From contig NW_026782224.1 of NCBI RefSeq assembly GCF_031769215.1, positions 1,736,001 to 1,800,000 of the forward strand: a stretch of DNA of 64,000 bases. The letters are read 5' to 3'. Shown in pieces: positions 1 through 64,000 of the stretch. Under the pieces are notes generated by a model. It was not told where the DNA came from. It worked only from the letters and a program-made list of their open reading frames with translations, and did no database searches. Numbering within the stretch: the first letter of the stretch is position 1; each line of letters starts with the position of its first letter. The DNA is from Ylistrum balloti. Taxonomy: Eukaryota. The translations under genes and the position numbers were made by a program.

Positions 1-157
1 GATTGGGACGATATCAATATCATCGCCCCTCAGAATCTCCCTCGTTAACTACTCACGCTACTCAATTGGTCTATCAATGCCAGTTATTACTAATAACACT
101 CCAAATCAATAGGATTAAAGCTGGTATGATATCTGCCATTGTCATCACTTGATATTA

Positions 158-1370
158 CGAGGGCTGATTGATCGGTTGTGAGCATTATATTGAAGAAATT
201 AAGCTGTGATGTCCTTTTCCACCTCTACTATTCCCTGACTATCTAAGGTTGTGTATCCGAACTGGTGATCAGTTGGTCTTGGTCAGGTTATATCGAAAAA
301 GTAGGACTCTAAAGTAACCAAAGCAAGTGACTTTTGTAAAATGGCCAAAATCGCTGAGAGAGCAGAGACTCAATATTTGCATCGGAAAGGTTTAGCACCT
401 AAGGATATCCATCCTGATATGGTAGTAACACTAGGGAATGACGCCCCTTCATATGCTATAGTGAAAATCGTGAGTGGTTGAATTTAAGCGTGCAGGCAGA
501 GCCTTGGGGATGACGCCCGTTCTGGAAGGCTTGTCACTGTTGCAACCCCAAAAATGCTTAATAAAGACCATGGTATCATTATGGTTGACAGGCGAGTGAC
601 AGAAAGATATATAGCCAGTACATTTGGGATTTCACAGGAAAGATTACATTCCATTCTTACGAAAGATCTTGCAATGAGAATGCCCTCAGCCCATTGGGTA
701 CAGTTGGTCAGAAGCACAACAAACGGACTTTGTCGCGTGCTAATCTGAACCCTTTAGGGGCAGATTATACTAACTTTCCACAGAGGTTTGTGACTATGGA
801 TTTCACCACAGAGGCCAAACAACAATCTAAATAATGGAAGCACCCTGGTTCACCCCTGCCAAATAAGGCAAAGATTTTTCCATTAGCTGGAAAAGTTATA
901 GCCTCGGTTTCTCTGGGATGATGATGGTATTCTGATGGTAGATTATTTGCAAAATGGACAAAAAAATAGTATACATCATTTCTTAGGCAGTTAAGTGCAA
1001 ATATTGAACTGAAATGCCGCGGAAAACTTGGACAATGCCCCTATCCACAGGTCTGTCATTGCCATGGCTGTCATTAACAATTATGGCTTTGAATTGATTG
1101 AGTATCTGCCTCTGTCAGACTTTCATCTAATTCCAAAATTGACAAAGGTCATTTCCGGTACCCACTTTCGGTCAGAATATGACTTCATACATGCAGTGGA
1201 GGACTTTCTGAACGGTCAATAAGAGGACTTCTTTGAAAGTGGCAATGATGCCCATAAACATCACTGACAAAAGTGTATAGATACTGAAGAGGATTATGTT
1301 GAAAAATAATGCAATATGTTCACAAACATCCAAATTCTTAAATATGTGTGACCTTATCAATCAGCACTGG
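158..1370 (+). mobile_element. Decayed Tc1/mariner (mariner DD34D-type) DNA transposon, ~1.2 kb
   Basis: Left end TA|CGAGGGCTGATTGAT (156-172); right end ATCAATCAGCACTGG (1356-1370), a 13/15 inverted match. Disrupted transposase from ATG 341 to TAA 1309: ...DDARSGR...ERYIASTFGISQERLHSILTKDLAMRMPSAHWV (HTH/WVP region), RFVTMD, AGKVIASV.WDDDGILMVDYL, DNAPIH, PLSDFHL, DYVEK*. These match the mariner motifs WVPHEL, TGDETW, KVM..VFWD, HDNARPH and YSPDLAPSDFHLF. Confidence 0.9.
341..1309 (+). pseudogene. Mariner transposase pseudogene (frameshifts, in-frame stops, small deletions)
   Basis: ORF-track pieces 554-748 and 1028-1222 are fragments. Stop in QQSK*WKHPG; the segments after TMD and around YSPDL are deleted. 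Confidence 0.85.
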
Positions 1371-1399
1371 TCTATTACATAAACCTTTGTATGTATCAT

Positions 1400-1915
1400 C
1401 CGTATCAGCTCTCTAACGACTTCAATCCTTAAAGAATTTTGAGCAATCTGCACATTATTGTAACAGACCTCTAGGGTCAAGGTCACCATTATCATTTTTA
1501 TAAAATCCTTGTTGACGCTTTCACGACTAAATTTCTCATGGGATTTTGATAAAAAATTTCACACTTATAATGGGCCATAAAATCAGAAACACTCGCAGTT
1601 TCATAGTTCAAAGTCAATGATACTATTTTTTTAAATGATCCGTGTTAGCTCTCTTGTGACTCTATTCCTGGAGAGATTTTGATCAAACTTAACATTCATA
1701 TAAAGGACCAAAATAAAATAAATAAGGTTGAGCTATCATTACTGCTATTTTCTATAAAATCTTTGTCTAGTGACTTTGTTACTGGGAGGATTTCAATCAA
1801 ACTTCACATTCCTATGAAAAACATAACGTTATGGACAAGTTACAGGGTTGTAGGGTCAAGGACACCGTTGCTATTTTAAGAAAATCCTTGTCAAATCCTT
1901 TCAAAAAATTAGACA
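1400..1915. repeat. Degenerate interspersed repeat fragment (bivalve-type non-autonomous element) with ~150-190 bp internal repeats
   Basis: Recurring motifs (t)agggtcaagg...cacc (1472, 1851), ggtcaa/gttcaaagtcaa and aaatccttgt (1503, 1883), and ...tttcaatcaaacttcacat. Resemblance judged by eye only. Confidence 0.35.
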
Positions 1916-2169
1916 AAACTGCAAAAAATTGGGCATCTTCTTTGTTACCCTTAAGTCAATGTGGTACTGTATGGGATGTGTTGTTTGCGACGCTGTGTTT
2001 AGTTTTGTTCTACACTGAAAAAGTCCAAAATAATTGTCAGACGTTTATATCTGTGGGATTCCTTCAGTGCTTGTTTTTCTGAACTTTTGATTGAACTATA
2101 GTGACATAAACTATAACCTTGATTCTAAATCCCTCATTCAGTTCTCATCCTGCTGCTGACACACTGATA

Positions 2170-2500
2170 CAAGTGTCAAGGCACCGAATGTTGATGTCGG
2201 ACAGTCACCATGTCAACTGACAGTGTCAAGGCACCGAATGTTGATGACGGACAGTCACCATGTCAACTGACAGTGTCAAGGCAAGAAAAAGATGATATGA
2301 TAGAGAAACCCATAAATCAACAGACAGTCACCATGTCAACTGACAGTGTCAAGGCACCGAATGTTGATGACAGACAGTCACCATGTCAACTGACAGTGTC
2401 AAGGCAGGTAAAGTTAATGAGTGACGGACAGTCACCATGTCAACTGACAGTGTCAAGGCAAGAAAAAGATGATATGATAGAGAAACCCATAAATCAACAG
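2170..2500. repeat. Complex tandem repeat built on GACAGTCACCATGTCAACTGACAGTGTCAAGGCA
   Basis: Core recurs about 5 times, joined by alternating linker blocks (ccgaatgttgatga / agaaaaagatgatatgatagagaaacccataaatcaaca). Confidence 0.85.
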
Positions 2501-2527
2501 TAGCCACAGGATAGTTAATGAGGGAAA

Positions 2528-3200
2528 GATCAAGGGCAGGTAAAGTTAATGAGGGACAGACGCCATGTAAATTCACAGATCAAGGGCAGGTAAAGTTAAT
2601 GAGTGAAAGACTCCATGTAAATTCACAGATCAAGGGCAGGTAAAGTTAATGAGGGACAGACGCCATGTAAATTCACAGATCAAGGGCAGGTAAAGTTAAT
2701 GAGGGACAGACGCCATGTAAATTCACAGATCAAGGGCAGGTAAAGTTAATGAGGGACAGACGCCATGTAAATTCACCGATCAAGGGCAGGTAAAGTTAAT
2801 GAGTGAAAGACGCCATGTAAATTCACAGATCAAGGGCAGGTAAAGTTAATGAGGGACAGACGCCATGTAAATTCACAGATCAAGGGCAGGTAAAGTTAAT
2901 GAGGGATAGAAACCATGAAAATTCACAGGTCAAGGGCAGGTAAAGCTGATGAGGGAAAGACGCCATGTAAATTCACCGATCAAGGGCAGGTAATGATAAT
3001 GAGGGAAAGACGCCATGTAAATTCACCGATCAAGGGCAGGTAATGATAATGAGGGAAAGACGCCATATTAATTCACAGATCAAGGGCAGGTAAAGTTGAT
3101 GAGGGACAGACGCCATGTAAATTCACAGATCAAGGGCAGGTAAAGTTAATGAGTGAAAGACGCCATGTAAATTCACCGATCAAGGGCAGAAAAAGCTGAT
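2528..3200. repeat. 50-bp minisatellite, ~13 copies (GATCAAGGGCAGGTAAAGTTAATGAGGGACAGACGCCATGTAAATTCACA)
   Basis: Period 50 read directly (2528, 2578, ...). A solitary partial copy lies at ~3390-3420. Confidence 0.95.
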
Positions 3201-3959
3201 GAAGGACAAATGCCACATCAACTCACTGGGTCATGACAATGGAAACTGACGAATGGAAAGAATTCACATAAACTCTCTTAATCAGCATCAGGAAAGATGT
3301 TTATATATCAGGCCAACTCAACAAGTTTCAACCAGAAATGTTAATGAGGGAGAGAAATGATGTAAACTGACTGTGTCTTGTCCAGGAAAAGTTGATGAGG
3401 GACAGACGCCATGTAAACCCATTGAAGTGATAATTTTATTATTTTTCATTTTCATTATCAGGTTGAGTATAAATATAATCATAAATGCCATCCATCGTTT
3501 TTTCATGACCTGTTTGAAAATAAATACACATTAACAATATTTCAGTCCAATGTCAGAACTTCAGCAAAATTTTCAATAAGCTAAAACTAATAAATATTAC
3601 ATATTGAACATGACAAAATACTGGTTCATGATAAATGATTTGTTATCCTGATCCCTGTAATTATATATACACAAAAGCTCACCTACTAGGATACAGCTAC
3701 TGATGTCCTATATATCCTACTATGTACAAGTGGCTTCTATAGCACTGAATTGATGTCTGATATGACACTGCCTTGCACTGATTTTCTGACATAGCACTCA
3801 AAAAAGAAAACAAAGTTTAAACTCCTGTGTGGAACAATGTTCTGACATATTGGTCTGTAGACTGATGTTCAGACACACTGCTCTGTGTAACAATGTTCAG
3901 TCATACTGTTCTTTACATCATTGTTTAAACTACTAAAATATTACTTTGACTATACATCA

Positions 3960-5736
3960 GTGATTGTGTTGTAGAGTAGTCTGTATGGTGACTTCCTGTA
4001 CACTGTATGGTTCAGTGGTTGTGTTGTAGAGCAGTCTGTATTGTGACTTCCTGTACACTGTATGGTTCAGTGGTTGTGTTGTAGAGCAGTCTGTATGGTG
4101 ACTTCCTGTACACTGTATGGTTCAGTGGTTGTGTTGTAGAGTAGTCTGTATGGTGACTTCCAGTACACTGTATGGTTCAGTGGTTGTGTTGTAGAGCAGT
4201 CTGTATGGTGACTTCCTGTAGACTGTATGGTTCAGTGATTGTGTTGTAGAACGGTCTGTATGGTGACTTCCTGTTGACTGTATGGTTCACTGGTCATGTT
4301 GTAGAGCAGTCTGTGTATGGTGACTTCCTGTACACTGTATGGTTCAGTGGTTTTTTTTAGAGCAGTCTGTATGGTGACTTCCTGTACACTGTATGGTTCA
4401 GTGGTTGTGTTGTAGACCAGTCTGTATGGTGACTTCCTGTACACTGTATGGTTCAGTGGTTGTGTTGTAGACCAGTCTGTATGGTGACTTCCTGTACACT
4501 GTATGGTTCAGTGGTTGTGCTGTAGAGCAGTCTGTATGGTGACTTCCTGTAGACTGGGTGACTTCCTGTAGACTGTATGGTTCAGTGGTCGTGTTGTAGA
4601 GCAGTCTGTATTGTGACTTCCTGTACACTGTATGGTTCAGTGGTTGTGTTGTAGAGCAGTCTGTATGGTGACTTCCTGTACACTGTATGGTTCAGTGGTT
4701 GTTTTTTTAGAGCAGTCTGTATGGTGACTTCCTGTACACTGTATGGTTCAGTGGTTGTGTTGTAGACCAGTCTGTATGGTGACTTCCTGTACACTGTATG
4801 GTTCAGTGGTTGTGTTGTAGACCAGTCTGTATGGTGACTTCCTGTACACTGTATGGTTCAGTGGTTGTGTTGTAGAGCAGTCTGTATGGTGACTTCCTGT
4901 AGACTGGGTGACTTCCTGTAGACTGTATGGTTCAGTGGTCGTATTGTAGAGCAGTCTGTATTGTGACTTCCTGTAGACTGTATGGTTCAGTGGTTGTGTT
5001 GTAGAGCAGTCTGTATGGTGACTTCCTGTACACTGTATGGTTCAGTGGTTGTGTTGTAGACCAGTCTGTATGGTGACTTCCTGTACACTGTATGGTTCAG
5101 TGGTTGTGTTGTAGAGCAGTGTGTATTGTGACTTCCTGTACACTGTATGGTACAGTGGTTGTGTTGTAGAGCAGTGTGTATTGTGACTTCCTGTACACTG
5201 TATGGTTCAGTGGTTGTGTTGTAGAGCAGTGTGTATTGTGACTTCCTGTACACTGTATGGTTCAGTGGTTGTATTGTAGAGCAGTGTGTATTGTGACTTC
5301 CTGTACACTGTATGGTTCAGTGGTTGTGTTGTAGAGCAGTCTGTATTGTGACTTCCTGTACACTGTATGGTTCAGTGGTTGTGTTGTAGAGCAGTCTGTA
5401 TGGTGACTTCCTGTACACTGTATGGTTCAGTGGTTGTGTTGTAGAGCAGTCTGTATGGTGACTTCCTGTACCCTGTATGGTTCAGTGGTTGTGTTGTAGA
5501 GCAGTCTGTATTGTGACTTCCTGTAGACTGGGTGACTTCCTGTAGACTGTATGGTTCAGTGGTTGTGTTGTAGAGCAGTCTGTATGGTGACTTCCTGTAG
5601 ACTGGGTGACTTCCTGTAGACTGTATGGTTCAGTGGTTGTGTTGTAGAGCAGTCTGTATTGTGACTTCCTGTAGACTGTATGGTTCAGTGGTTGTGTTGT
5701 AGAGCAGTCTGTATTGTGACTTCCTGTAGACATGGT
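3960..5736 (-). repeat. 55-bp minisatellite, ~32 copies, made of the last 52 nt of the FAM114A CDS including the stop codon
   Basis: Minus-strand unit ACCAT(ACA)GTCTACAGGAAGTCACAATACAGACTGCTCTACAACACAACCACTGA equals ...P C L Q E V T I Q T A L Q H N H * plus a 3-nt insert. Period 55 (4021 vs 4076). Confidence 0.95.
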
Positions 5737-8700
5737 AGTAGTAATTGGAAGGCGTCCTGTATGTAAGTACTACTATTTCCTGCCTGTAACAGAAAGTTGA
5801 TTTATTTATGTTTAGTTATACATGTACTGTATTGTTTTCTTATACATATATTTTGTGATCACCATTTATCAATAAATTTGATTAAAAGAATGAAGATGTG
5901 GATGCACCTAAATATGCAGGCAAATCTGAATACACTGAAACAGAATGGAACTTTACTTCTAGGTTAACATAAGTGACTTAAGTAAAATAACACATATAGT
6001 ATTCAGAATGGACATTTACTTCCAGGAAAACATACAGATATACAGAATGGAAATTTACTTCCAGGAAAACATACAGATATACAGAATGGAAATTTACTTC
6101 CTGGAAAACATGAAGATATACAGAATGGACATTTACTTCCAGGAAAACATACAGATATACAGAATGGACATTTACTTCCAGGAAAACATGAAGATATACA
6201 GAATGGACATTTACTTCCAGGAAAACATGAAGATATACAGAATGGAAATTTACTTCCAGGAAAACATGAAGATATACAGAATGGAAATTTACTTCCTGGA
6301 AAACATGAAGATATACAGAATGGAACCTTACCTCCAGGTAGATATTGGTGACCAAAGTGTTGATATCACTGCTATCCTTGTCCCCCTCCCCCTGTTAAAC
6401 CAAAAACTTGACTTTAACTAGTAACAGTGTAATGTAACTTTAGACCAAACAATACTGTACAAAAAAACATTTGTAAAATGAAATACTTCAAATTTAAACT
6501 CAAAATTTGAAAAAGTAAAACATTGCTGAAATGTATCTGTAAAGTAAATTGATTGTAAATGATGAAATTGTGGCTAATCAAATGTTCAGAACGTCGGAGG
6601 TTTTTAACAAAGGTTTCACTCCTTTCTGTTACAAGGCTTTTTAGAAATTTTGACAAGGATACTCACAGCCATTGTGTTGAGGATGGATGTAAATCTCACA
6701 GATAAAATTCCCACTTCTGTACACAGGACATTTGTTAGACTGTAAATAATGTAAGTCTACATACAATTCCTGCTAAATAGTATCTACATGTATATATATT
6801 TTATTCTGCCATTGTCAGAATATACCTGCTACATATACTTTTGCTGTATTCGGCTGTGACCTAATCTGACAGAATCACTTTCAGAATATACTTTAATATT
6901 ACATTTAGAAATATAAATAGTTGTTGAAATGAGCAATTTTACATATTGTGAATAACAAGTTGATTTATGAAAATGCATAAAATTGCTAGTACATTGGCTG
7001 AAGTATGGATTTATATTTCTGCATGGAGCAATTCTTTTGTCGTCTGTCATGCTCAGCGTAACGTCAACATCAGGTAAACAGAGATAGAACAACAAAACTG
7101 TTTCACTTTCAATCAACGTTGCAGGATAAATAGAATACATGGTCAGTGCCTTAAAATATCAGCTGTATTTTGGCTCAGGACAGAAAGACAAAAGCGGCTC
7201 ACCACTTAGTTGTTCTTCACCCTTGCCAACATGCAGCTTATATCTTAAGACACTGACCATGTATTCCCTATATATTTGTTTTTGTTTCTGAGATTTTCTT
7301 CACAACATGGTAAGACTGTGAGTGAGGATTTGTTCATCATAATTGGAAACAGGAAAGTTTGAGGATGATTTACAAGGTTTGGTGACAGTGAGAATAGTAT
7401 CATAGAAATGGAGCTGAGAGTTAAACCAGGATGTTTTACAAACAAACTGACAAGGCAAACACTTACAGCCAGTTCCATTGACCACAAAAAGTTGTTGAGG
7501 AGATTACTCACTTAGAAAGACTGGTGGCACGCTCCAGACACTGTTTATCTGAGTGTTGTTGTAGCAGGATTAGCTCCCCTGCTTTATGGAACTGTTCCAC
7601 TGACTTTGATGTCAGTTCTGCAAGTGACTGTATAGCCACCTGGTGAACAGCCTACAACAAAAGACAGACAACTCTTTAAAGTCAAACTCAACACAAAGAT
7701 ACAACTCTTTTGTAAAAATTACTGATTGTGTGAAGAAATAATTAAAATAGAAATAAAATCTATACTACAGAACTTCAATGTTTCATCAGAAACTGGAAAA
7801 AACTGACAAACTTTTTTTCCCCTAATCCTGTCATGATTTACTGATATATGAATACATGAATAATGATTCCTCATCCGAAGTTTGATTTCCAATCAAATAT
7901 AATGAGACAATTAATAAAGCTTTTTTTGCAGTACTTCGGTTTACACTACAAGTGACCACATCATCACAAATAGAAAATCCCGCAATAAAGCACCTTGGGC
8001 TTGGCCCGCTCTCCTTCCTCTTCCTCCTTCTTTGTACACAACTCACTGATACTTTGGCGGATTTTTTCATGGCTCTGAAACAGAGAAAATATCCCATCAA
8101 TTAGTTTCAAGGTTTGGCTACACTTACAGAGATGAGGTGACACACCCAAAGTCATCCAGCTGTACTGTTAGTATCAGCTGAGAGAACACAAATATTTCTT
8201 AAAACAATCAATACACTTGTACCTATTTCTTTAAGCGCTGAAAGCACCGACAGATGACTGACACAGTATCAAACTTAAAACTGATGATGAGGATTGGAAG
8301 CTTTCAAGTACTTAGTCAACCACGATAATTATTTGCAGGTGTGCTTCAAGTGTCAAAAGTAAACATTTAATGAGGGCGACATCTGACAAAATGTACAGGA
8401 ATCAATCCACATTGTTTGTTTATATATTTGTGGTTATCTGTGGAAAGAGCTTTCTCCTAGCCAGTTCATACAGCCATATGTGTATACAAAATAAATACCA
8501 ACTGTACTTCTACTCAGTCTGCTGTGTGTTTAACTTATACCGTACATCAAGTTCTCTGGGTACCCAATTACCAAGGAAACCAAGGACTAACTGGATCTGT
8601 CACCAAGGAATTAATAAGTGTACCTTCCAAATTTGCCAAGATTGAGTACTTGAGATAATGAGCAGAGTGGTAGAAGATCTAAACAAGATTGTTTGATCAT

Positions 8701-11700
8701 TAATCTACAGGGGTGCATTATTCTTTTAAAAAGAGTCAAAACACAACATTGCTTGAGGCTAACACAACAAAGTAAAGATTTTTTTTTTTTTATTTAAAGA
8801 GGTTTGAAATGCAAAATTATGAAAAGGACAACAACACATGGTACTGGCATTTTACACAATGTAAAACAAATACATTGAAGGATTAGTGAATGCATATCCA
8901 CAGTTGTTTTTTCAAGAAGGGACATAACTCCCTTCAAAAGGGACAAAATTACAAAATCACTCCAGGTGGCACAACCCCATAGGGTACTAGTACATAACAA
9001 AAATGTACAAGAAAATACATCAGAAAATTAGCAAAAGCATAACCAGACAAAGATACATCTTGACCTTATAGGAAACCTTTAGAATTTAAGGTTTTTCTTT
9101 GTTAAATTCAGATATAAATGACTGCATAAATACAAATTATCTCTACATTAACATATAAATAGTTATTTGTTCATGATCCAATCAGAAACAGATTTTATTA
9201 ATCAAAACCAAATTGGATACACATATTATCAGCAACAAACCTAGTTTGCCAGGGTTAAGTACCCTGACCAAGTTTTAGTGGAGACAAACCTGACTTACCC
9301 TTTTTAGTTTTCCAGGATCAGTTCCTAAACCAAGGTTTAGTGGAGACAAACCTGACTTACCCTGTTTAGTTTTCAAGGATCAGTTCCTAAACTAAGGTTT
9401 AGTGGAGACAAACCTGACTTACCCTTTCCAGTTTTCCAGGATCAGTTCCTAGACCAAGGTTTAGTGGAGACAAACCTGACTTACCCTGTTTAGTTTTCCA
9501 GGATCAGTTCCTAAACCAAGGTTTAGTGGAGACAAACCTGACTTACCCTGTTTAGTTTTCCAGGATCAGTTCCTAGACCAAGGTTTAGTGGAGACAAACC
9601 TGACTTACCCTGTTTAGTTTTCCAGGATCAGTTCCTAGACCAAGGTTTAATGGAGACAAACCTGACTTACCCTTTCCAGTTTTCCAGGATCAGTTCCTAG
9701 ACCAAGGTTTAGTGGAGACAAACCTGACTTACCCTGTTTAGTTTTCCAGGATCAGTTCCTAGACCAAGGTTTAGTGGAGACAAACCTGACTTACCCTGTC
9801 TAGTTTTCCAGGATCAGTTCCTAGACCAAGGTTTAGTGGAGACAAACCTGACTTACCCTTTTTAGTTTTCCAGGATCAGTTCCTAGACCAAGGTTTAGTG
9901 GAGACAAACCTGACTTACCCTTTTTAGTTTTCCAGGATCAGTTCCTAGACCAAGGTTTAGTGGAGACACACCTGACTTACCCTGTTTAGTTTTCCAGGAT
10001 CAGTTCCTAGACCAAGGTTTAGTGGAGACAAACCTGACTTACACTGTTTAGTTTTCCAGGATCAGTTCCTAGACCAAGGTTTAGTGGAGACAAACCTGAC
10101 TTACCCTTTTTAGTTTTCCAGGATCAGTTCCTAGACCAAGGTTTAGTGGAGACAAACCTGACTTACCCTGTTTAGTTTTCCAGGATCAGTTCCTAGACCA
10201 AGGTCTAGTGGAGACAAACCTGACTTACCGTGTTTTAGTTTTCCAGGATCAGTTCCTAGACCAAGGTTTAATGGAGACAAACCTGACTTACCCTGTTTAG
10301 TTTTCCAGGAACAGTTCCTAGACCAAGGTTTAATGGAGACAAACCTGACTTACACTTTTTAGTTTTCCAGGATCAGTTCCTAGACCAAGGTTTAGTGGAG
10401 ACAAACCTGACTTACCCTGTTTAGTTTTCCAGGATCAGTTCCTAGACCAAGGTTTAATGGAGACAAACCTGACTTACCCTTTTTAGTTTTCCAGGATCAG
10501 TTCCTAGACCAAGGTTTAGTGGAGACAAACCTGACTTACCCTTTTTAGTTTTCCAGGATCAGTTCCTAGACCAAGGTTTAGTGGAGACACACCTGACTTA
10601 CCCTGTTTAGTTTTCCAGGATCAGTTCCTAGACCAAGGTTTAGTGGAGACAAACCTGACTTACACTGTTTAGTTTTCCAGGATCAGTTCCTAGACCAAGG
10701 TTTAGTGGAGACACACCTGACTTACCCTGTTTAGTTTTCCAGGATCAGTTTCTAGACCAAGGTTTAGTGGAGACAAACCTGACTTACCCTTTCCAGTTTT
10801 CCAGGATCAGTTCCTAGACCAAGGTTTAGTGGAGACACACCTGACTTACTCTTTTTAGTTTTCCAGGATCAGTTCCTAGACCAAGTTTTAGTGGAGACAC
10901 ACCTGACTTACCCTTTCCAGTTTTCCAGGATCAGTTCCTAGACCAAGGTTTAGTGGAGACAAACCTGACTTACCCTTTCCAGTTTTCCAGGATCAGTTCC
11001 TAGACCAAGGTTTAGTGGAGACACACCTGACTTACTCTTTTTAGTTTTCCAGGATCAGTTCCTAGACCAAGGTTTAGTGGAGACACACCTGACTTACCCT
11101 TTCCAGGTTTCCAGGATCAGTTCCTAGACCAAGGTTTAGTGGAGACACACCTGACTTACCCTTTCCAGTTTTCCAGGATCAGTTCCTAGACCAAGGTTTA
11201 GTGGAGACAAACCTGACTTACCCTTTTTAGTTTTCCAGGATCAGTTCCTAGACCAAGGTTTAGTGGAGACACACCTGACTTACCCTGTTTAGTTTTCCAG
11301 GATCAGTTCCTAGACCAAGGTTTAGTGGAGACAAACCTGACTTACCCTTTCCAGGATCAGTTCCTAGACCAAGGTTTAGTGGAGACACACCTGACTTACC
11401 CTGTTTAGTTTTCCAGGATCAGTTCCTAGACCAAGGTTTAGTGGAGACAAACCTGACTTACCCTTTCCAGTTTTCCAGGATCAGTTCCTAGACCAAGGTT
11501 TAGTGGAGACAAACCTGACTTACCCTTTCCAGTTTTCCAGGATCAGTTCCTAGACCAAGGTTTAGTGGAGACAAACCTGACTTACCCTGTTTAGTTTTCC
11601 AGGATCAGTTCCTAAACCAAGATTAGTGGAGACAAACCTGACTTACCCTGTTTAGTTTTCCAGGATCAGTTCCTAGACAAAGGTTTAGTGGAGACAAACC

Positions 11701-14700
11701 TGACTTACCCTTTTTAGTTTTCCAGGATCAGTTCCTAGACCAAGGTTTAGTGGAGACAAACCTGACTTACCCTGTTTAGTTTTCCAGGATCAGTTCCTAG
11801 ACCAAGGTTTAGTGGAGACAAACCTGACTTACCCTTTTTAGTTTTCCAGGATCAGTTCCTAGACCAAGGTTTAGTGGAGACAAACCTGACTTACCCTGTT
11901 TAGTTTTCCAGGATCAGTTCCTAGACCAAGGTTTAGTGGAGACAAACCTGACTTACCCTTTCCAGTTTTCCAGGATCAGTTCCTAGACCAAGGTTTAGTG
12001 GAGACAAACCTGACTTACCCTTTTTAGTTTTCCAGGATCAGTTCCTAGACCAAGGTTTAGTGGAGACAAACCTGACTTACTCTTTTTAGTTTTCCAGGAT
12101 CAGTTCCTAGACCAAGGTTTGCTAAGTCATCAGTCACCAGCTTCACAAAGTCTTGGTCCTCTGTCTCTTCTGAAATACATACATCAACTAAAGGGTTGGT
12201 AAATAGCCTGTGTATAAGAAGTTTACATGAAAGTTGTACCGGATTGTCTAAATACAAAAATAGCATTTTCACAACTAAATAAAAACTTCAAGGATTAAAA
12301 CAAACATTTCAAAAGCTACAAACCATCTTCACTATTTTCGTCTCTTTCAAACACCTGTTTGATTCTGATGAGGTCTGCCTTGATGTCGGCAAGTGTGTCG
12401 GCTGGCATTGATGTCAGAAGTGTCTGAACTTTCTTCTCACACTGATTGGACAGGATCTCTAGAGCCTCCAGGTGAGCTAGGCCTGAATAAAGGCAAACAT
12501 AGACTCAAATGTCTATATCCTACAAACTAACCTCCAGGTGAGTTAGGCCTGAATAAAGGTAAACATAGACTCAAATGTCTATACCCTACAAACTAACCTC
12601 CAGGTGAGCTAGGCCTGAATAAAGGTAAACATAGACCCCAAGGGATCTATATCCTACAAACCACCATTTGAGGATCTGTTTTCAGTTCTTGAAGATTTGT
12701 TTATTTTTTTTTTGTTTGTTACCAGGTGTTGTAAATGTTCATGAACTGGTCTTCATTGAATGTACTCAATGATGGCACAAGATATTTTTATTAAGCACCT
12801 ATTAGCAAATATCATTTGAAAAAGATCCCAAAGTATTATTAGATAGCAGTCAGTTACAGGTGGATAATGGACAATATGCTTGTGCTGTATTACTGTTGTA
12901 AGATGGCTGCCTGTGGGCCAACTTGATTTCAAATCAGTCCAAAAAAGGTACAATGCACAACTAGGGATGAAGGGAAACCAATATCTATGAAATATCAGAA
13001 GTATCCATCCAGGATTTCCTCAGATATAGCAGTAACAAGATTTTACTCTCAAAATCCAAGATGGCTGCCTGTCAGCCATCTTGATTTCGGATCAGTCCAA
13101 AAAGGTACAATGCACAACTTGGAACCAAAGAGAACCTGCATATGAAATTTGAGAAAGATCCATCCAGTACTTTTCAAGAAATAGCAGTAACAAACTTTTA
13201 CATTCAAAATCCAAGATGGCCACCTGTCTGCCATCTTGAATTTGAATCAGTCCAAAAAAGGTACAATGCACAACTAGGGAACAAGGGGAAACTGCATAGA
13301 AATTTGAGAAAGATCCATCCAGTACTTTCCAAGAAATAGCAGTAACAAACTTTTACTTCCAAAATCCAAGATGGCTGCCTGTCGGCCATCTTGAATTCGA
13401 ATCAGTTCAAAAAAGGTACAGTGCACAACTAGGAACCAAGGGGAACCTGTATATGAAATTTGAGAAAGATCCATCCAGTACTTTCCAAGAAATAGCAGTA
13501 ACAAACTTTTACTTCCAAAATTCAAGATGGCTGCCTGTCTGCCATCTTGAATTCGAATCAGTCCAAAAAAGGTACAATGCACAACTAGGGACCAAGGGGA
13601 AACTGTATATGAAATTTGAGAAAGATCCATCGGGAACTTTCCAAGAAATAGCGGTAACAAAGTTTTACTTCCAAAATCCAAGATGGCCACCTGTCGGCCA
13701 TCTTGAATTCGAATCAGTCCAAAAAAGGTACAATGCACAACTAGGGACCAAGGGGAAACTGTATATGAAATTTGAGAAAGATCCATCGGGAACTTTCCAA
13801 GAAATAGCGGTAACAAAGTTTTACTTCCAAAATCCAAGATGGCCACCTGTCGGCCATCTTGAATTCGAATTAGTCCAAAAAAGGTACAATGCACAACTAG
13901 GGACCAAGGGGAACCTGTATATGAAATTTGAGAAAGATCCATCCAGTACTTTTCCAGAAATAGCGATAACAAGAATTGTTTACGGACGGACGGACGGACG
14001 GACCACGGACGCAGGGCGATTTGAATAACCCACCATCTATTAGATAGATGGTGGGCTAATAAATATAGACTCAAATGTCTATATCCTACAAACTAACCTC
14101 CAGGTAAACTAGGCCTGAATAAAGATAAATATAGACTCAAATGTCTATACCCTACAAACTAACCTCCAGGTGAGCTAGGCCTGAATTGAGGTAAAATAAC
14201 CTAAGTTGGCTACCCTACAAACAAGACATGTAGATACATGTTTGAAATCTATATCTAGATCATTGATATGCCTATTATATTGTCTTACATGGGACAGAGA
14301 GTGACAATAGAAAATGTCTCCATGCATGTCCACTTGTCTGTAATACTTGCAGAAAACATGTTGTTTTTCAGTTCTTTAATTACGAGTGATATTTGGGAGG
14401 TAATGTCAAAGCAAAATCGCAACAAAAACATAACACAAACCCAAGGTGACTCATCTCTAAATTTACCTTGATATTCATTAAACATAAACCCATAGTGACT
14501 CATCTCTAAATTTACCTTGATATTCATCAAACATAAACCCACAGTGACTCATCTCTAAACTTACCTTGATATTCATCAAACATAAACCCAAGGTGACTCA
14601 TCTCTAAACTTACCTTGATATTCATCAAACATAAACCCAAGGTGACTCATCTCTAAACTTACCTTGATATTCATCAAACATAAACCCAAGGTGCCTCATC

Positions 14701-17700
14701 TCTAAACTTACCTTGATATTCATCAAACATAAACCCAAGGTGCCTCATCTCTAAACTTACCTTGATATTCATCAAACATAAACCCAAGGTGACTCATCTC
14801 TAAACTTACCTTGATATTCATCAAACATAAACCCAAAGTGACTCATCTCTAAACTTACCTTGATATTCATCAAACATAAACCCAAGGTGCCTCATCTCTA
14901 AACTTACCTTGATATTCATCAAACATAAACCCAAGGTGACTCATCTCTAAACTTACCTTGATATTCATCAAACATAAACCCAAAGTGACTCATCTCTAAA
15001 TTTACCTTGATATTCATCAAACATAAACCCAAGGTGACTCATCTCTAAACTTACCTTGATATTCATCAAACATAAACCCACAGTGACTCATTTCTGAATT
15101 TACCTTGATATTCATCACGCATACACCCATAGTGACTCATCTCTAAATTTACCTTGATATTCATCAAACATAAACCCACAGTGACTCATCTCTAAACTTA
15201 CCTTGATATTCATCAAACATAAACCCAAGGTGACTCATCTCTAAACTTACCTTGATATTCATCAAACATAAACCCAAGGTGACTCATCTCTAAACTTACC
15301 TTGATATTCATCAAACATAAACCCAAGGTGACTCATCTCTAAACTTACCTTGATATTCATCAAACATAAACCCAAGGTGCCTCATCTCTAAACTTACCTT
15401 GATATTCATCAAACATAAACCCAAGGTGACTCATCTCTAAACTTACCTTGATATTCATCAAACATAAACCCAAGGTGACTCATCTCTAAACTTACCTTGA
15501 TATTCATCAAACATAAACCCAAAGTGACTCATCTCTAAATTTACCTTGATATTCATCAAACATAAACCCATAGTGACTCATCTCTAAATTTACCTTGATA
15601 TTCATCAAACATAAACCCAAAGTGACTCATCTCTAAATTTACCTTGATATTCATCAAACATAAACCCAAGGTGACTCATCTCTAAATTTACCTTGATATT
15701 CATCAAACATAAACCCAAGGTGACTCATTTCTGAATTTACCTTGATATTCATCATGCATACACCCATAGTGACTCATCTCTAAACTTACCTTGATATTCA
15801 TCAAACATAAACCCAAAATGAGCCTTCTGTGCTTCTTCTGATTCTTTTTCTATCTCAATACGCTTAGCCGAATCCTCTTTAGCTTCTCGCAGAATCTGGG
15901 AAAGATTTGGTTTATCTCCACGGTGAAACAACACTTCCTTTGTCTTACGAAGACCAGGGTCATGGTCTTTGATGACATCATATGTCTTTTTACCAATGGT
16001 TTCCAAAACATCCAAACTCCCAGTCACCAAGGTTTTACTCTACCAAACAAGCACAACATCTAATTAGGGACCAGGTCAACATCTAAGTAAGTTCACAGTA
16101 TACTACAGACTTTATGTTCCTAACTGCAAAATCTCAAGGCTCAAAACAATTCCATTCACAGTCTACGTTGTAGACGGTGGAAGAAGGGGGATGGGATAGA
16201 GGTGGAGTTGACTGTTCTGTGGTGTAGACAGTGGGAGAAAGGGGATGAGATAGAAATGGAGTTGACTGTTCTGTGTTGTAGACAGTGGGAGAAAGGGAAT
16301 GAGATAGAGATGGAGTTGACTGTTCTGTGGTGTAGACAGTGGGAGAAAGGGGATGAGATAGAGATGGAGTTGACTGTTCTGTGGTGTAGACAGTGGGAGA
16401 AAGGGGATGGGATAGAGATGGAGTTGACTGTTCTGTGGCGTAGACAGTGGGAATAAGGGGATGAGATAGAGATGGAGTTGACTGTTCTGTGGTGTAGACA
16501 GTGGGAGAAAGGGGATGAGATAGAGATGGAGTTGACTGTTCTGTGGTGTAGACAGTGGGAGAAAGGGGATGGGATAGAGATAGAGATGGAGTTGAGATGG
16601 AGTTGACTGTTCTGTGGTGTAGACAGTGGGAGAAAGGGGATGGGATAGAGATGGAGTTGACTGTTCTGTGGTGTAGACAGTGGGAGAAAGGGGATGAGAT
16701 AGAGATGGAGTTGACTGTTCTGTGGTGTAGACAGTGGGAGAAAGGGGATGGGATAGAGATGGAGTTGACTGTTCTGTGGTGTAGACAGTGGGAGAAAGGG
16801 GAGAAAGGGGATGGGATAGAGATGGAGTTGACTGTTCTGTGGTGTAGACAGTGGGAGAAAGGGGATGGGATAGAGATGGAGTTGACTGTTCTGTGGTGTA
16901 GACAGTGGGAGAAAGGGGATGGGATAGAGATGGAGTTGACTGTTCTGTGGTGTAGACAGTGGGAGAAAGGGGATGAGATAGAGATGGAGTTGACTGTTCT
17001 GTGGTGTAGACAGTGGGAGAAAGGGGATGAGATAGAGATGGAGTTGACTGTTCTGTGGTGTAGACAGTGGGAGAAAGGGGATGGGATTATGGAGTTGACT
17101 GTTCTGTGGTGTAGACAGTGGGAGAAAGGGGATGGGATAGAGATGGAGTTGACTGTACTGTGGTGTAGACAGTGGGAGAAAGGGGATGGGATTATGGAGT
17201 TGACTGTTCTGTGGTGTAGACAGTGGGAGAAAGGGGATGGGATAGAGATGGAGTTGACTGTACTGTGGTGTAGACAGTGGGAGAAAGGGGATGGGACAGA
17301 GATGGATTTTACTGTACTGGTGTTGTAGAGAGTGAGAGGAAAGAGACAGGGTAGGCAGTAGGGAATCAGAATCTGAGTTCGTGAGTGTCTGGACTGGTGT
17401 TTTAATTTTATTGTATGTAATTTTAAACATCAGAGAAAGATGGGCACTCTTCCATCTATTGGTGAGTTCTATTCAGTAATATTAGACTTTGTGACTCAGG
17501 GGATACTTATTTTACTGGCATACATACACTTTGTGAGAAAGTTTTGGAAACAAATAAACTTCTAAAATCTATGGCAATAAACCTGTGCGTATTGAAGTTG
17601 ACAGGTCAGTGAAGATAAGAACACTAATTATTTCAAGTTTAAAGTACTAACCGTGTTCTGTACCATGTTGGTGGTGTTCTGTACCACTGAGGTCAAGCCT

Positions 17701-20700
17701 GACATTCCCCATGATGAAAACCAGCTGTTCCCTTGATCTGCTCCTCCAGGATTCATCTCGCTGTCAGCTGTCTTTTCCTCCTCTTGTTTATCTCCCTTTC
17801 CCTCCTGACCAACTTCTACTGCCGCTGTAAATTTATAACAAATACAAAAGTGTCATACCACAACATTGTTTCATATCTGTGGCTTAAAATGACATATATT
17901 GTTAAAATGTGCTATGTATCTTACTTTCTCTCTCCGTGTTTGTGTTTTCAGGGGCCTCTGATTCAGCTTTGGCCTTCCTCTTCATCTCTGCTAGCTCTTC
18001 TGGTGATGGTGCCCCCATGCTGGTCTCAACAGCATCAACCAGAGAGTTAAACCCATCGCCTGAATAAGTAACAGTATTTTATCTGATATGAGAGAATTTA
18101 CCTTTAATAGCTACAAGAAAAGTTAATGTCACCTTCATAACAACAAATTGTTCCTCTTACAGGAAATGAGATTGTCATCTCTATATCAGGAAATGAGACT
18201 GTCATCTCTATAACAGGAAATGACACTTTGATCTCTATAACAGGAAATGACACTGTCATCTCTAACAGGAAATGAGACTGTCACCTCTATAACAGGAAAT
18301 GAGACTGTCACCTCTATAACAGGTAATGACACTGTGATCTCTATAACAGGAAATGACACTGTGACCTCTATAACAGGTAATGACACTGTGATCTCTATAA
18401 CAGGAAATGACACTGTCACCTCTATAACAGGTAATGACACTGTGATCTCTATAACAGGAAATGACACTGTCACCTCTATAACAGGTAATGACACTGTGAT
18501 CTCTATAACAGGAAATGACACTGTCACCTCTATAACAGGAAATGACACTGTGATCTCTGTAACAGGAAATGACACTGTCACATCTATAACAGGTAATGAC
18601 ACTGTGATCTCTATAACAGGAAATGACACTGTCACCTCTATAACAGGTAATGACACTGTGATCTCTACAACAGGAAATGACACTATCACCTCTATAACAG
18701 GAAATGACACTGTCATCTCTATAAGAGGTAATGACATTGTGACCTCTGTAATAGGTAGACATTGGGACCTCTTTAACATGTTAAAACACAGTGAACTCTG
18801 TTTTTATTTAAAGACCCCAAAAATATAATTTTGTTGTGACAAAATGTGCCTCTTATCATTTACCTCGGTCATTTTTCGCCCTTTTTGGTGTTTGATAACC
18901 ATAAGGATATATAACTAAGATTGTGTTACATACATGCATTAGCCTACAAGTCTCAGCTTGATAGAATAACACTAGATCATACCAACTTGATCAGCTAAGG
19001 ACTGGAACCATCCACCTTTTGTTTGCTCCTCTTTATGGCTCTCTGCATTATCTTCCTTCTTCATCTCATTTTTACTTTCTTTTGTCTTTTCATCGTTTTC
19101 CTGGGCCTCTTTTTCTGAGACTGCAAAGTAAGGACAAGTATGTAAATATACAGTAAAGATACTCCCTTTTTTCCTTTTTAAATGACAGATGAAATTCTCT
19201 TTCAGTCCTTACTTTCTCGTTCCATGCTTGTGTTTTCTGGGGCCTCTGATTCAGCTTTGGCCTTCCTCTTCATCTCTGCTAGCTCTTCTGGTGATGGTGC
19301 CCCCATGCTGGTCTCAACAGCATCAACCAGTGTGTTGAACCCGTCCTCTGTAACAATAATATAATGGGTGTCTCTCATGACATAGTGTTCTATACACAAC
19401 AACGCCATGAAATAAGTACTCTACATAGCCAAAAAACATAACTACAGCAAGTTACATCAAAATATTGTTGCTATAGATAAAATACCAAGATCATAACTAC
19501 CTCCAATTACAACACCACCTGTACACATACAACATCACCTGTATACATACAACATCACCTGTATACATACAACACCATCTGTATACATACAACACCACCT
19601 GTACACATACAACATCACCTGTATACATACAACACCACCTGTACACATACAACACCATCTGTATACATACAACACCACCTGTATACATACAACATCACCT
19701 GTATACATACAACACCACCTGTACACATACAACATCACCTGTATACATACAACACCACCTGTACACATACAACATCACCTGTATACATACAACATCACCT
19801 GTACACATACAACAACACCTGTACATTTACAACACCAGCTGTACACATACAACACCACCTGTACACATACAACATCACCTGTATACATACAACACCACCT
19901 GATCACATGCAACATCACCTGTATACATACAACACCACCTGTACACATACAACATCACCTGTATACATACAATACCACCTGTACAACATCACCTGTACAC
20001 CTACATCACCTGTTTACATACAACACCACCTGTATACATACAACACCACCTGTACACAAACAACACCACCTGTACACATACAACATCACCTGTATACATA
20101 CAACACCACCTGTACACATACAACATCACCTGTATACATACAACACCACCTGTATACATACAACATCACCTGTATACATACAATACCACCTGTACAACAC
20201 CACCTGTACACCTACATCACCTGTATACATACAACACCACCTGTATACATACAACACCACCTGTACACATACAACACCACCTGTACACATACAACATCAC
20301 CTGTATACATACCACACCACCTGTACACATACAACATCACCTGTATACATACAATACCACCTGTACACATACAACATCACCTGTATACATACAACATCAC
20401 CTGTACACATACAACACCACCTGTACACATACATCACCATCTGTACACATACAACATCACCTGTACACATACATTACCATCTGTACACATACAACATCAC
20501 CTGTACATATACATCACCATTTGTACACATACAACATCACCTGTATACATACATCACCATCTGTACACATACAACACCACCTGTACACATACAACATCAC
20601 CTGTATACATACAACAACACCTGTACACATACAACATCACCTATATACATACAACATCACCTGTATACATACAACATCACCTGTATACATACAACACCAC

Positions 20701-23195
20701 CTGTACACATACAACATCACCTATATACATACAACATTACCTGTACACATACATCACCATCTGTACACATACAATTCCACCTGTACACATACAACACCAC
20801 ATGTATACATACAAGATCACTTTACTTACAATATCATCTGTACACATACAATACCACCTGTACACATACAACACCACCTGTATACATACATCACCATCTG
20901 TACACATACAACATCACCTGTTTACAAAAAAACACCACCTGTGTTTATACACTACACATGTACACATACATCACTTGTACAAAAATAACATCACCAGTAC
21001 ATTAGTGTCTGTGTTTTACTGTACGTACCAACTTGACTGGTGAAGGTGGATACTGAATGTGATGCTACACTCATCAAGGATGACCCCCAGTTACCCCAGG
21101 AACTCCAACCATCAGAGGCTGGTGACTACAATTAAGTAAAAAGTCAAAAGAATTCAAAAGCATATTTCAATACACTGTAAATCACTTAAATTTGGTATTT
21201 ATTTTCACATTAATATGAAAGCAGAGCCAATCACTAATTAGCCTTTATCTGTATGAATCTCTTGATGAGATCTGTGTTACCACCTTGTTAATTTTCTTTT
21301 AATTCTGTTCATGCTTCTGATGAATTTATATACCGGTATTCCTTATCATATCATCACAAAAAAAATTGCTCTATGTATATCATTAACAAATTCAATCATC
21401 TTCAGAACTCTGTACTTTAAATGACACCCCCTATTGCTGACTTTTAGAACTTCTGTACAGCTATTATTCAGAGGTTGGAGGTTCAGTACATGTGCCACAA
21501 AAGATATTATTTCTCGATGCTATTTTTGTGTTCGAAAAGGTACTAAAATATTTACAATAACAGACTTTATAACATACAAAATATCTATCTGATTAAATTA
21601 CAAAATAAGCAAGAGGAAAAACAGTTAAGGACATTATATTACTGCTTGGATGATTACTGTACAAGTAGTGTGAACATGTTGCGAACGTTAAACACAATAT
21701 GTCTGAGATGTGGAAGTGTGGAGTGTTTACATTTGTGTCTTTGGTCTATGTTCTAGCTTGTACTCAGCTAAATATAGTTCAGTATGGACACAACATGTAT
21801 CACATGACTAAATCACTTTTCAGGCATAGTCACATGACTCCCTTAAGCAAAATGGCAGCCATAGGAAGCTATCGGTTACCGATACAGCAGTTCCCAGAGT
21901 CTGTAACTCTTGTAGCTTATCATTCGTAAATTCAAAGTCATTTCTAGACCAGCATTCCCGAAATCATGTTTTCATGAATATGTCTGCAGAGGTGGTTTTG
22001 TGAAATAAAGCATTTGCAAAATCAAAGTGATTTACAATAATGTTAATGTGCACACAGTGTTCTACTGGTTTCCATAGAAATTAAATGTTCAGTAATTTTC
22101 CTTTAGATTTAAAGAGTTTTATTAGTAATACATATCTCTTGTATATAATCATCTTAATGGAAGTAATACAGACATCACATTCACAGGAAAAAGATTTAAT
22201 TATGTTTGAAACAAGCTACCAGCAATCAATGTATGTCATCATTTCATAACATTAAAAAAGTTCTATTTTTAGAAAAGCTGGATATGACTGGCTAGAAGAA
22301 GATGGCTGTTACAGAAAGTGATCAAGTCTTTTATTGAATAAATGTAGATTAAACCAAAAGTTAAAATTAAAAGTATCAACAAGAATTATTTTGTAAGGCT
22401 AAGGGAACCATGCCACAAGAATCTGGGGTGTGCTATTTAAAATATACTCCAGGTCTCTGTTTGTTATCATTACATAATGATAAAAATCATTCAAGTTAAT
22501 CTTTTAATAATACACACTTGTTTTTTCTCTTCAACTTTCTTCTGTGCACTTAATTCCTCTGAATGTTTGGAAGGAACATTATCTACATTCTTTCTTGTAT
22601 CTTTCTGGGGAGTTGTTTCCCTTGACCTTTGGGTAGTCATCTCTTCTGCAGTATGAGTAGTTGTTTCCCCTTGTGAATTTTTCTCCTCTGCTTTTGTGAG
22701 CTGTGCTGATGTTTGAGGCTTTGACTCAGTAATATCTGGTTTATCCTCATGTTTATCCCTTTCAATGTCCACTTGTTTTTTATGATCACCCGTAACTGGA
22801 CTTAATGATTCAGAAGAATCACCTGATTGTTTAGTTTTTCCCTTGGAAGGTAAACCTGACCCCAACTTTGGAGCCTGAGATTTATTAGCAGTATTTGTTT
22901 TTGCCTTTTTATCTGTGGATTTTGCTGTTTCCTTTTTTCCATTACCAGGCTTATCTTTATTTACATTTTTCTGTGGAATTTTCTTCTGAGAATCTTTACT
23001 GCTTGCACCTTTTTTGCTTTCTTTTTCTTCTGTTTTACTTGTTTTTGAAGTACTTGTCACTGTAGCACTTTTACCAGAAATGTTTCCATCAGATTTATTA
23101 GTTTTTGTTGCTTTAGTTTCTGGATGTGAACTTTTCTCTTTTGGCAAACCATCGCCTTCATCTGCACTTGCAAACTCATCCTCAGAATCTGACAT
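5685..23195 (-). CDS. FAM114A2: FAM114A-family protein (FAM114A2/NOXP20-like), 14 coding exons, ~768 aa
   Basis: Exons (minus): 23195-22518, 21125-21029, 19347-19213, 19120-18983, 18059-17925, 17824-17652, 16039-15790, 12482-12324, 12169-12081, 8074-7994, 7651-7512, 6739-6667, 6391-6332, 5783-5685. All GT-AG with consistent phases; total 2307 nt. Motifs DGWSSWGNWGSSLMS, VQNT-SKTLVTGSLDVLETIGKKT...DPG, [45 protein letters not shown] and GNSSTYIQDAFQLLLP match recalled human FAM114A1/2. A1 vs A2 cannot be assigned. Probable non-coding exon 1 donor at 23872. Confidence 0.92.
5995..6338 (-). repeat. 39-bp minisatellite (8 extra copies) containing the 5' splice site of FAM114A exon 6391-6332
   Basis: Real donor CCTGGAG|GTAAGGTTCCATTCTGTATAT; copies CC(A/T)GGAA|GTAAAT(T/G)TCCATTCTGTATAT. 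Open reading frame through the array (ORF 5978-6355). Confidence 0.9.
9270..12120 (-). repeat. 62-bp minisatellite, ~46 copies, containing the 3' 40 nt of exon 12169-12081 plus its 5' splice site
   Basis: Minus unit AAACCTTGGTCTAGGAACTGATCCTGGAAAACTAAA(C/A)AG(G/A)|GTAAGTCAGGTTTGTCTCCACT. Period 62 (9481 vs 9543). Confidence 0.97.
12465..14190 (-). repeat. 66-bp repeat containing the 3' splice site of FAM114A exon 12482-12324; 5 copies, split by a ~1.4-kb insert
   Basis: Acceptor TTCAG|GCCTA.. with exon-like starts at 12482 (real), 12548, 12614, 14114 and 14180. Spacing is 66 within each block. Confidence 0.9.
12760..14063 (-). mobile_element. pearl/DINE-1/HINE-type non-autonomous element with seven ~156-bp tandem core repeats
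   Basis: Core AAGATGGC(T/C)(G/A)CC...GCCATCTTG at 12900, 13058, 13213, 13368, 13524, 13680, 13836. (ACGG)5 at 13982-14002. 12-bp-stem hairpin CCCACCATCTAT-tag-ATAGATGGTGGG at 14029-14055, then A-rich AATAAA. This modular layout is that of oyster pearl (CvA) and Helentron-associated elements. Left boundary approximate. Confidence 0.8.
14440..15817 (-). repeat. 49-bp minisatellite, ~28 copies, containing the 3' end of exon 16039-15790 plus its 5' splice site
   Basis: Minus unit TTGGGTTTATGTTTGATGAATATCAAG|GTAA(G/A)TTTAGAGATGAGTCAC(C) (GFMFDEYQG|). Period 49 (14581 vs 14630). Confidence 0.97.
16190..17325. repeat. 54-bp purine/G-rich intronic minisatellite, ~21 copies
   Basis: Unit GAGATGGAGTTGACTGTTCTGTGGTGTAGACAGTGGGAGAAAGGGGATG(G/A)GATA; lies in the FAM114A intron 16040-17651. 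Confidence 0.95.
18165..18752. repeat. 27-bp intronic minisatellite with 54-bp dimeric higher order, ~21 units
   Basis: ACAGG(A/T)AATGACACTGT(C/G)A(C/T)CTCTATA; the two variants alternate. Confidence 0.93.
19500..20990. repeat. 20-bp intronic minisatellite, ~70 copies, degenerating toward 21 kb
   Basis: ACATACAACA(C/T)CACCTGTA(T/C). Confidence 0.93.
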
Positions 23196-23872
23196 GCTTG
23201 CAGTCTGAAAAAAAAATCAAAAGTATACCAGAGAAAATTATTGCAGCTAATTTTCTTTTTGTAGGATTTACGACATGGGGTTTACAGGTATATATATTCC
23301 TGCTCCTGTCCATGGCTATTGTACATATTAAAAAATTGGCATGTGACAGTGTACATTTATCACAAAATGGTTTGTTACATGTCTATATATAAACGATACA
23401 AATTGTAATAATGTCCCTTTCCTTGCATGTTTTGAAACTTTTAATACGAACAGAAACTACATTTTAAATCCATTTCTAAGCATTAATAACTTACACACCT
23501 CTGAGATCCTTTATTTTGTTTTAGATACTTTTTTTTAGAAAAATTGACCTTAACTTTCTAAGCTTCTCAACACCGAAAAAGATTTTAAATATGTCCTATT
23601 TACATACAAATGATAAAAAAATTGTCAGTGCCCCAGTACCTGGTGAATGTAAGCTGTATTTGAAAACAAAATCAGACCTGTTTTTTTTTAAATTTTATTT
23701 TTTATGAAATACAGATCATTCTATCAATGACCGATGTATTCGGGGTCATCTCAATCAAATTTAAAATGAAATTGAAAGTTCTTACTATTCTAATGGTTTA
23801 AACAAACATTCCATATGTATAAGTAATGCAATGCGTAGAAAGAAAAAAAACATTGAGATTTGATCTCGGTAC

Positions 23873-24393
23873 CTGACCAGCTTCTAACGATCTGTCAGTT
23901 GCTTCTCTCCCCAATATGAATGCACTAGCTACAGGTGAAATTGAAATCGAATTTATGACATTAAAACACCGAATGTGTTTATATAGTTCTGAAATATTAG
24001 TCAGAACCGTTCACATACCGTCTGTTTTAATCAGGCCACGTCAACTTTGTCAGCGAAATATATTTTCTTAACGTAACTTAACTGCTTGTTGTACCTTTTA
24101 CGTTGTATGGTCCATGAAAACATTTTATTGATGCAGAAGAGTTATTAATTAACAGTACTCAAAACAAGTAAGTCAGATTACATTGTATAGTTTTCGATAT
24201 CGTTATAAATCGAAATTACTAAAATACAAGCAGAAATATCATATGGATAAATTATACGTCTTTATTGGTAAGAAATAGTCACTGGCTTCTCTCCGACGAT
24301 AGGACTTTATTAATGCTGTAACATGTAGCTCGAACTTGTTCGGTTCGCCTATCAAAATTTGATTCTCGTGTTAGGTAAAATAATAAAATCAAG
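23873..24393. promoter_or_regulatory. Putative bidirectional promoter FAM114A (minus) / ZMAT2 (plus)
   Basis: Minus-strand donor GGTCAG|GTACCG at 23873/23872 and ZMAT2 ATG at 24394. The interval retains CpG relative to its flanks. No TSS data. Confidence 0.5.
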
Positions 24394-27214
24394 ATGGCTG
24401 GCGTGTATGAGGTTTGTTACCGTCTCATAAGACATTCAATATTAAACACAAGTTCAATAATTGTTTAAGGCTACAAGCCGAACTATTTGTCATAAGATAT
24501 GTGTTGATGTCAAAAAGATGACAGTTAAAATACATGTTTATCACATAGTGATACAGTAGACCTAAGATTGTGACTTAGATCCAGTGGCAGTGCGAGTTAC
24601 ATGATAAACAAAGACAACAGAAAACAACAGCGAGAGAATCACTCCGGATCTTCATAAATCCGTGTGTTATGGATAATGTATTATTGGTTAGATGTCATAC
24701 TTCGAGACAAGAATCCTTCTATGTTGTAAGAAATGCCTTTGGACGGATCCTATTTGAATGTGCGAACAAGAAAAATCCGAATTTATCTACATCTCGCTTC
24801 AAAACGTTTGCTTTGCTGAATCTGTAAAACAAAATATTTTCAGTTTTGTTATTTGTATATTAGCTACATATGAGTTGTATTATTGTTTTCAAATTATGTG
24901 ACATATGTTAATATTCCTTACTTAAGAATTGATTTTGATTGTTTGCCCTTTAACAATCACATATATATATGGACTTATTTGTATATTTATAAAACTTCAG
25001 AAAAGTGTGACAGACTTCAGGAGAAAATGGGACAAAGACGAATACGAGAAGATAGCCAAGGAGAAGCTGGAGGCGGAGCAGATGGCTTTACTTGAGAAGG
25101 AACTCAAGGAGCCACCAGTGAAAAGAGAACTTCTGCAGCCTCGTGAGTACAAGGTAGGTATTTAGTATAGGTTTGCAGTAACTTGTGTACAACTTTATTG
25201 TTACTCGGTCATACTGATGTAGTGTTCTGGAAATAGTCATTATTCCCCATAGTGTCCTACTTATACTTGTGCCGAAATCCTATTATTTTTGTATTTTATT
25301 GGCATGTGATCATGTCAAATAATATATATGACACACCCTAAAGAAGTCTTTGATACATACCCTCATCTGCATCCTGAAATTCCTGAAATTCCTGAAATAA
25401 TCCACTTCAAATGTTTGACATAGGCCCTTATATATTCTATACACATTTATATTTCTTGTATTGAAGAGAACTACTGTGGTTGAGATCCACATAATTTATA
25501 TTATATATTGATGACACAAGTCTTTGGATGGAATCATGTATTTTCTTCTGTTTCAGGTTGATCTTGATTCAAAACTTGGAAAGTCTCAGGTGATCACAAA
25601 GACAACTCCAGCCTCCCAGCAAGGAGGGTGAGCGACAGAAATGTTTAGATAAAAATCAGCTGAGATGGATGATGATTAGTAGCATTACTGTGGCTAAACA
25701 AATTAGTATGAATTATCATGTGAAATCATGAGAGTAGTCTCTCTTCTATTTGTTATCAGGTTTTATCATATTAGATAACTGTGAAATTACTGTCACAGTC
25801 AGAAATCGTCATCAGTGATCTCCATTTAATAGTAGTATACACTTTCATACAAATCTGTTTTTAAATGAAAATTATGAAATGAATTGAACATTTTTTAAGC
25901 TTTATTCAAGAATTTTACTTTGCTCAACATCATTGCAATGGTAACCAAAATTTTTACATTTTGTTGTTATTTTGTGTATTTTAATGTAAATTTCTATTTT
26001 TGGAACTTATCTCATCAACCATTTCTTAATTGCTCTTAAGCTTTCATTATATAAGCCATGCTGAAGGATGTGTCTTTTGGTATTTTTGACGCTGTTTATG
26101 AAATTTCCAGTTGCTAAGGAAACATTGACCGATATATACAGTTACTGCTGATACAAATATATTTGCAGTTTTGAAGCATGTTTCAAAAAACATAGATTTA
26201 TCATGTATGCCATGTTTTATGAATTTCTATACAAAACTTTTGATCTCTTGTAGGTACTACTGCAATGTGTGTGATTGTGTGGTAAAAGATTCCATTAATT
26301 TTCTGGATCACATCAATGGCAAAAAACGTAAGTACTACACCAAAACAGTAATGTATATATATATATTGATGTGAAGTGTCAGCTGATGTTAATTGCTCTT
26401 TTTGGGAAGATTGAAAGATTGAAAGCAGGAAGAGTTCGGCAGCTGACCCTAAGTGAATGACAAGCTTATCACCACTTTACCACCCAACCACCCAGTTTAC
26501 AGTGCTGATTGAGAACATTTTGTCTTTCAGATCAGAGAAATTTAGGCATGTCCATGAAGATTGAGAGATCATCTTTAGATCAGGTGAAGAAAAGGTTTGA
26601 AATGAATGTGAAAAAACAGGAAGAGAAAAAGAAGGAATATGACTTTGAAGAAAGGATGAAGGAACTAAAAGAAGAGGTTTGTAGTCACACAATATTGATG
26701 GATCACATGACATAGATGTTTTATGTACGACCAAAGTAGAAATGACAGTATGACTGGTATTACTCGTTCACAGAATAACCTGTAAAGTCAAGTGCATGGT
26801 AAGAAAACAGAAAAAAAACATTGAGAAATACCTTGTAGGCCATAGGAATAATTCAAGATACAAAATGTAGCAGGCAAGGGAGATAAGAAGAAAAATGTTT
26901 GAAGATCAATAATACTGATGATATATTGTAAATCAAAAAAGATATCTGTGTGTGCGATGGAAGATTTTAAGATTGTGAACAGGTTTTAAAGTGGTGTCAG
27001 TTTTTCTGTGAAATTTTTGATATTTTTATCTCATGAGAATTTTTTGTTTTTAATGTTTCAGGAAGAGAAACAGAAAGCATACAGGAAGGAGAAGAGAAAG
27101 GAGAGGAAGAGGAAAGCTGATGACTCCACTGTAGGACTGAATATTAATGTTGATCCAGACATGGCTGCTGTGATGGGATTCTCTGGTTTTGGGACAACTA
27201 AACCCCCCACGTAA
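24394..27214 (+). CDS. ZMAT2: Zinc finger matrin-type protein 2 (Snu23 homologue), 6 exons, 204 aa
   Basis: Exons 24394-24411, 25001-25153, 25557-25627, 26254-26327, 26531-26676, 27062-27214 (615 nt, phases consistent). [54 protein letters not shown] and [11 protein letters not shown] are near-identical to human ZMAT2. The 18-nt first exon is placed by analogy with human. Confidence 0.97.
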
Positions 27215-27895
27215 CAAAGAGATTATCACCAGTGTGTTAGTGGACAATATTAATTCTACTTCAGTGTTTTAGCTGTGTGGGCTTTGATCAAGAACATCAG
27301 ATAAAATATAGATACACAAATGGACAAACATGTTATAGTTTGGCAGAGTTCCTTATGTATACATCATTTAATCTAAACAAAAGCAGATTTCATTGCATTT
27401 TATTTATAATTTAAAACATGTCATTTATGATGTCAGATTTTGGACATCACAAATAGTAGATCAGAAGCAGTACACTAGTGTATTATATTCACTCTGGATC
27501 ATGGAATCAAATATATGTCATTTTTCACTCAAGTCTCAATAAGGTAAGCATAGGCTATTTTGGGGACTAGAATATTACCAATGCTGTCTGAACCACTGAG
27601 AAAAATGTAGCAACCTCATAATGGTACAAAAATCATTTAATCAGTAACTGTGTTTGAAGATCCTTGGTGCCACAAATAGTTAAAGGTTTAGTTGGTCAAT
27701 TAATATTCTCTGTATAGTTTAAGGATGAAGTCTGTCGCGCCATAAGGTAATACATTATGATCTATTGTTAATTAGTAAAAAGATGTGTGAAAGTGTGTAG
27801 AGGAAGTGTATATTGAAGTTGCTTGAGCAAGAGAATGAGGTGAAACATATTTTTTTGTTCAATATTTGTATAGGTCCATTTTATGCGATATGTGT

Positions 27896-27901
27896 AATAA
27901 A
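27896..27901 (+). terminator. Candidate AATAAA polyadenylation signal for ZMAT2
   Basis: AATAAA about 680 nt after the stop, followed by T/GT-rich sequence. Motif only. Confidence 0.3.
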
Positions 27902-27964
27902 ATATCTTTTTGGTGGATGAACAATTTTGTTAACTTCTTTAAATCAAGATGTGGTGAAACAGAA

Positions 27965-28275
27965 AAGTTAAACTGGACCTAAGACAGTGGTCAGTTTTAA
28001 GTTAACCTGGACCTAAGACAGTGGTCAGTTTTAAGTTAACCCGGACCTAAGACAAGTGGTCACTTCTAGGTTAACCTAGACCTAAGACAGTGATCAGTTG
28101 TAAGTTAACCTGGACCTAAGACAGTGGTCAGTTCTAAATTAACCTGGACCTAAGATAGTGGTCACTTTTAAGTTAACCTGGACCTAAGACAGTGGTCACT
28201 TCTAAGTTAACCTGGACCTAAGATAGTGGTCACTTTTAAATTAACCTGGAACTAAGACAGTGGTCAGTTTTAAGG
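27965..28275. repeat. ~34-35-bp minisatellite, ~9 copies
   Basis: TTAAGTTAACCTGGACCTAAGACAGTGGTCA(G/C)TT. Confidence 0.9.
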
Positions 28276-29209
28276 TAATCAAAATCTTGTGCTTTAGCCA
28301 TAGTGACCTATCAACCTGTCAGCTATTCAAATTTTAACAATTAACATAGATTAAAACAGTACCTCAGTATCAACACCTATCATCTTATCTTTATTAGTGG
28401 GAAATTTTCCCTTCTTGTGTCCTCCATCTGATCCTTTCAAAAATGAAATATTCACTACTAGGGACTATGGGGAATCCACATATGAAATTAGTGGTTTACT
28501 AACATATTTGTACCTTGGTGAAATGTAATGACCACATAACTCAGTGGTAGTATTTCTCAAACTTTATTTTAACATCTGACAAAGAATCTAACACAAACTG
28601 TTTCCTTTACTTGAACACTAGTTAAACTCTGATTATAAAATGTAATTGAAATTGAACTACTTGGATCAATTAAGATGGTAAGTGAATGACTACAGCACAT
28701 CTTCATTTACATATAAGTGTAACTTAAAACAATAAAAACAAATAGTAACAATAAACGCTTCAATGACAACATATTTTATATTATCGACAACATAACCTTG
28801 CGTACTGAATAAAAAGTAAACTTGAACATGATGACTAGACTTCATTTGATAGCTGGTGCTTACATACATGTAACAAGACAACAAATCATAAATTTCAAGA
28901 TCAAATGGAAATATTAAGAAAAAAAATTAATCAAAAGAGAATCAACTAAAGAATAATAAAAGCACTGAAATTATTAACTTATAATTTCATTCAACTTTAA
29001 TATTTGTAAATACATAGTCTACAAAATTTCAAGCCCAGTTTGAACTTTAATATAAGTCTTAACACACTTCCCCTCTCCTTGTATCTTGATAGTAATAGAT
29101 TTTCAATAACTGAAATGATATTGTATATCTTAATTCCTTATATAAAATCGCTCATTAATTTCAGTAGTCACTTATTTTCATTGATACGAGTAAACACAGT
29201 ATATATCAC

Positions 29210-29360
29210 CTGAACGTTCAGTGGATGATTTGGATCTTGAACATCCAGTGGATGGCTGGGATCTTGAACATTCAGTGGATGGTTCGGATCTTGAACGTTC
29301 AGTGGATGATTTCGTTCTTGAACATTCAGTTGATGATTTGGATCTTGAACATTCAGTTGA
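29210..29360. repeat. Degenerate 30-bp tandem repeat (~5 copies) just after the orphan gene's stop codon
   Basis: GATCTTGAAC(A/G)TTCAGT(G/T)GATG... recurring every 30 nt. Confidence 0.75.
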
Positions 29361-29382
29361 AAATATATGGATCCTTGAGCAT

Positions 29383-32300
29383 TTAGCAGAAAATATCTTT
29401 GGTTCTGAATAGTTGAGCAAAATTACTGCTTGATTCTTTGTGAGAACTTGCCAACATCCTGAAATTGGAGTAACATTGTTATTACAACTATATTGTACAC
29501 ATACACTTTAAAAAAGACTTCAGTTTCAGCTTCTAACGATATGAATGCTAGCAGCCTTTTGTGTTAGTTCATAAACCAACATTTTCTCTTATTCATGTTC
29601 TGCCAGACAAGGTTGTTTTCAACTACAGGGACTTCCAGACATTTACATGCTATAGAGCTATACAGAAATGTTAAGTAATTTACTGCACGGTCAAAATGGC
29701 AACAGACAGAGCAGTTTGCATCAGACTTCAGACTTTTTATACCAAAACCATCTCGGCAAAATTAAATATCCAAAAGGCTTTGAAGAAATTATTTTTAAAC
29801 AGAACTTCTTGTGCACAAATTAAACTTATTGATGATTTTTTTTTAACTGCTATGATTTAAAAGTAAAGGAATTCTTTATTCTTAGTATTCAAATTTAGAC
29901 TAAAATAATACCTTTTGGATATTCTATCACCATCCACCTGTCCTCTTTCCTTTCAAAATTAACACACCAAAATGCAAGTTCTCCAATCATTTATCAATGA
30001 ACCACTGTATTTGTCATCCCCACAACCCTGATGTATAAATATTTAGGTGAATATGTAGCAATGTTTTGGACAATCAGAAACCTTTATTTTTTTCCATGGA
30101 AACTATCAGGAATAACCAATTTTTATAAGCCAATTTAAAGGCTATGTTACAATGATTATCAAAATAAATAATATTGATAATATTGATGAAAGGAGTTATG
30201 GCCCTTTTTATGAAAATCTCTGTGTAGTGACATTGTCATTTTGGCAACCAAAATTTTCCAAAAACAAATGATGTGCTTATATACATATCGTCTGTCATAT
30301 ACTAGTATATTGTTGTTCATCGAAATTGTTGTCAAACATGAAGTTCACAACCAAACTTTAATTCAAAGGTAATGTTTTGGTACTGTGTGACAAGTAAAAG
30401 TAATTCTCAACAGCATTAAATAAAAGGTCTAACAACTGTTTCTTTAAAAGTCAACTCTTACCTTCTAGAGTGTTGAGGTTTCTGTTTATCTGGTGGAGTC
30501 ATATCCCCAAACATCTCACACAGTCCTTGTGTTGCTCCCTGTTAAAGCAATTTAAACAAATCATTATTCTGGTTTTGTATGTTACTGAAAATCTAGACTT
30601 GGCAGGCAAAAAATCATTTATAGGTCTCAGATTCCATAAATACAATGTTATTTGAAAAAAAACAAAACACAAAAAAAACTGGGGGATTTAAAATTAAGTC
30701 AAACTTGTCCATAAAGGCCAACAAGGAAGCAGAAAAAAGGCCAATAACAGCAGATTTGATTGTAGTTCAAACCAACCTCCATCAACAGATCTTCATTACA
30801 ATCCAGGAAATTTGTCTACAGAAACAGACTCCTGTGTACTGACAGTATCTACCTTGTCTATAGATACAGGCTCCTGTCTACTGACAGTACCTACCTTGTC
30901 TATAGATACAGACCCCTTTGTACTGACAGTACCTACCTTGTCTATACAGACCCCTGTGTACTGACAGTACCTACCTTGTCTATAGATACAGACCCCTGTG
31001 TACTGACAGTACCTACCTTGTCTATAGATACAGGCTCCTGTCTACTGACAGTACCTACCTTGTCTATAGATACAGACTCCTGTGTACTGACAGTATCTAC
31101 CTTGTCTATAGATACAGACCCCTGTGTACTGACAGTACTTACCTTGTCTATACAGACCCCTGTGTACTGACAGTACCTACCTTGTCTATAGATACAGGCT
31201 CCTGTCTACTGACAGTACCTACCTTGTCTATAGATACAGACCCCTGTGTACTGACAGTACCTACCTTGTCTATACAGACCCCTGTGTACTGACAGTACCT
31301 ACCTTGTCTATAGATACAGACCCCTGTGTACTGACAGTACCTACCTTGTCTATAGATACAGACCCCTGTGTACTGACAGTACCTACCTTGTCTATAGACA
31401 TCGGTACTGTTGACTGAGAATTTGTAGCAGAGGAATCAGAGGATACACTTGACAACTGAAACAAAATATTCAGAGCAACTAAATCCTAGTCAGAACAGTC
31501 ACTATCAACTGATAGTACAGACACATTTAATAAAAACAAATTATCAGGAACTATGTAGAATTACCCCTCTGCAATCTCTAAAAGTATTGTCAGTCAGTTA
31601 GGAGATGATATTTGAACATTTAATAGACACTTTTTATTTCTATCCTTATCTGATCAAAGTCAAAGTTCAAAGGACAAGCATGTGTAACAGAATTCAGGAT
31701 TTGAACACTAACTGTCTGGCTTTCTAGTCTGATGCTTAACTGTTCGAGCTAAAGAAGTTTTTCAGGCAGAGCAGTGCATTGCCATTAGTAAACCAGAGCA
31801 CCCAGGTTCGCATTCTAGTGGAGGCACATATTAGAGAAATATTTAGATGTTCTTGGAAAAAAAAAATGACAGGACTTGTTTGTTTCAGGTTGACAGTGGA
31901 CTCTTGACAAAAAGCAAAGTGATTTCCTGATGATGTTTGGCTAAAGTCTTCACTTGAACATGTCCATCCTTCAAAAGAGCTTGATAACTACTTAACAAGT
32001 GAAAATAAGGTGGCTAAACCAGTAATACCCACCTGACTGATACCAGACAGAGCTGGCGATAACAACTTGGGAGATGACCTTTCATCCAAATTGTCGTCTC
32101 CCACTGTCTGCTTCATCTTCAGTAATGCCTGCACTAATGCTTTACTGGAATCTGACTGACCAATAAATTCTGATTCAGTCTCATCATCTGAGGAGTCTTC
32201 CATATCATATTCTTCATCCATTATCGTGCAGGAGTCAGAACTAAAGAGCTCACCTGGTTTTACGATAACTTTGTAATTGCTGTAATTTTCAGATGTTTGA

Positions 32301-35141
32301 TAATTTTCTTCAGCAGGTTCAGTTATCAGTTTTGTCTGGCTCCGCAATATTCTCTGGCCTAATGGTGGCGACCCAGGTATTTTGGCATCCCCGGAGGCAT
32401 CGACCAATATACATGACACCTTTGCATCATTCCTTTCACATTCTGATTCATCAAAAGTATCTAGTGATATTTTGATCTCTGTGTTTGACTTTTCTCCCCC
32501 ATTAAGTCTTCTACTAAACGATCTTTGCTTCCTTTTATTTGGTGAATTTGATTCACCAATGGTTATATCTGATGACTTTGTCTCCTTCCACTGTGATGAT
32601 CGTCGCGACTTCCGTGGTACTTTTGATGCCTCATGAAGGTTGTGTGTGTAGACATCATCATCCATCTGTGGTGTGATATATGTTGTCTCCCCTCCCTGTT
32701 CAGGTGTTAAGTCATAATCTCTTGTTTTGGTACCAAAGCTAGGTTTCAATTCTGAACTCACCTCTTTCTTGGGGACTGAAAGAGACTGCACTTCCCTTGC
32801 TGCTGACTTTTCTTCAGTTCTCAAAGAAGACCTTGTTTTCATTGATTTCTGTATTGGAGACTTCCTGTCCTGAAATGAGCTTTCATTTGATTGGCTGTTC
32901 CAATTAGCACTGTCATTTGATTGGCTGTTACCATTAGCACTGTCATTTAATTGACAGTTACCATTAGCACTTTCATTTGATTGGCTGTTCCAATTAGCGC
33001 TGTCATTTGATTGGCTGTTACCATTAGCACTGTCATTTGATTGGCTGTTTCCATTAGCAATGTCCTTTGACAGACTATTCATGTATATGCTGTTTTTTGA
33101 CATACTGTTTACATTTACCCCAGTGAAATTCTCTTTGACTGCCCTCCTGGACTGTCTCTTTGCTTTTGTTTGTCCAGATGTATTTTCTTCATTCCCAATC
33201 ACATTACCATCAACGACTTTTTTCTCACCACGCTTTTGTGAACAAAACACTCCCAAACCACCTTTCCTTTTCTTTCCTCTCATATTTCCTGAATTTGATT
33301 GTGTCATATTTTTGCCTTCTGCCTTTTTTTTCAAACTTTCCTTTTGAATTTTTTCTTTTTCTTTTCCTTCAAGTGCATAATTAGATACATTCAAACCATA
33401 TTTTTTATCATTCTTCAGCATCTCTCTATCACTTGCTTTTATCTTCTCATTGAAGTCTTTGTCCTGATGGATGTTTACCTCCCTTAGTTTGTTTTCTTCC
33501 TCCACAAACATATTGTGTTGGTCAATATCATCGAAGTTGTAAGAGTCATCAGTGCGTCTGATAAGCACTGCGTTGTACTCGTCTTCAGAGTCGTCGTCTT
33601 GGTTACAGTTATCTGTAGCAATGACATCCCCTGACTTCTGTAAGTTTCCATTTTTGTCTGTAGAGAAGCTTACTCTCCCTTTTACAGCTTTTGCTTTTGG
33701 GGTGTTGTCAGTCCTACAATTTTAATATTGCATCATCATTGTTGTGTTGATAACAACAGAGAAATGTAGATTACATGATCTGTTTTAATAATGTTTTGGT
33801 CTTTGATGGAATCAAATAAAATACCTTAGTTTATAACTTCATCCCTATCAGATGATTGTGAACAAACGATAACAATGGAACAATATAATGTACATTTATC
33901 TTTTTTCATTTTAGGGTACATGTGAAGACCATTATGAATAAGTCAGTTCAATTTTCAAGCCTCTGAGAAGTACTTTCTCGACCTCACTACTTTTGACAAA
34001 TATATCAAGGTTTTACTCTCTTATTGATAACTTCATTATCTTAATGTATTTTACTAAAGGATGTGCATGGATGCACTTTTCTTAGAGTTATGATTTTAAA
34101 ATGCATGGCCTCCGCAGAATTTCATTTCATTGTGGTCTATCTATGTTCATAGCATTTGGAAAGAAAATTGATGAATTGGAAAAGAAATTTTCAGTAGTAA
34201 ATTTCAAAAATTGGGAGTTTGTCTTAAATGAATTACTGCTAAGTTCAATTGGAAATGAGGTCCATTATCTGCCCACAAAAGCTCCAAAAAAAAAAATAAA
34301 ACCTAATCAATTTTTTTTTCAAGCAAAATAAGATCCATTTGCTTTCATTTTCCTGCCTGGTGCAATGGGAAATATACAAGAAAACATGGAAAATAAAATA
34401 AATTTGGTGAAAATTGAATGAGTTGTCTTCAAAGTTAGAACTTCAAAAGAGATGGTCAGTTGGAACTTTAAAAAGTGATGGTCAGTTAGAACTTCAAAAG
34501 TGATGGTATGAATATTAGCTGTTATACCTGCTTCCTTTAAGGATGCCCAGAGTAGAATGATTCTTCTGAATAATTACTGGAACTCTGAGAGGCAGCTTGC
34601 TTTTGGTGTAGCTCTTCTGTGTGAATATATCAAACTGGTGATGAGGTGGAGACTCTGGACTTTCAAACAACTTGGGGCAAAATGCCTTCTCCCCGGAGTC
34701 ACTGTTGGGTGATTCCACTGAAGAACTGTAGAAGTCACTTGTGTATATAGAATCATGATCTTTCTGTAATCTCCTTGAAACAGGCAAAGTCAAAATGCTC
34801 CTCGGGTGAGGCACTGAATCAGTTTGGTAAGCACTTGGATCACAGGTTTCTCCTTCATCAACATCAAGCTTGCTTCTGACTTTGTAGTTCTTACCCTTTG
34901 ATTTGGAAGTTGTATTGGTCTGATCTTTGTTTGGAGCTTTGACAAGGACCGACTTTGTGTAGAACTTTTTTGCATCCTGCCTCAATCTATTCCAGCGATC
35001 CTTAACCTTACAACTGATCTGGACAGGGGACAGAAATGGATAGCGGCACCGCAGCAACACTTTCTGTTCTTGTTCATACATACGATAGCTGACCTTCTGC
35101 TGAACCACATACTCATCTTGTTCATCACTACCACCAGACAT
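29383..35141 (-). CDS. Uncharacterised ~838-aa, mostly low-complexity protein with an HMG-box-like N-terminal module; 5 coding exons
   Basis: Exons (minus): 35141-34528, 33713-32033, 31455-31387, 30538-30462, 29458-29383. All GT-AG, phases 2/0/0/2 consistent, 2517 nt. Two long open exons (614 and 1681 nt) in AT-rich DNA. N-terminal SYRMYEQEQKVLLRCRYPFLSPVQISCKVKDRWNRLRQDAKKFY follows HMG helix spacing (P..S, W..L, K..Y). C-terminus ...NFAQLFRTKDIFC*. No gene name recognised. Confidence 0.75.
30825..31400 (-). repeat. 42-bp (some 36-bp) minisatellite, 14 units, containing the 5' splice site of orphan exon 31455-31387
   Basis: Minus unit TCTATAGACAAG|GTAGGTACTGTCAGTACACAGGGGTCTGTA; donor copies follow 31387 (real), 31345, 31303, etc. 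Confidence 0.93.
32880..33062 (-). repeat. Coding 30-bp repeat, ~6 x (S)NDSAN(G/W)NSQ, inside orphan exon 2
   Basis: CATTTGATTGGCTGTT(A/C/T)CCATTAGCACTGT units; peptide ANGNSQSNDSANGNSQSNDSANWNSQSNESANGNCQLNDS.... Confidence 0.9.
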
Positions 35142-35549
35142 CTTACATCAATTGTTAACACGCAATGTCTACAAGAAAAAAACATGGATAACTGAAAGAC
35201 ATATACACTATCACATTTTTGTAGATCTATGAAAATGGCTACTGTGTTCAGCATTAGTTCCATCAATGACAATAAACACCAATACCTAGCAACAAAGTGA
35301 TTATAGTTCATCAAGTTAATATTGAAAGCATAAAATAAGACAATACTTGTCTAACCCAGGAAAAATAATCCCTGTTCAAAACATTTGATTGTGATTTAGA
35401 ATTTCAACGTTTAAATTTACAAGTTGTGTCTGACAATATCATACATGCAATGCAATAATATCAAAATTATAAATTACAAAATATTTTTTTAGGAGCGAAC
35501 TATATGTTCTGGGAATTTTGCCACATTTTGAATTAGATCTGATAGGGAA

Positions 35550-35722
35550 TGGGCCCGTATTAGGTCACATAGTGCCCCTGGAAAAATGCTTAACAAGTAA
35601 TTTCAACACAAAGAAGGAACTCTTTCACCGAGAGGTTAGCATATGTATGGGACAAGATACCAGAATCTGTGATATCCATCCCAAATATTAAGTGCTTCAA
35701 AAAAAAAGTAGACAAATTTTAG
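35550..35722 (+). mobile_element. 3'-end fragment of a CR1/L2-type LINE ORF2
   Basis: Frame from 35612 reads RRNSFTERLAYVWDKIPESVISIPNIKCFKKKVDKF*, resembling the CR1/L2 C-terminal consensus (RRxFFSxRVVxxWNxLPxxVVxAxSxxxFKxxLDxF). Recognised from memory. Confidence 0.5.
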
Positions 35723-36712
35723 GAATATATTATTTCATTTCTATTTTTCAGTCCGGTGAAGATTATTGTCCAAAGTCTTAACTGGAATCAACTTAATCAC
35801 ATGTACAAGTTTCTATCTATCTGAACATCATTTATGTCTCAATTTTTTTCAGTCTGAAATATGAAAAGGATTTCATTGTTTCTTCTGAAAATGTCTATAC
35901 ACTACACTAGCATATCAAATTATTTCAACATCGTCTGGACATCGGTTCTGGACCATTATGTATTTCTGAATGGTCATTTTGTCAAGGCATATCACATGTA
36001 CTATTGACTTCTGTTACCTCACACCAGGATAATTTTGGTTGTTGTAACATTTCACACCTCCAGATTGAACAGTGATTGAAACCATCGACCATAAAATATT
36101 CTGTTAATATTCTTCATACACATTTTCACATGTCAAACATACTCCCAGACATAATAAATAACCAATCAATCCATCCTTGGATGCTAGTGTTGTGTTGTCA
36201 TTTGCCAAATGAATAAAAATCTGTCATGAATGATAGGCCATGCCTTCTTGCAATTTTTTGGCTACTGAAGTCCAAACATGCACGTCTTATATTGGAAATG
36301 TAACTTAAAAACTAAAAAATAAAATCTTGAAACTAAAAGACTAAACTCAGAAAAGGTGCACACATCAACACAGATATACACCATTTTCGCTCCATTACTT
36401 ATTTTGAATTTTTCTGTAACAGGAGGTAATTTCCGTTTTAATGACGATTTTATTAATACACATGTACTTCTGGGTCACTTTATGCTATATTAAGCGTATC
36501 TGGAATTTATCGATGTCATCAGAAACGGAGGTGCATTCTAATGTCCGATACACATGCCAATCATTTCAGGTGAGTGAATTTGAGGTCAGATTTGTGGATG
36601 TTTTTCATGAAAATACTGGTGTTTCACCAACCAGTTTTTAAAAATAAATTTTATAATATGACCATATTTGAATTTATTTATGAATGTGTTTGGTGGCAGT
36701 TCACTGACATAC

Positions 36713-37160
36713 CGTAACTAGCGTGAAATGGTTTTCAAAGGATCCGAAACTAATGCGTCAATGATATATTAAACAGCATTTCGTTGATTGATTACTTAAC
36801 ACCTCAAAAGAGAGCGCTATCATTCCCCCAGCGCCCATAGTTCTTAGCTTGCCTCAAGGCTGCGACGATCATATGCTTCAATCAATCATTGTATAAAATA
36901 AATTGTATGTTTTTTCTTTTAAAACGTCGAATATGACAAGAAAATACGTTACCGTAAAGAGTTGTGTTACCGAAGGTTACAAAATATTTACTCGTATTTT
37001 ACCGCCAGTCTTTTCTGTAAACACGGGAGAGTTCCAAACTCTAAATTTCACGCGAGACTTGGAGGAAGTGACGTCATCAGTTGCTATCAAACAAGAGGTT
37101 GACATGTTGTTTTGACATGGTAAGAATGTAAATCAGCTGGAAATTCCGAAGGTAAGCATA
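36713..37160. promoter_or_regulatory. Putative bidirectional promoter, orphan gene (minus) / CFAP97 (plus)
   Basis: Minus donor TTACG|GTATGT at 36713/36712 (likely non-coding exon 1, spliced to the acceptor at 35169). CpG-retaining interval. CFAP97 ATG at 37161. Confidence 0.45.
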
Positions 37161-40100
37161 ATGGCTGTTATTGGTGGGGTGACGGACTTCACTGCCGATG
37201 TGTTTGATTTCTTTGATACGCCACGGAACGAGGATAATCACATTCAAGAGAACACAAAGCCAGGAAAGGCAACAGGTAAACCTGGCAAAGAACCACCAAA
37301 ACCACCCAAACATGACGTTTTTCGTGCACAAAAGAATAAGGCAAGGAACAGCAGGCGATCACATGGAAATTCTGATTCGTCTCATTCGAGTGACAGTGAC
37401 ACGAGTGATATCGAGACAGATTCTGTTGTTAGTTACAAAAGTGCAGAACGAGTGAAGAACGACAGATCGAGCCCGGCAGTGGTGGTAAAGGGAGAGACTT
37501 ACAGCGACGACAGCTTTACGGACAGCTCCAGTGCTTATTCAGACGAATCGACAGATGATGAGGAGGACATTATAGAAACAGAGCGAGAGAGATTCAGGCA
37601 GAGGAACGAATCAAAAGAGTCTAAATCTAACAGACCTTCGGATTTACAGGTACACAAAACACCTGTACATGAGACGGATTCATCCAAGGAGGCATGGTCA
37701 TCCGGTGGAATTCACAAGGTAGAAATACATCCACAAAGGTCTGATGTGGAGGATGAGGATGATCGTGTATCCAACAGACCCAGACCTAAGAGTTCAAAAC
37801 CGAGAAGTCAAGGAAACAATGAGCGTTTATTCCGTGAAAGATCAAAGTCTGGTTCAGATAGTGAAATGACTGACGTTTCCCCATTGCCATCACCTAAACA
37901 CTCCCCTCGCTCACATAATGGACATGATAATGTGCAATATGATGATGTACCTAATATAAAACTAGAAAATAAGCAGTTGGATCTCAGTGTTCTCATGGAT
38001 GCTGTTCAGGAAATAGAACGAGAGCAACAAAGACGAGAGAGACTAAAAATAAACTCACGCAGGGTAATGTTTGCACCTCCCAAGGCTCGGCAAACACCTG
38101 AACATGGAAACTTTACATATGATCAAGATCGTGCTAAAACCATAGAGAAAGAAAACCAGAGACTCTTGAAAGAAATTATGAAGCATGTGGGTCCAAAGAA
38201 GAAACAACCTCAACGGGTAGCAGCAGAGCCATTTGTTCAAAGACTGACACCCTCTGCAGTGAACAGGAAGAGGGATCAGCGTCGCATTGAGTCAGAAAAT
38301 TTGGTAGGTTTACAATCAGAAAATGCTTTAGTGGGGATATTAAAAGTCATTAAACAGGGAATGTAGTAATGGTATAGTTGTTGCAATACAAAATAGTAAA
38401 AGAATCAATAACGGGCGATCAACTGGATATTCTGACTGCACATAAAGCCACTTCATACTCCACACATTAGGGGATTAGCTGTTTTAATCTTTTAGGCCAG
38501 TACAATAAGATAAGACAGACTTGTGAAATGGAAGCTAAAAATACAGCATGGTGTACTCCGTGTGTTTTCTTACCTTTTATACAGATACCTATGGGACATT
38601 CTTTGATTAAATGAAATCCATCATTTTGTCCCAAAGATAGCACTTATCCCCTCCTTTAGAAAGTGCTTTCATGTCTGGTTTAATTGTTTGACCAGCAATG
38701 AATTAGATTTGTTCTTATGAACAAAACATTCTTATGATCAAATGTTACATTCTTTAGAGTTTTCAACAATTAGATGAATTTTATACAAAACATTTGGTCT
38801 ATAAGTATATGGATAAAGTTAGCATTGTAGTCGTTTAAGATATTATTTAATTATCATAGTGAATCTAATGTTATAGCTTGAGCAAGATGTAGTTAAAGAA
38901 ACAGCAGAAGAGAGTATGTAATAATCAGCTTTTATGATATTGGGAGTGAGGAGGTTATGCTTTGAAATACCTATGGACAGCTGTAGTTCTGTCTAGGTGT
39001 TGTGTTTTGGTTACAGCCTTACAACTAAGTACAGGCTATCAGTAAATTATATATACACCCATTGAGTTTGTTGAGTCATTTGATAAATTACTTTTTTTAA
39101 AGATCTATGCAAACTCTCAACAATGTGTAAACTGTCCCTATTATATGTTTTGATATGAATTGTATACATTCTATATTCATATGAAAATGTTATGGATAGA
39201 ACTAATCCAACCCAGGAAATTTCTCTGTTATGGAGTATATTGTGTTGGATGTTATTGATATGAATTATCATATTATGACTATTGTTACTTCTTGAAATAT
39301 AGGGGTATGTAGTATTAAGTAAATAGGGAGTTTAGGATAGGGGTACATGATGGGGTCTATATGGGCATATAGCATTGGCTGTAGAGAGGGTATATGGTAT
39401 ATATGATTAGGTGTATAGGGAGAATGGGATATGAGTTATAGGGGTTTAGAACCGATTCTATAGGGGGTATATGATTTAGGGATATAAAGGGATATAGGGT
39501 TGGTTCTGTAGGGGTATAGAGTTGGTTCTGTAGGGATAGGGGTATAGGGTTGGCTCTGTATGGGTAGGGGTATAGGGTTGGTTCTGTAAGGGTATAGGGT
39601 TGGTTCTGTAGGGGTATAGAGTTGGTTCTGTAGGGATAGGGGTATAGGGTTGGTTCTGCAGGGATAAAGGGTTGGCTCTGTATGGGTAGGGGTATAGGGT
39701 TGGTTCTGTATGGGTAGGGGTATAGGGTTGGTTCTGTATGGGTATAGGGTTGGTTCTGTAGGGGTACAGGGTTGGTTCTGTAGGGGTATAGGGTTGGTTC
39801 TGTAGGGGTATAGGGTTGGTTCTGTAGGGATATAGGGTTGGTTCTGTATGGGTAGGGGTATAGGGTTGGTTCTGTAGGCGGTATAGGGTTGGTTCTGTAG
39901 GGATATAGGATTGGTTCTGTAGGGGTATAGGATTGGTTCTGTAGGGGTAGAGGATATGGTTTAGATAGGGATTTGTGATTGGATTTGTAGGGTGTATATG
40001 GTTGTACAGGATTGTGTATATGGGGTAGGCTGTAAAGGATTAGGTCTATAGTGTATATGAGGTTTTGGTCTAAAAAGGTGTTCAGGATTAGGTCCTTTTA

Positions 40101-43100
40101 TCACACTTCAGTTTCAGCATATTTACCTATAATTATCACCAGCAAAACATCTTACATATTAAATTAGGTTCTGTCGATGTATTTGTTCATGCATTTGTGT
40201 ATGGGCATTTTCTGGACCAGAGCTCTGAAACCATTCAAAATATAAATAAACTTAGAAGATTGGAAAACTTTACCAGTTAACAAACTATACTTTAGCATTG
40301 CCATTTTGGCAATGGAGCTATCCATTAAAACCTTTTTTTAGGTTACCATGAAAACAGAAAGGCCAAATTACAAATTTCAGTTTTACAGGATACTGTTGTA
40401 AACTGTGCACTGTTATCTAGCTAGTACTCTGCAAAGTAAGGTAATTAGCCGATTAAGTTAGTGGTTCTGCTAATACTTCTACTATAAACTCGTACATTAT
40501 CCTGTGGAGCAGAGTATAACAGTACATGTTGATGTACATTTTATTGTTATTGGTTCAATCCGACCTGCTAATTGTACTGAAAACAGTGCAGATCCTTTAT
40601 TGTGTTTAATCTTATGTATGCGTACCTGAAATGATATTTTCTAAACAGACCAGCAGACGTCAAGTTGGTCTCTGTGTTGTGATGTTGCCTTGGATATGTC
40701 GGAAAATGTGAAGGGTTTGGGCACACCTTGTTAAATAATTACACTGAGGTGTTGACTTACGCATTAAATATGATCAGTTAAGAAGGATTTACATGATGTT
40801 GTCTGTCTGTTCTAGTTACCAGGTATTTTGTTCGGATTGTTAAAACTGTCAAATACAAATAATAGATTTCAGACTTATCATGTCAGTGAACATTACATTG
40901 CATGTTTTAAAAATTGGAAAGAAAACTTGAGAACATTTATTTCTATATTTTTTTCAAAAACCTAGATCATTTATCAAGAACATGTGCACTTAAACACCAC
41001 TATTTAGTTGGTCATGTCCGTATATAGAGGTGGTGTTTATGTAAATGATTCTGAATTGTTTGGTCTGTGTATGCAGTTTGAAAAACAGAGACAACATCAC
41101 TAGATAAGTGCACTTATTAAAATATTTGCAATAAATTACTAGCTGTTATCAATTCAAGAAAAGTCAGAATCAAAATGTCGGATGTTAATCTTTGAATTCT
41201 TATTCAGTTATATTGATGTACCATGTTTTATATTTTGTACATATGTTATGGACATATGACATGGTACAGAGTGATTTGCTATAGAGTATGGTACTTGGAC
41301 ATATGCCATGGTACAGAGTGAAGGTTTACTTGCACTGTGCTTCTCTTTATCTATACATGAAGGTTTACATGCACTGTGCTTCTCTTTATCTATACATGAA
41401 GTTTTACCTGCACTCTGCTTCTCTTTATCTATACATGAAGGTTTACCTGCACTGTGCTTCTCTTTATCTATACATGAAGGTTTACCTGCACTGTGCTTCT
41501 CTTTATCTATACATGAAGGTTTACCTGCACTGTGCTTCTCTTTATCTATACATGAAGGTTTACCTGCACTGTGCTTCTCTTTATCTATACATGAAGGTTT
41601 ACCTGCACTGTGCTTCTCTTTATCTATACATGAAGGTTTACCTGCACTGTGCTTCTCTTCATCTATACATGAAGGTTTACCTGCACTGTGCTTCTCTTTA
41701 TCTATACATGAAGGTTTACCTGCACTGTGCTTCTCTTTATCTATACATGAAGGTTTACCTGCACCGTGCTTCTCTTTATCTATACATGAAGGTTTACCTG
41801 CACCGTGCTTCTCTTTATCTATACGTGAAGGTTTACCTGCACTGTGCTTCTCTTTATCTATACATGAAGGTTTACCTGCACTGTGCTTCTCTTTATCTAT
41901 ACATGAAGTTTTACCTGCACTGTGCTTCTCTTTATCTATACATGAAGGTTTACCTGCACTGTGCTTCTCTTCATCTATACATGAAGGTTTACCTGCACTG
42001 TGCTTCTCTTTATCTATACATGAAGGTTTACCTGCACTGTGCTTCTCTTTATCTATACATGAAGGTTTACCTGCACCGTGCTTCTCTTTATCTATACATG
42101 AAGGTTAACCTGCACTCTGCTTCTCTTTATCTATACATGAAGGTTTACCTGCACTGTGCTTCTCTTTATTTGTACATGAAGTTTTACCTGCACTGTGCTT
42201 GTCTTCACTAAAGAACATACCGGTAAGGGTTCATCATGTACACTAGAACTGTTACTGACTTCATCTCATTTCTCTTTGTATTGTATTGGTACAGTTGTGT
42301 ACATATGAAATATTGATGAGCAAGATCATTCCCTGGAATATATAACAGGGAATGTCATACTATGTATATCTACACTGATTCCAGATTATTTATAGAATCA
42401 CCATTTGATATAATTCAGATGTTGCTGTTATGATGCACATAATTGGTGATGATAATAGGTCAAGTGGTAAGTCTCTAGGTAATGGTAGATGTGAGGTAAA
42501 TTTCTAGTAAAGGTGCCAGTAGGTGTAGGATTGACTTGGAATTTTCAGGACAGGTACCAGTAGGTGTAGGATTGACTAGGAATTCTCTAGTAAAGGTACC
42601 AGTAGGTGTAGGATTGACTTGGAATTCTCAGGACAGGTACCAGTAGGTGTAGGATTGACTTGGAATTCTCAGGACAGGTACCAGTAGGTGTAGGATTGAC
42701 TAGGAATTCTCAGGACAGGTACCAGTAGGTGTAGGATTGACTTGGAATTCTCAGGACAGGTACCAGTAGGTGTAGGATTGACTTGGAATTCTCAGGACAG
42801 GTACCAGTAGGTGTAGGATTGACTTGGAATTCTCAGGACAGGTACCAGTAGGTGTAGGATTGAGTAGAAATTATCTAGTATTGGTACCAGTATTATATAG
42901 GATTGTACTAAGTCTCTGTCTACAGTCCTGCATTATATAGGATTGTACTAAGTCTCTGTCTACAGTCCTGTACTATATAGGATTGTACTAAGTCTCTGTC
43001 TACAGTCCTGTATTATATAGGATTGTACTAAGTCTCTGTCTACAGTCCTGTATTATATAGGATTGTACTAAGTCTCAGTCTACAGTCCTGTATTATATAG

Positions 43101-46100
43101 GATTGTACTAAGTCTCTGTCTACAGTCCTGTATTATATAGGATTGTACTAAGTCTAAGTCTACAGTCCTGTATTATATAGGATTGTACTAAGTCTAAGTC
43201 TACAGTCCTGTATTATATAGGATTGTACTAAGTCTAAGTCTACAGTCCTGTATTTTATAGGATTGTACTAAGTCTAAGTCTACAGTCCTGTATTATATAG
43301 GATTGTACTAAGTCTCTGTCTACAGTCCTGTATTATATAGGATTGTACTAAGTCTAAGTCTACAGTCCTGTATTATATAGGATTGTACTAAGTCTCTGTC
43401 TACAGTCCTGTATTATATAGGATTGTACTAAGTCTAAGTCTACAGTCCTGTATTATATAGGATTGTACTAAGTCTAAGTCTACAGTCCTGTATTATATAG
43501 GATTGTACTAAGTCTAAGTCTACAGTCCTGTATTTTATAGGATTGTACTAAGTCTAAGTCTACAGTCCTGTATTATATAGGATTGTACTAAGTCTCTGTC
43601 TACAGTCCTGTATTATATAGGATTGTACTAAGTCTCTGTCTACAGTCCTGTATTATATAGGATTGTACTAAGTCTAAGTCTACAGTCCTGTATTATATAG
43701 GATTGTACTAAGTCTAAGTCTACAGTCCTGTATTATATAGGATTGTACTAAGTCTCTGTCTACAGTCCTGTATTATATAGGATTGTACTAAGTCTAAGTC
43801 TACAGTCCTGTATTATATAGGATACACTAAGACATAAGACATACATTGGGACTATGGGAATGTCAAACAGATGTGTGGCTATTCCCAGTTCTAGTGTCCA
43901 TTAGTCAATATTAAACCTGTCTTGTCACGAACGTGTGTATATCCATACATAAACAACTGACACTACCTGTATACAAAATAACTCCTGGTTCCTAATGGTG
44001 TTGATAACTAAATTTGTCCACATATCAAACTCTATAACAATAGACTTTGTTATCAGTTCTAGGATGTTTAATCAACCAGTCACTGTATACCCTGACCTCC
44101 AGACAATAGCCACACACACCATTGTCATTACTCAGTCAACCCAGTACAATTCGTGTCTTTCATTTGCTATTAGAATTCAAAGCTTGATGAACTTCAAAAC
44201 AGTCACAAATAGCAATTTTGTATTTTGTGAAATTGTTTTGAAATCTTGAAAAAGGAGTATGTAAAGTTTGTGACATGTAGTACATGTATATATGTCTAAA
44301 ATAATCACTTAATTGAAATTCTGGAGTTAAGTTATTACACATTATAGATAGGTTATTGTTGGGAAATCACTTTAAAACCATAATTGGTTATTGATTAAAG
44401 TCAAACAGGCTTTTTAATGTAGTTAGCCATGAACGGCTCGGTGAAAGGCGAGTGCTTTACCACTGTGCCACAGATATTCAAAAAAATTGAATGCATTTTT
44501 TTTATGGCAGTCATAGTTCTTCTTTTGTATCTTTTACCAAAGAGGGTATTATTGGTTAATTGGTTCTAGAGTGACGAGGATTCCTGACAAGCTGGTCCTG
44601 TTACTGTGTATGCCTATATAAACTTATGATTTCCATAAATGAGGAATTCCAATGGTTTTTTTTTACTGGAATATGTTAACAGTGAATCTGTTCAACTATG
44701 ACATGTCCAGACTAAACACCACATCAGTTTGCACACTGATTAGATGGCCTTGGTCAAACAAAACTTTTACTTTATTTTAAGTTATCTTGCACAATGCAAA
44801 TTTCACTATGCACAACAAAAAACACCAAGCAATAAATGTTCTGTTGATGACAGGCAATTGCAGAACTTGGTTCTACATTGTGTAATGAATTAAAATGCTG
44901 CGTTATATGATGATTGAAAACCGGTTATGTAAAACACTGGGCCTTGGTGTGTATAGTGAACTCTTTCGGGATGTTGACTTTATCGTGTTTGGCTGTCAAG
45001 TCAAACATTTGAACAAGTCATATAAAATGAACGTCATCTAGGTACTTGCTGACTTGAATGTGGAAATTAAATGTCAGAAAATATGATCTGATGTCGTGCT
45101 GGCAGTATAGATTGGAGACCAGTACATGACCTTACAGGACAACTCAATATATCGTGTCGAATAGGTTGATCATTGTACGCAAACTATACTAAATCACTTA
45201 GAATACATTCAGTTCATGTAAAATGTGTATACCTTTACTATATGTTCGTGGCCTTGGGTAATTCAGGTAGGATAAATACTTAAGTAGATCTGTCTGAAAG
45301 GAATTATCAAAAGGTAGGGTTGACTTTGACAACTGATAATGATCCTTCAACACTCCGTGCTAAAACCTTTTACACACAGACATTTAACTGGCACTATATG
45401 TATTTCACAATCCCATGCACACCTGCATGTACACACTGTCCATGTTATGTTTCATCCTGAAATCACTGTATCTTCTTTACCATGGTAACTTAATGAGCTT
45501 TACATGTACTCACTAATAGCTGGGGAGAAGGACAAGGGTGTTATAGGGGAAAAGTGATAACTAAAGAGTGATTACATCAGGATGTTATAGAAATATATGA
45601 CTAAAGAGTGATTACATCAGGATGTTATAGAAATATATGACTAAAGAGTGATTACATCAGGATGTTATAGAAATATATGACTAAAGAGTGATTACATCAG
45701 GATGTTATAGAAATATATGACTAAAGAGTGATTACATCAGGATGTTATAGAAATATATGACTAAAGAGTGATTACATCAGGATGTTATAGAAATATATGA
45801 CTAAAGAGTGATTACATCAGGATGTTATAGAAATATATGACTAAAGAGTGATTACATCAGAATGTTATAGAAATATATGACTAAAGAGTGATTACATCAG
45901 GATGTTATAGAAATATATGACTAAAGAGTGATTACATCAGGATGTTATAGAAATATATGACTAAAGAGTGATTACATCAGGAAGTTATAGAAATATAAGA
46001 ATAAAGAGTCAATAAATCAGGAGGTTATAGAAATATATGACTAAAGAGTGATTACATCAGGATGTTATAGAAATATATGACAAAAGAGTGATTACATCAG

Positions 46101-49100
46101 GATGTTATAGAAATATATGACTAAAGAGTGATTACATCAGGATATTATAGAAATATATGACTAAAGAGTGATTACATCAGGATGTTATAGAAATATATGA
46201 CTAAAGAGTGATTACATCAGGATGTTATAGAAATATATGACTAAAGAGTGATTACATCAGGATGTTATAGAAATATATGACTAAAGAGTGATTACATCAG
46301 GATGTTATAGAAATATATGACTAAAGAGTGATTACATCAGGATGTTATAGAAATATATGATAACTAAAGAGTGATTACATCAGGATGTTATAGAAATATA
46401 TGATAACTATAGAGTGATTACATCAGGATGTTATAGAAATATATGATAACTAAAGAGTGATTACATCAGGATGTTATAGAAATATATGACAAAAGAGTGA
46501 TTACATCAGGATGTTATAGAAATATATGACTAAAGAGTGATTACATCAGGATATTATAGAAATATATGACTAAAGAGTGATTACATCAGGATGTTATAGA
46601 AATATATGACTAAAGAGTGATTACATTAGGATGTTATAGAAATATATGACTAAAGAGTGATTACATCAGGATATTATAGAAATATATAACAACTATAGAG
46701 TGATTACATCAGGATGTTATAGAAATATATGACTAAAGAGTGATTACATCAGGATATTATAGAAATATATGACTAAAGAGTGATTACATCAGGATGTTAT
46801 AGAAATATATAACAACTAAAGAGTGATTACATCAGGATGTTTTAGAAATATATGACTAAAGAGTGATTACATCAGGATGTTATAGAAATATATGACTAAA
46901 GAGTGATTACATCAGGATGTTATAGAAATATATGACTAAAGAGTGATTACATCAGGATGTTATAGAAATATATGACTAAAGAGTGATTACATCAGGATGT
47001 TATAGAAATATATGACTAAAGAGTGATTACATCAGGATGTTATAGAAATATATGACTAAAGAGTGATTACATCAGGATGTTATAGAAATATATGACTAAA
47101 GAGTGATTACATCAGGATGTTATAGAAATATATAACAACTAAAGAGTGATTACATCAGGATGTTATAGAAATATATGACTAAAGAGTGATTACATCAGGA
47201 TGTTATAGAAATATATGACTAAAGAGTGATTACATCAGGATGTTATAGAAATATATGACTAAAGAGTGATTACATCAGGATGTTATAGAAATATATGACT
47301 AAAGAGTGATTACATCAGGATGTTATAGAAATATATGACTAAAGAGTGATTACATCAGGATGTTATAGAAATATATGACTAAAGAGTGATTACATCAGGA
47401 TGTTATAGAAATATATAACAACTAAAGAGTGATTACATCAGGATGTTATAGAAATATATGACTAAAGAGTGATTACATCAGGATGTTATAGAAATATATA
47501 ACAACTAAAGAGTGATTACATCAGGATGTTATAGAAATATATGACAACTAAAGAGTGATTACATCAGGATGTTATAGAAATATATGACAACTAAAGAGTG
47601 ATTACATCAGGATGTTATAGAAATATATGACAAAAGAGTGATTACATCAGGATGTTATAGAAATATATGACTATAGAGTGATTACATCAGGATGTTATAG
47701 AAATATATGACTAAAGAGTGATTACATCAGGATGTTATAGAAATATATAACAACTAAAGAGTGATTACATCAGGATGTTATAGAAATATATGACTAAAGA
47801 GTGATTACATCAGGATGTTATAGAAATATATGACTAAAGAGTGATTACATCAGGATGTTATAGAAATATATGACTAAAGAGTGATTACATCAGGATGTTA
47901 TAGAAATATATAACAACTAAAGAGTGATTACATCAGGATGTTATAGAAATATATGACTAAAGAGTGATTACATCAGGATGTTATAGAAATATATAACAAC
48001 TAAAGAGTGATTACATCAGGATGTTATAGAAATATATGACTAAAGAGTGATTACATCAGGATGTTATAGAAATATATAACAACTAAAGAGTGATTACATC
48101 AGGATGTTATAGAAATATATGACAAAAGAGTGATTACATCAGGATGTTATAGAAATATATGACTAAAGAGTGATTACATCAGGATGTTATAGAAATATAT
48201 GACTAAAGAGTGATTACATCAGGATGTTATAGAAATATATATAAAGAGTGATTACATCAGGATGTTATAGAAATATATGACTAAAGAGTGATTACATCAG
48301 GATGTTATAGAAATATATAACAATTAAAGAGTGATTACATCAGGATGTTATAGAAATATATGACTAAAGAGTGATTACATCAGGATGTTATAGAAATATA
48401 TAACAACTAAAGAGTGATTACATCAGGATGTTATAGAAATATATGACAAAAGAGTGATTACATCAGGATGTTATAGAAATATATGACTAAAGAGTGATTA
48501 CATATGTTATAGAAATATATGACTAAAGAGTGATTACATCAGGATGTTATAGAAATATATAACAACTAAAGAGTGATTACATCAGGATGTTATAGAAATA
48601 TATGACTAAAGAGTGATTACATCAGGATGTTATAGAAATATATGACTAAAGAGTGATTACATCAGGATGTTATAGAAATATATGACTAAAGAGTGATTAC
48701 ATCAGGATGTTATAGAAATATATGACTAAAGAGTGATTACATCAGGATGTTATAGAAATATATGATAACTAAACAGTGATTACATGATCTACAATTATGG
48801 CATAGTATTGTTGTTGTGAAAATGAAACAAAGGTGTTACATTTCTGATGGTGTCAATGTTGTTGTCAACATTTCACTTGAAGAGTTTCTCTGTAAGATAT
48901 TTAACTCAAAAAATGAATTCTTAGTTTTAACCAAAACTTGGCTTTATCACATATCTGAAAATTAAGGATACAGAGAAGTAGGTCTTCAAAGTTTTACATT
49001 TAATTCAGTTTCTCACAAAGTACAAGTGCTATTTCAATCCATCTGACACCAGAACAGGGGAAGGTTGTAAATTGAAGTGTTATTTGCTTTTTGCTTCAAA

Positions 49101-50050
49101 ACTTATACTAAAAGATTAGGACAGAAGAGATATGTATTTATGCATGATTCTTGTGAAAATATCTATTACGCCATACACTTTGGAGAGTATTTTCTATGTT
49201 TTTCATTATATAGCAGTTGTATGATGTTCTTGCAGCTAAACTTTGAGATAACATCAGTACACATATACATGTTGAGGCTTGCAAGGTTGGAAAAAATTAA
49301 TCATTCACCAGTAGGGGAAATAGTGACATTCACCAAACACTCTGCAAGTCTTACGATTTGCTATTTAAGAATCTTCCCCCGTGGGTTGAGATCCTGTTGT
49401 AGGGATGAAAATTCTGTTACAGATGATGTCACAACACATAGAAAAATTATATGAAATTACTGGTCAGTTAGCACTGAAGTATTATCAACATTTGTATGTA
49501 GGTAATGGGTTGTAGATTTTATCTGTTTGTTTATATGGAGGTTAGTCCAAGTCATTTTGTGCTTTAATTGTTAATTATTGATGTGGATATAAACGTAAAT
49601 TTATTTGTAGATGTTTGTTGATGTGGACGAGACATAACTCTAATAAATTTATTTTGTACATTTCAGCAAATGCTAAAGCGCCTCCAGTCAACTCAGTCAA
49701 CACGTGGAATGTCTCGCAATGAACAGCTTAGTGATTACAAACGCACCGTCTTGTACGGGGTTCCTGTGGCAGCTGTCCAACCATATGAGGGCACCATGGG
49801 TCAGCGCACACGCAGCCTTACCAGTGTCTTCAGCAGTACCACAAACTCCACCATGCGCAGTAAGAGGTCAAGGCCTGGAAGTGCTAAGTCCACAACAAGC
49901 ACCCTCCGTCCAGGCAGTGCGAAGTCCATTAATAGTTTACGACCGGGCAGCGCAAAGTCAGTGCGCTCAATGTGCAGCAGTAATCATCTGAGGAGCAGTA
50001 AATCTGTAGATACTCGTCCTGCTTGGAATGACAGATTTTCTTATACTTGA
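37161..50050 (+). CDS. CFAP97: Cilia- and flagella-associated protein 97 (KIAA1430/UPF0501 family), 2 coding exons, 508 aa
   Basis: Exons 37161-38303 (donor TTG|GTAGGT) and 49667-50050 (acceptor TTTCAG|CAA), phase 0, 11.4-kb intron. Motifs FDFFD, MTDVSPL, LDLSVLMDAV, NFTYDQDRAKTIEKENQRLLKEI and SAVNRKRDQRRIESENL-QMLKRLQS...MSRNEQLSDY match recalled human CFAP97. Start codon less certain. Confidence 0.9.
39480..39955. repeat. ~22-bp G-rich minisatellite, ~20 copies, CFAP97 intron
   Basis: TAGGGTTGGTTCTGTAGGGGTA with length variants. Confidence 0.9.
41319..42200. repeat. 39-bp minisatellite, ~22 copies
   Basis: TGAAGGTTTACCTGCACTGTGCTTCTCTTTATCTATACA. Confidence 0.96.
42513..42875. repeat. 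41-bp minisatellite, ~8-9 copies
   Basis: GGTACCAGTAGGTGTAGGATTGACTTGGAATTCTCAGGACA. Confidence 0.93.
42891..43823. repeat. 40-bp minisatellite, ~23 copies
   Basis: TATTATATAGGATTGTACTAAGTCT(CT/AA)GTCTACAGTCCTG; abuts the 41-bp array. Confidence 0.96.
44435..44471 (-). mobile_element. Short tRNA-derived SINE head fragment
   Basis: Minus strand GTGGCACAGTGGTAAAGCACTCGCCTTTCACCGAGCC has an A-box-like start and a tRNA 5'-half pattern. No B box or body seen. Confidence 0.35.
45556..48786. repeat. 40-bp minisatellite, ~80 copies (largest array), with interspersed 43-bp variants
   Basis: CTAAAGAGTGATTACATCAGGATGTTATAGAAATATATGA; variants insert TAA/CAA before CTAAAG. Confidence 0.97.
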
Positions 50051-50224
50051 TCTGGTGTCTAGAGTGTGGTTCGTCACTGCATTTCTGTGCTGCACCCTGC
50101 ATAGTCCTTCATATTAAGCCTTAGTGCTTTAGTAGTAGTTATGTACTTGTAAGGTAATCAAGGTAAATGTACATGCTTGATATTAGCTGGAAAACACAGG
50201 CTTTGTACCTGTCAGAAAGGTCAA

Positions 50225-50630
50225 GGTCTGGCAGCCTCTAAACAACACAACAGGCATGTATGTTTACCTGCCAGAAAGGTGAAGGTCAGACTGGCAGCTG
50301 TAATTATAAATAGCACAACAGGCATGTATGTTTACCTGCCAGAAAGGTGAAGGTCAGACTGGCAGCTGTAATTATAAATAGCACAACAGGCATGTGTGTT
50401 CACCTGCCAGAAAGGTGAAGGTCAGACTGGTAGCTGTAATTATAAATAGCACAACAGGCATGTATGTTTACTTGCCAGAAAGGTGAAGGTCAGACTGGCA
50501 GTCTGTAAACAACACATCAGGCATGTATGCTGACTTGCCAGAAAGGTGAAGGTCAGACTGTCAGTCTGTAAACAACACAACAGGCATGTATGTTTACTTG
50601 CCAGAAAGGTGAAGGTCAGACAGGCAGCTG
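50225..50630. repeat. ~62-68-bp tandem repeat, ~6 copies, just downstream of the CFAP97 stop (probable 3' UTR)
   Basis: CACAACAGGCATGTATGTTTACCTGCCAGAAAGGTGAAGGTCAGACTGGCAG.... Confidence 0.88.
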
Positions 50631-51514
50631 GCTAGCAATACTTGTCAGTTATTGTGTTTAGATACCTTGACCTCCAGATGGGATATCAAGGTCAATGATA
50701 AGGTTAGGAATACTTAATAAAGATCAATTAACAAGAACTAGTGTAAGGTCTGACCAAATCATGTTTCTGTTCATTTTTTTCAACAGTGAGAGGTTTGTGA
50801 TAGATTAAACTTCATTCATAGATCATTCAATGAAACATTGGTAAATATATCTGTCCACCAAACCTTTCCCTTAATACACTGAATCCAAGTGTCCTTTATT
50901 GTGAACTATGGAAGAATATCTGTAGTGTTATTTGTATTAGTCATTGGAATGATTGTGTGTTATTTTAATTTCCTATTAAGTTTTGAATATAAACTAGAAT
51001 GGATGAGGTGATACATATAACATGTATTCCTTGAAATCTCAATAATTTGGCAGATTCCATGATGATCCAGTCTTGAAAGTAAATCAGTTGTTATGTTGGG
51101 TGTAAGTTTTGATTGATGTTGATGGTTTAGCTGTAAGCTGCCATGTGTAATTTTTGATGTTTTTCATGGTGAGACATTTGCATTACTTTGTAACATAAGG
51201 TTTACAAGTGGTGTAGGTGGTGCAAGGATTTCATGGTTAGTCACCCACAGTGAGATGTTCACCGATTTGTAAATTGTTACAAATATTCACCACGTCGATA
51301 TGGCAGTGAACAAAATGAATTCTTGAACACAGTAAAGGTTGATATGTTTTGTGACCGGAAACAATGTGTTTAATGGTGATATTTGATGTAAAATATGATT
51401 AGGTGTACAGGTATTAGTAGTATGTGATATTGAGTTGCATATTTAGGAATAATTTATGTTGTCCTTAAAAGTGCTTAGTAATTGTATCATAAATAGCACT
51501 CATCCTTGTAAGTA

Positions 51515-52265
51515 CACCCCTGGTCATACACCCCTGGTCACCCCTGGTCATACACCCCTGGTCGTACATTCCTGGATCACACGTCAGTGGGTAATATGCC
51601 CCTGGGTAATACACACATGCGTAATATGCCCCTGGGTCATACACTCCACGATCATACACCCCTGGGTCATACATCTGTTGGTAATATGCCCCTGGGTCAT
51701 ACACCCATGGGTCATACACCCCTGGGTCATACACCCCTGGGTCATACACCCGTGGGTAATATGCCCCTGGGTCATACACTCCACGATCATACACCCCTGG
51801 GTCATACATCTGTTGGTAATATACCCCTGGTTCATACACCCCTGGGTCATACACCCATGGGTAATATGCCCCGGGGTCATACACTCCGCGATCATACACC
51901 CGTGGGTAATATGCCCCTGGGTCATACACTCCAAGATCATACACCCCTGGGTCATACATCTGTTGGTAATATACCCCTGGTTCATACACCCCTGGGTCAT
52001 ACACCCGTGGGTAATATGCCCCTGGGTCATACACTCCACGATCATACACCCCTGGGTCATACATCTGTTGGTAATACACCCCTGGTTCATACACCCCTGG
52101 TTCATACACCCCTGGGTCATACACCCGTGGGTAATATGCCCCTGGGTCATACACTCCACGATCATACAGCCGTGGGTGATTTGCTCCTGTATCATACACT
52201 GCACGATCATACACCCATGGGTAATATGCTCCTAGGTCATACATCTGTAGTCATACACCCGTGGG
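51515..52265. repeat. 15-bp-based composite minisatellite with higher-order blocks
   Basis: CCCCTGGGTCATACA core with variants GGTAATATG, CTCCACGATCATACA and TCTGTTGGTAATA; stop-free in four frames. Confidence 0.9.
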
Positions 52266-52996
52266 TTATAAACCCCAGTCTGTCTTTACTAGTACATTAT
52301 ATAATTTCTGTACAGATAATTATGATTTTGATACGAGAAGCTGTTGAATCTCCATTATTTATCATAAAGACTTGCTCAAGTGTATAGACATCAACATCTC
52401 AGTCCTAGGTTTACTATTGATGGTGTGTGAATTAAGTCAAATACTGACTAAAGGTTGAAATTTTATATTTCTTTGGTCAGATATTTCAATATGATATGAC
52501 TTAAGTCAAAGTGAAGGACAAATCTGTCTCATGATATTTAAATCTTCCTTCCTCATCAATCATACTGTTCACAGATGTAGGAGACGTCCTACCTATATAT
52601 ATTTTCTATGTACTATGATTTACACCAGTTTCCATATTTGTGTATGTGTATTTCCATGTATATATAGATGATGATTTACAAAGGGTTTTGTTGCCTCTGT
52701 ATATTTGATACTGAATTCAATGTGACCATGTTTTATGGCAGAGATCAGTTTAGGCACATTGATTGTAAGTAGGTTTTTTTATGTAGTCATTAGCAAAATA
52801 TCATATGGAATTAAGCATTGAAAGGTGAAATTTTCATTTGTCAAATGTTTGTAGATGATGTTTGTAGGTAAATATTGTATATGTAGTTGCATTATCTTGT
52901 GTTGTTGTCACTACCTTCAATGTAATGTGTCATACCGCAACATCTTTTCCTGTCTTTAAACAAAAATTTTCCAAACCATTTATATGATCCAAGCAA

Positions 52997-54639
52997 AACC
53001 CTGTATATGACATTATCAGTGGTTGTAGTTTCAGTAAACCACACACAACCCTGTATATGACATTATCAGTGGTTGTAGTTTCAGTAAACCACACACAACC
53101 CTGTATATGACATTATCAGTGGTTGTAGTTTCAGTAAACCACACATAACCCTGTATATGACATTATCAGTGGTTGTAGTTTCAGTAAGCCACACACAACC
53201 TGGTGTATGACATTATCAGTGGTTGTAGTTTCAGTAAACCACACACAACCTGGTGTATGACATTATCAGTGGTTGTAGTTTCAGTAAGCCAAACACAACC
53301 CTGTATATGACATTATCAGTGGTTGTAGTTTCAGTAAGACACACACAACCCTGTATATGACATTATCAGTGGTTGTAGTTTCAGTAAGACACACACAACC
53401 TTGTGTATGACATTATCAGTGGTTGTAGTTTCAGTAAGACACACACAACCCTGTATATGACATTATCAGTGGTTGTAGTTTCAGTAAGCCACACACAACC
53501 CTGTATATGACATTATCAGTGGTTGTAGTTTCAGTAAGCCACACACAACCCTGTATATGACATTATCAGTGGTTGTAGTTTCAGTAAACCACACACAACC
53601 CTGTATATGACATTATCAGTGGTTGTAGTTTCAGTAAACCACACACAACCTTGTGTATGACATTATCAGTGGTTGTAGTTTCAGTAAACCACACACAACC
53701 TTGTGTATGACATTATCAGTGGTTGTAGTTTCAGTAAGCCACACACAACCTTGTATATGACATTATCAGTGGTTGTAGTTTCAGTAAGACACACACAACC
53801 TTGTGTATGACATTATCAGTGGTTGTAGTTTCAGTAAGACACACACAACCTTGTGTATGACATTATCAGTGGTTGTAGTTTCAGTAAGCCACACACAACC
53901 CTGTATATGACATTATCAGTGGTTGTAGTTTCAGTAAGCCACACACAACCCTGTATATGACATTATCAGTGGTTGTAGTTTTAAACCACACACAACCCTG
54001 TATATGACATTATCAGTGGTTGTAGTTTCAGTAAACCACACACAACCTTGTGTATGACATTATCAGTGGTTGTAGTTTCAGTAAACCACACACAACCTTG
54101 TGTATGACATTATCAGTGGTTGTAGTTTCAGTAAGCCACACACAACCCTGTATATGACATTATCAGTGGTTGTAGTTTCAGTAAGACACACACAACCCTG
54201 TATATGACATTATCAGTGGTTGTAGTTTCAGTAAGACACACACAACCTTGTGTATGACATTATCAGTGGTTGTAGTTTCAGTAAACCACACACAACCTTG
54301 TGTATGACATTATCAGTGGTTGTAGTTTCAGTAAACCACACACAACCTTGTGTATGACATTATCAGTGGTTGTAGTTTCAGTAAGCCACACACAACCCTG
54401 TATATGACATTATCAGTGGTTGTAGTTTCAGTAAGCCACACACAACCCTGTATATGACATTATCAGTGGTTGTAGTTTCAGTAAACCACACACAACCTTG
54501 TGTATGACATTATCAGTGGTTGTAGTTTCAGTAAGCCACACACAACCTTGTGTATGACATTATCAGTGGTTGTAGTTTCAGTAAACCACACACAACCTTG
54601 TGTATGACATTATCAGTGGTTGTAGATTCAGTAAGCCAC
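52997..54639. repeat. 50-bp minisatellite, ~33 copies
   Basis: ACACACAACC(C/T)TGT(A/G)TATGACATTATCAGTGGTTGTAGTTTCAGTAA(AC/GC/GA)C. Confidence 0.97.
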
Positions 54640-55469
54640 GCAAAATACTTTTGGTTTCTTTTTATCATTGTACATTGATGACACGCTATTAAGCAAAAAA
54701 ACTTTTAAATGTTATCTTTATTGTAAAGCTGGACTTCCCTCATAAAAATAAATCTGCGTGAATGGAGAAGATAGAAGGTTTTATAGAACCACTTACCTAT
54801 CCAGACTTGAATCTACTTAGAATTCAATAAAACTGCATTACCTACAGAGCAATAGACTTTGTTTTTATTTTTTGAGACACTTTACAGGCAACCATTGCAG
54901 TAAGGTTGATTTACTCACAAAGCTGTGTCATTTATGTTGTTAATGAATGTCATATAAAGTCTTTATTACTGTTTTAACATTTCCAACACCATTTGGCATT
55001 TACCGTCAATTGTAATCAAATTGAAAAATAAAGAATTAAATCTTGAATACTGATGGTGTGACCTGAGGTTATATATAATACATGTTCCTTGCAGTGCTGA
55101 AACAAACTGTAGTAGTCATGGAAGTACTTGTATTTACAGCCTGATGAATGCAACTTCTATCTGATAGGTTTATACCTGTAGTACCATGCAGTAGGTAATA
55201 CTTTTGTCTGGCTACAACGAAGGCACAGGCTAATGATTTCTCCACTGGTTCTAGCCTTAACATCCTCATCTATCTTTGAATGTTTATATCTGTTTCTGCA
55301 CAAAGTACAGTAACTACATTACTTGGTTTATGTTTTGGGTGAAAACAGCATTGAATGGTTTTCCAATTCACTTTTTGTGAATAAATATTTAAATATATAA
55401 ATATCGTTGCAGTATATATTTGAAATATGATACAGATATTTGTCAGATATCACATTTATTTTATTTTGA

Positions 55470-56280
55470 TTATTTTATCCCCCACAGTTATAGGGAGTTA
55501 TACTGGAATCACTTAGTGTGGAAGTCTGTTGTAGGCAGATATTGTCTGATATTCTGGTATTTTGGTTGCCATGTTAACTGTAAACAGATAGTGCTATAAA
55601 TGGCCATTACTCCTTGGTCATTCAACAGATTTTATTTACCTACGATCAAATGGTATACCTAATGGAAACCTATAGTAGGATACATTTAGGTGATTCAGAA
55701 CCAGCTGCTATGGTAACACAATCCTGGCCCCTGATTTGTCAAAATTTTGATATTTTCTGGTTTTGACCAAATTTGGTATGTAGGGTATGAGGATGCCAAA
55801 TATCACTGTATGCGTTTCATTGTCATGACAACATTATGAAGGCAAATGATGGCCTCTGACTGGTTGGTGTTAGAGAATGACAAGAATCACTGTATTAGTT
55901 TCATTGTCCTCAGAATTATGCTGAGGAAAATGGTGGCCTCTTATTCATGAAATTTTGATGTCTGATTTTTATCAAATTTTTGTTTATAGAGGTATTGGGG
56001 AATGCAAATTATCAACAGTTTTTTACTTTTTCATGGAGTTTTGACAAGATTTTGTATGAAGATATCTTTGCATCTGCAGGGGTTATTAGTATTCCTCATG
56101 ATGAGAGTTCTGGTGTTTATTGCTTTAGATCAAGATTTAGTCATAAGTTGTAAAGTAGGGACAGCTAGACATGTATCCTCCACAACATCTTTGTTAATAG
56201 TAATACAATCATCTTTATACAAATCCACATTTATTTGTTCATTGGATTTTTTCATCCAATTTCAAACTAAGAATTAGCAC
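55470..56280 (+). mobile_element. Degenerate HINE-like non-autonomous element
   Basis: Begins TTTTATCCCCCAC...GGGAGTTATACTGGAATCAC, with internal GTTGCCATG/GCTATGGTAAC, AAATTTGGTATG and TGATTGGTT-like motifs typical of mollusc Helentron-associated repeats. Judged by eye. Confidence 0.35.
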
Positions 56281-56522
56281 TTTTATATGAGAGGTTATGT
56301 ATAGTGATCAGTGGCCATGAGTTAGGCCTCAAACGTTTACCCAAGACCAAGGGAGATAATCCCTAGAAAGTTTATATTATACATACACAGTTTACCCATC
56401 AGAAATGACAATTTCAGAGAATCATTGTATTACCTAACCTTTGATGATGATTGGTTTCCTACTAACAATTGGAAATTTACTTTAATTATTGAAATAAAAG
56501 AGGAATGCATGTGTAGAGAAAC

Positions 56523-57080
56523 TTTGTACTGTTACATAAAACTATAGAGAGGAATGGTGAATAGATCAGCTTTGTATTGTTACATAAAAATATAGAGAGG
56601 AATGGTGAATAGATCAGCTTTGTATTGTTATATAAAACTATAGAGAGGAATGATGAACAGAACAGCTTTGTATTGTTATATAAAACTATATAGAGGAATG
56701 ATGAATAGATCAGCTTTGTATTGTTATATAAAACTATATAGAGGAATGATGAATAGATCAGCTTTGTATTGTTATATAAAACTATATAGAGGAATGATGA
56801 ATAGATCAGCTTTGTATTGTTATATAAAACTATATAGAGGAATGATGAATAGATCAGCTTTGTATTGTTATATAAAACTATATAGAGGAATGATGAATAG
56901 ATCAGCTTTGTATTGTTATATAAAACTATATAGAGGAATGATGAATAGATCAGCTTTGTATTGTTATATAAAACTATATAGAGGAATGATGAACAGAACA
57001 GCTTTGTATTGTTATATAAAACTATATAGAGGAATGATTGTTACATAAAACTATAGAGAGGAATGATGAATAGATCAGCT
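56523..57080. repeat. 48-bp minisatellite, ~11-12 copies
   Basis: TGTATTGTTATATAAAACTATATAGAGGAATGATGAATAGATCAGCTT. Confidence 0.95.
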
Positions 57081-57464
57081 TGGCACTGATACTTAAATTT
57101 GTAAAGCGTCATTCAATAATCGTTTCATCTATTACCACATTTTATCAGTTGTTGAAATTATCATCTGGTCGCTAATTGCTATCTTACTTGCCAGCAATTT
57201 GAGACTGTCACAAAAGAAAAAAAAACAGATGTAGCTCAATCCTGGTATAGCTATTATGTCGTTTTGACATTGCTTTTCTTTCAAATCTCATTTTTTAAAA
57301 TGGGTTAGAAAGTGTCTTCAAACCTATATATGATGCTCTATTCGTCTGTGGTGTAATACCAGCTATAACAGTGTAATGCATTTATAGAAGTTTAGTTTGG
57401 ATTTCTGTTCTTGTTCTAATTTACTTATATCTATGGCCTGACTGAAAACAATGTCTTCACCCAG

Positions 57465-57795
57465 ACTTACTTCCCTTGGTTTTGATCTATAAGTACATGG
57501 TATATAGTAATAAAATGTCTCCATTCTGAACTTTCAGAATTACCTCCCTTGATTTTGATCTATCAGTATATGGTATATAGTAATAAGATGTATCCATTCT
57601 GAACTTTCAGACTTACTTCCCTTGGTTTTGATCATGTCTCCATTCTGAACTTTCAGACTTACTTCCCTTGGTTTTGATCATGTCTCCATTCTGAACTTTC
57701 AGAATTGCTTCCCTTTGTTTTGATCATGTCTCCATTCTGAACTTTCAGACTTACTTCCCTTGGTTTTGATCTGTCAGTATGTGGTATATAGTAAT
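57465..57795. repeat. Irregular ~45-70-bp tandem repeat, ~6 units
   Basis: CCATTCTGAACTTTCAGA(C/A)TTAC(T/C)TCCCTTG(G/A)TTTTGATC. Confidence 0.85.
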
Positions 57796-57949
57796 AAGCT
57801 TGACAGCCGATGGGGGCCGAGAATGGTTATCACTAATGGTTCTGCAGCTCCGTGTGGTTAGTGCTCTACAATCAAGTTCTACTGAGGCACCTTAATGGCC
57901 GGAACACCACATTTCCTGAGTACAATTAAGTTTACTTGATTGTCATAAT

Positions 57950-58590
57950 CCTATCATGATTGGTTTAAGGGGTTTTTTTTAACATGTAATAACTATTGAT
58001 TGGTTTAATGTGTCAATCTATTATAAGAATGCTGGTGATAGAGCGGTTTTTAATAGCTATCCTGATTGTTTTAGAGGTTTTTTTTATAGCTATTAATAAC
58101 TATCATGATTGGTTTAGATGGGTTTCTGATAACTATTTATAACTATCAAGACTGGTTTAGAGCGGTTTTTAATAGCTATCATGATTGGTTTAGAGGGTTT
58201 TTCAACAACTATTGATAACTATCATGATTGGTTTAGATGGGTTTCTGATAACTATTTATAACTATCAAGACTGGTTTAGAGCGGTTTTTAATAGCTATCA
58301 TGATTGGTTTAGAGGGGTTTTTTGATAGCTATTAATAACTATCATGATTGGTTTAGAGGGGTTTCTGATAACTATTTATAACTATCAAGACTGGTTTAGA
58401 GCGGTTTTTAATAGCTATCATGATTGGTTTAGAGGGTTTTTCAACAACTATTGATAACTATCATGATTGGTTTAGAGGGGTTTTTTGATAGCTATTAATA
58501 ACTATCATGATTGGTTTAGAGGGGTTTTTTGATAGCTATTAATAACTATCATGATTGGTTTAGAGGGGGTTATTGATAAGTCTGTCTTTT
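57950..58590. repeat. ~29-40-bp composite minisatellite with ~115-bp higher-order period
   Basis: ATAGCTATTAATAACTATCATGATTGGTTTAGAGGGGTTTT with variants repeating as blocks. Confidence 0.85.
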
Positions 58591-59018
58591 TTCTTCTTGT
58601 CTTTAAGATGCAGGTTAATTTTTATGTAATGTCTGAATATTTAATATGTGCTATAAAAGCATTATATTGTACATGTACATTGTATTCTCGTGTATTTATA
58701 CTAATAAACTGTAAGAGATTGGTTTAGAGGGGGTTATTGATAAACTTTAAGATGCAGGTTAATTTTTATGTAATGTCTGAATATTTAGTACATGTACAGT
58801 GTATTTATACTAATAAACTGTAAGAGTGAATAAACGATACAATATTACGGACAACAGGTACACAGGGTTACCTCGTGCTAAAATTGTTTATGTTTACATC
58901 CTAGAAGTGATAACGTGGTGTGTTGACCTTTGACTTGGTATGTTACATTGTATCTGTTGAACTCTGGATCAGCTTCAAATTAGGTGTAACTATTGGATTA
59001 ACACATACATAGGCTATA

Positions 59019-59914
59019 TCGTGTACACGACAGAGACGTGAATCATTAACACAGACACCTGTCGTGTACACGACAGAGACGTGAATCACTAACACAGACA
59101 CCTGTCGTGTACACGACAGAGACGTGAATCACTAACACAGACACCTGTCGTGTACACGACAGAGACGTGAATCACTAACACAGACACCTGTCGTGTACAC
59201 GACAGAGACGTGAATCGTTAACACAGACACCTATCGTGTACACGACAGAGACGTGAATCACTAACACGGACACCTGTCGTGTACACGACAGAGATGTGAA
59301 TCACTAACACAGACACATGTCGTGTACACGACAGAGATGTGAATCACTAACACAGACACCTATCGTGTACACGACAGAGACGTGAATCACTAACACATGC
59401 ACATATCGTGTACACGACGGAGACGTGAATCACTAACACAGACACTTATCGTGTACACGACAGAGACGTGAATCACTAACACAGACACTTATCATGTACA
59501 CGACAGAGACGTGAATCACTAACACAGACACCTGTCGTGTACACGACAGAGACGTGAATCGTTAACACAGACACCTATCGTGTACACGACAGAGACGTGA
59601 ATCGTTAACACAGACACCTGTCGTGTACACGACAGAGACGTGAATCACTAACACATGCACATATCGTGTACACGACAGAGACGTGAATCACTAACACAGA
59701 CACTTATCGTGTACACGACAGAGACGTGAATCACTAACACAGACACAGACACCTATCGTGTACACGACGGAGACGTGAATCACTAACACAGACACCTATC
59801 GTGTACACGACAGAGACGTGAATCACTAACACAGACACCAATCGTGTACACGACAGAGACGTGAATCACTAACACTGACACCTGTCGTGTACACGACAGA
59901 GACGTGAATCGTTA
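59019..59914. repeat. 43-bp CpG-rich minisatellite, ~21 copies; consensus unit carries a 16-bp perfect palindrome
   Basis: TCGTGTACACGACAGAGACGTGAATCACTAACACAGACACCTG; palindrome TGTCGTGTACACGACA. Confidence 0.96.
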
Positions 59915-60179
59915 CATGTTGCTTTCCATTAATTTGTGTATGAATAATTTCAGTACTAGATGCGAAAAACCAATAGCAATTCAAGCCGGGATATTATCCT
60001 TGTCTTCAAGCTGTTTTATACCGATAACGTCCAATTAGGAAATTTTTCAAAAGTCTGTAGTGAAGAAAACGTTTTTATTATTATGAATGTTTAGGTAAAT
60101 GTTTCAATACTTGTCAACATAGCTATTAATTTTGTAGCAATTAGATCTAATCAGCCTTAAGTGCAACATTTCTTTATTA

Positions 60180-60641
60180 CAGGCAACAACAACTGGACTC
60201 GGCCACGTGATAGTCCCGTTCCGTAATTGAAACGGATCGACCGGATAAATGAAAGCAAGCCACAAAAATCCATTGACTCGCACCTACTTCCGGTCACATT
60301 TAAGGTGTTGGTTACTTTTAATGATCATTGAAAAAAAATACAAGAGAAAGAGTGTTCCATAAATGTGCAGGTATTTTAAAGATGTCTTAATTTGTAAGTG
60401 AGTTAAGGTCGTGGTTCTTCCTTACCTGTCTGTCTTAATCCATTTTACATTGCCCTCAGCTTAACCCCTTAGTGAGCCCCTAAAAACCGATCTAGGTCAC
60501 CTGTGTCACAAGGAGGCTTGCTTTCAAGACTCGGAGGGAAAACATGTAAACTAATGTCCGAAGAGTCTGGTATCCAGCAGTGCTATTTTACCCTGTCAAT
60601 GGTACCCAACTTGTAACGATTTGAACACCCAAAACGGGAAG
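60180..60641 (+). promoter_or_regulatory. Putative ING promoter/5' UTR with an ETS-type site
   Basis: CpG-retaining stretch; ACTTCCGG (CCGGAAGT on the minus strand) at 60286-60293. No TSS data. Confidence 0.4.
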
Positions 60642-63600
60642 ATGTCGATGTTGAATCAAGCTGCGGTGGAGGCCCTCTGCTCTGCTACCTACCTGGAAAA
60701 CTATTTGGACACGATGGAAAATTTGCCAGACGATTTACAGAAAATCGTTACCCAGCTTCGGGAACTAGATATTCAGTGTCGAGGTTTGTATATACACCAT
60801 TGCTGTTTTAAACCGTGTCAGATAGTATCCTGTGATGTATTAGGTGTTACCAGTGGCAGAGAAACTCTTGTTCTCGTGATCGGTGTCACTCAAATACGGC
60901 GTGCTGGATCAATGTAGCCTAGGTTTAACTAAATTTCAGTTGTTTCAGATAACGTTTGAATTGAAACTTGATTTCTGTGGATGTGTCCATGTGTATTTAT
61001 TTGTTTGTAAACATGTAAAGGAAACACATTTTTACGAGAAGTGTACTGTTATTATAAAGAATAGTGGGGACCTGTTGGAAACATTCGTCGTCTGACGCTC
61101 AGCGATGAATACAACCACTTCCGGTTCATATCTATTTTTAGCCAACATGTGTAAATAAAAGCACATGCTTTTTTAATTTTCATTAATTATGGCATTTGAG
61201 ACTAAAAGACTTAATTAAGTTATCACTCTAGTTTATTTCACGAGTTGATGTTACGGTTTAATGAACCACAGGTTTAAAGACCAGGTTGGTGTGGTTTGAA
61301 TATGGTGTTTTATCATGTGGAAGACCCAGGTTTGGTTTTTAGGTCACCTGAGACAAAGTCGCAATGTGATCTATTGCAAACCCCTTTTGTCTGTTTTGTA
61401 CGTTGTGCTTTTTTATGCTGTTAACATTTTCTACTTCTGGAGAACTTCTGAACTGACTTCAATGGAATTTTACAAAAACCTTACATGGCTAAGGGCACAC
61501 CCAAATTGTAAACAGTATGGCCTCCAACCCCCAGGGGCCTGATGGGCGGGGCAAAAAAGGGTCAAATTGATTGAGACTTCAAAAATCTTCTTCTTAAATC
61601 CTAGGTTTGGGAAAATCAATTACTTCTCATGGATAGAAAGGCTTTCAGATGCTTTGCCATAATTGTAAATTTCATAACCCCAGGGTCTCACAAATCCCCT
61701 TGGGGAGTGGGTGAAGTTTATAAAAGTTAATGTCGGAAAATCAAATTTTGATCATTATTTGTTTATTTTCTATTGGAAATAGTTCAAACCTGGATAGAAT
61801 TATTAGTTTAAGATGGCACTTTAATAAGATGCAAATATTGACCTCGGTTGATCCAGAGGAGGGTCTTAATTTTCCGTTTGGGGAGAGGGTAAAGTTTACT
61901 ATTGTTAATGTCTGAAAATCACATTTTTGAACATTATGTGTTTATTTTCTATTGTAAATAGTTCAAACCTGGTTAGCCTATTGACCTCCGCTGACCCCAC
62001 TGGCTGATCAACAGCTGAGCCAAAGAAGCATGCTCTGTCAGCTGAGTGATGGAGACTGTATTTATCACTGTATACAAGTCACACCAACCCTCTCCTTTTC
62101 CATTAGCACTATTTCTCGAGAAGTACTGGAGGGATATTTTGCCTACAGGTCTAAATAGCTTTTTGGGATTTTGAGAGTTGAAAGTTGTTATAGGGATATT
62201 TCTCAGACTTAATAGGTACATGTGTGTTTCCCTCAGTACGAATTTGTGTCCATTCAATTTTGAGTCAAATCAGTAAAATGGCTGACATGCAACCATCTTG
62301 GATTTTGACAGTTGAAGATCACTTTTGCAATTTCTTGATTGCTGCAAGAATATTTCTCAAACTTGATATATAAGTTTCCCTCTGTCCCATGCTGCACCTT
62401 TTGAATTTGTAGTATGATCAGTGAAATTAAATGGCTGTTAGATGAAGTAAAACGAAATTGGCAAAAACCCATAATTATTTATTTAAATTGGATAAGCTTT
62501 CTGATGTATTTTAATTGATTACATACCAGCTGATTGTGTGTTAAATACTCATTGAAAATGATTGCAGTTTTCATTGCAGCAATGTTTTCCATTTTATAAC
62601 TTTCTGCTTAAATAATTCACCTAGAATTTGCAAAGAATAAACATGATTGATAAAAGGCATCTATATTATGCATAATATGAATTATGTTTTTGCGATAACA
62701 AGAAAATATCGAGGTACTGTTGATTCAATATGAAAAATTACAATTGATCATCACCTCAGATGAGATTAAACAATTAGCTAATCAAGTATATCTCATCATC
62801 GTCCCATTGCTAATTAGATGACCATCTTGGATTTTGACAGTTGTAGGTTGTACTGGAGGGGCATATCTCAAACTTAATGTGATTGTTACTGTGGCTCTGA
62901 GGTGTGCTTGTGTAATTTGTTTATAAATAAGATCCTTTTTGGATTAGATAGGATCCTTCTGTTATATTTAATGGCAAACTCCTGAAAAGAAGGGGTCTTT
63001 TGAATTCTTCTTTTTCAAAAAGCTTTACAATTTTATTCTTTGATCTATAAAACCAAGGAAGTTTGAAATAAATTTAAGTGTAATAATTACTTTCTAGATA
63101 TTCTCCAGGACATTGACAACCACCAGGAAGTTTACTGTAAAGAATCAGAGGGACCGACCAAGAAAAAGGCTCTTCTGGCTATACAAAGGGCACTAATTAA
63201 ATGTCAGGAGATTGGGGATGAAAAGCTCCATCTGATGGCTATGATAATAGAGCATATTGACAACAGGGGGAGACAACTGGAGCAAGACAGAGAAAATCTG
63301 GGTAAGCTAGTCTATTTCTCACATAGTATATTTAACCCCTACTCTGTGTCTAGCTGTGGGTTTTTTCTCACTGCTTGAAATTCAACTTTTTAAACAGGCT
63401 AGATTTAGGGGGATATATTCAGATGTAAACATTTTTGTTGAAAAAATGAGTTTTTTTTTTTTTGATGCAGGTGGTTGTAATATAATCAAATGGTTGTATA
63501 TATGTTATCAGGTTTGTCAGTCTGTTCATTACTTGAGTAATGCTGATGCAATTTTCTGTGGGCAAAGCCTCCTCCAAGGTACTGACAAACCTTAACTAGG

Positions 63601-63917
63601 AATAGTGTTTGATGACAATTAACTCACCTAATCATGAACTTAATTGGTCATGGGAGATGTTGCTGCTTCTATAAATAAACTCGGTGAATAAGGACAGCTT
63701 TATCATGCTTTTGTCAGATCCTATGTTTGGGAAGGAAACAGAAAAAGAAGAAAAGTTAACGACAGCAGCAACAACAACCACATCAGCATCTAATTCAACA
63801 TCCGCATCATCTAAACCTGTCATTCAACACTCCGAACCAAAACCTGAAAAAGTAGCTGTTAAACGACAGCGACGACAGAAAACAAGTGACACTATCATTA
63901 AGGAGGAGGAGAAGAAG
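60642..63917 (+). CDS. ING1: Inhibitor of growth protein ING1/ING2-like, exons 1-3; gene continues beyond the window (PHD finger not included)
   Basis: Exons 60642-60783, 63098-63301, 63718-63917, phases 1/1/0. ATYLENYLDTMENLPDDLQKIVTQLRELD and LIKCQEIGDEKLHLMAMIIEHIDNRGRQLE form the ING N-terminal helical domain, followed by KRQRRQK (NLS-like). ING1 vs ING2 is not resolvable. Confidence 0.93.
61326..61985 (+). mobile_element. HINE/DINE-like non-autonomous element in ING intron 1
   Basis: Starts TTTTAGGTCACCTGAGACAAAGTC...GATCTATTG (degenerate hairpin), with ...CAAAAATCTTCTTC and duplicated GGGAG.GGGT.AAGTTTA...AAATAGTTCAAACCTGG blocks. Typical mollusc family by eye. Confidence 0.5.
62270..62450. 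repeat. Solo degenerate copy of the pearl-like core repeat
   Basis: AAAATGGCTGAC...CCATCTTGGATTTTG (again at 62820) matches the AAGATGGCTGCC...GCCATCTTG/CCATCTTGGATTTTG core of 12900-13980. Confidence 0.5.
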
Positions 63918-64000
63918 GTATATTGCTTATAAATAGAAGATTTCTGTCTGTGAAGAGCATGAAATATTTTTTCTGTCTTTTGATAATGAGATATTTGAAC

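What the first reader, a model, noticed from the sequence alone, without database searches (positions are those of the whole stretch)
3960..31400. System-level: tandem arrays repeatedly seeded on splice junctions and a stop codon
Seen: five of the eight non-TE arrays inside FAM114A, plus one in the orphan gene, are amplifications of a unit that straddles a functional boundary: stop (55 bp), donors (39, 62, 49, 42 bp) and an acceptor (66 bp). The real exon always supplies the terminal unit. Rough hand estimate: 28 junctions x ~50 bp cover ~17% of ~8 kb of unique gene sequence, so 5 of 8 by chance has P of about 0.005 (small numbers, post hoc). Known: tandem duplication across a splice site is a proposed route to intron gain and new alternative splice sites. 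Inference: either a mutational process (e.g. R-loop or splicing-coupled breaks, slippage, rolling-circle amplification) targets junctions, or junction-spanning duplications are preferentially retained. Either way the spliceosome here must choose among dozens of identical sites. I do not know of a description of this at such density.
Basis: partly seen in the sequence, partly recalled or inferred. Interest (0 to 1): 0.88.

Follow-up and report, generated by a model that had tools for sequence, protein, structure and literature searches.

The report
Splice-junction and stop-codon minisatellites in scallop
In this scallop (Ylistrum balloti), several tandem repeat arrays are amplified copies of a gene's own exon-intron junction or stop codon; this repeat type is already known from amphioxus ("mirages") and some human genes, and here it is real, dense and probably more frequent than chance.

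Summary
The window is Ylistrum balloti. My 14-exon model translates exactly to RefSeq FAM114A2-like.

- **In FAM114A2-like:** five of eight local arrays contain a functional boundary. These are the donors of exons 7, 9 and 13 (49, 62 and 39 bp), the acceptor of exon 8 (66 bp) and the stop codon (55 bp).
- **In the "orphan" gene:** the 42-bp array sits on the exon-3 donor of LOC132553126, which has scallop orthologues.
- **In other scallops:** FAM114A carries independent junction arrays in Argopecten and Pecten. The stop array is shared by four genera and evolves in concert with the coding end.
- **Statistics:** against uniform seeding on array-collapsed genes, 9 of 28 arrays hit splice junctions where 3.0 were expected (P about 0.001). 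Without the discovery gene, P is 0.03. With a GC-weighted null, P is 0.006, or 0.06 for replication. So a 2.4-3-fold excess is suggested but not proven.
- **Prior knowledge:** the kind is already described as amphioxus "mirage" minisatellites and human F7, CBS and IFI6 junction VNTRs.

The scan has flagged the same pattern in many other windows of this genome. The mechanism of any junction bias stays unknown.

The parts
5685..23195 (-). FAM114A2-like coding region, 14 exons: 23195-22518, 21125-21029, 19347-19213, 19120-18983, 18059-17925, 17824-17652, 16039-15790, 12482-12324, 12169-12081, 8074-7994, 7651-7512, 6739-6667, 6391-6332, 5783-5685
   Evidence: The translation is identical to P0216 (Y. 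balloti RefSeq protein). All introns are GT-AG.
3957..5731 (-). 55-bp array, about 32 copies. The unit is the last ~16 codons plus the stop TGA (5687-5685) plus 8 nt. It lies in the presumed 3' UTR.
   Evidence: Homologous 52-bp arrays with the same limits follow the stop codon in Argopecten, Pecten and Mizuhopecten. The CDS end is 96% identical to the species' own array consensus.
6000..6335 (-). 39-bp array, 8.6 copies, starting 4 nt before the exon-13 donor (6332|6331). The decoys read GAA|GTAAAT, weaker than the authentic GAG|GTAAGG. The unit is in frame (+13 aa per unit, no stop).
9267..12123 (-). 62-bp array, 46 copies: 43 nt of the exon-9 end plus the first 19 nt of intron 9. The authentic donor is at 12081|12080.
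   Evidence: Thirty-nine decoys read AGG|GTAAGT; the authentic site reads AGA|GTAAGT. Using a decoy gives an immediate premature stop.
12463..12661 (-). 66-bp array, proximal block, about 3 copies: 46 nt of the intron-7 end plus the acceptor plus the first 20 nt of exon 8. The authentic acceptor is the last one (12483|12482).
14059..14195 (-). 66-bp array, distal block, about 2 copies of the same acceptor-derived unit. The TE-like insertion separates it from the proximal block.
12900..13972 (-). TE-like 156-bp array with a (GTCC)n microsatellite and a hairpin at one flank. It is inserted inside the 66-bp family and is not locally derived.
   Evidence: There is a dispersed partial copy at 62275-62312. 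The same microsatellite-plus-~150-bp-array layout occurs in Argopecten and Pecten.
14432..15821 (-). 49-bp array, 28 copies: the last 32 nt of exon 7 (..FGFMFDEYQG) plus the first 17 nt of intron 7. The authentic donor is at 15790|15789.
   Evidence: Eighteen of 28 sites carry the 9-mer AAG|GTAAGT (the authentic site plus 17 decoys). Using a decoy causes a frameshift and a premature stop.
16167..17343 (-). 54-bp array, purely intronic (intron 6). One of the three non-junction arrays.
18154..18778 (-). 27-bp array, purely intronic (intron 4).
19504..20974 (-). 20-bp array, purely intronic (intron 2). It starts about 50 nt after the donor.
29383..35141 (-).
   Evidence: The translation is identical to P0312. 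Orthologues P0313 (Mizuhopecten) and P0314 (Pecten) exist.
30812..31403 (-). 42-bp array, 14 copies: 17 nt of the exon-3 end plus 25 nt of intron. Eleven of 14 sites carry the authentic 9-mer AAG|GTAGGT.
29209..29396 (-). 27-bp array, about 6-7 copies, starting 11 nt before the stop TAA (29385-29383) of LOC132553126.
   Evidence: A homologous 28-bp x 30 array lies just after the stop in Mizuhopecten.
37161..50050 (+). CFAP97-like gene (exons 37161-38315 and 49667-50050), used as an in-window control. Its 11.3-kb intron holds five arrays, none at a junction.

Best explanation
These are 'mirage'-type minisatellites.

**Origin (inferred).** Short local tandem duplications of 27-95 bp happened to include an exon-intron junction or the stop codon. 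Slippage or unequal exchange then expanded them to as many as 46 copies. This happened in a scallop genome that makes minisatellites at a very high rate.

**Why they are tolerated (partly shown, partly inferred).** The copy contiguous with the rest of the exon keeps working. The annotated mRNA uses the first donor, the last acceptor and the first stop (shown by exact agreement with the RefSeq proteins). Transcripts spliced at decoy donors of the 49-bp and 62-bp arrays meet a premature stop within one unit (shown), so nonsense-mediated decay would remove them (inferred). Choice of the first donor probably follows the oriented, proximal-site rule shown for the human F7 junction minisatellite (by analogy).

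**Turnover (shown at the stop codon).** The coding copy takes part in array turnover. The last codons of FAM114A co-evolve with the 3'-UTR array in four genera.

**Frequency (shown, small numbers).** Junction arrays are about 2.4-3 times more frequent than uniform seeding predicts. Some bias in where arrays arise or how long they last is therefore likely, but it is not proven and its cause is unknown.
For: - **Arrays and limits:**
- **Exact gene models:**
- **Exon and intron parts of the units are ancestral sequence:**
- **Independent junction arrays in the same gene of other scallops:** Argopecten has a 95-bp array on the exon-12 acceptor. Pecten has a 35-bp array on the exon-6 donor, a 52-bp x 47 array on the exon-8 acceptor and an 82-bp array on the exon-9 acceptor.
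- **The exon-8 acceptor was hit twice with different unit limits:** Y. balloti spans -46 to +20; Pecten spans -16 to +36.
- **Shared stop array with the same limits in four genera:** each CDS end is 91-97% identical to its own array, against 75-85% to other species.
- **Decoy counts and reading-frame consequences:**
- **Statistics, uniform null:** 4 of 7 observed against 1.16 expected, P = 0.016, for the discovery gene. Across all ten genes, 9 of 28 against 2.99, P = 0.0012. Without the discovery gene, 5 of 21 against 1.83, P = 0.026.
- **Statistics, GC-weighted null:** 9 observed against 3.69 expected, P = 0.0055.
- **Precedents:** PMC3087553, PMC3902484, PMC1557585.
Against: - The discovery gene was picked post hoc from a very large scan.
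- The replication sets are small: P is 0.03-0.06.
- The GC weighting is itself weakly supported (likelihood ratio 3.3).
- An in-window control gene with a long intron has 0 of 5 arrays at junctions. That matches the null and gives no power.
- Mytilus and Crassostrea FAM114A have almost no arrays.
- One earlier follow-up in this genome judged the frequency compatible with random duplication in short introns.
- No RNA or read data were available. Actual splice-site use and the assembly of the long arrays are therefore unverified.
Confidence: 0.85

Rival explanations
1. Pure chance geometry. Tandem duplications are seeded uniformly. FAM114A has 13 mostly short introns (array-collapsed median about 300 nt), so a 40-90-bp unit hits a junction 10-28% of the time. 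Exon-internal arrays are purged. In a genome this rich in minisatellites, a few genes will show 4-5 junction arrays without any bias.
For: - Per-array junction probabilities are 0.08-0.28 in these genes.
- The replication P values are only 0.03-0.06.
- The long-intron control has 0 of 5 arrays at junctions.
- An earlier follow-up on BAG6 in this genome reached this conclusion.
- The discovery was post hoc.
Against: - Pooled over ten genes the excess is 9 observed against 3.0-3.7 expected, P 0.001-0.006.
- The three other scallops alone give 4 of 9 against 1.36 expected, P = 0.03.
- The same acceptor was hit independently in two genera.
- Two of four stop codons in the window carry arrays. My rough hand estimate is P about 0.05.
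Confidence: 0.4
2. Mutational bias. Tandem duplications start preferentially at or near exon edges. Possible reasons are that exons are GC-richer and give more stable slipped intermediates, or that breaks cluster at nucleosome, transcription or splicing-related boundaries. Arrays wholly inside exons are removed by selection, which leaves junction-spanning survivors.
For: - There is a 2.4-3-fold excess.
- Units of purely intronic arrays tend to be GC-richer than their introns (mean percentile 0.63, beta 4.2).
- Exons have 40-45% GC and introns about 33%.
- Intron 7 and its two junctions carry arrays in three of four scallops.
Against: - GC weighting explains only part of the excess (expectation rises from 3.0 to 3.7).
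- I saw no consistent microhomology at unit limits.
- There is no direct evidence on breaks or R-loops.
Confidence: 0.35
3. Retention bias. Arrays anchored on a selectively constrained copy (an exon end or the stop codon) last longer. The constrained copy cannot decay or be removed by sloppy deletions, and it keeps re-homogenising its neighbours. Standing arrays are therefore enriched at boundaries even if seeding is uniform.
For: - The FAM114A stop array is shared by four genera and the LOC132553126 stop array by two.
- The coding copy is 91-97% identical to its own array, so it takes part in homogenisation.
- The 66-bp array predates a TE insertion.
Against: - Most splice-junction arrays are lineage-specific, not old.
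- Contraction to one copy is equally possible for anchored arrays.
- Decoy splice sites should be mildly harmful rather than favoured.
Confidence: 0.2
4. Assembly artefact. The long, near-identical arrays were inflated or created by the assembler.
For: - Only one Y. balloti assembly is available; L004 is identical to the window.
- The Mizuhopecten stop array has 25 copies at 100% identity, which looks artificial.
Against: - The same class of structure appears in four independently assembled scallop genomes, at orthologous and at new junctions.
- Copies carry structured variants and higher-order periods.
- One array was split by a TE insertion.
Confidence: 0.05

Closest known systems
Amphioxus 'mirage' minisatellites (Adh3, globins BflGb6/BflGb9, troponin C, PGBD5; PMC3087553, PMC3902484; original report Canestro et al. 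2002, not held in the library)
   Same: - Tandem repeats of tens to about 160 bp whose unit spans an exon-intron boundary.
- Both 5' and 3' boundaries can be hit, and several can occur per gene.
- Normal mRNA is still made.
- Evolution is concerted within arrays.
- The mechanism of origin is stated as unclear.
   Different: - The phylum is different (a bivalve mollusc).
- Copy numbers are much higher (28-47, against a few to about ten).
- Arrays also sit on stop codons.
- One array is conserved across four genera.
- This report adds a quantitative test against a seeding null.
Human junction-spanning VNTRs: F7 IVS7 37-bp minisatellite, CBS IVS13, interferon-induced 6-16 gene, LMNB2, PDGF (PMC1557585)
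   Same: - The first monomer spans the exon-donor boundary.
- The authentic 5' splice site is followed by identical pseudo-sites.
- The most upstream site is the one used. In F7 only 4 nt of exon lie in the unit, as in the 39-bp array here.
   Different: - The human cases are single and scattered among genes. Here six to seven lie within 30 kb.
- Up to 45 decoys are present, some a better consensus match than the authentic site.
- Splice-site use here is inferred from annotation only.
Intron gain by tandem duplication of an AGGT-containing exon segment (Rogers model; internal gene duplications, PMC4974935 and reviews such as PMC3443670)
   Same: Tandem duplication that duplicates splice signals inside a gene.
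   Different: No intron was gained. All arrays lie in introns whose positions are conserved in four scallops (14 exons each). The duplications span existing junctions rather than exon interiors.

Membership tests
Mirage / junction-spanning minisatellite | Head-to-tail array of a 10-160-bp unit | tested here: met
   TRF and lag self-matching find periods of 27-66 bp and 3-46 copies.
Mirage / junction-spanning minisatellite | The unit contains both exon-derived and intron-derived sequence, including the splice signal | tested here: met
   The exact exon model set against array limits shows this. The exon parts encode residues conserved in other scallops, and the intron parts match orthologous intron starts. 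The 39-bp array has only 4 nt of exon.
Mirage / junction-spanning minisatellite | Normal mRNA is made from the authentic, exon-contiguous site | tested here: inconclusive
   The RefSeq proteins P0216 and P0312 equal the models that use the first donor, last acceptor and first stop. No RNA reads were available to see use of the decoys.
Mirage / junction-spanning minisatellite | Length instability or polymorphism of the array | not testable with these tools
   Only one assembly of this species is available. Copy numbers of the shared stop array do differ between species: 32, 18, 10 and 32.
Intron gain by tandem duplication (Rogers model) | A new intron, absent from relatives, bounded by duplicated AG|GT sequence | tested here: not met
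   All four scallops have the same 14 coding exons. The arrays lie in pre-existing introns.
Transposon-borne satellite (bivalve MITE/Helitron-like elements with internal ~150-bp repeats) | The unit is unrelated to local unique sequence, and dispersed copies exist elsewhere | tested here: not met
   The junction arrays are copies of the adjacent exon-intron sequence. Only the 156-bp array fits the TE pattern, with a microsatellite flank and a dispersed copy at 62275-62312.

The most novel reading that the evidence does not exclude
Exon boundaries and stop codons are true hotspots for the birth or long-term survival of minisatellites across pectinid genomes. This would make scallops a natural system in which dozens of identical, or better-than-authentic, splice sites are tested in vivo. 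In this reading, boundary-anchored arrays steer protein evolution: the FAM114A C-terminus co-evolves with a 3'-UTR array that has been kept since the common ancestor of four genera.
Probability: 0.3. Interest if true: 0.72.

Novelty: new member of a known kind. Interest (0 to 1): 0.5.

Why it matters
- **Splice-site choice.** If the excess is real genome-wide, it points to a mutational or retention process tied to exon boundaries. It also supplies a rich natural test set for how the spliceosome picks one site among up to 46 equal or stronger copies.
- **Protein evolution.** The stop-codon arrays show that a non-coding minisatellite can drag the last codons of a protein along by concerted evolution.
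- **Annotation.** These arrays are traps for gene prediction and for short-read RNA mapping in bivalve genomes.
- **If the excess is not real.** The finding is then a dense but ordinary by-product of a very high rate of minisatellite birth in short introns.

Tried and rejected
- **First exon coordinates.** I set them by hand from tblastn and two were off by one base (frameshifts). They were fixed.
- **Microhomology at unit limits.** I looked for it using array ends and orthologous array-free introns. Only the 49-bp array ends in an 18-nt imperfect partial copy. There was no general pattern, so I make no claim.
- **Original 'mirage' paper.** I tried to read PMC117041; it is not held.
- **Mollusc literature.** A full-text search for junction minisatellites in scallops found nothing relevant in this library.
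- **TE origin of the junction arrays.** Considered and rejected, because the units are local sequence.
- **Intron gain.** Considered and rejected, because intron positions are conserved.
- **Non-scallop bivalves.** Mytilus and C. virginica FAM114A had too few arrays to be informative.
- **CFAP97 orthologues.** Not fetched. A single long intron gives no power.
- **Stop-codon statistic.** This is only a rough hand estimate (2 of about 8 arrays within 1 kb of collapsed 3' flank against about 0.36 expected, P about 0.05).
Full report
**What is there.**
TRF shows the window is packed with minisatellites, about 30 arrays in 64 kb. A search with one exon found FAM114A/DUF719 relatives. The closest, P0001, is from Argopecten irradians. 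A second search named the species. The CFAP97-like exon is 99% identical to a Ylistrum balloti protein. My hand-refined 14-exon FAM114A model on the minus strand translates to a protein identical to P0216, 'FAM114A2-like [Ylistrum balloti]'. Locus L004, from assembly GCA_031769215.1, has the same arrays as the window.

**Checking the observation.**
I took array limits from self-matching at the repeat period, laid them on the exact exons, and read the sequence directly.
- The 49-bp unit is 32 nt of exon 7 plus 17 nt of intron 7 (28 copies).
- The 62-bp unit is 43 nt of exon 9 plus 19 nt of intron 9 (46 copies).
- The 39-bp array starts 4 nt before the exon-13 donor.
- The 66-bp unit is 46 nt of intron 7, the acceptor and 20 nt of exon 8. 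It forms two blocks, split by a TE-like 156-bp array.
- The 55-bp unit is the last ~16 codons, the TGA and 8 more nt (about 32 copies).

The 54-, 27- and 20-bp arrays are purely intronic. So 5 of 8 holds.

The exon parts encode residues conserved in other scallops. The intron parts match the conserved first 17-19 nt of the orthologous introns. The units are therefore copies of the ancestral junctions, not exons that ran into a repeat.

**The 'orphan' gene.**
The assembly's gene calls place an 838-aa gene here. Its protein, P0312, has orthologues in Mizuhopecten and Pecten. It maps exactly onto five exons. The 42-bp array straddles the exon-3 donor. I also found that the 27-bp array (29396-29209) begins 11 nt before this gene's stop codon, and each unit repeats the end of the CDS. 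Mizuhopecten has a homologous 28-bp x 30 array just after its stop.

**Other scallops.**
I rebuilt exact FAM114A models in Argopecten (L001), Pecten maximus (L002) and Mizuhopecten (L003). All have the same 14 exons.
- None has the 49-, 62-, 39- or 66-bp arrays, so those are lineage-specific in Y. balloti.
- Argopecten has a 95-bp x 2.9 array on the exon-12 acceptor.
- Pecten has a 35-bp x 2.3 array on the exon-6 donor, a 52-bp x 47 array on the exon-8 acceptor and an 82-bp x 1.9 array on the exon-9 acceptor.
- The exon-8 acceptor was therefore amplified twice, with different unit limits.
- All four genera share the stop array with the same limits.
- Each species' CDS end is 91-97% identical to its own array consensus, against 75-85% to other species' arrays or CDS ends.

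The coding copy therefore takes part in array homogenisation, and the protein's last residues differ accordingly.

Mytilus and Crassostrea FAM114A have almost no arrays.

**Is it more than chance?**
I collapsed every array to one unit, removed TE-like arrays, and computed for each array the chance that a segment of its period, placed uniformly, straddles a splice junction. Placements wholly inside an exon were excluded.

| Set | Observed | Expected | P |
|---|---|---|---|
| Y. balloti FAM114A | 4 of 7 | 1.16 | 0.016 |
| Three other scallops, FAM114A | 4 of 9 | 1.36 | 0.032 |
| All ten genes | 9 of 28 | 2.99 | 0.0012 |
| Without the discovery gene | 5 of 21 | 1.83 | 0.026 |
| All ten genes, GC-weighted null | 9 of 28 | 3.69 | 0.0055 |
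| Without the discovery gene, GC-weighted null | 5 of 21 | 2.26 | 0.059 |

Units of intronic arrays are somewhat GC-richer than their introns, which is why I fitted the GC-weighted null on those arrays. The CFAP97-like gene has one 11-kb intron and 0 of 5 arrays at junctions, as expected. The excess is 2.4-3-fold. It is suggestive but not settled, because the discovery was post hoc and the numbers are small.

**How it works.**
The annotated proteins require the first donor, the last acceptor and the first stop.
- In the 49-bp array, 18 of 28 sites carry the authentic 9-mer.
- In the 62-bp array, 39 decoys (AGG|GTAAGT) fit the consensus better than the authentic AGA|GTAAGT.
- Using a decoy in either array gives a stop codon within one unit.
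- The 39-bp ladder is in frame.

In human F7, a 37-bp minisatellite whose first unit spans the exon 7 donor leaves only the most upstream site in use (PMC1557585). I infer the same rule here. No RNA data were available to check it.

**What is known.**
Tandem repeats spanning exon-intron boundaries are described in amphioxus as 'mirages', in several genes and at both boundary types. Their origin is unexplained (PMC3087553, PMC3902484). Junction VNTRs are also known in human F7, CBS, 6-16, LMNB2 and PDGF. I found no mollusc report in the library.

After I had reached this reading, the scan's own notes showed the same pattern flagged in many other windows of this genome. Two follow-ups also cite mirages but disagree on whether there is an excess.

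**Verdict.**
The structure is real and striking. It is a new (molluscan) member of a known kind. Three points are new in degree:
- very high copy numbers;
- arrays on stop codons;
- an array kept across four genera that co-evolves with the coding end.

The proposed junction-targeting process remains a hypothesis with moderate statistical support.

Noticed in passing
window 29209-29396: A 27-bp array starts 11 nt before the stop codon of LOC132553126, and each unit copies the end of the CDS. Mizuhopecten has a homologous 28-bp x 30 array (L005 11710-12563).
   Followed up: yes
window 17925-19347; L001-L003: FAM114A exons 3-4 and 5-6 are an old internal tandem duplication (DGFN.LVDAVETSMGAP..). 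It is present in all four scallops (14 exons). Mytilus and C. virginica have 12 exons.
   Followed up: partly
window 12900-14060: A TE-like element has a 156-bp internal array, a (GTCC)n microsatellite and a hairpin-forming flank. It sits inside the 66-bp acceptor array. The same layout (tetranucleotide microsatellite next to 145-171-bp arrays) occurs in Argopecten and Pecten introns.
   Followed up: partly
L002 9139 and L003 6399 (exon-7 donor): Pecten and Mizuhopecten use a GC donor (G|gcaagt) at exon 7, where Y. balloti and Argopecten have GT. The first ~17 nt of this intron are conserved across the four species, which may mark a splicing control element.
   Followed up: no
intron 7 of FAM114A: window 12483-15789; L002 9139-12008; L003 6399-8990: Intron 7 carries large arrays in three of four scallops: 49 + 66 bp, 52 bp x 47, and 36 bp x 67. 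Argopecten has none. This could be a local hotspot.
   Followed up: partly
window 32880-33109; L005 4061-4216; L006 3827-3935: There is an in-frame 30-bp coding repeat (..SANGNSQSND..) inside exon 2 of LOC132553126. It is present in three scallops with different copy numbers.
   Followed up: no
L001 19359-20100 and 22040-22780: In Argopecten, the exon 12-13 region with its 95-bp acceptor array is duplicated about 2.7 kb downstream, with a TE-like 145-bp array between the copies. The annotated model uses the first copies.
   Followed up: partly
window 38316-49666 and 50239-59916: About half of the CFAP97-like intron consists of five unrelated arrays; one is 40 bp x 81. Seven more arrays fill the stretch between CFAP97 and the ING-like gene that starts near 60.6 kb.
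   Followed up: no
L003 12938-14230: The Mizuhopecten stop array has about 25 copies at 100% identity. This may be an assembly effect.
   Followed up: no
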